Positions 1-64,000 of a DNA stretch of 64,000 nucleotides are shown piece after piece (within the stretch, counting starts at the first letter, position 1; each line of letters begins with the position of its first letter). The notes under the pieces were generated by a model. The model ran no database searches. It was not told where the DNA came from and saw only the letters and a program-made list of their open reading frames with translations. The DNA is from Auanema rhodensis (taxonomy: Eukaryota; Animalia; Nematoda). Both the position numbers and the translations under genes were made by a program. The DNA is taken from contig OZ059894.1 of NCBI GenBank assembly GCA_964057225.1, positions 6,820,001 to 6,884,000 of the forward strand. The letters are read 5' to 3'.

Positions 1-1
1 A

Positions 2-88
2 ATCAATCCATTATTCGATAAGTATTCCGAGGACAACCACTGGAGAATTACTCGTGTCAAGAAAAGGATTTACAATCCCAATCGTTAA
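2..88 (+). CDS. Probable last-exon fragment of an upstream gene (INPLFDKYSEDNHWRITRVKKRIYNPNR*), product unknown
   Basis: Open frame from the window edge to TAA at 86-88, followed by a U-rich tract and AATAAA at ~210. Protein not recognised. Confidence 0.45.
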   Translation: MNPLFDKYSEDNHWRITRVKKRIYNPNR

Positions 89-504
89 TTTTGATGTATT
101 ATTTTATTGCATTCAAGTTGTACCTACGAGACTGTTTTTTTTGTTCTGACCTCAAGTCGTTAATTATTTTTTTAATGTGATATATAGTTTGTACATTTGC
201 GTTGAACATAATAAAAAATAATGAATTGTGCAATCATTAATTATCAAATTTTAAATGTTTTCGTGCATTTTTTATTTTAAATCTGAATCATGGATTTAAG
301 CATGAACCATCTAGATTTCAGTTCGCGCATACGCTAGTAACCGCACGCGGTCGAAATAAATAGGCTTTATTGTCTTGGTCTCAGATTGGGCTTTACAATA
401 TCTTCATAATGAGTTCTTTGGAATAGAATGCGGAATGACAGTTTTATTTCCACGAATGAGGTATTTTTTTTTTTTTAATTTTTATGTATTTATTTTAAGT
501 CATA

Positions 505-3243
505 ATGATGCACAGCCACTTGTTCAGTGGGCCGTCTGCACTCGCCGGGCCTAGTGGCCTACCTTCGTCTACTGTTATAAGTGAAGGTAAGTTTCATTAT
601 AAATAAAATTATTTATTTCCGTTATTAGGTGCTTTACTCAATCACTCTCTCACCCAACCTAAAGAAGAATTGAAAACTCAGTTCACTACTAGAGAGGGAA
701 CCTACAAAATAATGCCACAAGCTGAATATTCTAGACCCACACGGGTCCCTGTGAATCAGGTTCGCTTTTACAACTTGTTTCTATTGCTATATTTTTTTTG
801 TTCTCAGCAGTTGCAAACTGGAGTACCCAACTTTGCCGGTGCTCCTGTTCGTGTATCATTTTTATCTCTGAATTTACCAAGTCCTTCAGTCAGAGAAGAG
901 GTTAGATTCTTGAGAGAACCTGTCAAAGTACAGAAATTTTAAGGAAAAATGTTTTTCTGCTTCAAATCTAAGTGATGTTGAAGACTCTGTCGATGATCAA
1001 AACTGTGATAGAATATGTTTCAATGTCGGCCGAGAAATATATGTCTATATGTATAAGTATGAAGAGTAACTTGAGTATGTTTATAACCAGTTTTGCTTTT
1101 CCAGAGGACCACAAACAGCCGCAGATTTAAGTAAACCTATCGATAAACGGGTATATAAAGGAACCTTCCCTACTTGCCATCATTTTAATTCTGAAACTGC
1201 TACTTCAGATGGTTGTAGGTGAGCTCATTCATACTTTAATATTGATAAGCCTGTTTATAATGTTTATAACAATATTATAACAATAGATTTTCAGCCTTCT
1301 TATTGGTTTTTCGGCTGGACAAGTTCAACTAATAGATCCTTTTAACAAAGATTTCCAGTCAAGTAGACTATATAATGAAGAAAGATTCATAGATAAGTCT
1401 TCCGTGACTTGTGTAAAATGGGTGCCAGGTACAATTACGCATATTACATTATTTATTAAAATTTGTTTTATTTGCAGGCGAACGAAATCATTTCCTTGTG
1501 TCTTATTCTAGTGGATTCATGTATTTATATAATGAGGATTTACAATGTCCTCAAGCTGCTCCCGTTTATCAAGTATTCAAACAAGTTAGTTGTTTTTCGA
1601 ATCACACTTTGTATAAAACTGACTTATTCAGGGAGAAAAATTTACAGTTTCCACATGTAAAACAAAAACATCTAGAAACCCAGTGTATCGTTGGCAAATT
1701 GGTCAAAGTGGAGCCATTAATCAGTTTGCGTTCTCGGGTAGTGATGCCAAATTATTAGCAACAGTTGGACATGTATGACAGCTTTAATTACAATTGTTAA
1801 TGAACTTAATTTCAGGATGGATATTTAAGAATTTTCAATTATCATGAGATGGAACTTCTTTCATACATGAAATCATATTTTGGTATAAATCATTAAATCG
1901 TCGTGTCATTCATCCATATATTCAGGTGGTTTATTAACTCTTGCTTGGAGTCCTGATACTAAACTGATTGCTACTGGTGGTGAAGACGATTTGTTAACTG
2001 TTTATAATGTCTACGAGAAACGAGTAATATGTAGAGGGCAGGGACATAAAAGTTGGATTTCTCAGGTATATTTCAAATTGGTGCTATTAATATCTGATTT
2101 TGTCTTAACTTTAAGGTTTCATTTGATCCCTATTCCTGTTCCGTAGATGTTGATAATGAATTAAATGGTGCTCTGCTTGATGTTTGCTCTGAAGATGATT
2201 TCAGAGGATCTGGTAGCATGAATAAGACAGATTCTGATGTAGAGAATACAACGCCTCTGTTTAGAAATAGTATGCATAATTGTTTTTTTGCCTATTTTTC
2301 ATTTATATATAGATCATCGTAAACCCCCTCATCCTTTATCTTCAATGTCAAGATGCTCTTATGCTTCCTTTGGAACGATTAATGGGGCTAGTGCGGTAAT
2401 TTTTCTGAAATTTAATTTTTTTATTGTTTGTATTTCAGACCGGAATAGGTGTATGTTATAGAATTGGCAGTGTAGGTCATGATACTCAGCTGTGTCTATG
2501 GGATATTACCGAAGATATGCTTAAGGTATAATTATTCATAAATCTGAAAATGTGGAATATTTTGTTTAGTCTTCCAATGTTCAAAGGCATCGGAATTCTA
2601 CCATTATCGCTCCAATGGCCGGCTTGGAGATTCAAACTTCTTCGAGATTAGATCCTTTATCGGAAGCTTCTCCTGACGCTTCGTCTGAAAAACCTAAAAA
2701 AAAAAGATTTCATCGTAGGGGTTTCACATTGGGAAGAATAGGAGGATCCAACAGTGATAGGTTTGTGTTTGTATTGGCAGAAATTTGAAGACTTTGTTTC
2801 AGGCGAAGAGTTGAATCACCTGCTTGTCAATCTTCTTCTTCCGCTATTGATGAAGCAAGATTGTTAGGAACTCGAATTTGCCCTAGAATGGAAGATGTCC
2901 CTGTAATAGGTTAGTGTCTGAAGATGAATAATTTGGTATATTTCGTTTTAAGAACCTTTGATATGTAAGAAAATAGCTCATGAACGATTAACAGCTCTTG
3001 AGTTTCGGAAAGATTGTATTATTACCGCTTGCCAGGAAGGTTTTATATGCACTTGGGTTCGGCCTGGGAAGGTATGTTAGTTCTGTGAATATACTTTAAT
3101 TGTTTCGTTGTTAGACATCTGCTAACCTTCTGCGCCGGGAAGTTAATTCTCCGAACGCCGTTAGTACTCCATCAGAGATTAGAGATCTGAAAGAGTACGG
3201 AGCTCATAGACCGTACTGGGGTCAGACTTCAATTCACGCCTAG
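505..3243 (+). CDS. wdr-20: WD40-repeat protein WDR20/DMWD orthologue (USP12/46 deubiquitinase cofactor), multi-exon; coordinates span the whole gene
   Basis: Spliced translation gives family motifs: ELKTQFTTREGTYK..EYSRPTRVP, ICFNVGRE, ADLSKPIDKRVYKGTFPTCHHFN, LLIGFSAGQVQLIDP, RLYNEERFIDKSSVTCVKWVP, SYFGGLLTLAWSPD, GGEDDLLTV, GHKSWISQV, YRIGSVGHDTQLCLWD, LICKKIAHERLT, TACQEGFICTWVRPGK. Short GT-AG introns throughout. ATG at 505 is inferred; stop TAG at 3241-3243. Confidence 0.93.
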
Positions 3244-3660
3244 ATGATATCGGGTTAGTCATCAACTTTTAAAATTCTAACTTTCAATAGATTTTTCGGA
3301 TTTGGCGTTTTCTTTTTTTATCTGCTCACTTTTTTCATTATTCTCATTTTGAAGATGCGTATACCTGTTGTACATTCCCTCCAAACATTGCAAGTTCTAT
3401 TAATAATTTTAATATTCCTATTTTGTAGTCAAAATGTTTGCTCGGGTCTTAGGTACTGAAGCAAATTTTACTTGTATTACTTCTGTCTTATTTTTATTGT
3501 GATATTATTGTTTATTGTTATAACTAATTTACTTTGATTAGTGTATATAAAACGATTTATTGTGTATCTCTTGTAATTTTAGAGGAGTTGTGGTAGCTGC
3601 TTATATATATATATATGTATTGGCTTTTGTACTTCGTTATTTTTTATTATAGCTATCAGA

Positions 3661-5143
3661 ATGACGGGCTCTGTTCCTAGAGATGAAGGGATGTCCAAAG
3701 ATGAGGCGCAAGTATACGATCGTCAAATACGTTTATGGGGTTTTGAAGCTCAAGAAAAGTAAAATTAATAACTCGAATAAACCTGATGGACTATTCTTCA
3801 GATTGAGAACTTCTTCGATCCTTGTTTGTGGGCTTTCGGGGTTAGGAGCTGAGGTTGTTAAAAACTTGATGCTCTGTGGAATTAAAGTATATAGTTGTTT
3901 TCAATTCATTCAAGTCATTCACAATTTAGGCAATGACTTTAATGGATTCTGAAGTCGTTTCTCAAGAAGATTATGATAGCAATTTCCTTCTTGCACCCGA
4001 CTCTTGCGGTCAAAATGTATATTATTTTCAATATAAGGCTGATATTGTATGCGTTTTAACAGAGGGCAGCATGTTCTTATGCTAGAGCACAAGCTTTGAA
4101 TCCTATGGTAAAGTGTACTGTTGAAGAATTATCTATTGAGTCTAAAACTTCGGATTATATTACTCAATACGATATGATCGTCTTGATGGATCATAGTTAC
4201 AACGTTACAAATAAGTGGAATAAAATTTGTCGTGAAAAGGGTGTTAGGTAACTACTACTTCTGCTTATATTTTTAACAAAAGCAAGTTTAGATTCGTAGC
4301 AGGCAGTGTGTTCGGTTGGATTGGATACGGATTCTTTGATTTCAACGGACATAATTTCTTAATGTACGATACGTACTGAGTTGACCGTGAATAACATGAA
4401 ACTTCAGACCTATTAAGAAACGCGAATTCCCTCTCGTTGGATTGGATGGTGGTCAGGGTGCTCTCGGCGATTCTAATAATGCTATAACTTTGGATGACGA
4501 CCAATTTGTGAAGGAGGTATTTCGTCATCATAGTTGATTTTAAGCAAATAGGTGTATGCAGAGTCTTTCATATTCGTCTTTCGAAGATGCATTCAATGTT
4601 GACTGGGCCGAAAAAATGAAGAAGAGAGTTTCTCGTGTTATTCCACCTTGTTATCCACCATTGAGAGGTTGTGAGTTGATGTTATGTGTCACTAACATTT
4701 ATTTCAGCTATGCTAAGAGCACAAGAGATGAATAAACTTACGGGTGATAATCAAAAAGATTATGAAACTGTTCATCAGTTATTTATTGACGAGGTATTAA
4801 ATTATTGGGTAGTCTTTAGTATATATAGTTTTAGGTTAAATCCTTAAAATTAAGCGAGGAAATTGCAAATAGTTCTCCTTTGGAGAAAACAGAATAGTAA
4901 GTAATTTTGCAACTGAGAATTGAAACCTGTTTTTTCAGTTATTTTGGATCTCAGCTCTCACCTGTATGTGCCGCTATTGGGGGTTTAATTGGCCAAGAAG
5001 CTATTAAAGTTGAAAAAAATATTAAATCTTTAAATTATGTATCTGTTCAGGCGCTCTCGGAAAACAAAGAACCTTTGAAAAACATTTTCTTGTATTCCGC
5101 CTTTGATACTGCTGGAATTCTTCTTCAGGCTCCTCCTGCTTAA
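3661..5143 (+). CDS. aos-1: SUMO-activating enzyme E1 subunit 1 (SAE1/Aos1), multi-exon; coordinates span the whole gene
   Basis: Translation includes MTGSVPRDEGMSKDEAQVYDRQIRLWGFEAQEK|LRTSSILVCGLSGLGAEVVKNLMLCGIK, RAQALNPMV, GSVFGWIGYGFFDF and QLSPVCAAIGGLIGQEAIKALSENKEPLKNIFLY, a ThiF/E1 adenylation half-domain of Aos1 length. Stop TAA at 5141-5143; AATAAA at ~5176. Confidence 0.9.
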
Positions 5144-5375
5144 ATATTCGTTCAAATCTGATACTTCCCTGTTGAAATAAACGGGTTTGTTAAAGATGTG
5201 TCATTGAAATGTATCTCCTCATTTTTGTTACAATCGTTTTGATAAATAATTTTTTTCGATACCGATGTGAAGGAAATTATTTTCAGTAGAAAAGTTGGAT
5301 AGAGAACTACGAATTTTTCAAACCTTGATTACCATGGGTTCTCATAAAGTTTGCTTGCGAAAAGACAGATTCGTA

Positions 5376-5449
5376 GCCGCCATAGCTCAGTCGGTTAGAG
5401 CGTGGGTCTAATAAGCCCAAGGTCGCAGGTTCGACCCCTGCTGGCGGCA
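5376..5449 (+). tRNA. tRNA-Ile(AAT)
   Basis: 74 nt GCCGCCATAGCTCAGTCGGTTAGAGCGTGGGTCTAATAAGCCCAAGGTCGCAGGTTCGACCCCTGCTGGCGGCA. Full cloverleaf, anticodon loop CTAATAA, A and B boxes, TTTT runs downstream. Confidence 0.97.
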
Positions 5450-5536
5450 AAACATTTTACTTTTAACTTCTAAATTATTCAAAACTTAATTGCCACAGGT
5501 TATAACAAAGTTTGCTTGTGAAAACACAGATTCGTA

Positions 5537-5610
5537 GCCGCCATAGCTCAGTCGGTTAGAGCGTGGGTCTAATAAGCCCAAGGTCGCAGGTTCGACCCCT
5601 GCTGGCGGCA
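5537..5610 (+). tRNA. tRNA-Ile(AAT)
   Basis: Identical 74-nt copy, 161 bp after the first. Confidence 0.97.
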
Positions 5611-5697
5611 AAACATTTTACTTTTAACTTCTAAATTATTCAAAACTTAATTGCCACAGGTTATAACAAAGTTTGCTTGTGAATACACGGATTCGTA

Positions 5698-5746
5698 GCC
5701 GCCATAGCTCAGTCGGTTAGAGCGTGGGTCTAATAAGGCCAAGGTC
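5698..5746 (+). pseudogene. Truncated tRNA-Ile(AAT), 5' two-thirds only
   Basis: Matches up to the variable loop with one C>G change, then jumps to spacer sequence. No T-arm or B box. Confidence 0.88.
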
Positions 5747-5802
5747 TTGGCTTGATTACCACGGGTTCTCATAAAGTTTGCTTGCGAAAAGGCAGATTCG
5801 TA

Positions 5803-5876
5803 GCCGCCATAGCTCAGTCGGTTAGAGCGTGGGTCTAATAAGCCCAAGGTCGCAGGTTCGACCCCTGCTGGCGGCA
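5803..5876 (+). tRNA. tRNA-Ile(AAT)
   Basis: Identical 74-nt copy. Confidence 0.97.
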
Positions 5877-5963
5877 AAACATTTTACTTTTAACTTCTAA
5901 ATTATTCAAAACTTAATTGCCACAGGTTATAACAAAGTTTGCTTGTGAAAACACAGATTCGTA

Positions 5964-6037
5964 GCCGCCATAGCTCAGTCGGTTAGAGCGTGGGTCTAAT
6001 AAGCCCAAGGTCGCAGGTTCGACCCCTGCTGGCGGCA
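5964..6037 (+). tRNA. tRNA-Ile(AAT)
   Basis: Identical 74-nt copy. Confidence 0.97.
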
Positions 6038-6124
6038 AAACATTTTACTTTTAACTTCTAAATTACTCAAAACTTAATTGCCACAGGTTATAACAAAGTT
6101 TGCTTGTGAATACACGGATTCGTA

Positions 6125-6198
6125 GCCGCCATAGCTCAGTCGGTTAGAGCGTGGGTCTAATAAGCCCAAGGTCGCAGGTTCGACCCCTGCTGGCGGCA
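6125..6198 (+). tRNA. tRNA-Ile(AAT)
   Basis: Identical 74-nt copy. Confidence 0.97.
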
Positions 6199-6285
6199 AA
6201 ACATTTTACTTTTAACTTCTAAATTACTCAAAACTTAATTGCCACAGGTTATAACAAAGTTTGCTTGTGAATACACGGATTCGTA

Positions 6286-6359
6286 GCCGCCATAGCTCAG
6301 TCGGTTAGAGCGTGGGTCTAATAAGCCCAAGGTCGCAGGTTCGACCCCTGCTGGCGGCA
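6286..6359 (+). tRNA. tRNA-Ile(AAT)
   Basis: Identical 74-nt copy. Confidence 0.97.
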
Positions 6360-6446
6360 AAACTTTTTACTTTTAACTTTTAAATTACTCAAAACTTAAT
6401 TGCCACAGGTTATAACAAAGTTTGCTTGTGAATACACGGATTCGTA

Positions 6447-6495
6447 GTCGCCATAGCTCAGTCGGTTAGAGCGTGGGTCTAATAAGGCCAAGGTC
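6447..6495 (+). pseudogene. Truncated tRNA-Ile(AAT)
   Basis: Same truncation junction as the 5698 copy, plus an extra C2T change. Confidence 0.88.
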
Positions 6496-6551
6496 TTGGC
6501 TTGATTACCACGGGTTCTCATAAAGTTTGCTTGCGAAAAGGCAGATTCGTA

Positions 6552-6625
6552 GCCGCCATAGCTCAGTCGGTTAGAGCGTGGGTCTAATAAGCCCAAGGTC
6601 GCAGGTTCGACCCCTGCTGGCGGCA
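6552..6625 (+). tRNA. tRNA-Ile(AAT)
   Basis: Identical 74-nt copy, last of cluster 1. Confidence 0.97.
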
Positions 6626-7609
6626 AAATATTTTACTTTTAACTTCTAAATTATTCAAAACTTGATTATTGAAACTTGTTCTTGCAAACAGCTAATTTTA
6701 GTATTTTTTGTTTTATTTTTCCAAACAGTTTTTTTTCACAAGATTTTTACTTTTTTACTTTAAAAATACTATCTAAAAATACCAGTTATGAAGGAAAACC
6801 ATTTCCTTATGCTCCAGCGTCTATGGTTCTCATCATATAGTGCCCACGATATTGACTATTGAATTTTCTAGAGATAACGAAGTGCATAAGGATTAAGATA
6901 GAGCTGATTAGAATTAATATTGATAAAGTTACCATGAATAGTTTCAAGAAAATGAAATATATTAACTGTTCAATATAAGTTTCATCTCTATTTGGCGTTG
7001 ATCATATATTACAAGTTTTTGAATGTTTTGTAGTTTGATCGTATGCTCTAAGCACATCTCGCTCAAAAAAGTGATGTTCACAACAGGGATTGTCGAAAAG
7101 AGAACGAGATAAGCTATTGTGTATTAATTTATTTTATCTATGTATTGCAATGAAATTTGAATTTCATGGTAATTTAAATTTTTATAATATTTGCTTGAGT
7201 AAATTTTTGAAAAGCTTTTTTCCGAGGTTTGAACTGACCTCAAAATCTTCATTTCGTAAGTTCAAGATTAAGTACAGTTGATTCAACTTTAAGCAACCAC
7301 GCATCATTCAAAAAAAAATGTCTGGACCCTGCTTCAAGAATTGAACCTTATAAGACTCATAATCTAGGATATTTGTTTTTAAAATTTCTAGTAGTTGGAT
7401 TTTTATGATTTCAATTACAAGATAAGAAAATCAAAATGTCGTAAAATTGAAAGAATACCCTTTATGTGATGAGTTTTCTTTGATATATCAAAACAATTTT
7501 GTTTTCAAAATGTGTGCTTAGAGAGCATTTCCTGCTTTTATCTCTGAAGGTGTTTTAAAAATTAGTATATATATGCGGTTGATATCAACAAACTATCTCA
7601 CAGTTTCGG

Positions 7610-8592
7610 ATGTCATACGGAAACATGTTTTTCCATGTAATCGTCTTTTCGCTTTTCAGCTTCTCCGCAGCAGAATTTGTATGTTTCTTTACATGTTCAG
7701 TAATTTTAGAAAATCGTTTGTTCTAGAAAACAGAAATGCAACCAAAAGCAATGGATATTGGACATTGTGTAAGTGAATCACAGATAAGATGTCTTTGGAA
7801 TTACAACTATCGTCTTATCATCAGGTTGCAAATGAACAAGAAAGCTTCTTATTATTTATTATACTTTGCAGAGCTTATTCCGCATTTAATGGTGGAGGGG
7901 TTGACTATAACGCTTGCAATACTTATAAGAAATCCCTCTTTGTGGACCCCGAGACTTATCCAACAATTTACATGGAACCTGCACCAGATTCATATAAAAG
8001 TGCGAGAGAACAGTTTAATGAGTTGTATCAAGCATTGAATAATCCAATGTGCGGCTTAAATAACGTGAAATTCATGTATATTCAAGTATGTTATTAGATT
8101 AAAATAGAATTTAAATCGGATCATATACGTTCAGGTTGCAAAATCACATCTACAGCGTTGGAGTTTTAATATTGAGGAAAACGTTAACTTCATTAGAGAT
8201 ATCATTCGTGCTGCTGAAGAGAAGGTCAGGAACTTCAAATTTTATCAACATCCTCATTTCATTTCTTTAGGGATTTCGCGTTGGAATCTATACTAATGAG
8301 GAAAATTGGTCAGAAATTACAGGCGATTGTGATCACAAAGATTTCAATCCAAAATATCCTATGCCATTATGGTATTTCACTTAAAACATTCATTTCTGTA
8401 CTGTACTTTCATTAATTATTTTTCAGGTATACATTTATCGCAAAAAGCGTGGAGGATATTATTAACAAGCCTGAAACTTTTGGATTTGGAGGGTGGAATG
8501 AAGAAGATATTGGCCCTTACCAGTATACCAGTTACGAAGATATTTGCCATGTACTTGGAAAAGTCAATTTTTTGAAAAAAATTGTGTATTAA
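7610..8592 (+). CDS. Secreted protist-type (GH25-like) nematode lysozyme, lys family; 6 exons
   Basis: Spliced: MSYGNMFFHVIVFSLFSFSAAEF (signal peptide)|KTEMQPKAMDIGHCVSESQIRCLWNYNYRLIIR|AYSAFNGGGVDYNAC..IYMEPAPDSYKSAREQFNELY..MYIQ|V..W..NVNFIRDIIRAAEEK|GFRVGIYTNEENWSEITG..PLW|Y..FGFGGW..QYTSYEDICHVLGKVNFLKKIVY*. The motifs RAY, YMxP, QF.E, IQV, GIYTN..W..IT, LWY and FGGW match the C. elegans LYS-1/7/8-type family. Confidence 0.87.
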
Positions 8593-8952
8593 TAACAATC
8601 GTTGATTCATTTCACATTGTGAGGTTGTGATGAGTTCAGAGATTTGCATGGTTGCAAGCCAGTTCAATTTTCATTGTACAGTAATTATATTTTTCATATT
8701 AACTTTGATTATATAAGATAAAAGTTAATATATTAACTTAACTTTTCCTTGTTTCGTGAATATCTATCAGCAATAATATATCAATCCAAATACAAATAAT
8801 TTTAGTATTTTTACTTTGGAATATCGAAAAGCTAGGACGGCCTGGATATAGATATTTTAGTAGTAGCAAAGTCGGATAGAGAGTTACGAATTGTTCAAAC
8901 CTTGATTAACACCGGTTCTAACACAGTTTTCCTGCGAAATTGCAGATCTGTA

Positions 8953-9026
8953 GCCGCCATAGCTCAGTCGGTTAGAGCGTGGGTCTAATAAGCCCAAGGT
9001 CGCAGGTTCGACCCCTGCTGGCGGCA
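8953..9026 (+). tRNA. tRNA-Ile(AAT)
   Basis: Identical 74-nt copy, cluster 2. Confidence 0.97.
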
Positions 9027-9113
9027 AAATATTTTACTTTTAACTTCTAAATTATCACAAACTTGATTATCACGCGCCCCGATAAAGTTTGTCTGCGAAA
9101 TGACAAATTCGTA

Positions 9114-9187
9114 GCCGCCATAGCTCAGTCGGTTAGAGCGTGGGTCTAATAAGCCCAAGGTCGCAGGTTCGACCCCTGCTGGCGGCA
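9114..9187 (+). tRNA. tRNA-Ile(AAT)
   Basis: Identical 74-nt copy; the satellite starts ~43 bp downstream. Confidence 0.97.
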
Positions 9188-9229
9188 AAACATTTTACTT
9201 TTAAATTCTAAACTATCCAAAACTTGATT

Positions 9230-12200
9230 GCACATTCACCGGGCACAACGTGACTACAGCCTGAACTTTTTTGCGGTAAAATTTTGATGGGACTTTTACT
9301 TTTTCCGGAAAAGGAGCAACGGAAAATGAATACCCAACGTCAAACCATTTTTATTTGATTATAGTTGATGATCTTTTAGAAAAAGGCACATTCACCGGGA
9401 CAACGTGTCTACAGCCTGAACTTTTTTGTGAACAAATCTCTTAGATGTGCTCGCATAAACCCCTTTTCCGGAAAAAGTAAAAGTCCCAAGAAAATTTTAC
9501 CAAGAAATTCAGAATCTACACATCTGAATACCCTACCTCAAACTATTTTTATTTGATTATAGTTGATGATCTTTTAGAAAAAGGCACATTCACCGGGGAC
9601 AACGTGACTACAGCCTGAACTTTTTTGTGAACAAATCTCTTACATGTGCTCGCATAAGCTCCTTTTCCGGAAAAAGTAAAAGTCCCATGAAAATTTTACT
9701 GAGAAGTTCAGAATCTACACATCTGAATACCCAACGTCAAACCATTTTTATTTGATTATAGTTGATGATCTTTTAGAAAAAGGCACATTCACCGGGGACA
9801 ACGTGACTACAGCCTGAACTTTTTTGTGAACAAATCTCTTGAACGGGCTCGGCATAAACCCCTTTTCCGGAAAAAGTAAAAGTCCCATGAAACTTTTACC
9901 AAGAAATTCAGAATCTACACATCTGAATACCCTACCTCAAACTATTTTTATTTGATTATAGTTGATGATCTTTTAGAAAAAGGCACATTCACCGGGGACA
10001 ACGTGACTACAGCCTGAACTTTTTTGTGAACAAATCTCTTACATGTGCTCGCATAAACCCCTTTTCCGGAAAAAGTAAAAGTCCCATGAAAATTTTACTG
10101 AGAATTTCAGAATCTACACATCTGAATACCCAACGTCAAACCATTTTTATTTGATTATAGTTGATGATCTTTTAGAAAAAGGCACATTCACCGGGGACAA
10201 CGTGACTACAGCCTGAACTTTTTTGTGAACAAATCTCTTACATGTGCTCGCATAAGCTCCTTTTCCGGAAAAAGTAAAAGTCCCATGAAAATTTTACCAA
10301 GAAATTCAGAATCTACACATCTGAATACCCAACCTCAAACTATTTTTATTTGATTATAGTTGATGATCTTTTAGAAAAAGGCACATTCACCAGGCACAAC
10401 GTGACTACAGCCTGAACTTTTTTGTGAACAAATCTCTTACATGTGCTCGCATAAGCTCCTTTTCCGGAAAAAGTAAAAGTCCCATGAAAATTTTACCAAG
10501 AAATTCAGAATCTACACATCTGAATACCCTACCTCAAACTATTTTTATTTGATTATAGTTGATCATCTTTTAGAAAAAGGCACATTCACCGGGGACAACG
10601 TGACTACAGCCTGAACTTTTTTGTGAACAAATCTCTTACATGTGCTCGCATAAACCCCTTTTCCGGAAAAAGTAAAAGTCCCATGAAAATTTTACTGAGA
10701 ATTTCAGAATCTACACATCTGAATACCCAACGTCAAACCATTTTTATTTGATTATAGTTGATGATCTTTTAGAAAAAGGCACATTCACCGGGGACAACGT
10801 GACTACAGCCTGAACTTTTTTGTGAACAAATCTCTTACATGTGCTCGCATAAGCTCCTTTTCCGGAAAAAGTAAAAGTCCCATGAAAATTTTACCAAGAA
10901 ATTCAGAATCTACACATCTGAATACCCTACCTCAAACTATTTTTATTTGATTATAGTTGATGATCTTTTAGAAAAAGGCACATTCACCAGGCACAACGTG
11001 ACTACAGCCTGAACTTTTTTGTGAACAAATCTCTTACATGTGCTCGCATAAGCTCCTTTTCCGGAAAAAGTAAAAGTCCCATGAAAATTTTACCAAGAAA
11101 TTCAGAATCTACACATCTGAATACCCAACCTCAAACTATTTTTATTTGATTATAGTTGATGATCTTTTAGAAAAAGGCACATTCACCAGGCACAACGTGA
11201 CTACAGCCTGAACTTTTTTGTGAACAAATCTCTTACATGTGCTCGCATAAGCTCCTTTTCCGGAAAAAGTAAAAGTCCCATGAAAATTTTACCAAGAAAT
11301 TCAGAATCTACACATCTGAATACCCTACCTCAAACTATTTTTATTTGATTATAGTTGATCATCTTTTAGAAAAAGGCACATTCACCGGGGACAACGTGAC
11401 TACAGCCTGAACTTTTTTGTGAACAAATCTCTTACATGTGCTCGCATAAACCCCTTTTCCGGAAAAAGTAAAAGTCCCATGAAAATTTTACTGAGAATTT
11501 CAGAATCTACACATCTGAATACCCAACGTCAAACCATTTTTATTTGATTATAGTTGATGATCTTTTAGAAAAAGGCACATTCACCGGGGACAACGTGACT
11601 ACAGCCTGAACTTTTTTGTGAACAAATCTCTTACATGTGCTCGCATAAGCTCCTTTTCCGGAAAAAGTAAAAGTCCCATGAAAATTTTACCAAGAAATTC
11701 AGAATCTACACATCTGAATACCCTACCTCAAACTATTTTTATTTGATTATAGTTGATGATCTTTTAGAAAAAGGCACATTCACCGGGGACAACGTGACTA
11801 CAGCCTGAACTTTTTTGTGAACAAATCTCTTACATGTGCTCGCATAAGCTCCTTTTCCGGAAAAAGTAAAAGTCCCATGAAAATTTTACCAAGAAATTCA
11901 GAATCTACACATCTGAATACCCTACCTCAAACTATTTTTATTTGATTATAGTTGATGATCTTTTAGAAAAAGGCACATTCACCGGGGACAACGTGACTAC
12001 AGCCTGAACTTTTTTGTGAACAAATCTCTTACATGTGCTCGCATAAGCTCCTTTTCCGGAAAAAGTAAAAGTCCCATGAAAATTTTACCAAGAAATTCAG
12101 AATCTACACATCTGAATACCCAACGTCAAACCATTTTTATTTGATTATAGTTGATGATCTTTTAGAAAAAGGCACATTCACCGGGGACAACGTGACTACA

Positions 12201-15200
12201 GCCTGAACTTTTCTTGAACAAATCTCTTACATGTGCTCGCATAAGCTCCTTTTCCGGAAAAAGTAAAAGTCCCATGAAAATTTTACCAAGAAATTCAGAA
12301 TCTACACATCTGAATACCCTACCTCAAACTATTTTTATTTGATTATAGTTGATCATCTTTTAGAAAAAGGCACATTCACCGGGGACAACGTGACTACAGC
12401 CTGAACTTTTTTGTGAACAAATCTCTTGAACGGGCTCGGCATAAACCCCTTTTCCGGAAAAAGTAAAAGTCCCATGAAACTTTTACCAAGAAATTCAGAA
12501 TCTACACATCTGAATACCCTACCTCAAACTATTTTTATTTGATTATAGTTGATGATCTTTTAGAAAAAGGCACATTCACCGGGGACAACGTGACTACAGC
12601 CTGAACTTTTTTGTGAACAAATCTCTTACATGTGCTCGCATAAACCCCTTTTCCGGAAAAAGTAAAAGTCCCATGAAAATTTTACTGAGAATTTCAGAAT
12701 CTACACATCTGAATACCCAACGTCAAACCATTTTTATTTGATTATAGTTGATGATCTTTTAGAAAAAGGCACATTCACCGGGGACAACGTGACTACAGCC
12801 TGAACTTTTTTGTGAACAAATCTCTTAGATGTGCTCGCATAAACCCCTTTTCCGGAAAAAGTAAAAGTCCCATGAAACTTTTACCAAGAAATTCAGAATC
12901 TACACATCTGAATACCCAACGTCAAACCATTTTTATTTGATTATAGTTGATGATCTTTTAGAAAAAGGCACATTCACCGGGGACAACGTGACTACAGCCT
13001 GAACTTTTTTGTGAACAAATCTCTTGAACGGGCTCGGCATAAACCCCTTTTCCGGAAAAAGTAAAAGTCCCATGAAACTTTTACCAAGAAATTCAGAATC
13101 TACACATCTGAATACCCTACCTCAAACTATTTTTATTTGATTATAGTTGATGATCTTTTAGAAAAAGGCACATTCACCGGGGACAACGTGACTACAGCCT
13201 GAACTTTTTTGTGAACAAATCTCTTACATGTGCTCGCATAAACCCCTTTTCCGGAAAAAGTAAAAGTCCCATGAAAATTTTACTGAGAATTTCAGAATCT
13301 ACACATCTGAATACCCAACGTCAAACCATTTTTATTTGATTATAGTTGATGATCTTTTAGAAAAAGGCACATTCACCGGGGACAACGTGACTACAGCCTG
13401 AACTTTTTTGTGAACAAATCTCTTACATGTGCTCGCATAAGCTCCTTTTCCGGAAAAAGTAAAAGTCCCATGAAAATTTTACCAAGAAATTCAGAATCTA
13501 CACATCTGAATACCCTACCTCAAACTATTTTTATTTGATTATAGTTGATGATCTTTTAGAAAAAGGCACATTCACCAGGCACAACGTGACTACAGCCTGA
13601 ACTTTTTTGTGAACAAATCTCTTACATGTGCTCGCATAAGCTCCTTTTCCGGAAAAAGTAAAAGTCCCATGAAAATTTTACTGAGAATTTCAGAATCTAC
13701 ACATCTGAATACCCAACGTCAAACCATTTTTATTTGATTATAGTTGATGATCTTTTAGAAAAAGGCACATTCACCGGGGACAACGTGACTACAGCCTGAA
13801 CTTTTTTGTGAACAAATCTCTTACATGTGCTCGCATAAGCTCCTTTTCCGGAAAAAGTAAAAGTCCCATGAAAATTTTACCAAGAAATTCAGAATCTACA
13901 CATCTGAATACCCTACCTCAAACTATTTTTATTTGATTATAGTTGATCATCTTTTAGAAAAAGGCACATTCACCGGGCACAACGTGACTACAGCCTGAAC
14001 TTTTTTGCGGTAAAATTTTGATGGGACTTTTACTTTTTCCGGAAAAGGAGCAACGGAAAATGAATACCCAACGTCAAACCATTTTTATTTGATTATAGTT
14101 GATGATCTTTTAGAAAAAGGCACATTCACCGGGGACAACGTGACTACAGCCTGAACTTTTTTGTGAACAAATCTCTTACATGTGCTCGCATAAGCTCCTT
14201 TTCCGGAAAAAGTAAAAGTCCCATGAAAATTTTACTGAGAATTTCAGAATCTACACATCTGAATACCCAACCTCAAACTACTTTTGTTTGATTATAGTTG
14301 ATGATCTTTTAGAAAAAGGCACATTCACCGGGGACAACGTGACTACAGCCTGAACTTTTTTGTGAACAAATCTCTTAGATGTGCTCGCATAAACCCCTTT
14401 TCCGGAAAAAGTAAAAGTCCCATGAAAATTTTACCAAGAAATTCAGAATCTACACATCTGAATACCCTACCTCAAACTATTTTTATTTGATTATAGTTGA
14501 TGATCTTTTAGAAAAAGGCACATTCACCAGGCACAACGTGACTACAGCCTGAACTTTTTTGTGAACAAATCTCTTACATGTGCTCGCATAAGCTCCTTTT
14601 CCGGAAAAAGTAAAAGTCCCATCAAAATTTTACCAAGAAATTCAGAATCTACACATCTGAATACCCAACCTCAAACTATTTTTATTTGATTATAGTTGAT
14701 GATCTTTTAGAAAAAGGCACATTCACCGGGGACAACGTGACTACAGCCTGAACTTTTTTGTGAACAAATCTCTTAGATGTGCTCGCATAAACCCCTTTTC
14801 CGGAAAAAGTAAAAGTCCCATGAAAATTTTACCAAGAAATTCAGAATCTACACATCTGAATACCCTACCTCAAACTATTTTTGGGGCTGGTATCGTTTCG
14901 CCCACCCCCCCCCCTAAGAGTTAACATTAGAGCGCATGCGTTTTTTACCTGAAAATAAAGAGTCTCATCTCTGTGAGTGGGAGTGCTCTCTCTGATACTT
15001 TTAATACTTTTAAATTTTGTTGAAGCTCTCTCTATCTGGGGGGGATACCCCCCCAGACCCCCCAGATTTGGGATAGAGCACTCCCGCTGGTTTATGCAAA
15101 GCTAGTGCGTGCCCAAAATGTTATCTTAGATCATGCGTTATTTACTCGAAAATACAGTCTCATTTCTGCGAGTTTAATACATTTAAATTTTGTTGAAGCT

Positions 15201-18200
15201 TTCTCTATCTGGGGGGGATACCCCCCCAGACCCCCCGGATCTGGGATAGAGCACTCCCGCTAGTTTATGCAAAACTGGTGCGTTGCCCAAAATGTTATAA
15301 GCGCGCTCTAATGATAACTCTCTGATTATTAGGGGGGGGGGGTGGGCGAAACAATACCAGCGCCCTATTTTTATTTGATTATAGTTGATGATCTTTTAGA
15401 AAAAGGCACATTCACCAGGCACAACGTGACTACAGCCTGAACTTTTTTGTGAACAAATCTCTTAGATGTGCTCGCATAAACCCCTTTTCCGGAAAAAGTA
15501 AAAGTCCCATGAAAATTTTACCAAGAAATTCAGAATCTACACATCTGAATACCCTACCTCAAACTATTGTTATTTGATTATAGTTGATGATCTTTTAGAA
15601 AAAGGCACATTCACCGGGCACAACGTGACTACAGCCTGAACTTTTTTGTGAACAAATCTCTTAGATGTGCTCGCATAAACCCCTTTTCCGGAAAAAGTAA
15701 AAGTCCCATGAAAATTTTACCAAGAAATTCAGAATCTACACATCTGAATACCCAACCTCAAACTATTTTTATTTGATTATAGTTGATCATCTTTTAGAAA
15801 AAGGCACATTCACCGGGCACAACGTGACTACAGCCTGAACTTTTTTGTGAACAAATCTCTTACATGTGCTCGCATAAGCTCCTTTTCCGGAAAAAGTAAA
15901 AGTCCCATCAAAATTTTACCAAGAAATTCAGAATCTACACATCTGAATACCCAACCTCAAACTATTTTTATTTGATTATAGTTGATCATCTTTTAGAAAA
16001 AGGCACATTCACCGGGCACAACGTGACTACAGCCTGAACTTTTTTGTGAACAAATCTCTTACATGTGCTCGCATAAGCTCCTTTTCCGGAAAAAGTAAAA
16101 GTCCCATCAAAATTTTACCAAGAAATTCAGAATCTACACATCTGAATACCCAACCTCAAACTACTTTTATTTGATTATAGTTGATGATCTTTTAGAAAAA
16201 GGAACATTCACCGGGCACAACGTGACTACAGCCTGAACTTTTTTGTGAACAAATCTCTTACATGTGCTCGCATAAGCTCCTTTTCCGGAAAAAGTAAAAG
16301 TCCCATCAAACTTTTACCAAGAAATTCAGAATCTACACATCTGAATACCCAACCTCAAACTATTTTTATTTGATTATAGTTGATGATCTTTTAGAAAAAG
16401 GAACATTCACCGGGCACAACGTGACTACAGCCTGAACTTTTTTGTGAACAAATCTCTTACATGTGCTCGCATAAGCTCCTTTTCCGGAAAAAGTAAAAGT
16501 CCCATCAAAATTTTACCGAGAAATTCAGAATCTACACATCTGAATACCAAACCTCAAACTATTTTTATTTGATTATAGTTGATCATCTTTTAGCAAAAGG
16601 CACATTCACCGGGCACAACGTGACTACAGCCTGAACTTTTTTGTGAACAAATCTCTTACATGTGCTCGCATAAGCTCCTTTTCCGGAAAAAGTAAAAGTC
16701 CCATCAAAATTTTACCGAGAAATTCAGAATCTACACATCTGAATACCAAACCTCAAACTATTTTTATTTGATTATAGTTGATCATCTTTTAGCAAAAGGC
16801 ACATTCACCGGGCACAACGTGACTACAGCCTGAACTTTTTTGTGAACAAATCTCTTACATGTGCTCGCATAAGCTCCTTTTCCGGAAAAAGTAAAAGTCC
16901 CATCAAACTTTTACCAAGAAATTCAGAATCTACACATCTGAATACCCAACCTCAAACTATTTTTATTTGATTATAGTTGATCATCTTTTAGAAAAAGGCA
17001 CATTCACCGGGCACAACGTGACTACAGCCTGAACTTTTTTGTGAACAAATCTCTTACATGTGCTCGCATAAGCTCCTTTTCCGGAAAAAGTAAAAGTCCC
17101 ATCAAAATTTTACCGAGAAATTCAGAATCTACACATCTGAATACCAAACCTCAAACTATTTTTATTTGATTATAGTTGATCATCTTTTAGCAAAAGGCAC
17201 ATTCACCGGGCACAACGTGACTACAGCCTGAACTTTTTTGTGAACAAATCTCTTACATGTGCTCGCATAAGCTCCTTTTCCGGAAAAAGTAAAAGTCCCA
17301 TCAAAATTTTACCAAGAAATTCAGAATCTACACATCTGAATACCCAACCTCAAACTATTTTTATTTGATTATAGTTTATGATCTTTTAGAAAAAGGCACA
17401 TTCACCGGGCACAACGTGACTACAGCCTGAACTTTTTTGTGAACAAATCTCTTACATGTGCTCGCATAAGCTCCTTTTCCGGAAAAAGTAAAAGTCCCAT
17501 CAAAATTTTACCGAAAAATTCAGAATCTACACATCTGAATACCCAACCTCAAACTATTTCTATTTGATTATAGTTGATCATCTTTTAGAAAAAGGCACAT
17601 TCACCGGGCACAACGTGACTACAGCCTGAACTTTTTTGTGAACAAATCTCTTACATGTGCTCGCATAAGCTCCTTTTCCGGAAAAAGTAAAAGTCCCATC
17701 AAAATTTTACCAAGAAATTCAGAATCTACACATCTGAATACCCTACCTCAAACTATTTTTATTTGATTATAGTTGATCATCTTTTAGAAAAAGGCACATT
17801 CACCGGGGACAACGTGACTACAGCCTGAACTTTTTTGTGAACAAATCTCTTGAACGGGCTCGGCATAAACCCCTTTTCCGGAAAAAGTAAAAGTCCCATG
17901 AAACTTTTACCAAGAAATTCAGAATCTACACATCTGAATACCCTACCTCAAACTATTCTTATTTGATTATAGTTGATGATCTTTTAGAAAAAGGCACATT
18001 CACCGGGGACAACGTGACTACAGCCTGAACTTTTTTGTGAACAAATCTCTTAGATGTGCTCGCATAAACCCCTTTTCCGGAAAAAGTAAAAGTCCCATGA
18101 AAATTTTACCAAGAAATTCAGAATCTACACATCTGAATACCCTACCTCAAACTATTTTTATTTGATTATAGTTGATGATCTTTTAGAAAAAGGCACATTC

Positions 18201-21200
18201 ACCAGGCACAACGTGACTACAGCCTGAACTTTTTTGTGAACAAATCTCTTAGATGTGCTCGCATAAACCCCTTTTCCGGAAAAAGTAAAAGTCCCATGAA
18301 AATTTTACCAAGAAATTCAGAATCTACACATCTGAATACCCTACCTCAAACTATTGTTATTTGATTATAGTTGATGATCTTTTAGAAAAAGGCACATTCA
18401 CCGGGCACAACGTGACTACAGCCTGAACTTTTTTGTGAACAAATCTCTTAGATGTGCTCGCATAAACCCCTTTTCCGGAAAAAGTAAAAGTCCCATGAAA
18501 ATTTTACCAAGAAATTCAGAATCTACACATCTGAATACCCAACCTCAAACTATTTTTATTTGATTATAGTTGATCATCTTTTAGAAAAAGGCACATTCAC
18601 CGGGCACAACGTGACTACAGCCTGAACTTTTTTGTGATCAATTCTCTTACATGTGCTCGCATAAGCTCCTTTTCCGGAAAAAGTAAAAGTCCCATCAAAA
18701 TTTTACCAAGAAATTCAGAATCTACACATCTGAATACCCAACCTCAAACTATTTTTATTTGATTATAGTTGATCATCTTTTAGAAAAAGGCACATTCACC
18801 GGGCACAACGTGACTACAGCCTGAACTTTTTTGTGAACAAATCTCTTACATGTGCTCGCATAAGCTCCTTTTCCGGAAAAAGTAAAAGTCCCATCAAAAT
18901 TTTACCAAGAAATTCAGAATCTACACATCTGAATACCCAACCTCAAACTATTTTTATTTGATTATAGTTGATCATCTTTTAGAAAAAGGCACATTCACCG
19001 GGCACAACGTGACTACAGCCTGAACTTTTTTGTGAACAAATCTCTTACATGTGCTCGCATAAGCTCCTTTTCCGGAAAAAGTAAAAGTCCCATCAAAATT
19101 TTACCAAGAAATTCAGAATCTACACATCTGAATACCCAACCTCAAACTACTTTTATTTGATTATAGTTGATGATCTTTTAGAAAAAGGAACATTCACCGG
19201 GCACAACGTGACTACAGCCTGAACTTTTTTGTGAACAAATCTCTTACATGTGCTCGCATAAGCTCCTTTTCCGGAAAAAGTAAAAGTCCCATCAAACTTT
19301 TACCAAGAAATTCAGAATCTACACATCTGAATACCCAACCTCAAACTATTTTTATTTGATTATAGTTGATGATCTTTTAGAAAAAGGAACATTCACCGGG
19401 CACAACGTGACTACAGCCTGAACTTTTTTGTGAACAAATCTCTTACATGTGCTCGCATAAGCTCCTTTTCCGGAAAAAGTAAAAGTCCCATCAAAATTTT
19501 ACCAAGAAATTCAGAATCTACACATCTGAATACCCAACCTCAAACTACTTTTATTTGATTATAGTTGATGATCTTTTAGAAAAAGGAACATTCACCGGGC
19601 ACAACGTGACTACAGCCTGAACTTTTTTGTGAACAAATCTCTTACATGTGCTCGCATAAGCTCCTTTTCCGGAAAAAGTAAAAGTCCCATCAAACTTTTA
19701 CCAAGAAATTCAGAATCTACACATCTGAATACCCAACCTCAAACTATTTTTATTTGATTATAGTTGATGATCTTTTAGAAAAAGGAACATTCACCGGGCA
19801 CAACGTGACTACAGCCTGAACTTTTTTGTGAACAAATCTCTTACATGTGCTCGCATAAGCTCCTTTTCCGGAAAAAGTAAAAGTCCCATCAAAATTTTAC
19901 CAAGAAATTCAGAATCTACACATCTGAATACCCAACCTCAAACTACTTTTATTTGATTATAGTTGATGATCTTTTAGAAAAAGGAACATTCACCGGGCAC
20001 AACGTGACTACAGCCTGAACTTTTTTGTGAACAAATCTCTTACATGTGCTCGCATAAGCTCCTTTTCCGGAAAAAGTAAAAGTCCCATCAAACTTTTACC
20101 AAGAAATTCAGAATCTACACATCTGAATACCCAACCTCAAACTATTTTTATTTGATTATAGTTGATGATCTTTTAGAAAAAGGAACATTCACCGGGCACA
20201 ACGTGACTACAGCCTGAACTTTTTTGTGAACAAATCTCTTACATGTGCTCGCATAAGCTCCTTTTCCGGAAAAAGTAAAAGTCCCATCAAAATTTTACCA
20301 AGAAATTCAGAATCTACACATCTGAATACCCAACCTCAAACTACTTTTATTTGATTATAGTTGATGATCTTTTAGAAAAAGGAACATTCACCGGGCACAA
20401 CGTGACTACAGCCTGAACTTTTTTGTGAACAAATCTCTTACATGTGCTCGCATAAGCTCCTTTTCCGGAAAAAGTAAAAGTCCCATCAAACTTTTACCAA
20501 GAAATTCAGAATCTACACATCTGAATACCCAACCTCAAACTATTTTTATTTGATTATAGTTGATGATCTTTTAGAAAAAGGAACATTCACCGGGCACAAC
20601 GTGACTACAGCCTGAACTTTTTTGTGAACAAATCTCTTACATGTGCTCGCATAAGCTCCTTTTCCGGAAAAAGTAAAAGTCCCATCAAAATTTTACCAAG
20701 AAATTCAGAATCTACACATCTGAAAACCCAACCTCAAACTACTTTTATTTGATTATAGTTGATGATCTTTTAGAAAAAGGAACATTCACCGGGCACAACG
20801 TGACTACAGCCTGAACTTTTTTGTGAACAAATCTCTTACATGTGCTCGCATAAGCTCCTTTTCCGGAAAAAGTAAAAGTCCCATCAAACTTTTACCAAGA
20901 AATTCAGAATCTACACATCTGAATACCCAACCTCAAACTATTTTTATTTGATTATAGTTGATGATCTTTTAGAAAAAGGAACATTCACCGGGCACAACGT
21001 GACTACAGCCTGAACTTTTTTGTGAACAAATCTCTTACATGTGCTCGCATAAGCTCCTTTTCCGGAAAAAGTAAAAGTCCCATCAAAATTTTACCAAGAA
21101 ATTCAGAATCTACACATCTGAATACCCAACCTCAAACTACTTTTATTTGATTATAGTTGATGATCTTTTAGAAAAAGGAACATTCACCGGGCACAACGTG

Positions 21201-24200
21201 ACTACAGCCTGAACTTTTTTGTGAACAAATCTCTTACATGTGCTCGCATAAGCTCCTTTTCCGGAAAAAGTAAAAGTCCCATCAAAATTTTACCGAGAAA
21301 TTCAGAATCTACACATCTGAATACCAAACCTCAAACTATTTTTATTTGATTATAGTTGATCATCTTTTAGCAAAAGGCACATTCACCGGGCACAACGTGA
21401 CTACAGCCTGAACTTTTTTGTGAACAAATCTCTTACATGTGCTCGCATAAGCTCCTTTTCCGGAAAAAGTAAAAGTCCCATCAAACTTTTACCAAGAAAT
21501 TCAGAATCTACACATCTGAATACCCAACCTCAAACTATTTTTATTTGATTATAGTTGATCATCTTTTAGAAAAAGGCACATTCACCGGGCACAACGTGAC
21601 TACAGCCTGAACTTTTTTGTGAACAAATCTCTTACATGTGCTCGCATAAGCTCCTTTTCCGGAAAAAGTAAAAGTCCCATCAAAATTTTACCGAGAAATT
21701 CAGAATCTACACATCTGAATACCAAACCTCAAACTATTTTTATTTGATTATAGTTGATCATCTTTTAGAAAAAGGCACATTCACCGGGCACAACGTGACT
21801 ACAGCCTGAACTTTTTTGTGAACAAATCTCTTACATGTGCTCGCATAAGCTCCTTTTCCGGAAAAAGTAAAAGTCCCATCAAAATTTTACCGAGAAATTC
21901 AGAATCTACACATCTGAATACCCAACCTCAAACTATTTTTATTTGATTATAGTTGATCATCTTTTAGAAAAAGGCACATTCACCGGGCACAACGTGACTA
22001 CAGCCTGAACTTTTTTGTGAACAAATCTCTTACATGTGCTCGCATAAGCTCCTTTTCCGGAAAAAGTAAAAGTCCCATCAAAATTTTACCGAGAAATTCA
22101 GAATCTACACATCTGAATACCAAACCTCAAACTATTTTTATTTGATTATAGTTGATCATCTTTTAGCAAAAGGCACATTCACCGGGCACAACGTGACTAC
22201 AGCCTGAACTTTTTTGTGAACAAATCTCTTACATGTGCTCGCATAAGCTCCTTTTCCGGAAAAAGTAAAAGTCCCATCAAAATTTTACCAAGAAATTCAG
22301 AATCTACACATCTGAATACCCAACCTCAAACTATTTTTATTTGATTATAGTTGATCATCTTTTAGAAAAAGGCACATTCACCGGGCACAACGTGACTACA
22401 GCCTGAACTTTTTTGTGAACAAATCTCTTACATGTGCTCGCATAAGCTCCTTTTCCGGAAAAAGGAAAAGTCCCATCAAAATTTTACCGAGAAATTCAGA
22501 ATCTACACATCTGAATACCCAACCTCAAACTATTTTTATTTGATTATAGTTGATCATCTTTTAGAAAAAGGCACATTCACCAGGCACAACGTGACTACAG
22601 CCTGAACTTTTTTGTGAACAAATCTCTTACATGTGCTCGCATAAGCTCCTTTTCCGGAAAAAGTAAAAGTCCCATCAAAATTTTACCAAGAAATTCAGAA
22701 TCTACACATCTGAATACCCAACCTCAAACTATTTTTATTTGATTATAGTTGATGATCTTTTAGAAAAAGGCACATTCACCAGGCACAACGTGACTACAGC
22801 CTGAACTTTTTTGTGAACAAATCTCTTACATGTGCTCGCATAAGCTCCTTTTCCGGAAAAAGGAAAAGTCCCATCAAAATTTTACCGAGAAATTCAGAAT
22901 CTACACATCTGAATACCCAACCTCAAACTACTTTTGTTTGATTATAGTTGATCATCTTTTAGAAAAAGGCACATTCACCGGGCAAAACGTGACTACAGCC
23001 TGAACTTTTTTGTGAACAAATCTCTTACATGTGCTCGCATAAGCTCCTTTTCCGGAAAAAGTAAAAGTCCCATCAAAATTTTACCAAGAAATTCAGAATC
23101 TACACATCTGAATACCCAACCTCAAACTATTTTTATTTGATTATAGTTGATCATCTTTTAGAAAAAGGCACATTCACCGGGCACAACGTGACTACAGCCT
23201 GAACTTTTTTGTGAACAAATCTCTTACATGTGCTCGCATAAGCTCCTTTTCCGGAAAAAGGAAAAGTCCCATCAAAATTTTACCGAGAAATTCAGAATCT
23301 ACACATCTGAATACCCAACCTCAAACTATTTTTATTTGATTATAGTTGATCATCTTTTAGAAAAAGGCACATTCACCAGGCACAACGTGACTACAGCCTG
23401 AACTTTTTTGTGAACAAATCTCTTACATGTGCTCGCATAAGCTCCTTTTCCGGAAAAAGTAAAAGTCCCATCAAAATTTTACCAAGAAATTCAGAATCTA
23501 CACATCTGAATACCCAACCTCAAACTATTTTTATTTGATTATAGTTGATGATCTTTTAGAAAAAGGCACATTCACCAGGCACAACGTGACTACAGCCTGA
23601 ACTTTTTTGTGAACAAATCTCTTACATGTGCTCGCATAAGCTCCTTTTCCGGAAAAAGGAAAAGTCCCATCAAAATTTTACCGAGAAATTCAGAATCTAC
23701 ACATCTGAATACCCAACCTCAAACTACTTTTGTTTGATTATAGTTGATCATCTTTTAGAAAAAGGCACATTCACCGGGCAAAACGTGACTACAGCCTGAA
23801 CTTTTTTGTGAACAAATCTCTTACATGTGCTCGCATAAGCTCCTTTTCCGGAAAAAGTAAAAGTCCCATCAAAATTTTACCGAGAAATTCAGAATCTACA
23901 CATCTGAATACCCAACCTCAAACTATTTTTATTTGATTATAGTTGATGATCTTTTAGAAAAAGGAACATTCACCGGGCACAACGTGACTACAGCCTGAAC
24001 TTTTTTGTGAACAAATCTCTTACATGTGCTCGCATAAGCTCCTTTTCCGGAAAAAGTAAAAGTCCCATCAAAATTTTACCAAGAAATTCAGAATCTACAC
24101 ATCTGAATACCCAACCTCAAACTACTTTTATTTGATTATAGTTGATGATCTTTTAGAAAAAGGAACATTCACCGGGCACAACGTGACTACAGCCTGAACT

Positions 24201-27200
24201 TTTTTGTGAACAAATCTCTTACATGTGCTCGCATAAGCTCCTTTTCCGGAAAAAGTAAAAGTCCCATCAAACTTTTACCAAGAAATTCAGAATCTACACA
24301 TCTGAATACCCAACCTCAAACTATTTTTATTTGATTATAGTTGATGATCTTTTAGAAAAAGGAACATTCACGGGGCACAACGTGACTACAGCCTGAACTT
24401 TTTTGTGAACAAATCTCTTACATGTGCTCGCATAAGCTCCTTTTCCGGAAAAAGTAAAAGTCCCATCAAAATTTTACCAAGAAATTCAGAATCTACACAT
24501 CTGAATACCCAACCTCAAACTACTTTTATTTGATTATAGTTGATGATCTTTTAGAAAAAGGAACATTCACCGGGCACAACGTGACTACAGCCTGAACTTT
24601 TTTGTGAACAAATCTCTTACATGTGCTCGCATAAGCTCCTTTTCCGGAAAAAGTAAAAGTCCCATCAAACTTTTACCAAGAAATTCAGAATCTACACATC
24701 TGAATACCCAACCTCAAACTATTTTTATTTGATTATAGTTGATGATCTTTTAGAAAAAGGAACATTCACCGGGCACAACGTGACTACAGCCTGAACTTTT
24801 TTGTGAACAAATCTCTTACATGTGCTCGCATAAGCTCCTTTTCCGGAAAAAGTAAAAGTCCCATCAAAATTTTACCGAGAAATTCAGAATCTACACATCT
24901 GAATACCAAACCTCAAACTATTTTTATTTGATTATAGTTGATCATCTTTTAGCAAAAGGCACATTCACCGGGCACAACGTGACTACAGCCTGAACTTTTT
25001 TGTGAACAAATCTCTTACATGTGCTCGCATAAGCTCCTTTTCCGGAAAAAGTAAAAGTCCCATCAAACTTTTACCAAGAAATTCAGAATCTACACATCTG
25101 AATACCCAACCTCAAACTATTTTTATTTGATTATAGTTGATCATCTTTTAGAAAAAGGCACATTCACCGGGCACAACGTGACTACAGCCTGAACTTTTTT
25201 GTGAACAAATCTCTTACATGTGCTCGCATAAGCTCCTTTTCCGGAAAAAGTAAAAGTCCCATCAAAATTTTACCGAGAAATTCAGAATCTACACATCTGA
25301 ATACCAAACCTCAAACTATTTTTATTTGATTATAGTTGATCATCTTTTAGCAAAAGGCACATTCACCGGGCACAACGTGACTACAGCCTGAACTTTTTTG
25401 TGAACAAATCTCTTACATGTGCTCGCATAAGCTCCTTTTCCGGAAAAAGTAAAAGTCCCATCAAAATTTTACCAAGAAATTCAGAATCTACACATCTGAA
25501 TACCCAACCTCAAACTATTTTTATTTGATTATAGTTGATCATCTTTTAGAAAAAGGCACATTCACCGGGCACAACGTGACTACAGCCTGAACTTTTTTGT
25601 GAACAAATCTCTTACATGTGCTCGCATAAGCTCCTTTTCCGGAAAAAGTAAAAGTCCCATCAAACTTTTACCGAAAAATTCAGAATCTACACATCTGAAT
25701 ACCCAACCTCAAACTATTTTTATTTGATTATAGTTGATCATCTTTTAGAAAAAGGCACATTCACCAGGCACAACGTGACTACAGCCTGAACTTTTTTGTG
25801 AACAAATCTCTTACATGTGCTCGCATAAGCTCCTTTTCCGGAAAAAGTAAAAGTCCCATCAAAATTTTACCAAGAAATTCAGAATCTACACATCTGAATA
25901 CCCAACCTCAAACTACTTTTGTTTGATTATAGTTGATCATCTTTTAGAAAAAGGCACATTCACCGGGCAAAACGTGACTACAGCCTGAACTTTTTTGTGA
26001 ACAAATCTCTTACATGTGCTCGCATAAGCTCCTTTTCCGGAAAAAGTAAAAGTCCCATCAAAATTTTACCGAGAAATTCAGAATCTATACATCTGAATAC
26101 CCAACCTCAAACTATTTTTATTTGATTATAGTTGATCATCTTTTAGAAAAAGGCACATTCACCGGGCACAACGTGACTACAGCCTGAACTTTTTTGTGAA
26201 CAAATCTCTTACATGTGCTCGCATAAGCTCCTTTTCCGGAAAAAGTAAAAGTCCCATCAAACTTTTACCGAAAAATTCAGAATCTACACATCTGAATACC
26301 CAACCTCAAACTATTTTTATTTGATTATAGTTGATCATCTTTTAGAAAAAGGCACATTCACCAGGCACAACGTGACTACAGCCTGAACTTTTTTGTGAAC
26401 AAATCTCTTACATGTGCTCGCATAAGCTCCTTTTCCGGAAAAAGTAAAAGTCCCATCAAAATTTTACCAAGAAATTCAGAATCTACACATCTGAATACCC
26501 AACCTCAAACTACTTTTGTTTGATTATAGTTGATCATCTTTTAGAAAAAGGCACATTCACCGGGCAAAACGTGACTACAGCCTGAACTTTTTTGTGAACA
26601 AATCTCTTACATGTGCTCGCATAAGCTCCTTTTCCGGAAAAAGTAAAAGTCCCATCAAAATTTTACCGAGAAATTCAGAATCTATACATCTGAATACCCA
26701 ACCTCAAACTATTTTTATTTGATTATAGTTGATCATCTTTTAGAAAAAGGCACATTCACCGGGCACAACGTGACTACAGCCTGAACTTTTTTGTGAACAA
26801 ATCTCTTACATGTGCTCGCATAAGGTCCTTTTCCGGAAAAAGTAAAAGTCCCATCAAAATTTTACCGAGAAATTCAGAATCTATACATCTGAATACCCAA
26901 CCTCAAACTATTTCTATTTGATTATAGTTTATGATCTTTTAGAAAAAGGCACATTCACCGGGCACAACGTGACTACAGCCTGAACTTTTTTGTGAACAAA
27001 TCTCTTACATGTGCTCGCATAAGCTCCTTTTCCGGAAAAAGGAAAAGTCCCATCAAACTTTTACCAAGAAATTCAGAATCTACACATCTGAATACCCAAC
27101 CTCAAACTATTTTTATTTGATTATAGTTGATGATCTTTTAGAAAAAGGAACATTCACCGGGCACAACGTGACTACAGCCTGAACTTTTTTGTGAACAAAT

Positions 27201-30200
27201 CTCTTACATGTGCTCGCATAAGCTCCTTTTCCGGAAAAAGTAAAAGTCCCATCAAAATTTTACCAAGAAATTCAGAATCTACACATCTGAATACCCAACC
27301 TCAAACTATTTTTATTTGATTATAGTTGATCATCTTTTAGAAAAAGGCACATTCACCGGGCACAACGTGACTACAGCCTGAACTTTTTTGTGAACAAATC
27401 TCTTACATGTGCTCGCATAAGCTCCTTTTCCGGAAAAAGTAAAAGTCCCATCAAACTTTTACCAAGAAATTCAGAATCTACACATCTGAATACCCAACCT
27501 CAAACTATTTTTATTTGATTATAGTTGATGATCTTTTAGAAAAAGGCACATTCACCGGGCACAAAGTGACTACAGCCTGAACTTTTTTGTGAACAAATCT
27601 CTTACATGTGCTCGCATAAGCTCCTTTTCCGGAAAAAGTAAAAGTCCCATCAAAATTTTACCGAAAAATTCAGAATCTACACATCTGAATACCCAACCTC
27701 AAACTATTTTTATTTGATTATAGTTGATCATCTTTTAGAAAAAGGCACATTCACCGGGCACAACGTGACTACAGCCTGAACTTTTTTGTGAACAAATCTC
27801 TTACATGTGCTCGCATAAGCTCCTTTTCCGGAAAAAGTAAAAGTCCCATCAAAATTTTACCGAAAAATTCAGAATCTACACATCTGAATACCCAACCTCA
27901 AACTATTTCTATTTGATTATAGTTGATCATCTTTTAGAAAAAGGCACATTCACCGGGCACAACGTGACTACAGCCTGAACTTTTTTGTGAACAAATCTCT
28001 TACATGTGCTCGCATAAGCTCCTTTTCCGGAAAAAGTAAAAGTCCCATCAAACTTTTACCAAGAAATTCAGAATCTACACATCTGAATACCCAACCTCAA
28101 ACTATTTTTATTTGATTATAGTTGATGATCTTTTAGAAAAAGGCACATTCACCGGGCACAACGTGACTACAGCCTGAACTTTTTTGTGAACAAATCTCTT
28201 ACATGTGCTCGCATAAGCTCCTTTTCCGGAAAAAGTAAAAGTCCCATCAAACTTTTACCAAGAAATTCAGAATCTACACATCTGAATACCCAACCTCAAA
28301 CTATTTTTATTTGATTATAGTTGATCATCTTTTAGAAAAAGGCACATTCACCGGGCACAACGTGACTACAGCCTGAACTTTTTTGTGAACAAATCTCTTA
28401 CATGTGCTCGCATAAGCTCCTTTTCCGGAAAAAGTAAAAGTCCCATCAAACTTTTACCAAGAAATTCAGAATCTACACATCTGAATACCCAACCTCAAAC
28501 TATTTTTATTTGATTATAGTTGATGATCTTTTAGAAAAAGGCACATTCACCGGGCACAACGTGACTACAGCCTGAACTTTTTTGTGAACAAATCTCTTAC
28601 ATGTGCTCGCATAAGCTCCTTTTCCGGAAAAAGTAAAAGTCCCATCAAAATTTTACCGAAAAATTCAGAATCTACACATCTGAATACCCAACCTCAAACT
28701 ATTTTTATTTGATTATAGTTGATGATCTTTTAGAAAAAGGCACATTCACCGGGCACAACGTGACTACAGCCTGAACTTTTTTGTGAACAAATCTCTTACA
28801 TGTGCTCGCATAAGCTCCTTTTCCGGAAAAAGTAAAAGTCCCATCAAAATTTTACCGAAAAATCCAGAATCTACACATCTGAATACCCAACCTCAAACTA
28901 TTTTTATTTGATTATAGTTGATCATCTTTTAGAAAAAGGCACATTCACCGGGCACAACGTGACTACAGCCTGAACTTTTTTGTGAACAAATCTCTTACAT
29001 GTGCTCGCATAAGCTCCTTTTCCGGAAAAAGTAAAAGTCCCATCAAACTTTTACCAAGAAATTCAGAATCTACACATCTGAATACCCAACCTCAAACTAT
29101 TTTTATTTGATTATAGTTGATCATCTTTTAGAAAAAGACACATTCACCGGGCACAACGTGACTACAGCCTGAACTTTTTTGTGAACAAATCTCTTACATG
29201 TGCTCGCATAAGCTCCTTTTCCGGAAAAAGTAAAAGTCCCATCAAAATTTTACCGAAAAATCCAGAATCTACACATCTGAATACCCAACCTCAAACTATT
29301 TTTATTTGATTATAGTTGATCATCTTTTAGAAAAAGGCACATTCACCGGGCACAACGTGACTACAGCCTGAACTTTTTTGTGAACAAATCTCTTACATGT
29401 GCTCGCATAAGCTCCTTTTCCGGAAAAAGTAAAAGTCCCATCAAAATTTTACCAAGAAATTCAGAATCTACACATCTGAATACCCAACCTCAAACTACTT
29501 TTGTTTGATTATAGTTGATCATCTTTTAGAAAAAGGCACATTCACCAGGCACAACGTGACTACAGCCTGAACTTTTTTGTGAACAAATCTCTTACATGTG
29601 CTCGCATAAGCTCCTTTTCCGGAAAAAGGAAAAGTCCCATCAAAATTTTACCGAGAAATTCAGAATCTACACATCTGAATACCCAACCTCAAACTACTTT
29701 TGTTTGATTATAGTTGATCATCTTTTAGAAAAAGGCACATTCACCGGGCAAAACGTGACTACAGCCTGAACTTTTTTGTGAACAAATCTCTTACATGTGC
29801 TCGCATAAGCTCCTTTTCCGGAAAAAGTAAAAGTCCCATCAAAATTTTACCGAGAAATTCAGAATCTATACATCTGAATACCCAACCTCAAACTATTTTT
29901 ATTTGATTATAGTTGATCATCTTTTAGAAAAAGGCACATTCACCGGGCACAACGTGACTACAGCCTGAACTTTTTTGTGAACAAATCTCTTACATGTGCT
30001 CGCATAAGGTCCTTTTCCGGAAAAAGTAAAAGTCCCATCAAAATTTTACCGAGAAATTCAGAATCTATACATCTGAATACCCAACCTCAAACTATTTCTA
30101 TTTGATTATAGTTTATGATCTTTTAGAAAAAGGCACATTCACCGGGCACAACGTGACTACAGCCTGAACTTTTTTGTGAACAAATCTCTTACATGTGCTC

Positions 30201-33200
30201 GCATAAGCTCCTTTTCCGGAAAAAGGAAAAGTCCCATCAAACTTTTACCAAGAAATTCAGAATCTACACATCTGAATACCCAACCTCAAACTATTTTTAT
30301 TTGATTATAGTTGATGATCTTTTAGAAAAAGGAACATTCACCGGGCACAACGTGACTACAGCCTGAACTTTTTTGTGAACAAATCTCTTACATGTGCTCG
30401 CATAAGCTCCTTTTCCGGAAAAAGTAAAAGTCCCATCAAAATTTTACCAAGAAATTCAGAATCTACACATCTGAATACCCAACCTCAAACTATTTTTATT
30501 TGATTATAGTTGATCATCTTTTAGAAAAAGGCACATTCACCGGGCACAACGTGACTACAGCCTGAACTTTTTTGTGAACAAATCTCTTACATGTGCTCGC
30601 ATAAGCTCCTTTTCCGGAAAAAGTAAAAGTCCCATCAAACTTTTACCAAGAAATTCAGAATCTACACATCTGAATACCCAACCTCAAACTATTTTTATTT
30701 GATTATAGTTGATGATCTTTTAGAAAAAGGCACATTCACCGGGCACAAAGTGACTACAGCCTGAACTTTTTTGTGAACAAATCTCTTACATGTGCTCGCA
30801 TAAGCTCCTTTTCCGGAAAAAGTAAAAGTCCCATCAAAATTTTACCGAAAAATTCAGAATCTACACATCTGAATACCCAACCTCAAACTATTTTTATTTG
30901 ATTATAGTTGATCATCTTTTAGAAAAAGGCACATTCACCGGGCACAACGTGACTACAGCCTGAACTTTTTTGTGAACAAATCTCTTACATGTGCTCGCAT
31001 AAGCTCCTTTTCCGGAAAAAGTAAAAGTCCCATCAAAATTTTACCGAAAAATTCAGAATCTACACATCTGAATACCCAACCTCAAACTATTTCTATTTGA
31101 TTATAGTTGATCATCTTTTAGAAAAAGGCACATTCACCGGGCACAACGTGACTACAGCCTGAACTTTTTTGTGAACAAATCTCTTACATGTGCTCGCATA
31201 AGCTCCTTTTCCGGAAAAAGTAAAAGTCCCATCAAACTTTTACCAAGAAATTCAGAATCTACACATCTGAATACCCAACCTCAAACTATTTTTATTTGAT
31301 TATAGTTGATGATCTTTTAGAAAAAGGCACATTCACCGGGCACAACGTGACTACAGCCTGAACTTTTTTGTGAACAAATCTCTTACATGTGCTCGCATAA
31401 GCTCCTTTTCCGGAAAAAGTAAAAGTCCCATCAAACTTTTACCAAGAAATTCAGAATCTACACATCTGAATACCCAACCTCAAACTATTTTTATTTGATT
31501 ATAGTTGATCATCTTTTAGAAAAAGGCACATTCACCGGGCACAACGTGACTACAGCCTGAACTTTTTTGTGAACAAATCTCTTACATGTGCTCGCATAAG
31601 CTCCTTTTCCGGAAAAAGTAAAAGTCCCATCAAAATTTTACCGAAAAATTCAGAATCTACACATCTGAATACCCAACCTCAAACTATTTCTATTTGATTA
31701 TAGTTGATCATTTTTTAGAAAAAGGCACATTCACCGGGCACAACGTGACTACAGCCTGAACTTTTTTGTGAACAAATCTCTTACATGTGCTCGCATAAGC
31801 TCCTTTTCCGGAAAAAGTAAAAGTCCCATCAAACTTTTACCAAGAAATTCAGAATCTACACATCTGAATACCCAACCTCAAACTATTTTTATTTGATTAT
31901 AGTTGATGATCTTTTAGAAAAAGGCACATTCACCGGGCACAACGTGACTACAGCCTGAACTTTTTTGTGAACAAATCTCTTACATGTGCTCGCATAAGCT
32001 CCTTTTCCGGAAAAAGTAAAAGTCCCATCAAACTTTTACCAAGAAATTCAGAATCTACACATCTGAATACCCAACCTCAAACTATTTTTATTTGATTATA
32101 GTTGATCATCTTTTAGAAAAAGGCACATTCACCGGGCACAACGTGACTACAGCCTGAACTTTTTTGTGAACAAATCTCTTACATGTGCTCGCATAAGCTC
32201 CTTTTCCGGAAAAAGTAAAAGTCCCATCAAAATTTTACCGAAAAATTCAGAATCTACACATCTGAATACCCAACCTCAAACTATTTTTATTTGATTATAG
32301 TTGATGATCTTTTAGAAAAAGGCACATTCACCGGGCACAACGTGACTACAGCCTGAACTTTTTTGTGAACAAATCTCTTACATGTGCTCGCATAAGCTCC
32401 TTTTCCGGAAAAAGTAAAAGTCCCATCAAAATTTTACCGAAAAATCCAGAATCTACACATCTGAATACCCAACCTCAAACTATTTTTATTTGATTATAGT
32501 TGATCATCTTTTAGAAAAAGGCACATTCACCGGGCACAACGTGACTACAGCCTGAACTTTTTTGTGAACAAATCTCTTACATGTGCTCGCATAAGCTCCT
32601 TTTCCGGAAAAAGTAAAAGTCCCATCAAACTTTTACCAAGAAATTCAGAATCTACACATCTGAATACCCAACCTCAAACTATTTTTATTTGATTATAGTT
32701 GATCATCTTTTAGAAAAAGACACATTCACCGGGCACAACGTGACTACAGCCTGAACTTTTTTGTGAACAAATCTCTTACATGTGCTCGCATAAGCTCCTT
32801 TTCCGGAAAAAGTAAAAGTCCCATCAAAATTTTACCGAAAAATCCAGAATCTACACATCTGAATACCCAACCTCAAACTATTTTTATTTGATTATAGTTG
32901 ATCATCTTTTAGAAAAAGGCACATTCACCGGGCACAACGTGACTACAGCCTGAACTTTTTTGTGAACAAATCTCTTACATGTGCTCGCATAAGCTCCTTT
33001 TCCGGAAAAAGTAAAAGTCCCATCAAAATTTTACCGAAAAATCCAGAATCTACACATCTGAATACCCAACCTCAAACTATTTTTATTTGATTATAGTTGA
33101 TCATCTTTTAGAAAAAGACACATTCACCGGGCACAACGTGACTACAGCCTGAACTTTTTTGTGAACAAATCTCTTACATGTGCTCGCATAAGCTCCTTTT

Positions 33201-35791
33201 CCGGAAAAAGTAAAAGTCCCATCAAAATTTTACCGAAAAATCCAGAATCTACACATCTGAATACCCAACCTCAAACTATTTTTATTTGATTATAGTTGAT
33301 GATCTTTTAGAAAAAGGCACATTCACCGGGCACAACGTGACTACAGCCTGAACTTTTTTGTGAACAAATCTCTTACATGTGCTCGCATAAGCTCCTTTTC
33401 CGGAAAAAGTAAAAGTCCCATCAAACTTTTACCAAGAAATTCAGAATCTACACATCTGAATACCCAACCTCAAACTATTTTTATTTGATTATAGTTGATC
33501 ATCTTTTAGAAAAAGACACATTCACCGGGCACAACGTGACTACAGCCTGAACTTTTTTGTGAACAAATCTCTTACATGTGCTCGCATAAGCTCCTTTTCC
33601 GGAAAAAGTAAAAGTCCCATCAAAATTTTACCGAAAAATCCAGAATCTACACATCTGAATACCCAACCTCAAACTATTTTTATTTGATTATAGTTGATGA
33701 TCTTTTAGAAAAAGGCACATTCACCGGGCACAACGTGACTACAGCCTGAACTTTTTTGTGAACAAATCTCTTACATGTGCTCGCATAAGCTCCTTTTCCG
33801 GAAAAAGTAAAAGTCCCATCAAAATTTTACCGAAAAATCCAGAATCTACACATCTGAATACCCAACCTCAAACTATTTTTATTTGATTATAGTTGATCAT
33901 CTTTTAGAAAAAGGCACATTCACCGGGCACAACGTGACTACAGCCTGAACTTTTTTGTGAACAAATCTCTTACATGTGCTCGCATAAGCTCCTTTTCCGG
34001 AAAAAGTAAAAGTCCCATCAAACTTTTACCAAGAAATTCAGAATCTACACATCTGAATACCCAACCTCAAACTATTTTTATTTGATTATAGTTGATCATC
34101 TTTTAGAAAAAGACACATTCACCGGGCACAACGTGACTACAGCCTGAACTTTTTTGTGAACAAATCTCTTACATGTGCTCGCATAAGCTCCTTTTCCGGA
34201 AAAAGTAAAAGTCCCATCAAAATTTTACCGAAAAATCCAGAATCTACACATCTGAATACCCAACCTCAAACTATTTTTATTTGATTATAGTTGATCATCT
34301 TTTAGAAAAAGGCACATTCACCGGGCACAACGTGACTACAGCCTGAACTTTTTTGTGAACAAATCTCTTACATGTGCTCGCATAAGCTCCTTTTCCGGAA
34401 AAAGTAAAAGTCCCATCAAAATTTTACCGAAAAATCCAGAATCTACACATCTGAATACCCAACCTCAAACTATTTTTATTTGATTATAGTTGATCATCTT
34501 TTAGAAAAAGACACATTCACCGGGCACAACGTGACTACAGCCTGAACTTTTTTGTGAACAAATCTCTTACATGTGCTCGCATAAGCTCCTTTTCCGGAAA
34601 AAGTAAAAGTCCCATCAAAATTTTACCGAAAAATCCAGAATCTACACATCTGAATACCCAACCTCAAACTATTTTTATTTGATTATAGTTGATGATCTTT
34701 TAGAAAAAGGCACATTCACCGGGCACAACGTGACTACAGCCTGAACTTTTTTGTGAACAAATCTCTTACATGTGCTCGCATAAGCTCCTTTTCCGGAAAA
34801 AGTAAAAGTCCCATCAAACTTTTACCAAGAAATTCAGAATCTACACATCTGAATACCCAACCTCAAACTATTTTTATTTGATTATAGTTGATCATCTTTT
34901 AGAAAAAGGCACATTCACCGGGCACAACGTGACTACAGCCTGAACTTTTTTGTGAACAAATCTCTTACATGTGCTCGCATAAGCTCCTTTTCCGGAAAAA
35001 GTAAAAGTCCCATCAAACTTTTACCAAGAAATTCAGAATCTACACATCTGAATACCCAACCTCAAACTATTTTTATTTGATTATAGTTGATCATCTTTTA
35101 GAAAAAGGCACATTCACCGGGCACAACGTGACTACAGCCTGAACTTTTTTGTGAACAAATCTCTTACATGTGCTCGCATAAGCTCCTTTTCCGGAAAAAG
35201 TAAAAGTCCCATCAAACTTTTACCAAGAAATTAAGAATCTACACATCTGAATACCCAACCTCAAACTATTTTTATTTGATTATAGTTGATCATCTTTTAG
35301 AAAAAGGCACATTCACCGGGCACAACGTGACTACAGCCTGAACTTTTTTGTGAACAAATCTCTTACATGTGCTCGCATAAGCTCCTTTTCCGGAAAAAGT
35401 AAAAGTCCCATCAAACTTTTACCAAGAAATTCAGAATCTACACATCTGAATACCCAACCTCAAACTATTTTTATTTGATTATAGTTGATCATCTTTTAGA
35501 AAAAGGCACATTCACCGGGCACAACGTGACTACAGCCTGAACTTTTTTGTGAACAAATCTCTTACATGTGCTCGCATAAGCTCCTTTTCCGGAAAAAGTA
35601 AAAGTCCCATCAAACTTTTACCAAGAAATTCAGAATCTACACATCTGAATACCCAACCTCAAACTATTTTTATTTGATTATAGTTGATGATCTTTTAGAA
35701 AAAGGCACATTCACCGGGCACAACGTGACTACAGCCTGAACTTTTTTGTGAACAAATCTCTTAGATGTGCTCGCATAAACCCCTTTTCCGG
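9230..35791. repeat. 199-bp satellite, left array (~131 units)
   Basis: Head-to-tail monomer GCACATTCACCGGGCACAACGTGACTACAGCCTGAACTTTTTTGTGAAC...CTTTTCCGGAAAAAG...GATCATCTTTTAGAAAAAG. Three units span 597 bp. Only a few substitutions separate units. Confidence 0.98.
14883..15364. mobile_element. 482-bp MITE, Merlin-like (TIRs start with GG, 8-bp TSD)
   Basis: ~35-bp TIRs GG(G/C)GCTGGTAT(C/T)GTTTCGCCCAC(n)TAA, extending imperfectly to ~60 bp. TSD CTATTTTT at 14875-14882 and 15365-15372. Uninterrupted satellite units show the empty site. The superfamily is inferred from the ends only. Confidence 0.88.
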
Positions 35792-37540
35792 TAAGAGCAG
35801 AAGTCTTCGTCCTCCTTGGGCTCCTTGTCCTCGGGGTCCTCGTTTTCGGAAGGCAAAAGGTTACCTCAAAGCTGAAATCCCCTCCTTCTCGGGCTCCTCC
35901 TCTTCGGGCTCCTCGTGCTGGACCTCTTCTCCTCCTCCTCAGGTTCCTCCTCTTCGGGCTCCTCGTTCTGGACCTCTTCTCCTCCTCCTCAGGTTCCTCC
36001 TCTTCTGGCTCCTCGTCCTCTTCTCCTCCTCCTCGGGCTCCGCTTCTTCTGGCTGCTCCTTCTCGGGCTACTCCTCCTCGGGCTCCGCTTCTTCTGGCTG
36101 CTCCTCCTCGGGCTACTCCTCCCCGGGCTCCGCTTCTTCTGGCTGCTCCTCCTCGGGCTACTCCTCCCCGGGCTCTTCATCTTCGGGCTCCTGCTCCCCG
36201 GGCTCCGCTTCTTCTGGCTGCTCCTCTTCGGGCTACTCCTCCCCGGGCTCCTCATCTTCGGGCTCCTGCTCCTCGGGCTCCTCATCTTCGGGCTCCTGCT
36301 CCTCGGGCTTCTCATCTTCGGGCTCCTGCTCTTCGGGCTCCTCCTCCTCGGGCTTCTGGTCCTTGGGCTTCTGGTCCTCGGGCTTCTGGTCCTCGGGCTT
36401 CTGGTCCTTGGGCTTCTGGTCCTCGGGCTTCTGCTCCTCGGGCTTCTGGTCCTTGGGCTTCTGGTCCTCGGGCTTCTGCTCCTCGGGCTCCTCCTCCTCG
36501 GGCTCCTCCTCCTCGGGCTCCTCGTTCTATAATCTTTGTCTTACCTTATGTTCTGATCGGTATCCTAGGGGATTCGATCTTCGACTGTTCGAGTGTCAGT
36601 CTGTCATCTTATCCTTTCGGCTATTGACCACATTTATATATAATTGGTAACTATATGATAAAATATAATATGGATATATGATATAGACCTTAAGGAAATA
36701 AAGCCTCACTATAAGGGCTATGTTCAAGGCGTTATATCTCCTTAATTTGACAGTATTTTTGAATTTTGATCGGTTTTTCAGGTTCTACGGGTTTGATTTC
36801 ATATATTTAAGGAGGATAATACTGAATTTATTATTGTTAATCATATTTTTTCTTTAAAACCATACCAGAGAATAATATATTTTAGTGTTGCGCTCCACTG
36901 ATAATCATGAATTCTGTTCAAATATTGAATTCATTTATTTTATAAAGTAATATATAAACTTATATATATTAAATTTAAGTTTATTTAGTTAACTTACTTT
37001 TTATTTTTTGAATTACTTTTATTTTTCATTTTATTCAACTTTTTCCTACTTCATTAGTCAACTAAGCACTGAAACATTAAATTTAAGATGATTAATCTGA
37101 ATTAGAAAAATGAAATGGAACACAACCGTGTTTTGAGATTTTCAATTGTAAAATGGACCAAACTTCACTCAATTTTTTGAATTTGCTTGTAAAAATTAAC
37201 GGTTTGTTTATAATAAAATATGATGAAAACAATGTTATGAAAAAACTTTTATTAAATTTCATTATTATATTGATTTTATAAATAAATCTCTGTAAAAGCA
37301 AATATCAGTTTTTCAGTTAATCACAGACCAGTAATGTAACACAGCCAATTCTAAATTTAAAAAAAAATCTAGTATGAGCAATTTCTAAAGCATACTACAA
37401 CACTAAGCTCTTGGCAACGGCCAAATCTGAGACTGTCAATTTTTGTTTTGAAATTTTTTATATACAGGAAACAAGTTACTGTCGCACATAATTTGCGGGG
37501 AAAAGCCCGTTTATCTTGCCACCAACCAGATTTTTTTTAT
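35792..37540. other. 1.75-kb non-satellite island splitting the satellite
   Basis: The left array stops at TTTTCCGG and the right array resumes ~70 bp further along the monomer. No TSD or TIR. Confidence 0.85.
35802..36526 (-). repeat. 15-bp purine-rich minisatellite (GAGCCCGAGGAGGAG variants); possibly a decayed low-complexity coding fragment
   Basis: The minus strand reads EPEEE/KPEDQ/EPEDE in one frame (interrupted by TAGs) and RSPRR/RSPRT in another. There are internal higher-order blocks. No intact gene model. Confidence 0.85.
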
Positions 37541-40500
37541 AAACTATTTTCATTTGATTATAGTTGATCATCTTTTAGAAAAAGGCACATTCACCGGGAC
37601 AACGTGACTACAGCCTGAACTTTTTTGTGAACAAATCTCTTACATGTGCTCGCATAAGCTCCTTTTCCGGAAAAAGTAAAAGTCCCATCAAAATTTTACC
37701 GAGAAATTCAGAATCTACACATCTGAATACCCAACCTCAAACTATTTTCATTTGATTATAGTTGATCATCTTTTAGAAAAAGGCACATTCACCGGGCACA
37801 ACGTGACTACAGCCTGAACTTTTTTGTGAACAAATCTCTTACATGTGCTCGCATAAGCTCCTTTTCCGGAAAAACTAAAAGTCCCATCAAAATTTTACCA
37901 AGAAATTCAGAATCTACACATCTGAATACCCAACCTCAAACTATTTTTATTTGATTATAGTTGATCATCTTTTAGAAAAAGGCACATTCACCGGGCACAA
38001 CGTGACTACAGCCTGAACTTTTTTGTGAACAAATCTCTTACATGTGCTCGCATAAGCTCCTTTTCCGGAAAAAGTAAAAGTCCCATCAAAATTTTACCAA
38101 GAAATTCAGAATCTACACATCTGAATACCCAACCTCAAACTATTTTTATTTGATTATAGTTGATCATCTTTTAGAAAAAGGCACATTCACCGGGACAACG
38201 TGACTACAGCCTGAACTTTTTTGTGAACAAATCTCTTACATGTGCTCGCATAAGCTCCTTTTCCGGAAAAAGTAAAAGTCCCATCAAAATTTTACCGAGA
38301 AATTCAGAATCTACACATCTGAATACCCAACCTCAAACTATTTTCATTTGATTATAGTTGATCATCTTTTAGAAAAAGGCACATTCACCGGGCACAACGT
38401 GACTACAGCCTGAACTTTTTTGTGAACAAATCTCTTACATGTGCTCGCATAAGCTCCTTTTCCGGAAAAACTAAAAGTCCCATCAAAATTTTACCAAGAA
38501 ATTCAGAATCTACACATCTGAATACCCAACCTCAAACTATTTTTATTTGATTATAGTTGATCATCTTTTAGAAAAAGGCACATTCACCGGGCACAACGTG
38601 ACTACAGCCTGAACTTTTTTGTGAACAAATCTCTTACATGTGCTCGCATAAGCTCCTTTTCCGGAAAAAGTAAAAGTCCCATCAAAATTTTACCAAGAAA
38701 TTCAGAATCTACACATCTGAATACCCAACCTCAAACTATTTTTATTTGATTATAGTTGATCATCTTTTAGAAAAAGGCACATTCACCGGGCACAACGTGA
38801 CTACAGCCTGAACTTTTTTGTGAACAAATCTCTTACATGTGCTCGCATAAGCTCCTTTTCCGGAAAAAGTAAAAGTCCCATCAAAATTTTACCAAGAAAT
38901 TCAGAATCTACACATCTGAATACCCAACCTCAAACTATTTTAATTTGATTATAGTTGATCATCTTTTAGAAAAAGGCACATTCACCGGGCACAACGTGAC
39001 TACAGCCTGAACTTTTTTGTGAACAAATCTCTTACATGTGCTCGCATAAGCTCCTTTTCCGGAAAAAGTAAAAGTCCCATCAAAATTTTACCGAGAAATT
39101 CAGAATCTACACATCTGAATATCAAACCTCAAACTATTTTTATTTGATTATAGTTGATCATCTTTTAGAAAAAGGCACATTCACCGGGCACAACGTGACT
39201 ACAGCCTGAACTTTTTTGTGAACAAATCTCTTACATGTGCTCGCATAAGCTCCTTTTCCGGAAAAAGTAAAAGTCCCATCAAAATTTTACCGAGAAATTC
39301 AGAATCTATACATCTGAATACCCAACCTCAAACTATTTTTATTTGATTATAGTTGATCATCTTTTAGAAAAAGGCACATTCACCGGGCACAACGTGACTA
39401 CAGCCTGAACTTTTTTGTGAACAAATCTCTTACATGTGCTCGCATAAGCTCCTTTTCCGGAAAAAGTAAAAGTCCCATGAAAATTTTACCAAGAAATTCA
39501 GAATCTACACATCTGAATACCAAACCTCAAACTATTTTTATTTGATTATAGTTGATGATCTTTTAGAAAAAGGCACATTCACCGGGCACAACGTGACTAT
39601 AGCCTGAACTTTTTTGTGAACAAATCTCTTACATGTGCTCGCATAAGCTCCTTTTCCGGAAAAAGTAAAAGTCCCATGAAAATTTTACCAAGAAATTCAG
39701 AATCTACACATCTGAATACCCAACCTCAAACTATTTCTATTTGATTATAGTTGATCATCTTTTAGAAAAAGGCACATTCACCGAGCACAACGTGACTACA
39801 GCCTGAACTTTTTTGTGAACAAATCTCTTACATGTGCTCGCATAAGCTCCTTTTCCGGAAAAAGTAAAAGTCCCATCAAAATTTTACCGAAAAATTCAGA
39901 ATCTATACATCTGAATACCCAACCTCAAACTATTTTTATTTGATTATAGTTGATCATCTTTTAGAAAAAGGCACATTCACCGGGCACAACGTGACTATAG
40001 CCTGAACTTTTTTGTGAACAAATCTCTTACATGTGCTCGCATAAACCCCTTTCCCGGAAAAAGTAAAAGTCCCATGAAACTTTTACCAAGAAATTCAGAA
40101 TCTATACATCTGAATACCCAACCTCAAACTATTTTTATTTGATTATAGTTGATCATCTTTTAGAAAAAGGCACATTCACCGGGCACAACGTGACTACAGC
40201 CTGAACTTTTTTGTGAACAAATCTCTTACATGTGCTCGCATAAGCTCCTTTTCCGGAAAAAGTAAAAGTCCCATCAAAATTTTACCGAAAAATTCAGAAT
40301 CTACACATCTGAATACCCAACCTCAAACTATTTTTATTTGATTATAGTTGATCATCTTTTAGAAAAAGGCACATTCACCGGGCACAACGTGACTACAGCC
40401 TGAACTTTTTTGTGAACAAATCTCTTACATGTGCTCGCATAAGCTCCTTTTCCGGAAAAAGTAAAAGTCCCATCAAAATTTTACCAAGAAATTCAGAATC

Positions 40501-43500
40501 TACACATCTGAATACCCAACCTCAAACTATTTTAATTTGATTATAGTTGATCATCTTTTAGAAAAAGGCACATTCACCGGGCACAACGTGACTACAGCCT
40601 GAACTTTTTTGTGAACAAATCTCTTACATGTGCTCGCATAAACCCCTTTCCCGGAAAAAGTAAAAGTCCCATCAAAATTTTACCGAGAAATTCAGAATCT
40701 ATACATCTGAATACCCAACCTCAAACTATTTCTATTTGATTATAATTGATCATCTTTTAGAAAAAGGCACATTCACCGAGCACAACGTGACTACAGCCTG
40801 AACTTTTTTGTGAACAAATCTCTTACATGTGCTCGCATAAACCCCTTTCCCGGAAAAAGTAAAAGTCCCATCAAAATTTTACCGAGAAATTCAGAATCTA
40901 CACATCTGAATACCCAACCTCAAACTATTTTAATTTGATTATAGTTGATCATCTTTTAGAAAAAGGCACATTCACCGGGCACAACGTGACTACAGCCTGA
41001 ACTTTTTTGTGAACAAATCTCTTACATGTGCTCGCATAAACCCCTTTCCCGGAAAAAGTAAAAGTCCCATCAAAATTTTACCGAGAAATTCAGAATCTAT
41101 ACATCTGAATACCCAACCTCAAACTATTTCTATTTGATTATAATTGATCATCTTTTAGAAAAAGGCACATTCACCGAGCACAACGTGACTACAGCCTGAA
41201 CTTTTTTGTGAACAAATCTCTTACATGTGCTCGCATAAACCCCTTTCCCGGAAAAAGTAAAAGTCCCATGAAACTTTTACCAAGAAATTCAGAATCTACA
41301 CATCTGAATACCCAACCTCAAACTATTTTAATTTGATTATAGTTGATCATCTTTTAGAAAAAGGCACATTCACCGGGCACAACGTGACTACAGCCTGAAC
41401 TTTTTTGTGAACAAATCTCTTAGATGTGCTCGCATAAACCCCTTTTCCGGAAAAAGTAAAAGTCCCATGAAACTTTTACCAAGAAATTCAGAATCTACAC
41501 ATCTGAATACCCAACCTCAAACTATTTTTATTTGATTATAGTCGATGATGTTTTAGAAAAAGGCACATTCACCGGGCACAACGTGACTACAGCCTGAACT
41601 TTTTTGTGAACAAATCTCTTAGATGTGCTCGCATAAACCCCTTTTCCGGAAAAAGTAAAAGTCCCATGAAACTTTTACCAAGAAATTCAGAATCTACACA
41701 TCTGAATACCCAACCTCAAACTATTTTTATTTGATTATAGTCGATGATGTTTTAGAAAAAGGCACATTCACCGGGCACAACGTGACTACAGCCTGAACTT
41801 TTTTGTGAACAAATCTCTTAGATGTGCTCGCATAAACCCCTTTTCCGGAAAAAGTAAAAGTCCCATGAAACTTTTACCAAGAAATTCAGAATCTACACAT
41901 CTGAATACCAAACCTCAAACTATTTTTATTTGATTATAGTTGATCATCTTTTAGAAAAAGGCACATTCACCGGGCACAACGTGAGTATAGCCTGAACTTT
42001 TTTGTGAACAAATCTCTTAGATGTGCTCGCATAAACCCCTTTTCCGGAAAAAGTAAAAGTCCCATCAACATTTTACCAAGAAATTCAGAATCTACACATC
42101 TGAATACCAAACCTCAAACTATTTTAATTTGATTATAGTTGATCATCTTTTAGAAAAAGGCACATTCACCGGGCACAACGTGAGTATAGCCTGAACTTTT
42201 TTGTGAACAAATCTCTTAGATGTGCTCGCATAAACCCCTTTTCCGGAAAAAGTAAAAGTCCCATGAAACTTTTACCAAGAAATTCAGAATCTACACATCT
42301 GAATACCCAACCTCAAACTCTTTTTATTTGATTATAGTCGATGATGTTTTAGAAAAAGGCACATTCACCGGGCACAACGTGAGTATAGCCTGAACTTTTT
42401 TGTGAACAAATCTCTTACATGTGCTCGCATAAACCCCTTTCCCGGAAAAAGTAAAAGTCCCATCAAATTTTTACCGAGAAATTCAGAATCTATACATCTG
42501 AATACCCAACCTCAAACTATTTTTATTTGATTATAGTTGATCATCTTTTAGAAAAAGGCACATTCACCGGGCACAACGTGAGTATAGCCTGAACTTTTTT
42601 GTGAACAAATCTCTTAGATGTGCTCGCATAAACCCCTTTTCCGGAAAAAGTAAAAGTCCCATGAAACTTTTACCAAGAAATTCAGAATCTACACATCTGA
42701 ATACCCAACCTCAAACTCTTTTTATTTGATTATAGTCGATGATGTTTTAGAAAAAGGCACATTCACCGGGCACAACGTGAGTATAGCCTGAACTTTTTTG
42801 TGAACAAATCTCTTACATGTGCTCGCATAAACCCCTTTCCCGGAAAAAGTAAAAGTCCCATCAAATTTTTACCGAGAAATTCAGAATCTATACATCTGAA
42901 TACCCAACCTCAAACTCTTTTTATTTGATTATAGTCGATGATGTTTTAGAAAAAGGCACATTCACCGGGCACAACGTGAGTATAGCCTGAACTTTTTTGT
43001 GAACAAATCTCTTACATGTGCTCGCATAAACCCCTTTCCCGGAAAAAGTAAAAGTCCCATCAAAATTTTACCGAGAAATTCAGAATCTATACATCTGAAT
43101 ACCCAACCTCAAACTATTTTTATTTGATTATAGTTGATCATCTTTTAGAAAAAGGCACATTCACCGGGCACAACGTGAGTATAGCCTGAACTTTTTTGTG
43201 AACAAATCTCTTACATGTGCTCGCATAAACCCCTTTCCCGGAAAAAGTAAAAGTCCCATCAAAATTTTACCGAGAAATTCAGAATCTATACATCTGAATA
43301 CCCAACCTCAAACTATTTTTATTTGATTATAGTTGATCATCTTTTAGAAAAAGGCACATTGACCGGGCACAACGTGAGTATAGCCTGAACTTTTTTGTGA
43401 ACAAATCTCTTACATGTGCTCGCATAAGCTCCTTTTCCGGAAAAAGTAAAAGTCCCATCAAACTTTTACCAAGAAATTCAGAATCTACACATTTGAATAC

Positions 43501-46500
43501 CCAACCTCAAACTATTTTTATTTGATTATAGTCGATGATGTTTTAGAAAAAGGCACATTCACCGGGCACAACGTGACTACAGCCTGAACTTTTTTGTGAA
43601 CAAATCTCTTAGATGTGCTCGCATAAACCCCTTTTCCGGAAAAAGTAAAAGTCCCATCAAAATTTTACCGAGAAATTCAGAATCTATACATCTGAATACC
43701 CAACCTCAAACTATTTCTATTTGATTATAATTGATCATCTTTTAGAAAAAGGCACATTCACCGGGCACAACGTGACTACAGCCTGAACTTTTTTGTGAAC
43801 AAATCTCTTAGATGTGCTCGCATAAACCCCTTTTCCGGAAAAAGTAAAAGTCCCATGAAAATTTTACCAAGAAATTCAGAATCTACACATCTGAATACCA
43901 AACCTCAAACTATTTTTATTTGATTATAGTTGATGATCTTTTAGAAAAAGGCACATTCACCGGGCACAACGTGACTATAGCCTGAACTTTTTTGTGAACA
44001 AATCTCTTACATGTGCTCGCATAAGCTCCTTTTCCGGAAAAAGTAAAAGTCCCATGAAAATTTTACCAAGAAATTCAGAATCTACACATCTGAATACCAA
44101 ACCTCAAACTATTTTTATTTGATTATAGTTGATGATCTTTTAGAAAAAGGCACATTCACCGGGCACAACGTGACTATAGCCTGAACTTTTTTGTGAACAA
44201 ATCTCTTACATGTGCTCGCATAAGCTCCTTTTCCGGAAAAAGTAAAAGTCCCATCAAAATTTTACCAAGAAATTCAGAATCTACACATCTGAATACCAAA
44301 CCTCAAACTATTTTTATTTGATTATAGTTGATCATCTTTTAGAAAAAGGCACATTCACCGGGCACAACGTGACTACAGCCTGAACTTTTTTGTGAACAAA
44401 TCTCTTAGATGTGCTCGCATAAGCTCCTTTTCCGGAAAAAGTAAAAGTTCCATCAAAATTTTACCGAGAAATTCAGAATCTACACATCTGAATACCCAAC
44501 CTCAAACTATTTTTATTTGATTATAGTTGATGATCTTTTAGAAAAAGGCACATTCACCGGGCACAACGTGACTACAGCCTGAACTTTTTTGTGAACAAAT
44601 CTCTTACATGTGCTCGCATAAGCTCCTTTTCCGGAAAAAGTAAAAGTCCCATCAAAATTTTACCGAGAAATTCAGAATCTACACATCTGAATACCCAACC
44701 TCAAACTATTTTTATTTGATTATAGTTGATGATCTTTTAGAAAAAGGCACATTCACCGGGCACAACGTGAGTATAGCCTGAACTTTTTTGTGAACAAATC
44801 TCTTACATGTGCTCGCATAAGCTCCTTTTCCGGAAAAAGTAAAAGTCCCATCAAAATTTTACCAAGAAATTCAGAATCTACACATCTGAATACCCAACCT
44901 CAAACTATTTTTATTTGATTATAGTTGATCATCTTTTAGAAAAAGGCACATTCACCGGGCACAACGTGACTACAGCCTGAACTTTTTTGTGAACAAATCT
45001 CTTACATATGCTCGCATAAGCTCCTTTTCCGGAAAAAGTAAAAGTCCCATCAAAATTTTACCGAGAAATTCAGAATCTACACATCTGAATACCCAACCTC
45101 AAACTATTTTTATTTGATTATAGTTGATGATCTTTTAGAAAAAGGCACATTCACCGGGCACAACGTGACTACAGCCTGAACTTTTTTGTGAACAAATCTC
45201 TTACATGTGCTCGCATAAACCCCTTTCCCGGAAAAAGTAAAAGTCCCATCAAAATTTTACCAAGAAATTCAGAATCTACACATCTGAATACCCAACCTCA
45301 AACTATTTTTATTTGATTATAGTTGATCATCTTTTAGAAAAAGGCACATTCACCGGGCACAACGTGACTACAGCCTGAACTTTTTTGTGAACAAATCTCT
45401 TACATGTGCTCGCATAAGCTCCTTTTCCGGAAAAAGTAAAAGTCCCATCAAAATTTTACCAAGAAATTCAGAATCTACACATCTGAATACCCAACCTCAA
45501 ACTATTTTTATTTGATTATAGTTGATCATCTTTTAGAAAAAGGCACATTCACCGGGCACAACGTGACTACAGCCTGAACTTTTTTGTGAACAAATCTCTT
45601 ACATGTGCTCGCATAAGCTCCTTTTCCGGAAAAAGTAAAAGTCCCATCAGAATTTTACCGAGAAATTCAGAATCTACACATCTGAATACCCAACCTCAAA
45701 CTATTTTTATTTGATTATAGTTGATGATCTTTTAGAAAAAGGCACATTCACCGGGCACAACGTGAGTATAGCCTGAACTTTTTTGTGAACAAATCTCTTA
45801 CATGTGCTCGCATAAACCCCTTTCCCGGAAAAAGTAAAAGTCCCATCAAAATTTTACCAAGAAATTCAGAATCTACACATCTGAATACCCAACCTCAAAC
45901 TATTTTAATTTGATTATAGTTGATCATCTTTTAGAAAAAGGCACATTCACCGGGCACAACGTGACTACAGCCTGAACTTTTTTGTGAACAAATCTCTTAC
46001 ATGTGCTCGCATAAACCCCTTTCCCGGAAAAAGTAAAAGTCCCATCAAAATTTTACCGAGAAATTCAGAATCTATACATCTGAATACCCAACCTCAAACT
46101 ATTTCTATTTGATTATAATTGATCATCTTTTAGAAAAAGGCACATTCACCGGGCACAACGTGACTATAGCCTGAACTTTTTTGTGAACAAATCTCTTACA
46201 TGTGCTCGCATAAGCTTCTTTTCCGGAAAAAGTAAAAGTCCCATCAAAATTTTACCGAGAAATTCAGAATCTACACATCTGAATACCCAACCTCAAACTA
46301 TTTTTATTTGATTATAGTTGATGATCTTTTAGAAAAAGGCACATTCACCGAGCACAACGTGACTACAGCCTGAACTTTTTTGTGAACAAATCTCTTAGAT
46401 GTGCTCGCATAAACCCCTTTTCCGGAAAAAGTAAAAGTCCCATGAAACTTTTACCAAGAAATTCAGAATCTACACATCTGAATACCCAACCTCAAACTAT

Positions 46501-49500
46501 TTTTATTTGATTATAGTCGATGATGTTTTAGAAAAAGGCACATTCACCGGGCACAACGTGAGTATAGCCTGAACTTTTTTGTGAACAAATCTCTTAGATG
46601 TGCTCGCATAAACCCCTTTTCCGGAAAAAGTAAAAGTCCCATGAAACTTTTACCAAGAAATTCAGAATCTACACATCTGAATACCCAACCTCAAACTATT
46701 TTTATTTGATTATAGTCGATGATGTTTTAGAAAAAGGCACATTCACCGGGCACAACGTGAGTATAGCCTGAACTTTTTTGTGAACAAATCTCTTAGATGT
46801 GCTCGCATAAACCTCTTTTCCGGAAAAAGTAAAAGTCCCATGAAACTTTTACCAAGAAATTCAGAATCTACACATCTGAATACCCAACCTCAAACTATTT
46901 TTATTTGATTATAGTCGATGATGTTTTAGAAAAAGGCACATTCACCGGGCACAACGTGACTACAGCCTGAACTTTTTTGTGAACAAATCTCTTAGATGTG
47001 CTCGCATAAACCCCTTTTCCGGAAAAAGTAAAAGTCCCATGAAAATTTTACCAAGAAATTCAGAATCTACACATCTGAATACCAAACCTCAAACTATTTT
47101 TATTTGATTATAGTTGATCATCTTTTAGAAAAAGGCACATTCACCGGGCACAACGTGAGTATAGCCTGAACTTTTTTGTGAACAAATCTCTTAGATGTGC
47201 TCGCATAAACCCCTTTTCCGGAAAAAGTAAAAGTCCCATGAAACTTTTACCAAGAAATTCAGAATCTACACATCTGAATACCCAACCTCAAACTATTTTT
47301 ATTTGATTATAGTCGATGATGTTTTAGAAAAAGGCACATTCACCGGGCACAACGTGAGTATAGCCTGAACTTTTTTGTGAACAAATCTCTTAGATGTGCT
47401 CGCATAAACCCCTTTTCCGGAAAAAGTAAAAGTCCCATGAAACTTTTACCAAGAAATTCAGAATCTACACATCTGAATACCCAACCTCAAACTATTTTTA
47501 TTTGATTATAGTTGATCATCTTTTAGAAAAAGGCACATTCACCGGGCACAACGTGACTACAGCCTGAACTTTTTTGTGAACAAATCTCTTACATGTGCTC
47601 GCATAAGCTCCTTTTCCGGAAAAAGTAAAAGTCCCATCAAAATTTTACCGAGAAATTCAGAATCTACACATTTGAATACCCAACCTCAAACTATTTTTAT
47701 TTGATTATAGTCGATGATGATTTAGAAAAAGGCACATTCACCGGGCACAACGTGACTACAGCCTGAACTTTTTTGTGAACAAATCTCTTAGATGTGCTCG
47801 CATAAACCCCTTTTCCGGAAAAAGTAAAAGTCCCATCAAAATTTTACCAAGAAATTCAGAATCTACACATCTGAATACCAAACCTCAAACTATTTTTATT
47901 TGATTATAGTTGATCATCTTTTAGAAAAAGGCACATTCACCGGGCACAACGTGAGTATAGCCTGAACTTTTTTGTGAACAAATCTCTTAGATGTGCTCGC
48001 ATAAACCCCTTTTCCGGAAAAAGTAAAAGTCCCATGAAACTTTTACCAAGAAATTCAGAATCTACACATCTGAATACCCAACCTCAAACTATTTTTATTT
48101 GATTATAGTTGATCATCTTTTAGAAAAAGGCACATTCACCGGGCACAACGTGACTACAGCCTGAACTTTTTTGTGAACAAATCTCTTAGATGTGCTCGCA
48201 TAAACCCCTTTTCCGGAAAAAGTAAAAGTCCCATCAAAATTTTACCAAGAAATTCAGAATCTACACATCTGAATACCAAACCTCAAACTATTTTTATTTG
48301 ATTATAGTTGATCATCTTTTAGAAAAAGGCACATTCACCGGGCACAACGTGAGTATAGCCTGAACTTTTTTGTGAACAAATCTCTTAGATGTGCTCGCAT
48401 AAACCCCTTTTCCGGAAAAAGTAAAAGTCCCATGAAACTTTTACCAAGAAATTCAGAATCTACACATCTGAATACCCAACCTCAAACTCTTTTTATTTGA
48501 TTATAGTCGATGATGTTTTAGAAAAAGGCACATTCACCGGGCACAACGTGAGTATAGCCTGAACTTTTTTGTGAACAAATCTCTTACATGTGCTCGCATA
48601 AACCCCTTTCCCGGAAAAAGTAAAAGTCCCATGAAACTTTTACCAAGAAATTCAGAATCTACACATCTGAATACCCAACCTCAAACTATTTTAATTTGAT
48701 TATAGTTGATCATCTTTTAGAAAAAGGCACATTCACCGAGCACAACGTGACTACAGCCTGAACTTTTTTGTGAACAAATCTCTTAGATGTGCTCGCATAA
48801 ACCCCTTTTCCGGAAAAAGTAAAAGTCCCATGAAACTTTTACCAAGAAATTCAGAATCTACACATTTGAATACCCAACCTCAAACTATTTTTATTTGATT
48901 ATAGTCGATGATGTTTTAGAAAAAGGCACATTCACCGGGCACAACGTGACTACAGCCTGAACTTTTTTGTGAACAAATCTCTTACATGTGCTCGCATAAA
49001 CCCCTTTCCCGGAAAAAGTAAAAGTCCCATCAAAATTTTACCGAGAAATTCAGAATCTATACATCTGAATACCCAACCTCAAACTATTTTAATTTGATTA
49101 TAGTTGATCATCTTTTAGAAAAAGGCACATTCACCGGGCACAACGTGACTACAGCCTGAACTTTTTTGTGAACAAATCTCTTACATGTGCTCGCATAAAC
49201 CCCTTTCCCGGAAAAAGTAAAAGTCCCATGAAACTTTTACCAAGAAATTCAGAATCTACACATCTGAATACCCAACCTCAAACTATTTTTATTTGATTAT
49301 AATTGATCATCTTTTAGAAAAAGGCACATTCACCGAGCACAACGTGACTACAGCCTGAACTTTTTTGTGAACAAATCTCTTACATGTGCTCGCATAAACC
49401 CCTTTCCCGGAAAAAGTAAAAGTCCCATGAAACTTTTACCAAGAAATTCAGAATCTACACATCTGAATACCCAACCTCAAACTATTTTAATTTGATTATA

Positions 49501-52500
49501 GTTGATCATCTTTTAGAAAAAGGCACATTCACCGGGCACAACGTGACTACAGCCTGAACTTTTTTGTGAACAAATCTCTTAGATGTGCTCGCATAAACCC
49601 CTTTTCCGGAAAAAGTAAAAGTCCCATGAAACTTTTACCAAGAAATTCAGAATCTACACATCTGAATACCCAACCTCAAACTATTTTTATTTGATTATAG
49701 TCGATGATGTTTTAGAAAAAGGCACATTCACCGGGCACAACGTGACTACAGCCTGAACTTTTTTGTGAACAAATCTCTTAGATGTGCTCGCATAAACCCC
49801 TTTTCCGGAAAAAGTAAAAGTCCCATGAAAATTTTACCAAGAAATTCAGAATCTACACATCTGAATACCAAACCTCAAACTATTTTTATTTGATTATAGT
49901 CGATGATGTTTTAGAAAAAGGCACATTCACCGGGCACAACGTGAGTATAGCCTGAACTTTTTTGTGAACAAATCTCTTAGATGTGCTCGCATAAACCCCT
50001 TTTCCGGAAAAAGTAAAAGTCCCATGAAACTTTTACCAAGAAATTCAGAATCTACACATCTGAATACCCAACCTCAAACTATTTTTATTTGATTATAGTC
50101 GATGATGTTTTAGAAAAAGGCACATTCACCGGGCACAACGTGACTACAGCCTGAACTTTTTTGTGAACAAATCTCTTAGATGTGCTCGCATAAACCCCTT
50201 TTCCGGAAAAAGTAAAAGTCCCATGAAAATTTTACCAAGAAATTCAGAATCTATACATCTGAATACCCAACCTCAAACTATTTTTATTTGATTATAGTTG
50301 ATCATCTTTTAGAAAAAGGCACATTCACCGGGCACAACGTGAGTATAGCCTGAACTTTTTTGTGAACAAATCTCTTACATGTGCTCGCATAAACCCCTTT
50401 CCCGGAAAAAGTAAAAGTCCCATCAAAATTTTACCGAGAAATTCAGAATCTATACATCTGAATACCCAACCTCAAACTATTTTTATTTGATTATAGTTGA
50501 TCATCTTTTAGAAAAAGGCACATTCACCGGGCACAACGTGAGTATAGCCTGAACTTTTTTGTGAACAAATCTCTTACATGTGCTCGCATAAACCCCTTTC
50601 CCGGAAAAAGTAAAAGTCCCATCAAAATTTTACCGAGAAATTCAGAATCTATACATCTGAATACCCAACCTCAAACTATTTTTATTTGATTATAGTTGAT
50701 CATCTTTTAGAAAAAGGCACATTCACCGGGCACAACGTGAGTATAGCCTGAACTTTTTTGTGAACAAATCTCTTAGATGTGCTCGCATAAACCCCTTTTC
50801 CGGAAAAAGTAAAAGTCCCATGAAACTTTTACCAAGAAATTCAGAATCTACACATCTGAATACCCAACCTCAAACTCTTTTTATTTGATTATAGTCGATG
50901 ATGTTTTAGAAAAAGGCACATTCACCGGGCACAACGTGAGTATAGCCTGAACTTTTTTGTGAACAAATCTCTTACATGTGCTCGCATAAACCCCTTTCCC
51001 GGAAAAAGTAAAAGTCCCATCAAAATTTTACCGAGAAATTCAGAATCTATACATCTGAATACCCAACCTCAAACTATTTTTATTTGATTATAGTTGATCA
51101 TCTTTTAGAAAAAGGCACATTCACCGGGCACAACGTGAGTATAGCCTGAACTTTTTTGTGAACAAATCTCTTACATGTGCTCGCATAAGCTCCTTTTCCG
51201 GAAAAAGTAAAAGTCCCATGAAAATTTTACCAAGAAATTCAGAATCTACACATCTGAATACCAAACCTCAAACTATTTTTATTTGATTATAGTTGATGAT
51301 CTTTTAGAAAAAGGCACATTCACCGGGCACAACGTGACTATAGCCTGAACTTTTTTGTGAACAAATCTCTTACATGTGCTCGCATAAGCTCCTTTTCCGG
51401 AAAAAGTAAAAGTCCCATCAAAATTTTACCGAGAAATTCAGAATCTACACATCTGAATACCAAACCTCAAACTATTTTTATTTGATTATAGTCGATGATG
51501 ATTTAGAAAAAGGCACATTCACCGGGCACAACGTGACTACAGCCTGAACTTTTTTGTGAACAAATCTCTTACATGTGCTCGCATAAGCTCCTTTTCCGGA
51601 AAAAGTAAAAGTCCCATCAAAATTTTACCGAGAAATTCAGAATCTACACATCTGAATACCAAACCTCAAACTATTTTTATTTGATTATAGTTGATCATCT
51701 TTTAGAAAAAGGCACATTCACCGGGCACAACGTGACTACAGCCTGAACTTTTTTGTGAACAAATCTCTTACATGTGCTCGCATAAGCTCCTTTTCCGGAA
51801 AAAGTAAAAGTCCCATCAAAATTTTACCGAGAAATTCAGAATCTACACATCTGAATACCCAAGCTCAAACTATTTTTATTTGATTATAGTCGATGATGTT
51901 TTAGAAAAAGGCACATTCACCGGGCACAACGTGACTACAGCCTGAACTTTTTTGTGAACAAATCTCTTAGATGTGCTCGCATAAGCTCCTTTTCCGGAAA
52001 AAGTAAAAGTTCCATCAAACTTTTACCAAGAAATTCAGAGTCTACACATCTGAATACCCAAGCTCAAACTATTTTTATTTGATTATAGTTGATCATCTTT
52101 TAGAAAAAGGCACATTCACCGGGCACAACGTGACTACAGCCTGAACTTTTTTGTGAACAAATCTCTTAGATGTGCTCGCATAAGCTCCTTTTCCGGAAAA
52201 AGTAAAAGTCCCATCAAAATTTTACCGAGAAATTCGGAATCTACACATCTGAATACCCAAGCTCAAACTATTTTTATTTGATTATAGTTGATCATCTTTT
52301 AGAAAAAGGCACATTCACCGGGCACAACGTGACTACAGCCTGAACTTTTTTGTGAACAAATCTCTTAGATGTGCTCGCATAAGCTCCTTTTCCGGAAAAA
52401 GTAAAAGTTCCATCAAACTTTTACCAAGAAATTCAGAGTCTACACATCTGAATACCCAACCTCAAACTCTTTTTATTTGATTATAGTCGATGATGTTTTA

Positions 52501-55500
52501 GAAAAAGGCACATTCACCGGGCACAACGTGAGTATAGCCTGAACTTTTTTGTGAACAAATCTCTTACATGTGCTCGCATAAGCTCCTTTTCCGGAAAAAG
52601 TAAAAGTCCCATCAAAATTTTACCAAGAAATTCAGAATCTACACATCTGAATACCCAACCTCAAACTATTTTTATTTGATTATAGTTGATCATCTTTTAG
52701 AAAAAGGCACATTCACCGGGCACAACGTGACTACAGCCTGAACTTTTTTGTGAACAAATCTCTTACATGTGCTCGCATAAGCTCCTTTTCCGGAAAAAGT
52801 AAAAGTCCCATCAAAATTTTACCGAGAAATTCAGAATCTACACATCTGAATACCCAACCTCAAACTATTTTTATTTGATTATAGTTGATGATCTTTTAGA
52901 AAAAGGCACATTCACCGGGCACAACGTGACTACAGCCTGAACTTTTTTGTGAACAAATCTCTTACATGTGCTCGCATAAGCTCCTTTCCCGGAAAAAGTA
53001 AAAGTCCCATCAAAATTTTACCGAAAAATCCAGAATCTACACATCTGAATACCCAACCTCAAACTATTTTAATTTGATTATAGTTGATCATCTTTTAGAA
53101 AAAGGCACATTCACCGGGCACAACGTGACTACAGCCTGAACTTTTTTGTGAACAAATCTCTTACATGTGCTCGCATAAACCCCTTTCCCGGAAAAAGTAA
53201 AAGTCCCATCAAAATTTTACCGAGAAATTCAGAATCTATACATCTGAATACCCAACCTCAAACTATTTTAATTTGATTATAGTTGATCATCTTTTAGAAA
53301 AAGGCACATTCACCGGGCACAACGTGACTACAGCCTGAACTTTTTTGTGAACAAATCTCTTAGATGTGCTCGCATAAACCCCTTTTCCGGAAAAAGTAAA
53401 AGTCCCATGAAACTTTTACCAAGAAATTCAGAATCTACACATCTGAATACCCAACCTCAAACTATTTTTATTTGATTATAGTCGATGATGTTTTAGAAAA
53501 AGGCACATTCACCGGGCACAACGTGAGTATAGCCTGAACTTTTTTGTGAACAAATCTCTTAGATGTGCTCGCATAAACCCCTTTTCCGGAAAAAATAAAA
53601 GTCCCATCAAAATTTTACCGAGAAATTCAGAATCTACACATCTGAATACCCAACCTCAAACTATTTTTATTTGATTATAGTCGATGATGTTTTAGAAAAA
53701 GGCACATTCACCGGGCACAACGTGAGTATAGCCTGAACTTTTTTGTGAACAAATCTCTTAGATGTGCTCGCATAAACCCCTTTTCCGGAAAAAGTAAAAG
53801 TCCCATCAAAATTTTACCAAGAAATTCAGAATCTACACATCTGAATACCAAACCTCAAACTATTTTTATTTGATTATAGTTGATCATCTTTTAGAAAAAG
53901 GCACATTCACCGGGCACAACGTGAGTATAGCCTGAACTTTTTTGTGAACAAATCTCTTAGATGTGCTCGCATAAACCCCTTTTCCGGAAAAAGTAAAAGT
54001 CCCATGAAACTTTTACTAAGAAATTCAGAATCTACACATCTGAATACCCAACCTCAAACTCTTTTTATTTGATTATAGTCGATGATGTTTTAGAAAAAGG
54101 CACATTCACCGGGCACAACGTGACTACAGCCTGAACTTTTTTGTGAACAAATCTCTTAGATGTGCTCGCATAAACCCCTTTTCCGGAAAAAGTAAAAGTC
54201 CCATGAAAATTTTACCAAGAAATTCAGAATCTACACATCTGAATACCAAACCTCAAACTATTTTTATTTGATTATAGTTGATGATCTTTTAGAAAAAGGC
54301 ACATTCACCGGGCACAACGTGACTATAGCCTGAACTTTTTTGTGAACAAATCTCTTACATGTGCTCGCATAAGCTCCTTTTCCGGAAAAAGTAAAAGTCC
54401 CATGAAAATTTTACCAAGAAATTCAGAATCTACACATCTGAATACCAAACCTCAAACTATTTTTATTTGATTATAGTTGATGATCTTTTAGAAAAAGGCA
54501 CATTCACCGGGCACAACGTGACTACAGCCTGAACTTTTTTGTGAACAAATCTCTTACATGTGCTCGCATAAGCTCCTTTTCCGGAAAAAGTAAAAGTCCC
54601 ATCAAACTTTTACCAAGAAATTCAGAATCTACACATCTGAATACCCAACCTCAAACTATTTTAATTTGATTATAGTTGATGATCTTTTAGAAAAAGGCAC
54701 ATTCACCGGGCACAACGTGACTACAGCCTGAACTTTTTTGTGAACAAATCTCTTACATGTGCTCGCATAAGCTCCTTTTCCGGAAAAAGTAAAAGTCCCA
54801 TCAAACTTTTACCAAGAAATTCAGAATCTACACATCTGAATACCCAACCTCAAACTATTTTAATTTGATTATAGTTGATGATCTTTTAGAAAAAGGCACA
54901 TTCACCGGGCACAACGTGACTACAGCCTGAACTTTTTTGTGAACAAATCTCTTACATGTGCTCGCATAAGCTCCTTTTCCGGAAAAAGTAAAAGTCCCAT
55001 CAAACTTTTACCAAGAAATTCAGAATCTACACATCTGAATACCCAACCTCAAACTATTTTTATTTGATTATAGTTGATCATCTTTTAGAAAAAGGCACAT
55101 TCACCGGGCACAACGTGAGTATAGCCTGAACTTTTTTGTGAACAAATCTCTTAGATGTGCTCGCATAAACCCCTTTTCCGGAAAACGTAAAAGTCCCATG
55201 AAAATTTTACCAAGAAATTCAGAATCTACACATCTGAATACCAAACCTCAAACTATTTTTATTTGATTATAGTTGATGATCTTTTAGAAAAAGGCACATT
55301 CACCGGGCACAACGTGAGTATAGCCTGAACTTTTTTGTGAACAAATCTCTTACATGTGCTCGCATAAGCTCCTTTTCCGGAAAAAGTAAAAGTCCCATCA
55401 AAATTTTACCGAGAAATTCAGAATCTACACATTTGAATACCCAACCTCAAACTATTTTTATTTGATTATAGTTGATGATCTTTTAGAAAAAGGCACATTC

Positions 55501-56723
55501 ACCGGGCACAACGTGACTACAGCCTGAACTTTTTTGTGAACAAATCTCTTAGATGTGCTCGCATAAACCCCTTTTCCGGAAAAAGTAAAAGTCCCATCAA
55601 ACTTTTACCAAGAAATTCAGAATCTACACATCTGAATACCCAACCTCAAACTATTTTTATTTGATTATAGTTGATCATCTTTTAGAAAAAGGCACATTCA
55701 CCGGGCACAACGTGACTACAGCCTGAACTTTTTTGTGAACAAATCTCTTACATGTGCTCGCATAAGCTCCTTTTCCGGAAAAAGTAAAAGTCCCATCAAA
55801 CTTTTACCAAGAAATTCAGAATCTACACATCTGAATACCCAACCTCAAACTATTTTTATTTGATTATAGTTGATCATCTTTTAGAAAAAGGCACATTCAC
55901 CGGGCACAAAGTGACTACAGCCTGAACTTTTTTGTGAACAAATCTCTTACATGTGCTCGCATAAGCTCCTTTTCCGGAAAAAGTAAAAGTCCCATCAAAA
56001 TTTTACCAAGAAATTCAGAATCTACACATCTGAATACCCAACCTCAAACTATTTTTATTTGATTATAGTTGATGATCTTTTAGAAAAAGGCACATTCACC
56101 GGGCACAACGTGACTACAGCCTGAACTTTTTTGTGAACAAATCTCTTACATGTGCTCGCATAAGCTCCTTTTCCGGAAAAAGTAAAAGTCCCATCAAACT
56201 TTTACCAAGAAATTCAGAATCTACACATCTGAATACCCAACCTCAAACTATTTTAATTTGATTATAGTTGATGATCTTTTAGAAAAAGGCACATTCACCG
56301 GGCACAACGTGACTACAGCCTGAACTTTTTTGTGAACAAATCTCTTACATGTGCTCGCATAAGCTCCTTTTCCGGAAAAAGTAAAAGTCCCATCAAACTT
56401 TTACCAAGAAATTCAGAATCTACACATCTGAATACCCAACCTCAAACTATTTTAATTTGATTATAGTTGATGATCTTTTAGAAAAAGGCACATTCACCGG
56501 GCACAACGTGACTACAGCCTGAACTTTTTTGTGAACAAATCTCTTACATGTGCTCGCATAAGCTCCTTTTCCGGAAAAAGTAAAAGTCCCATCAAACTTT
56601 TACCAAGAAATTCAGAATCTACACATCTGAATACCCAACCTCAAACTATTTTAATTTGATTATAGTTGATGATCTTTTAGAAAAAGGCACATTCACCGGG
56701 CACAACGTGACTACAGCCTGAAC
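37541..56723. repeat. 199-bp satellite, right array (~96 units), same orientation as the left array
   Basis: Same monomer with its own diagnostic variants (GAGTATAG, GTCGATGATGTT, TTTCCCGG). Ends at ...CAGCCTGAAC. Confidence 0.98.
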
Positions 56724-57166
56724 CCCCGCATTTACAACGACAAGACTATTCGTTGGACCAACATCTTGCTTGACTAAGTTACCGGGGTTGTAAGCTGCAT
56801 TCGAATTGACGGGACTTTGAAAAGATTTATGTGACATTTTCCGCCCGAAATCACGCGATTATCTTTTCTGGAGAATTTACAAATTGACCAATGACAATGT
56901 TCAAAGTATTTCCTTCAGGTGTGTTTAGGCTTTAACAGCTTTGGATTTTCCAGAAGAATCAAGACTAAACTGAAGAGAACGAGTTCCACCTTCAATTCGA
57001 TTCTTCTTTAAAGTGATCGTACGAGGAGGTTTATATTCTAGTACCAAGTTTTGTATATTCTTATGGGAAACATGGCGGCTACGAATCTGCCATTTCGCTT
57101 TCAAACTTTGTTATAACCTGTGGCAATCAAGTTTTGAATAATTTAGAAGTTAAAAGTAAAATGTTT

Positions 57167-57240
57167 TGCCGCCAGCAGGGGTCGAACCTGCGACCTTGGG
57201 CTTATTAGACCCACGCTCTAACCGACTGAGCTATGGCGGC
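57167..57240 (-). tRNA. tRNA-Ile(AAT)
   Basis: Exact reverse complement of the 74-nt gene. Confidence 0.97.
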
Positions 57241-57327
57241 TACGAATCTGCCATTTTGCTATCAAACTTTGTTATAATCTGTGGCAATCATGTTTTGAAT
57301 AATTTAGAAGTTAAAAGTAAAATATTT

Positions 57328-57401
57328 TGCCGCCAGCAGGGGTCGAACCTGCGACCTTGGGCTTATTAGACCCACGCTCTAACCGACTGAGCTATGGCGG
57401 C
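57328..57401 (-). tRNA. tRNA-Ile(AAT)
   Basis: Exact reverse complement; 161-bp period. Confidence 0.97.
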
Positions 57402-57489
57402 CACGAATCTGCCATTTCGCTATCAAACTTTGTTATAAACCTGTGGCAATCATGTTTTGAATAATTTAGAAGTTAAAAGTAAAATGTTT

Positions 57490-57563
57490 TGCCGCCAGCA
57501 GGGGTCGAACCTGCGACCTTGGGCTTATTAGACCCACGCTCTAACCGACTGAGCTATGGCGGC
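57490..57563 (-). tRNA. tRNA-Ile(AAT)
   Basis: Exact reverse complement. Confidence 0.97.
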
Positions 57564-57650
57564 TACGAATCTGCCATTTCGCTCTCGAACTTTGTTATAA
57601 CCTGTGGCAATCAAGTTTTGAATAATTTAGAAGTTAAAAGTAAAATGTTT

Positions 57651-57724
57651 TGCCGCCAGCAGGGGTCGAACCTGCGACCTTGGGCTTATTAGACCCACGC
57701 TCTAACCGACTGAGCTATGGCGGC
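57651..57724 (-). tRNA. tRNA-Ile(AAT)
   Basis: Exact reverse complement. Confidence 0.97.
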
Positions 57725-58191
57725 TACGAATCTGCCATTTCGCTTTCAAACTTTGTTATAACCTGTGGCAATCAAGTTTTGAATAATTTAGAAGTTAAAA
57801 GTTGTTGTTCGCCGTGGTATCCTGACTCGTAGGAGAGCGTAACACAGGCATGATGGTTCAGTGCTATACTTTTGGTGTTGAGTAGAAGACCGAGTAGTGG
57901 TAAAGATTTATTAAGCTGAAGATAGTGCAGAGAATAGATAAAATGATTGACACATAAATTTGAAGATTCTTCTCGGTTTATATAGTAACCCGAGAAGCTA
58001 GATATAATGATTATTTTAGAGATTTTAGAGAAGAAAAGAGGGAGGAGTTTCAAGCTTTATCTCATACTACATCTGCTGAGATTTTGCGTTGGAGGGATGA
58101 ATCGCGCATGAGTCATGAGGATAAAACCCTTACGATAAACTTACACGTTTATCGATCGAAAGAGAAAGAGTGAGAAAAAGATTATAACGAG

Positions 58192-58557
58192 CGTTCCATT
58201 ATGCTCCTACGTATATTGAACAGACCATTGTAGTCTGCTCAACTACGCGTATAGTATTCCATAAGTGTAGCGGTATGGAAATAGAGCATAAGGATTACAT
58301 AAGATAAGGAAATATATAGGTTTATTATACACAATACAATATCATTACAATACATTAACACAAGGATAAAGTAAACTACATTTACAAGACAAAGACTAAT
58401 ATATAAGATTAACTAAGTTAGATGCAAACCGTCCATGGGCTTGCAAAGGGGCGAACTCCCGAATAGGGGCATGAGGGAAGGCGGTGCCATTCCTCATTCC
58501 TCTAGTCGGTCTGGCTCTAACCCTGCAGTTACATATATAGAGTCTCCGAATGGAACG
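58192..58557. mobile_element. 366-bp insertion nested in the 3' LTR; probable solo LTR
   Basis: Absent from the sister LTR. Termini CGTTCCATT...AATGGAACG; 4-bp TSD CGAG at 58188-58191 and 58558-58561. TATA-like and AATAAA signals on the - strand. Confidence 0.78.
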
Positions 58558-58607
58558 CGAGTTCTTATTAAAAATAACGAGTGCGTAAGCACACTCCGGC
58601 CGACGAG

Positions 58608-59459
58608 TTAGAATATGTCCTGATATTTGATAGTTTTATCCATACTGGGTGCTGTGCATGGTTGTTTAGTTGGCGGTTGGTCGGTGTTCGTTATTTTTGG
58701 TGGTGATCTGTTTGTGTCCGTCATTCTTGCTCTTGATTTTCTTGGTGGTGTTTGAGTTTCTTTCCAATTGGTCGGTTGATTGGTTTTTGGGACCATTTGC
58801 TTCAACAGATCCTTGATTTGTCGGAGTTCATCCAACATTTCCTTGCCTTTGTCCTCATTGGTTAACTTCATCATAATACGAGTTAAGGTAGTTAGATCTT
58901 CGCCGATGTTACGGGTTATGAGATCTATCTTCTTCAATTCGGGCATAGCTTCCACGACGATTATGTTGCTCTTGGTGGTGGGAGCTTGATCCTTTTCCTT
59001 TTGGACCTTTGTGAGTACGTAAGGCATGTTCTTGAGCTCGATAGAGCTTAGATAATCCTTTTGAATGTTGCAGATGAGGTTCGTGAGAGATTTTATTCGT
59101 CCTCTGAGCGTCCTTTCGTTAGTGGCTAGGCGTTCTTTATCCTCAGCCGTCAAGTTGTCCGTAATGTTATTCATTTCCTCGATCAGATTCTGGATTGCTT
59201 GGGTGTCCTCATCGATGGAGCTGATTTCCGTTTGCCGAGTTTCAATCATGGCCGGAGCCCGGTGAGAATGATAGTTGATCGTTCTGTGGACGCATGATCT
59301 TCTTTTGGAGTCCGATTCGCGGATTTTGTCCAGTAGGTGATTGCATTTTTCCATCCACGCTTCGGCGCGGTCTGTTGCAGTAGGCTCGGCCTGATTTGGC
59401 CGATGCACCATGTTGTTAGCCGTGGTATCCTGACTCGTAGGAGAGCGTAACACAGGCAT
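58608..59459 (-). CDS. 283-aa helical/coiled-coil protein of the mini-LTR element (possibly Gag-derived or accessory)
   Basis: Stop-free ORF filling the whole internal region and ending 14 bp before the 3' LTR. Heptad-like L/I/E/K pattern and a P/T-rich C-terminus. No recognisable motif. Confidence 0.65.
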   Translation of the reverse strand: MPVLRSPTSQDTTANNMVHRPNQAEPTATDRAEAWMEKCNHLLDKIRESDSKRRSCVHRTINYHSHRAPAMIETRQTEISSIDEDTQAIQNLIEEMNNITDNLTAEDKERLATNERTLRGRIKSLTNLICNIQKDYLSSIELKNMPYVLTKVQKEKDQAPTTKSNIIVVEAMPELKKIDLITRNIGEDLTTLTRIMMKLTNEDKGKEMLDELRQIKDLLKQMVPKTNQPTNWKETQTPPRKSRARMTDTNRSPPKITNTDQPPTKQPCTAPSMDKTIKYQDIF

Positions 59460-59845
59460 GATGGTTCAGTGCTATACTTTTGGTGTTGAGTAGAAGACCG
59501 AGTAGTGGTAAAGATTTATTAAGCTGAAGATAGTGCAGAGAATAGATAAAATGATTGACACATAAATTTGAAGATTCCTCTCGGTTTATATAGTAACCCG
59601 AGAAGCTAGATATAATGATTATTTTAGAGATTTTAGAGAAGAAAAGAGGGAGGAGTTTCAAGCTTTATCTCATACTACATCTGCTGAGATTTTGCGTTGG
59701 AGGGATGAATCGCGCATGAGTCATGAGGAAAAAACCCTTACGATAAACTTACACGTTTATCGATCGAAAGAGAAAGAGTGAGAAAAAGATTATAACGAGT
59801 TCTTATTAAAAATAACGAGTGCGTAAGCACAAAAGTAAAATGTTT

Positions 59846-59919
59846 TGCCGCCAGCAGGGGTCGAACCTGCGACCTTGGGCTTATTAGACCCACGCTCTAA
59901 CCGACTGAGCTATGGCGGC
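59846..59919 (-). tRNA. tRNA-Ile(AAT)
   Basis: Exact reverse complement of the 74-nt gene. Confidence 0.97.
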
Positions 59920-60006
59920 CACGAATCTGGCATTTCGCTATCAAACTTTGTTATAACCTGTGGCAATCAAGTTTTGAATAATTTAGAAGTTAAAAGAAAA
60001 ATGTTT

Positions 60007-60052
60007 TGCCGCCAGCAGGGGTCGAACCTGCGACCTTGGGCTTATTAGACCC
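60007..60052 (-). pseudogene. 3' part of tRNA-Ile(AAT), disrupted in the anticodon stem by the Gypsy LTR
   Basis: The tRNA match stops at ...TTATTAGACCC and LTR sequence follows. Confidence 0.88.
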
Positions 60053-60432
60053 GTTACATATTGTTTCTTCCCGTCTTTTCATGGTCGGAAGATATATGTA
60101 CTTCTACCTTGTTCCTTAGGTAGGCAGACCCGAACGCCCCGATTTCCTTATTAAGACAAATACTCAAAGAGAAAAGGATTCATTATCAGATAACAAGAAA
60201 ATACAATATAAGAATTACATTAAGAAGGAATATAAAGAGATATAATAAAGTATTAAATAGAGTATATATATAGATGATATAGAGATGAGACTCACATGAC
60301 TATAAGACAACCTATCTGGGTTAGACCAGAAGCAAGAGTGTCATGTGTGTCCCATGTTGTAGGCGGGGCTTGTTCAGGCTCCCGCTATTTGGATGGCGCG
60401 CACATGTTTACCATGTGCTTGCAGATGTGACA
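60052..60432 (-). repeat. 3' LTR of the Gypsy element (~381 bp)
   Basis: Bounded by the PPT (60433-60444) and the broken tRNA. Termini are TGTCACA...TGTAAC(G). The partner LTR is outside the window. Confidence 0.8.
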
Positions 60433-61037
60433 TCCCCCCACCTTAAAAAGTTGAACGTCCTCGTTCAAAAACAAAATAAATTAATTCACTTTTTAAGATA
60501 GTTGGATGTTGGAAAAAAAAAAAATCATGGTGTAGTGGATAAAAAAAATGTATACAATACGATTTGAAAGTTTAGCTATTGTCTCTTCAAGTTTGTTGAA
60601 TTCGAAATGTAGTATCGAGTAGATTCTATTTCATTCACTTGAGTAGTGAAATGCTTGCAAACGAGAGCTTTGCTTCTAAACCATTCGACTGTGATATAGT
60701 CGTTCATTTTCTTGAGTAGTACAGGTACGGTGTTACCCTGAGAATAGGTCGAGCCCGTTCTGTACAAAAAAATGAAAACTCGTTTAACCCGTATGACTAA
60801 TGTCCATAAGGTGAATACAAGTAATGATTAAGCATAAAAAATAGCATGATTCACAAGAGAATGTTGAAAAAAAAATCTACTCAATGAGAGTTGGAGTAAT
60901 AAAACAAAACCTTGTAAAACAATAGCAGACTTCTCAGAGAAAATCAATCAACAACAAAGAAGTGGTACAATCAGAAATGGCACAAAATAAAATTAAAAAA
61001 ATTTCAACAATTTGATTTTGTTAAAAAAAAACTACCT

Positions 61038-63995
61038 TCAAGAAATTGTGATAACCGGAATAGATGTTGTCCGTTGGTAAGGTTTGACGAAGTCCTTGTG
61101 TACTCTTCTGCTTTTTCCTTTATCTGTTTGAACCACGACGAAAGATCTTTGAACTGCTGTAACTAAATAAGGCCCTTCGAATGAAGGTGTTAGTTTGTTT
61201 CGAGTAGAATTCACTTTTATCATAACTAAGTCATTAACCTGAATTTCTTTATTTTGTGTTCTATTTCGTGTATTGTACCGTTGTTCATTCTTCTTTGTGC
61301 ATGTTTCAATTCTATCTTTCACTATATTAGATGTGCTTTCATTTTGTATTAGCGATCTATTGACAAAATCTTCTGTAGGATTGGCTGGTTCTTCAGTTTG
61401 AAGATTGTTTCCAGGCAATTGATGGTCAATAGGAAGTCTTGCATCCCGACCAAATAATACAACATATGGACTAATAGATGTTGATGAGTTTGGTAACGTA
61501 TTGATCGCAAACATAACTTTGGGTAGGTGTATATCCCAGTTAGTTTGTTGTTCATTCACGAATGAAGAGAGAGCTTCTTCCAAAGTTCTATGAAGTCTCT
61601 CAACTTGTCCATTAGCATTTTTATGATATGGTAGCGTAGTAGTGTGTTTAATTCCAAATTGTTTACACATAGCTTGAAATTCAGATGACAAAAAGCTACT
61701 ACCATTATCGGTTATCATACTCATTGGTGGTCCATATATGAAAACAAATCTAATTACAAACGCTTTTGAGATTTCAGTAGCCGTTTGTGTTATTAATGGG
61801 CAAGTTGTTCCCCATTTACTAAAAGCATCTTGAATACTCAAGATGTATCGATGTCCATCATTAGTGCGAGGTAAAGGACCTAGTATATCTACATGAATAC
61901 GATCAAATGGCTTTTCGGGTATAACAAATCTTCCCATAGGTTGAATATACGATTGGTGTGGGTTAGATTTCCTACTTGCACATTTTGTACAACGATTAAT
62001 AAATTCAGTTATTTGTGGAACCATATTAGTCCAAAAGAATCGTCGTCGAATCGCATCAGTAGTTTTATTTATACCTAGGTGTGCACCAATTTTGGAATCT
62101 TCGTGAAAAAATTTGATGACAACATCAGTTATTTTGTCGTTTCGCGGCAAAATAATAGATGGTTTTAAATAATTTTTCACTTGTTTTGCATGTAATATGC
62201 CTTCTCGTTCTTCATACCGGTCTGATATATTAGCCGGACAGTTATCATTATTAATTTGAGAAAGTGCTTCGCGAATCCAGGGAACTCCAGCTTGAACTTT
62301 CCGTATTTCTTCACAATTTAGTTGGTCAATAGAAGAAATAGTTGTAATATGAGCAATAAAAGCATCAACAGGTTTTACTTTGTCCTTTGGTTTAGTAGGA
62401 CGACTGTCATTTGCTTCGTTTCCTATATACCTGGAGAGAGCATCACAGACACTGTTTAATTTGCCAGGACGATATTCAATCTTTATGTTGAAATCTTGTA
62501 TCATTAGTTGATACTTGGCTAATCTACCTATGAGATCTTTACGCGACATTAAACTGGTTAATGGTCGGTGATCTGTGATAACTGTGGTAGGTACTCCTAA
62601 TACATAGGTACGGAATTGTTGAAGAGCAAAGACTAAACCGAGTGCTTCAACTTCAATAGGAGGATATTTCCGTTCCGCTGGAGTCAACTTTCTACTAGCG
62701 AACGCAATCGGGTGTAATGGAGAATTTTTCTCTGCTGATTGCAATAAAACTGCTCCCACAGCGATCATACTGCCATCACTTTCTATAACAAAAGGTTGGT
62801 CTGCTTTAGGAGGTTTCAGTACAGGGGCAGTACACAGTAATGTTTTTAAAGTTTTAAATGCGTCTGCATGTTCCGATTTCCACTCAAAAGGAGTATCCTT
62901 ATGTGTTAACTTATACAATGGCTCAGCTATTCCGGCATAATTTTGAATAAACCGTCGAAAATAGTTAGTCATACCTAGAAAGGATCTGACAGCCGTAACT
63001 GTGCTTGGATTTGGAAATTCGGAAACAGCCTGTATTTTAGCAGGATCTGGTTTAACACCATTTCTACCTATTATAAAACCCAAAAACTTTACTTCAGTGG
63101 CTGCAAAACAACATTTAGATAACTTAATTTTTAACCCTAGTTCAGTGACCTTTTTCAGCACTTCTTGTATATCTCTTAAATGTTCATCAGCTGAGTTCGA
63201 AATTATTAGCAAATCATCTAGATATACAAACAGTTTGCATCTAACAAGAGATTGCAAGTATCGTACTGCGGATTGAAAAGTGTGTGGCGCTCCACACAAT
63301 CCCATAGGCATTCGGCAATACTGATAGGTACCTGATGGAGTGGTAAAAGCAGTTAGGTGTCTATCTGAGCGTTTCAACGGTATTTGGAAGAAACCAGAAA
63401 TGAGATCAAAATTCGAAAAGAACTGAGCTCCAGCCGCTAAGTCTATGATATCAGGAATGTGTGGGATGCTGTATGTTTGTTTCTTAGTAACACTATTCAA
63501 TGCTCTAAAGTCAGTTACGAACCGGAAAGAATTATCTTTCTTTTTCACAAGAACAACTGGACTAGTGAAAGTAGCCGTCGAATTTTCGATTATACCTTGC
63601 GACAACATTTCTTTCACTTGCCGTTCTACTTCTTCTTGCTTACCCAATGGTACTCTGTAAGATCTACTTTTTGGGAAATCCATATCGGATCTTATAGGAA
63701 TGGCATGTTCTACTGGTCCGCAAAAGAGACCAATATTATGATCATGGTTGAAAAATGCCGTTTGGTTTTCCTTAATGATTGTGATCAGATTTTTCTTCAT
63801 TTTATGGGACAGAGTGCAAGAATTGAAGTTCAAATCATCCAAAAGATGCTGAGGAAAAGTTGGTAACTTATCTTCCCAATCAGCTTCAGGTGGAACATAA
63901 TCGTTCATAATTTCTTTAGATGCTATAAGTCCTGAACCAATGTGGTCATTTTTATTAATTTTAATTGGCTTTGAAGAATTGTTTGATACTACCAT
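61038..63995 (-). CDS. pol: Gypsy Pol polyprotein (RT, RNase H, integrase), 5'-partial
   Basis: RT: SPVVLVKKKD..RFVTDFRALN, FDLISGFFQI, MPMGLCGAP, YLDD. RNase H: SDGS..AVGAVL, IAFASRKL, EALG, TDHRPL. Integrase: H..GAHLG..CTKC zinc finger, HVDILGP/TDNG/NGQVER DDE core, GPY motif. Confidence 0.96.
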   Translation of the reverse strand: MVVSNNSSKPIKINKNDHIGSGLIASKEIMNDYVPPEADWEDKLPTFPQHLLDDLNFNSCTLSHKMKKNLITIIKENQTAFFNHDHNIGLFCGPVEHAIPIRSDMDFPKSRSYRVPLGKQEEVERQVKEMLSQGIIENSTATFTSPVVLVKKKDNSFRFVTDFRALNSVTKKQTYSIPHIPDIIDLAAGAQFFSNFDLISGFFQIPLKRSDRHLTAFTTPSGTYQYCRMPMGLCGAPHTFQSAVRYLQSLVRCKLFVYLDDLLIISNSADEHLRDIQEVLKKVTELGLKIKLSKCCFAATEVKFLGFIIGRNGVKPDPAKIQAVSEFPNPSTVTAVRSFLGMTNYFRRFIQNYAGIAEPLYKLTHKDTPFEWKSEHADAFKTLKTLLCTAPVLKPPKADQPFVIESDGSMIAVGAVLLQSAEKNSPLHPIAFASRKLTPAERKYPPIEVEALGLVFALQQFRTYVLGVPTTVITDHRPLTSLMSRKDLIGRLAKYQLMIQDFNIKIEYRPGKLNSVCDALSRYIGNEANDSRPTKPKDKVKPVDAFIAHITTISSIDQLNCEEIRKVQAGVPWIREALSQINNDNCPANISDRYEEREGILHAKQVKNYLKPSIILPRNDKITDVVIKFFHEDSKIGAHLGINKTTDAIRRRFFWTNMVPQITEFINRCTKCASRKSNPHQSYIQPMGRFVIPEKPFDRIHVDILGPLPRTNDGHRYILSIQDAFSKWGTTCPLITQTATEISKAFVIRFVFIYGPPMSMITDNGSSFLSSEFQAMCKQFGIKHTTTLPYHKNANGQVERLHRTLEEALSSFVNEQQTNWDIHLPKVMFAINTLPNSSTSISPYVVLFGRDARLPIDHQLPGNNLQTEEPANPTEDFVNRSLIQNESTSNIVKDRIETCTKKNEQRYNTRNRTQNKEIQVNDLVMIKVNSTRNKLTPSFEGPYLVTAVQRSFVVVQTDKGKSRRVHKDFVKPYQRTTSIPVITIS

Positions 63996-64000
63996 AGTAA

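Follow-up and report, generated by a model that had tools for sequence, protein, structure and literature searches.

A probable compound repeat island of tRNA-Ile(AAT) arrays, satellite DNA, and transposons in the nematode Auanema rhodense

The stretch of A. rhodense DNA analyzed here (64 kb of the autosome C1 at 6.82 Mb, hereafter the window), together with the sequence to its right, probably represents a compound repeat island of ~66.5 kb with an ordinary gene on each side, an aos-1-like one to the left and a tyrosine-kinase-like one to the right. The island appears to consist of three independent components, namely a tRNA-Ile family, a satellite block, and young transposons. Its layout is likely to be that of a rearranged repeat island, a chance product of local rearrangement and no purpose-built symmetric device; we infer the order of the events involved.

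Anatomy of the locus

The window contains 14 tRNA-Ile(AAT) genes with identical sequences (ARAGORN and Rfam), each scoring 71.8 bits with the Rfam model RF00005 vs a gathering score of 29. Nine of them lie on the + strand to the left of the satellite (5376-9187) and five on the - strand to its right (57167-59919), so that transcription on either side runs towards the satellite. Head-to-tail repetition with a 161-bp period and 94%–97% matches was found on both sides by TRF. The original prediction of one 161-bp unit on both flanks, + on the left, - on the right and pointing inward, was borne out (ARAGORN, Rfam, and TRF), and the ~43 bp that it gave between the last left tRNA and the satellite onset (9231) proved exact. 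The features are as follows:

2958-3080, + strand: C-terminal exon of the WDR20 (wdr-20) orthologue, matching human WDR20 residues 526-564 (phmmer vs PDB, E = 5.5e-18)
3683-5143, + strand: 3' exons of an SAE1/aos-1-like gene (weak matches)
5279-6667, + strand: tRNA-Ile(AAT) array A, a ~97-nt leader, then 7 intact and 2 truncated tRNAs
6700-8600, + strand: protein-coding gene of several exons, separating arrays A and B (ORFs)
8853-9230, + strand: tRNA-Ile(AAT) array B, 2 intact tRNAs (8953, 9114), adjoining the satellite
9231-35792, + strand: satellite, left sub-block, 199-bp monomers
14883-15364, no strand: MITE-like insertion of 482 bp with terminal inverted repeats and a TATTTTT-type target-site duplication
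35793-37540, - strand: 1.75-kb fragment of a multi-copy SH3-gene module, interrupting the satellite
37541-56723, + strand: satellite, right sub-block, 199-bp monomers
56733-57052, - strand: 320-bp fragment of the SH3-gene module, two partial exons, between the satellite and array R
57073-57802, - strand: inner part of array R (the - strand array), four intact tRNAs (57167, 57328, 57490, 57651)
57803-59831, - strand: 2-kb LTR element with 389-bp LTRs, 99.2% identical, and target-site duplication AAAGT (5 bp) in a tRNA spacer
59832-60052, - strand: continuation of array R with one intact tRNA (59846-59919), then a 3' tRNA portion (60007-60052)
60053-64000 and on to window-equivalent 67204, - strand: Ty3/gypsy LTR retrotransposon with Pfam matches to RVT_1, RNase H, and integrase

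The left tRNA side comprises two sub-arrays with a multi-exon gene between them. In array A (5312-6667 when counted without the first nucleotides of the leader), intact tRNAs start at 5376, 5537, 5803, 5964, 6125, 6286, and 6552, both truncated copies (5698-5746 and 6449-6495) are cut at nt 49, and the array ends at spacer position +42. The leader of array B is ~79% identical to that of array A. On the right, the innermost tRNA of array R is a remnant of nt 1-8 (57073-57080), and the fragment at 60007-60052 is split by the next LTR element. This array, which had been predicted to end at 60052, reaches window-equivalent 71779, and two further intact tRNAs past the window bring the total to 16.

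All 16 intact tRNAs are identical, with zero substitutions in 16 × 74 nt (1,184 nt), while the spacers differ by 10%–27%. The A box TAGCTCAGTCGG is located at tRNA nt 8-19 and the B box GGTTCGACCCC at nt 53-63, and TTTT runs (T-run terminators) lie 6-16 nt 3' of every tRNA copy. Judged by sequence, all 16 copies look like working Pol III genes.

Three young LTR elements interrupt array R; they have target-site duplications, and their LTR pairs are 99.2%–100% identical. The 2-kb element contains a 283-aa non-pol ORF. The Ty3/gypsy element disrupts a tRNA, with GACCC (tRNA nt 28-32) as its target-site duplication, and its 381-bp LTRs are 99.7% identical.

The satellite (9231-56723, 47.5 kb) consists of ~237 copies of a 199-bp monomer, with a 398-bp dimer, all on the + strand (TRF). 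Its span of 47 kb is as predicted, but it is interrupted by the MITE-like insertion and the foreign piece at 35793-37540. Its monomers are more varied at 9.5-19 kb, where a variant with a ~45-bp internal inversion (9261-9317) is repeated at 13995-14051, and homogenized at 19.5-35.8 kb, where ~20 kb of satellite is 97%–99% homogeneous. The MITE-like element has at least 10 full-length copies elsewhere in the genome with 97%–99% identity. The 1.75-kb piece takes the place of 73 bp of one satellite monomer and carries a Glu/Pro-rich 15-nt coding-like repeat and ~1 kb of the sequence that lies downstream of an SH3-domain gene. Its identity to C7:14.895 Mb and to C6:14.956 Mb is 89%, and at least 38 copies occur in the genome. 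The 320-bp fragment, 91% and 86% identical to C7:14,894,485-14,894,888, belongs to the same module and is collinear with the 1.75-kb piece on the same strand, and the right satellite sub-block occupies the place of 462 bp holding the Q-rich and SH3 exons of this module. The SH3 domain was confirmed in an intact paralogue.

Genome-wide, ~5,035 monomer matches of this family were found on C1, C3, C5, and C7, with 70%–89% identity to the window block. A long head-to-tail monomer array, local homogenization, and presence at several loci characterize it as satellite DNA. Several sister blocks contain orientation switches, and one 303-bp inverted junction copy was found at these blocks.

The original prediction named wdr-20 and aos-1 as the flanking genes and placed the neighbor genes ~230 bp outside the arrays. 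The WDR20 exon is confirmed, and the aos-1/SAE1 identity of the adjacent gene is weakly supported by a below-cutoff ThiF Pfam match (E = 1.3e-4) and a weak resemblance between its last exon and the C-terminus of SAE1 (E = 0.01). The distance holds on the left, with 233 bp from the stop codon (5141-5143) to the first tRNA, but not on the right, where the nearest normal gene is the tyrosine-kinase-like one, ~1.2 kb past the outer array end. A Pfam scan of two exons of the gene between arrays A and B gave no match; presumably, this gene resembles nematode GH25 lysozymes.

Common origin of the arrays and the inversion scar

The 87-bp spacer of the tRNA-Ile unit is present at no other locus of the 181-Mb genome (all 7 candidates were scored). 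Since the spacer is unique to this locus, the arrays share one local family origin, and their pairing is not due to chance. Spacer identity is 94%–100% within array A, 91%–95% within array R, and 83%–90% between the two, while the array B spacer is 73%–77% identical to both. Array B is therefore the most divergent one even though it lies between A and R, which requires that it was duplicated earlier or that gene conversion took place between the other two arrays.

The outer end of array R is a head-to-head fusion at window-equivalent 72041-72121 (C1:6,892,041-6,892,121). On its - side, a tRNA fragment runs from nt 39 to 13 (21/24 matches), and on its + side, tRNA nt 58-74 are followed by 42 nt of spacer; the joint is a CGAC microhomology. 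The spacer of the + remnant stops in the same phase as the natural end of array A. This outer junction is an inversion breakpoint inside tRNA sequence. Inverted homologous segments, truncated end units, and a microhomology head-to-head junction are thus all present at the locus. Together with the locus-unique spacer, this junction supports the core of the predicted alternative, an inversion within a single ancestral tRNA array. At its inner end, array R breaks off at tRNA nt 8. The + tRNA stub expected at the inner junction from a simple two-break in-place inversion was not seen, and therefore deletions or a replicative template switch must be invoked. Apart from the tRNA units, no inverted homology was found between the two flanks.

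The island probably formed as follows. A tRNA-Ile family would have been amplified by unequal exchange and segmental duplication, giving sub-arrays A and B and a distal array. The distal sub-array would have been flipped, or copied inverted, during break repair or template switching, with the breakpoints falling within tRNA units; this would account for the convergent orientation. The satellite block would have expanded by unequal exchange, entangled with a pseudogenized copy of the multi-copy SH3-gene module; growth by unequal exchange would explain its homogenized core and more varied edges.

Alternative explanations and known systems

Barriers formed by tRNA genes are established in yeasts, at fission-yeast centromeres and budding-yeast HMR. 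The original prediction suggested a similar Pol III boundary here, in which TFIIIC and Pol III, recruited to the two arrays that face inward, would keep satellite heterochromatin in place and shield the genes on either side. TFIIIC binding is plausible since the tRNAs are intact and identical and each has an A box, a B box, and a T-run terminator. Ordinary genes lie close outside the arrays, 233 bp away on the left and ~1.2 kb on the right. A precedent is offered by C. elegans, where TFIIIC sites cluster beside H3K9me3 domains (PMC6950938). We nevertheless consider a boundary device unlikely. The tRNA arrays expected at other satellite edges did not appear, no tRNA being present at any of the 10 examined edges of five sister blocks (within 1.1-12 kb; five blocks of perhaps dozens), and shielding of wdr-20/aos-1 gained no support from this comparison. 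Moreover, tRNA arrays are commonplace, with 2 of 18 random gene-rich C1 samples landing inside unrelated ones. A protein-coding gene between arrays A and B lies on the satellite side of most left tRNAs, the inversion scar accounts for the orientation, and the layout is asymmetric and scarred, with units cut short, a piece of a gene at one junction, and three transposable elements on one side. Active tRNA genes might possibly limit heterochromatin spread as a by-product. Paired Pol III/TFIIIC barriers could enclose a soma-retained satellite island and act on chromatin, SMC loading, or head-on replication forks, but we give this a slim chance. If true, the locus would correspond, in a holocentric animal, to the centromere domain that tRNA genes delimit in fission yeast, and the rearrangement that produced it would have persisted for its insulation of aos-1 and the kinase gene.

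The convergent arrays could also derive from a single 50- to 60-kb inversion with a breakpoint in one continuous + array beside the satellite, which moved half of the array together with the satellite into their present positions. This would agree with the one locus-specific unit common to both arrays, the inverted junctions inside tRNA sequence, and the recurrence of inversions around this satellite family. Taken jointly with the variant from the original prediction, in which the satellite expanded at the breakpoint, such an inversion seems rather doubtful. The left array ends near spacer +43, a few nucleotides from the natural end at two other places, and does not stop at a broken unit that would match. 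Outside array R there is the + remnant with its natural end, which is better explained by a flip of the distal array only. No satellite remnant was found at the outer junction, where the score equaled that of shuffled controls. It is very improbable that the inverted array or the satellite length results from a mis-join or collapse in this repeat-rich region. The ~20 kb of near-homogeneous satellite (19.5-35.8 kb) is close to HiFi read length, and its copy number could be wrong, but every junction is unique in sequence, the spacer variants are array-specific, the transposon target-site duplications are clean, and the assembly combines HiFi and Hi-C data with a contig N50 of 16.4 Mb (bioRxiv 10.64898/2026.08.27.747507).

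The locus can be compared with several known systems. As in other tandem tRNA arrays of A. rhodense and other eukaryotes, the units are head-to-tail, each with one intact single-isoacceptor tRNA, and the tRNA is invariant while the spacers drift. Unlike other A. rhodense arrays, which include hundreds of genes, only 16 intact ones occur here in 161-bp units, and three sub-arrays, one of them inverted, surround an unrelated satellite; a tRNA-Ile array on C7 has a 666-bp unit and spans ~55 kb. Known tDNA/TFIIIC barriers (S. pombe imr tRNA genes, S. cerevisiae HMR tRNA-Thr, C. elegans extra-TFIIIC clusters, PMC6950938) likewise have A/B-box Pol III genes at repeat-block edges, in inverted orientation on two sides with expressed genes just outside, features that at our locus are known from sequence. 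However, tDNAs recur at repeat-domain edges in all S. pombe centromeres, while the window layout does not recur at the five sister blocks; here, the inverted repeat consists of tRNA units only, and a rearrangement scar can explain its orientation. Microhomology-mediated inversions and inverted duplications (NHEJ or FoSTeS/MMBIR) share with the locus a head-to-head junction via 3-5 nt (CGAC) that joins inverted copies of one repeat, an inverted segment truncated at both ends, and inverted junction copies, found here at sister satellite blocks. In contrast to those cases, the mechanism here is deduced from scars only, and the reciprocal junction is not cleanly preserved.

The locus by itself does not reveal a new kind of element, and both tRNA arrays and tRNA amplification in A. 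rhodense were already known (bioRxiv 10.64898/2026.08.27.747507). If the proposed origin is right, it is a well-preserved case of repeat-island formation in a genome with extreme tRNA amplification and satellite load. It would display tRNA constancy against spacer drift, a breakpoint inside a tRNA, and retrotransposon landings in an array, as well as a satellite family that recurs next to one gene module and where inverted segments meet.

Chromosomal setting

The germline assembly of A. rhodense comprises 180.9 Mb with 19,554 tRNA genes and tRNA tandem repeats, and its autosomes have only four break sites each, all at repeat/gene-rich transitions (bioRxiv 10.64898/2026.08.27.747507). Sampling of C1 revealed tandem repeats at 0.5-5.5 Mb, non-repeat sequence at 5.6-11.5 Mb, and repeats again at 13 and 22 Mb. 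This places the megabase repeat boundary at 5.50-5.60 Mb and the window within the first gene-rich segment, at a distance of 1.2-1.3 Mb from that boundary. The abrupt gene-to-satellite transition resembles that at the programmed-DNA-elimination (PDE) break sites (SFE palindromes) of A. rhodense, the same genome, and O. tipulae. No SFE-like 29-bp palindrome was found in the window by scans for a general GGC/GCC-core form. The only GGC-N3-GCC palindrome, at 58470-58498, was rejected as an SFE since this motif belongs to LTRs and has 242 copies in the genome. The window was also rejected as a PDE break site because of the missing palindrome and the distance to the megabase repeat boundary. Coarse sampling and the published text suggest that the gene-rich segment, including the satellite block, is retained in somatic cells. 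If so, in a nematode that eliminates most satellites from the soma and apparently keeps this block, the locus would provide a cheap and concrete test site for tDNA barriers.

Organization of the tRNA-Ile locus

In the window, ARAGORN detected 14 tRNA-Ile(AAT) genes: the + strand carries nine (5376-9187) and the - strand five (57167-59919). Each scored 71.8 bits with the Rfam tRNA model; the Rfam scan found no other RNA families across the 64 kb. TRF identified the same 161-bp unit left and right of the 199-bp satellite. The results of ARAGORN, Rfam, and TRF thus bear out the predicted arrangement of inward-facing tRNA-Ile arrays, + on the left and - on the right, and reading of the sequence confirmed that the satellite starts at 9231, leaving 43 bp between it and the last tRNA on the left. 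The predicted extents were correct in that arrays occur on both sides, and needed revision: the left array comprises two sub-arrays (A and B) with a gene between them, and the right array (R) reaches window-equivalent 71779 instead of 60052, with two further intact tRNAs past the window. The features of the locus are as follows.

Features of the locus (positions above 64000 are window-equivalent, i.e., in the same numbering continued past the window)
Left flank: wdr-20 exon, confirmed
Left flank, stop at 5143: last exon of an aos-1/SAE1-like gene, weakly supported
5279-6667, +: array A, leader and tRNA copies (7 intact, 2 truncated at nt 49), in a higher-order repeat arrangement
~6700-8600: multi-exon gene between arrays A and B
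8853-9230, +: array B, leader paralogous to that of A, two tRNAs
9231-56723: satellite, true extent by sequence reading
14883-15364: MITE of 482 bp interrupting the satellite, with target-site duplication; at least 10 near-identical copies elsewhere
35793-37540: foreign piece of 1.75 kb interrupting the satellite
56733-57052: non-satellite piece of 320 bp between the satellite and array R
57073, -: inner end of array R, tRNA cut down to its first 8 nt
57803-59831, -: LTR element of 2 kb, LTRs 99.2% identical, target-site duplication AAAGT
60053-67204, -: Ty3/gypsy element inside a tRNA, LTRs 99.7% identical, target-site duplication GACCC; RT, RNase H, and integrase domains
67274-71469 (excerpt L004): third LTR element, LTRs 100% identical
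Right flank: tyrosine-kinase-like gene starting ~1.2 kb past array R

Without the LTR elements, array R is contiguous and contains ~8.3 units (~1.3 kb). The three elements are different and young, all have target-site duplications, and were inserted into a 3' spacer, the inside of a tRNA, and a 5' spacer, respectively; no LTR elements were found in the left array of equal length. All 16 intact tRNAs are identical (1,184 nt) and have A and B boxes and T-run terminators. Spacer identity is 94-100% within A, 91-95% within R, 83-90% between A and R, and 73-77% between B and either A or R. Since the tRNAs are invariant despite 10-27% spacer divergence, the tRNA sequence would be either under selection or kept uniform by conversion from further functional copies, and the genes are very probably active.

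Common origin of the arrays and probable inversion of one

Searches of the whole genome (assembly of 180,911,798 bp in 112 contigs), in which every candidate was scored, found matches to the 87-bp spacer of the unit only at the present locus, on both sides of the satellite. Sequence comparison thereby places arrays A, B, and R in one local family. Apart from the tRNA units, no inverted homology was found between the left and right flanks. Copying around the locus seems to have begun with a discrete segment consisting of the leader, a tRNA, and 42 nt of spacer.

A probable inversion scar was identified beyond the outer end of array R. At window-equivalent 72041-72121, a - strand tRNA fragment (nt 39 to 13, 21/24 matches) is joined head to head to a + strand fragment, and the junction passes through the common letters CGAC. 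The + fragment comprises tRNA nt 58-74 and 42 nt of spacer, with 91.5% identity to the end of array A. Because its spacer stops at the same phase, +42, as array A, this remnant appears to be the natural 3' end of a formerly + distal array whose body is now reversed. The junctions of array R would thus have been left by an inversion, or by a template switch in inverted orientation, with breaks inside tRNA units. In the simplest history, sub-arrays A and B and the distal array would all have started in one orientation; the distal array, then ~1.5 kb long, would next have flipped, and the LTR elements would have been inserted last, into the flipped array. The reciprocal junction of the inversion is not cleanly kept. 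A larger inversion of 50-60 kb that also carried the satellite seems unlikely: it predicts that a remnant of the satellite should lie at the outer junction on the right, and none was found there, the best local alignment scoring 22-23 against a mean of 22.6 for shuffled sequences.

The leaders of arrays A (5279-5375) and B (8853-8952) are ~97 nt long and 79% identical. Spacer phase +42 is the stop of both array A (6667) and the + remnant (window-equivalent 72121), which lie beside unrelated flanks, while array B ends (9230) one to six nt past this phase. A second and far larger tRNA-Ile(AAT) array was found at C7:10,794,605-10,850,158 (excerpts L005 and L006); it has a 666-bp unit and occupies ~55 kb on a single strand. 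It was rejected as a relative of the present arrays, as the common sequence consists of the identical tRNA and 6 nt upstream, and the spacer is unrelated.

The satellite family and an SH3-gene module

TRF reported the satellite as a 398-bp dimer of the 199-bp monomer, extending from 9327 to 56723 in ~237 copies. Monomers are in the + orientation throughout, except for a ~45-bp inverted segment within one variant monomer that occurs twice (9261-9317 and 13995-14051). Monomers are homogenised in the core of the satellite (19.5-40 kb) and vary more at its edges, as would be usual after unequal exchange.

Both non-satellite pieces, the 1.75-kb one inside the satellite and the 320-bp one at its right end, belong to a single multi-copy module (at least 38 copies in the genome), with which they are collinear on one strand; owing to this collinearity, the 320-bp piece was rejected as random filler captured in repair. 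Fuller copies at C7:14,893,244-14,896,388 (L051) and C6:14,953,844-14,956,915 (L053) code for a Q-rich protein bearing an SH3 domain at its C-terminus, and a Glu/Pro-rich 15-nt repeat comes after the Q-rich/SH3 coding part. The C6 copy also contains a solitary monomer-like sequence (71% identity). In the window, the right 19-kb satellite sub-block stands where 462 bp with the Q-rich and SH3 exons belong. The module also adjoins other blocks of the satellite family at C1:14.6165 and C5:16.2749 Mb, with different junctions. The satellite may have arisen from the module, or it may preferentially grow beside it.

A 19-nt core of the monomer had ~5,035 genomic matches. Sister blocks, 70-89% identical to that of the window, are located on C1 (6.350-6.3715 and 14.61 Mb), C3 (5.85 and 14.73 Mb), C5 (7.30, 16.23-16.25, and 16.273 Mb), and C7 (16.50 Mb). 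Kinship with the megabase repeats of C1, whether terminal or central, was rejected, since no matches were found, and by these sequence searches the satellite appears to be an independent, dispersed family. Inversions seem to be recurrent in it. In two sister blocks, C1:6.350-6.3715 Mb and C5:16.273 Mb, monomer orientation changes from - to + and back to -. The left junction of the C5:7.30 Mb block is present again, 2.7 kb past the right edge of the block, as a 303-bp, 98%-identical inverted copy comprising 290 bp of flank and the first 13 bp of the satellite (L001 6238-6540 and L008 5975-6277; C5:7.296-7.306 Mb).

The original prediction considered the arrays a Pol III/TFIIIC boundary around the satellite or, alternatively, the product of satellite expansion at an inversion breakpoint within one ancestral tRNA array. 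TFIIIC sites adjoin H3K9me3 domains in C. elegans (PMC6950938), and the likeness of the locus to the tRNA-bounded heterochromatin of yeasts is genuine at the level of layout. The expected recurrence of tRNA arrays at satellite edges elsewhere did not materialize: no tRNA was found at any of 10 sister-block edges (both edges of five blocks, 1.1-12 kb of flank each). The borders of this satellite do not regularly carry tRNA arrays. Of 18 samples taken at random from gene-rich C1 DNA, 2 landed in unrelated tRNA-Cys and tRNA-Pro arrays, and therefore proximity to a tRNA array is unremarkable in the A. rhodense genome. The gene-rich C1 segment is shown to be densely filled with tRNA arrays. Since tRNAs do not recur at the edges of sister blocks, the locus is probably a rearranged repeat island, and a barrier effect of the tRNAs as a by-product is possible but improbable. 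The components of the locus are all of known kinds, namely tandem tRNA arrays, a satellite block, LTR insertions into tRNA arrays, and a microhomology inversion junction. Tandem tRNA arrays in A. rhodense are already known in outline, and tRNA tandem repeats are mentioned in this form in the preprint (bioRxiv 10.64898/2026.08.27.747507). The locus is mainly of value because it has cleanly recorded how arrays change in nature; it is also convenient for testing tDNA insulation in a nematode.

The two arrays met by random sampling comprise 14 tRNA-Cys(GCA) genes in 2.7 kb (C1:7,200,001-7,204,000, L026) and 8 tRNA-Pro(TGG) genes in 3 kb (C1:7,500,001-7,504,000, L027).

Chromosomal setting and programmed DNA elimination

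The A. rhodense assembly of 180.9 Mb comprises seven chromosomes and 19,554 tRNA genes, and ~61% of the germline genome is eliminated in somatic cells by programmed DNA elimination, with four break sites per autosome, located where gene-rich DNA gives way to megabase tandem repeats (bioRxiv 10.64898/2026.08.27.747507). Spot sampling of C1 revealed a tandem repeat with a period of 351/176 from 0.5 to 5.5 Mb, non-repeat DNA from 5.6 to 11.5 Mb, a different repeat at 13 Mb, non-repeat DNA at 15 and 18 Mb, and the terminal repeat once more at 22 Mb. Therefore, the window (C1:6,820,001-6,884,000) is located 1.2-1.3 Mb past the start of the first gene-rich segment, and we infer from the account in the preprint that this segment, and hence the window, is kept in the soma.

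A scan for 29-bp palindromes and GGC-N(1-3)-GCC cores revealed no palindrome resembling the SFE break-site motif in the window. At the published SFE position, "chromosome 5: 16,502,174," no palindrome was found on C5 or at the same coordinate of C1, C3, C4, C6, and C7; evidently, the contig numbering or coordinates of the preprint differ from those of the assembly used here. A near-palindrome at 58470-58498 with a GGC-N3-GCC core was rejected as an SFE due to its 242 genomic copies in LTR-like pairs. It has SFE-like geometry, yet belongs to an LTR family; its matches are mostly paired, 3.2 or 11.7 kb apart, and all matches listed are in gene-rich DNA. This LTR motif is a possible false positive in scans for break-site motifs.
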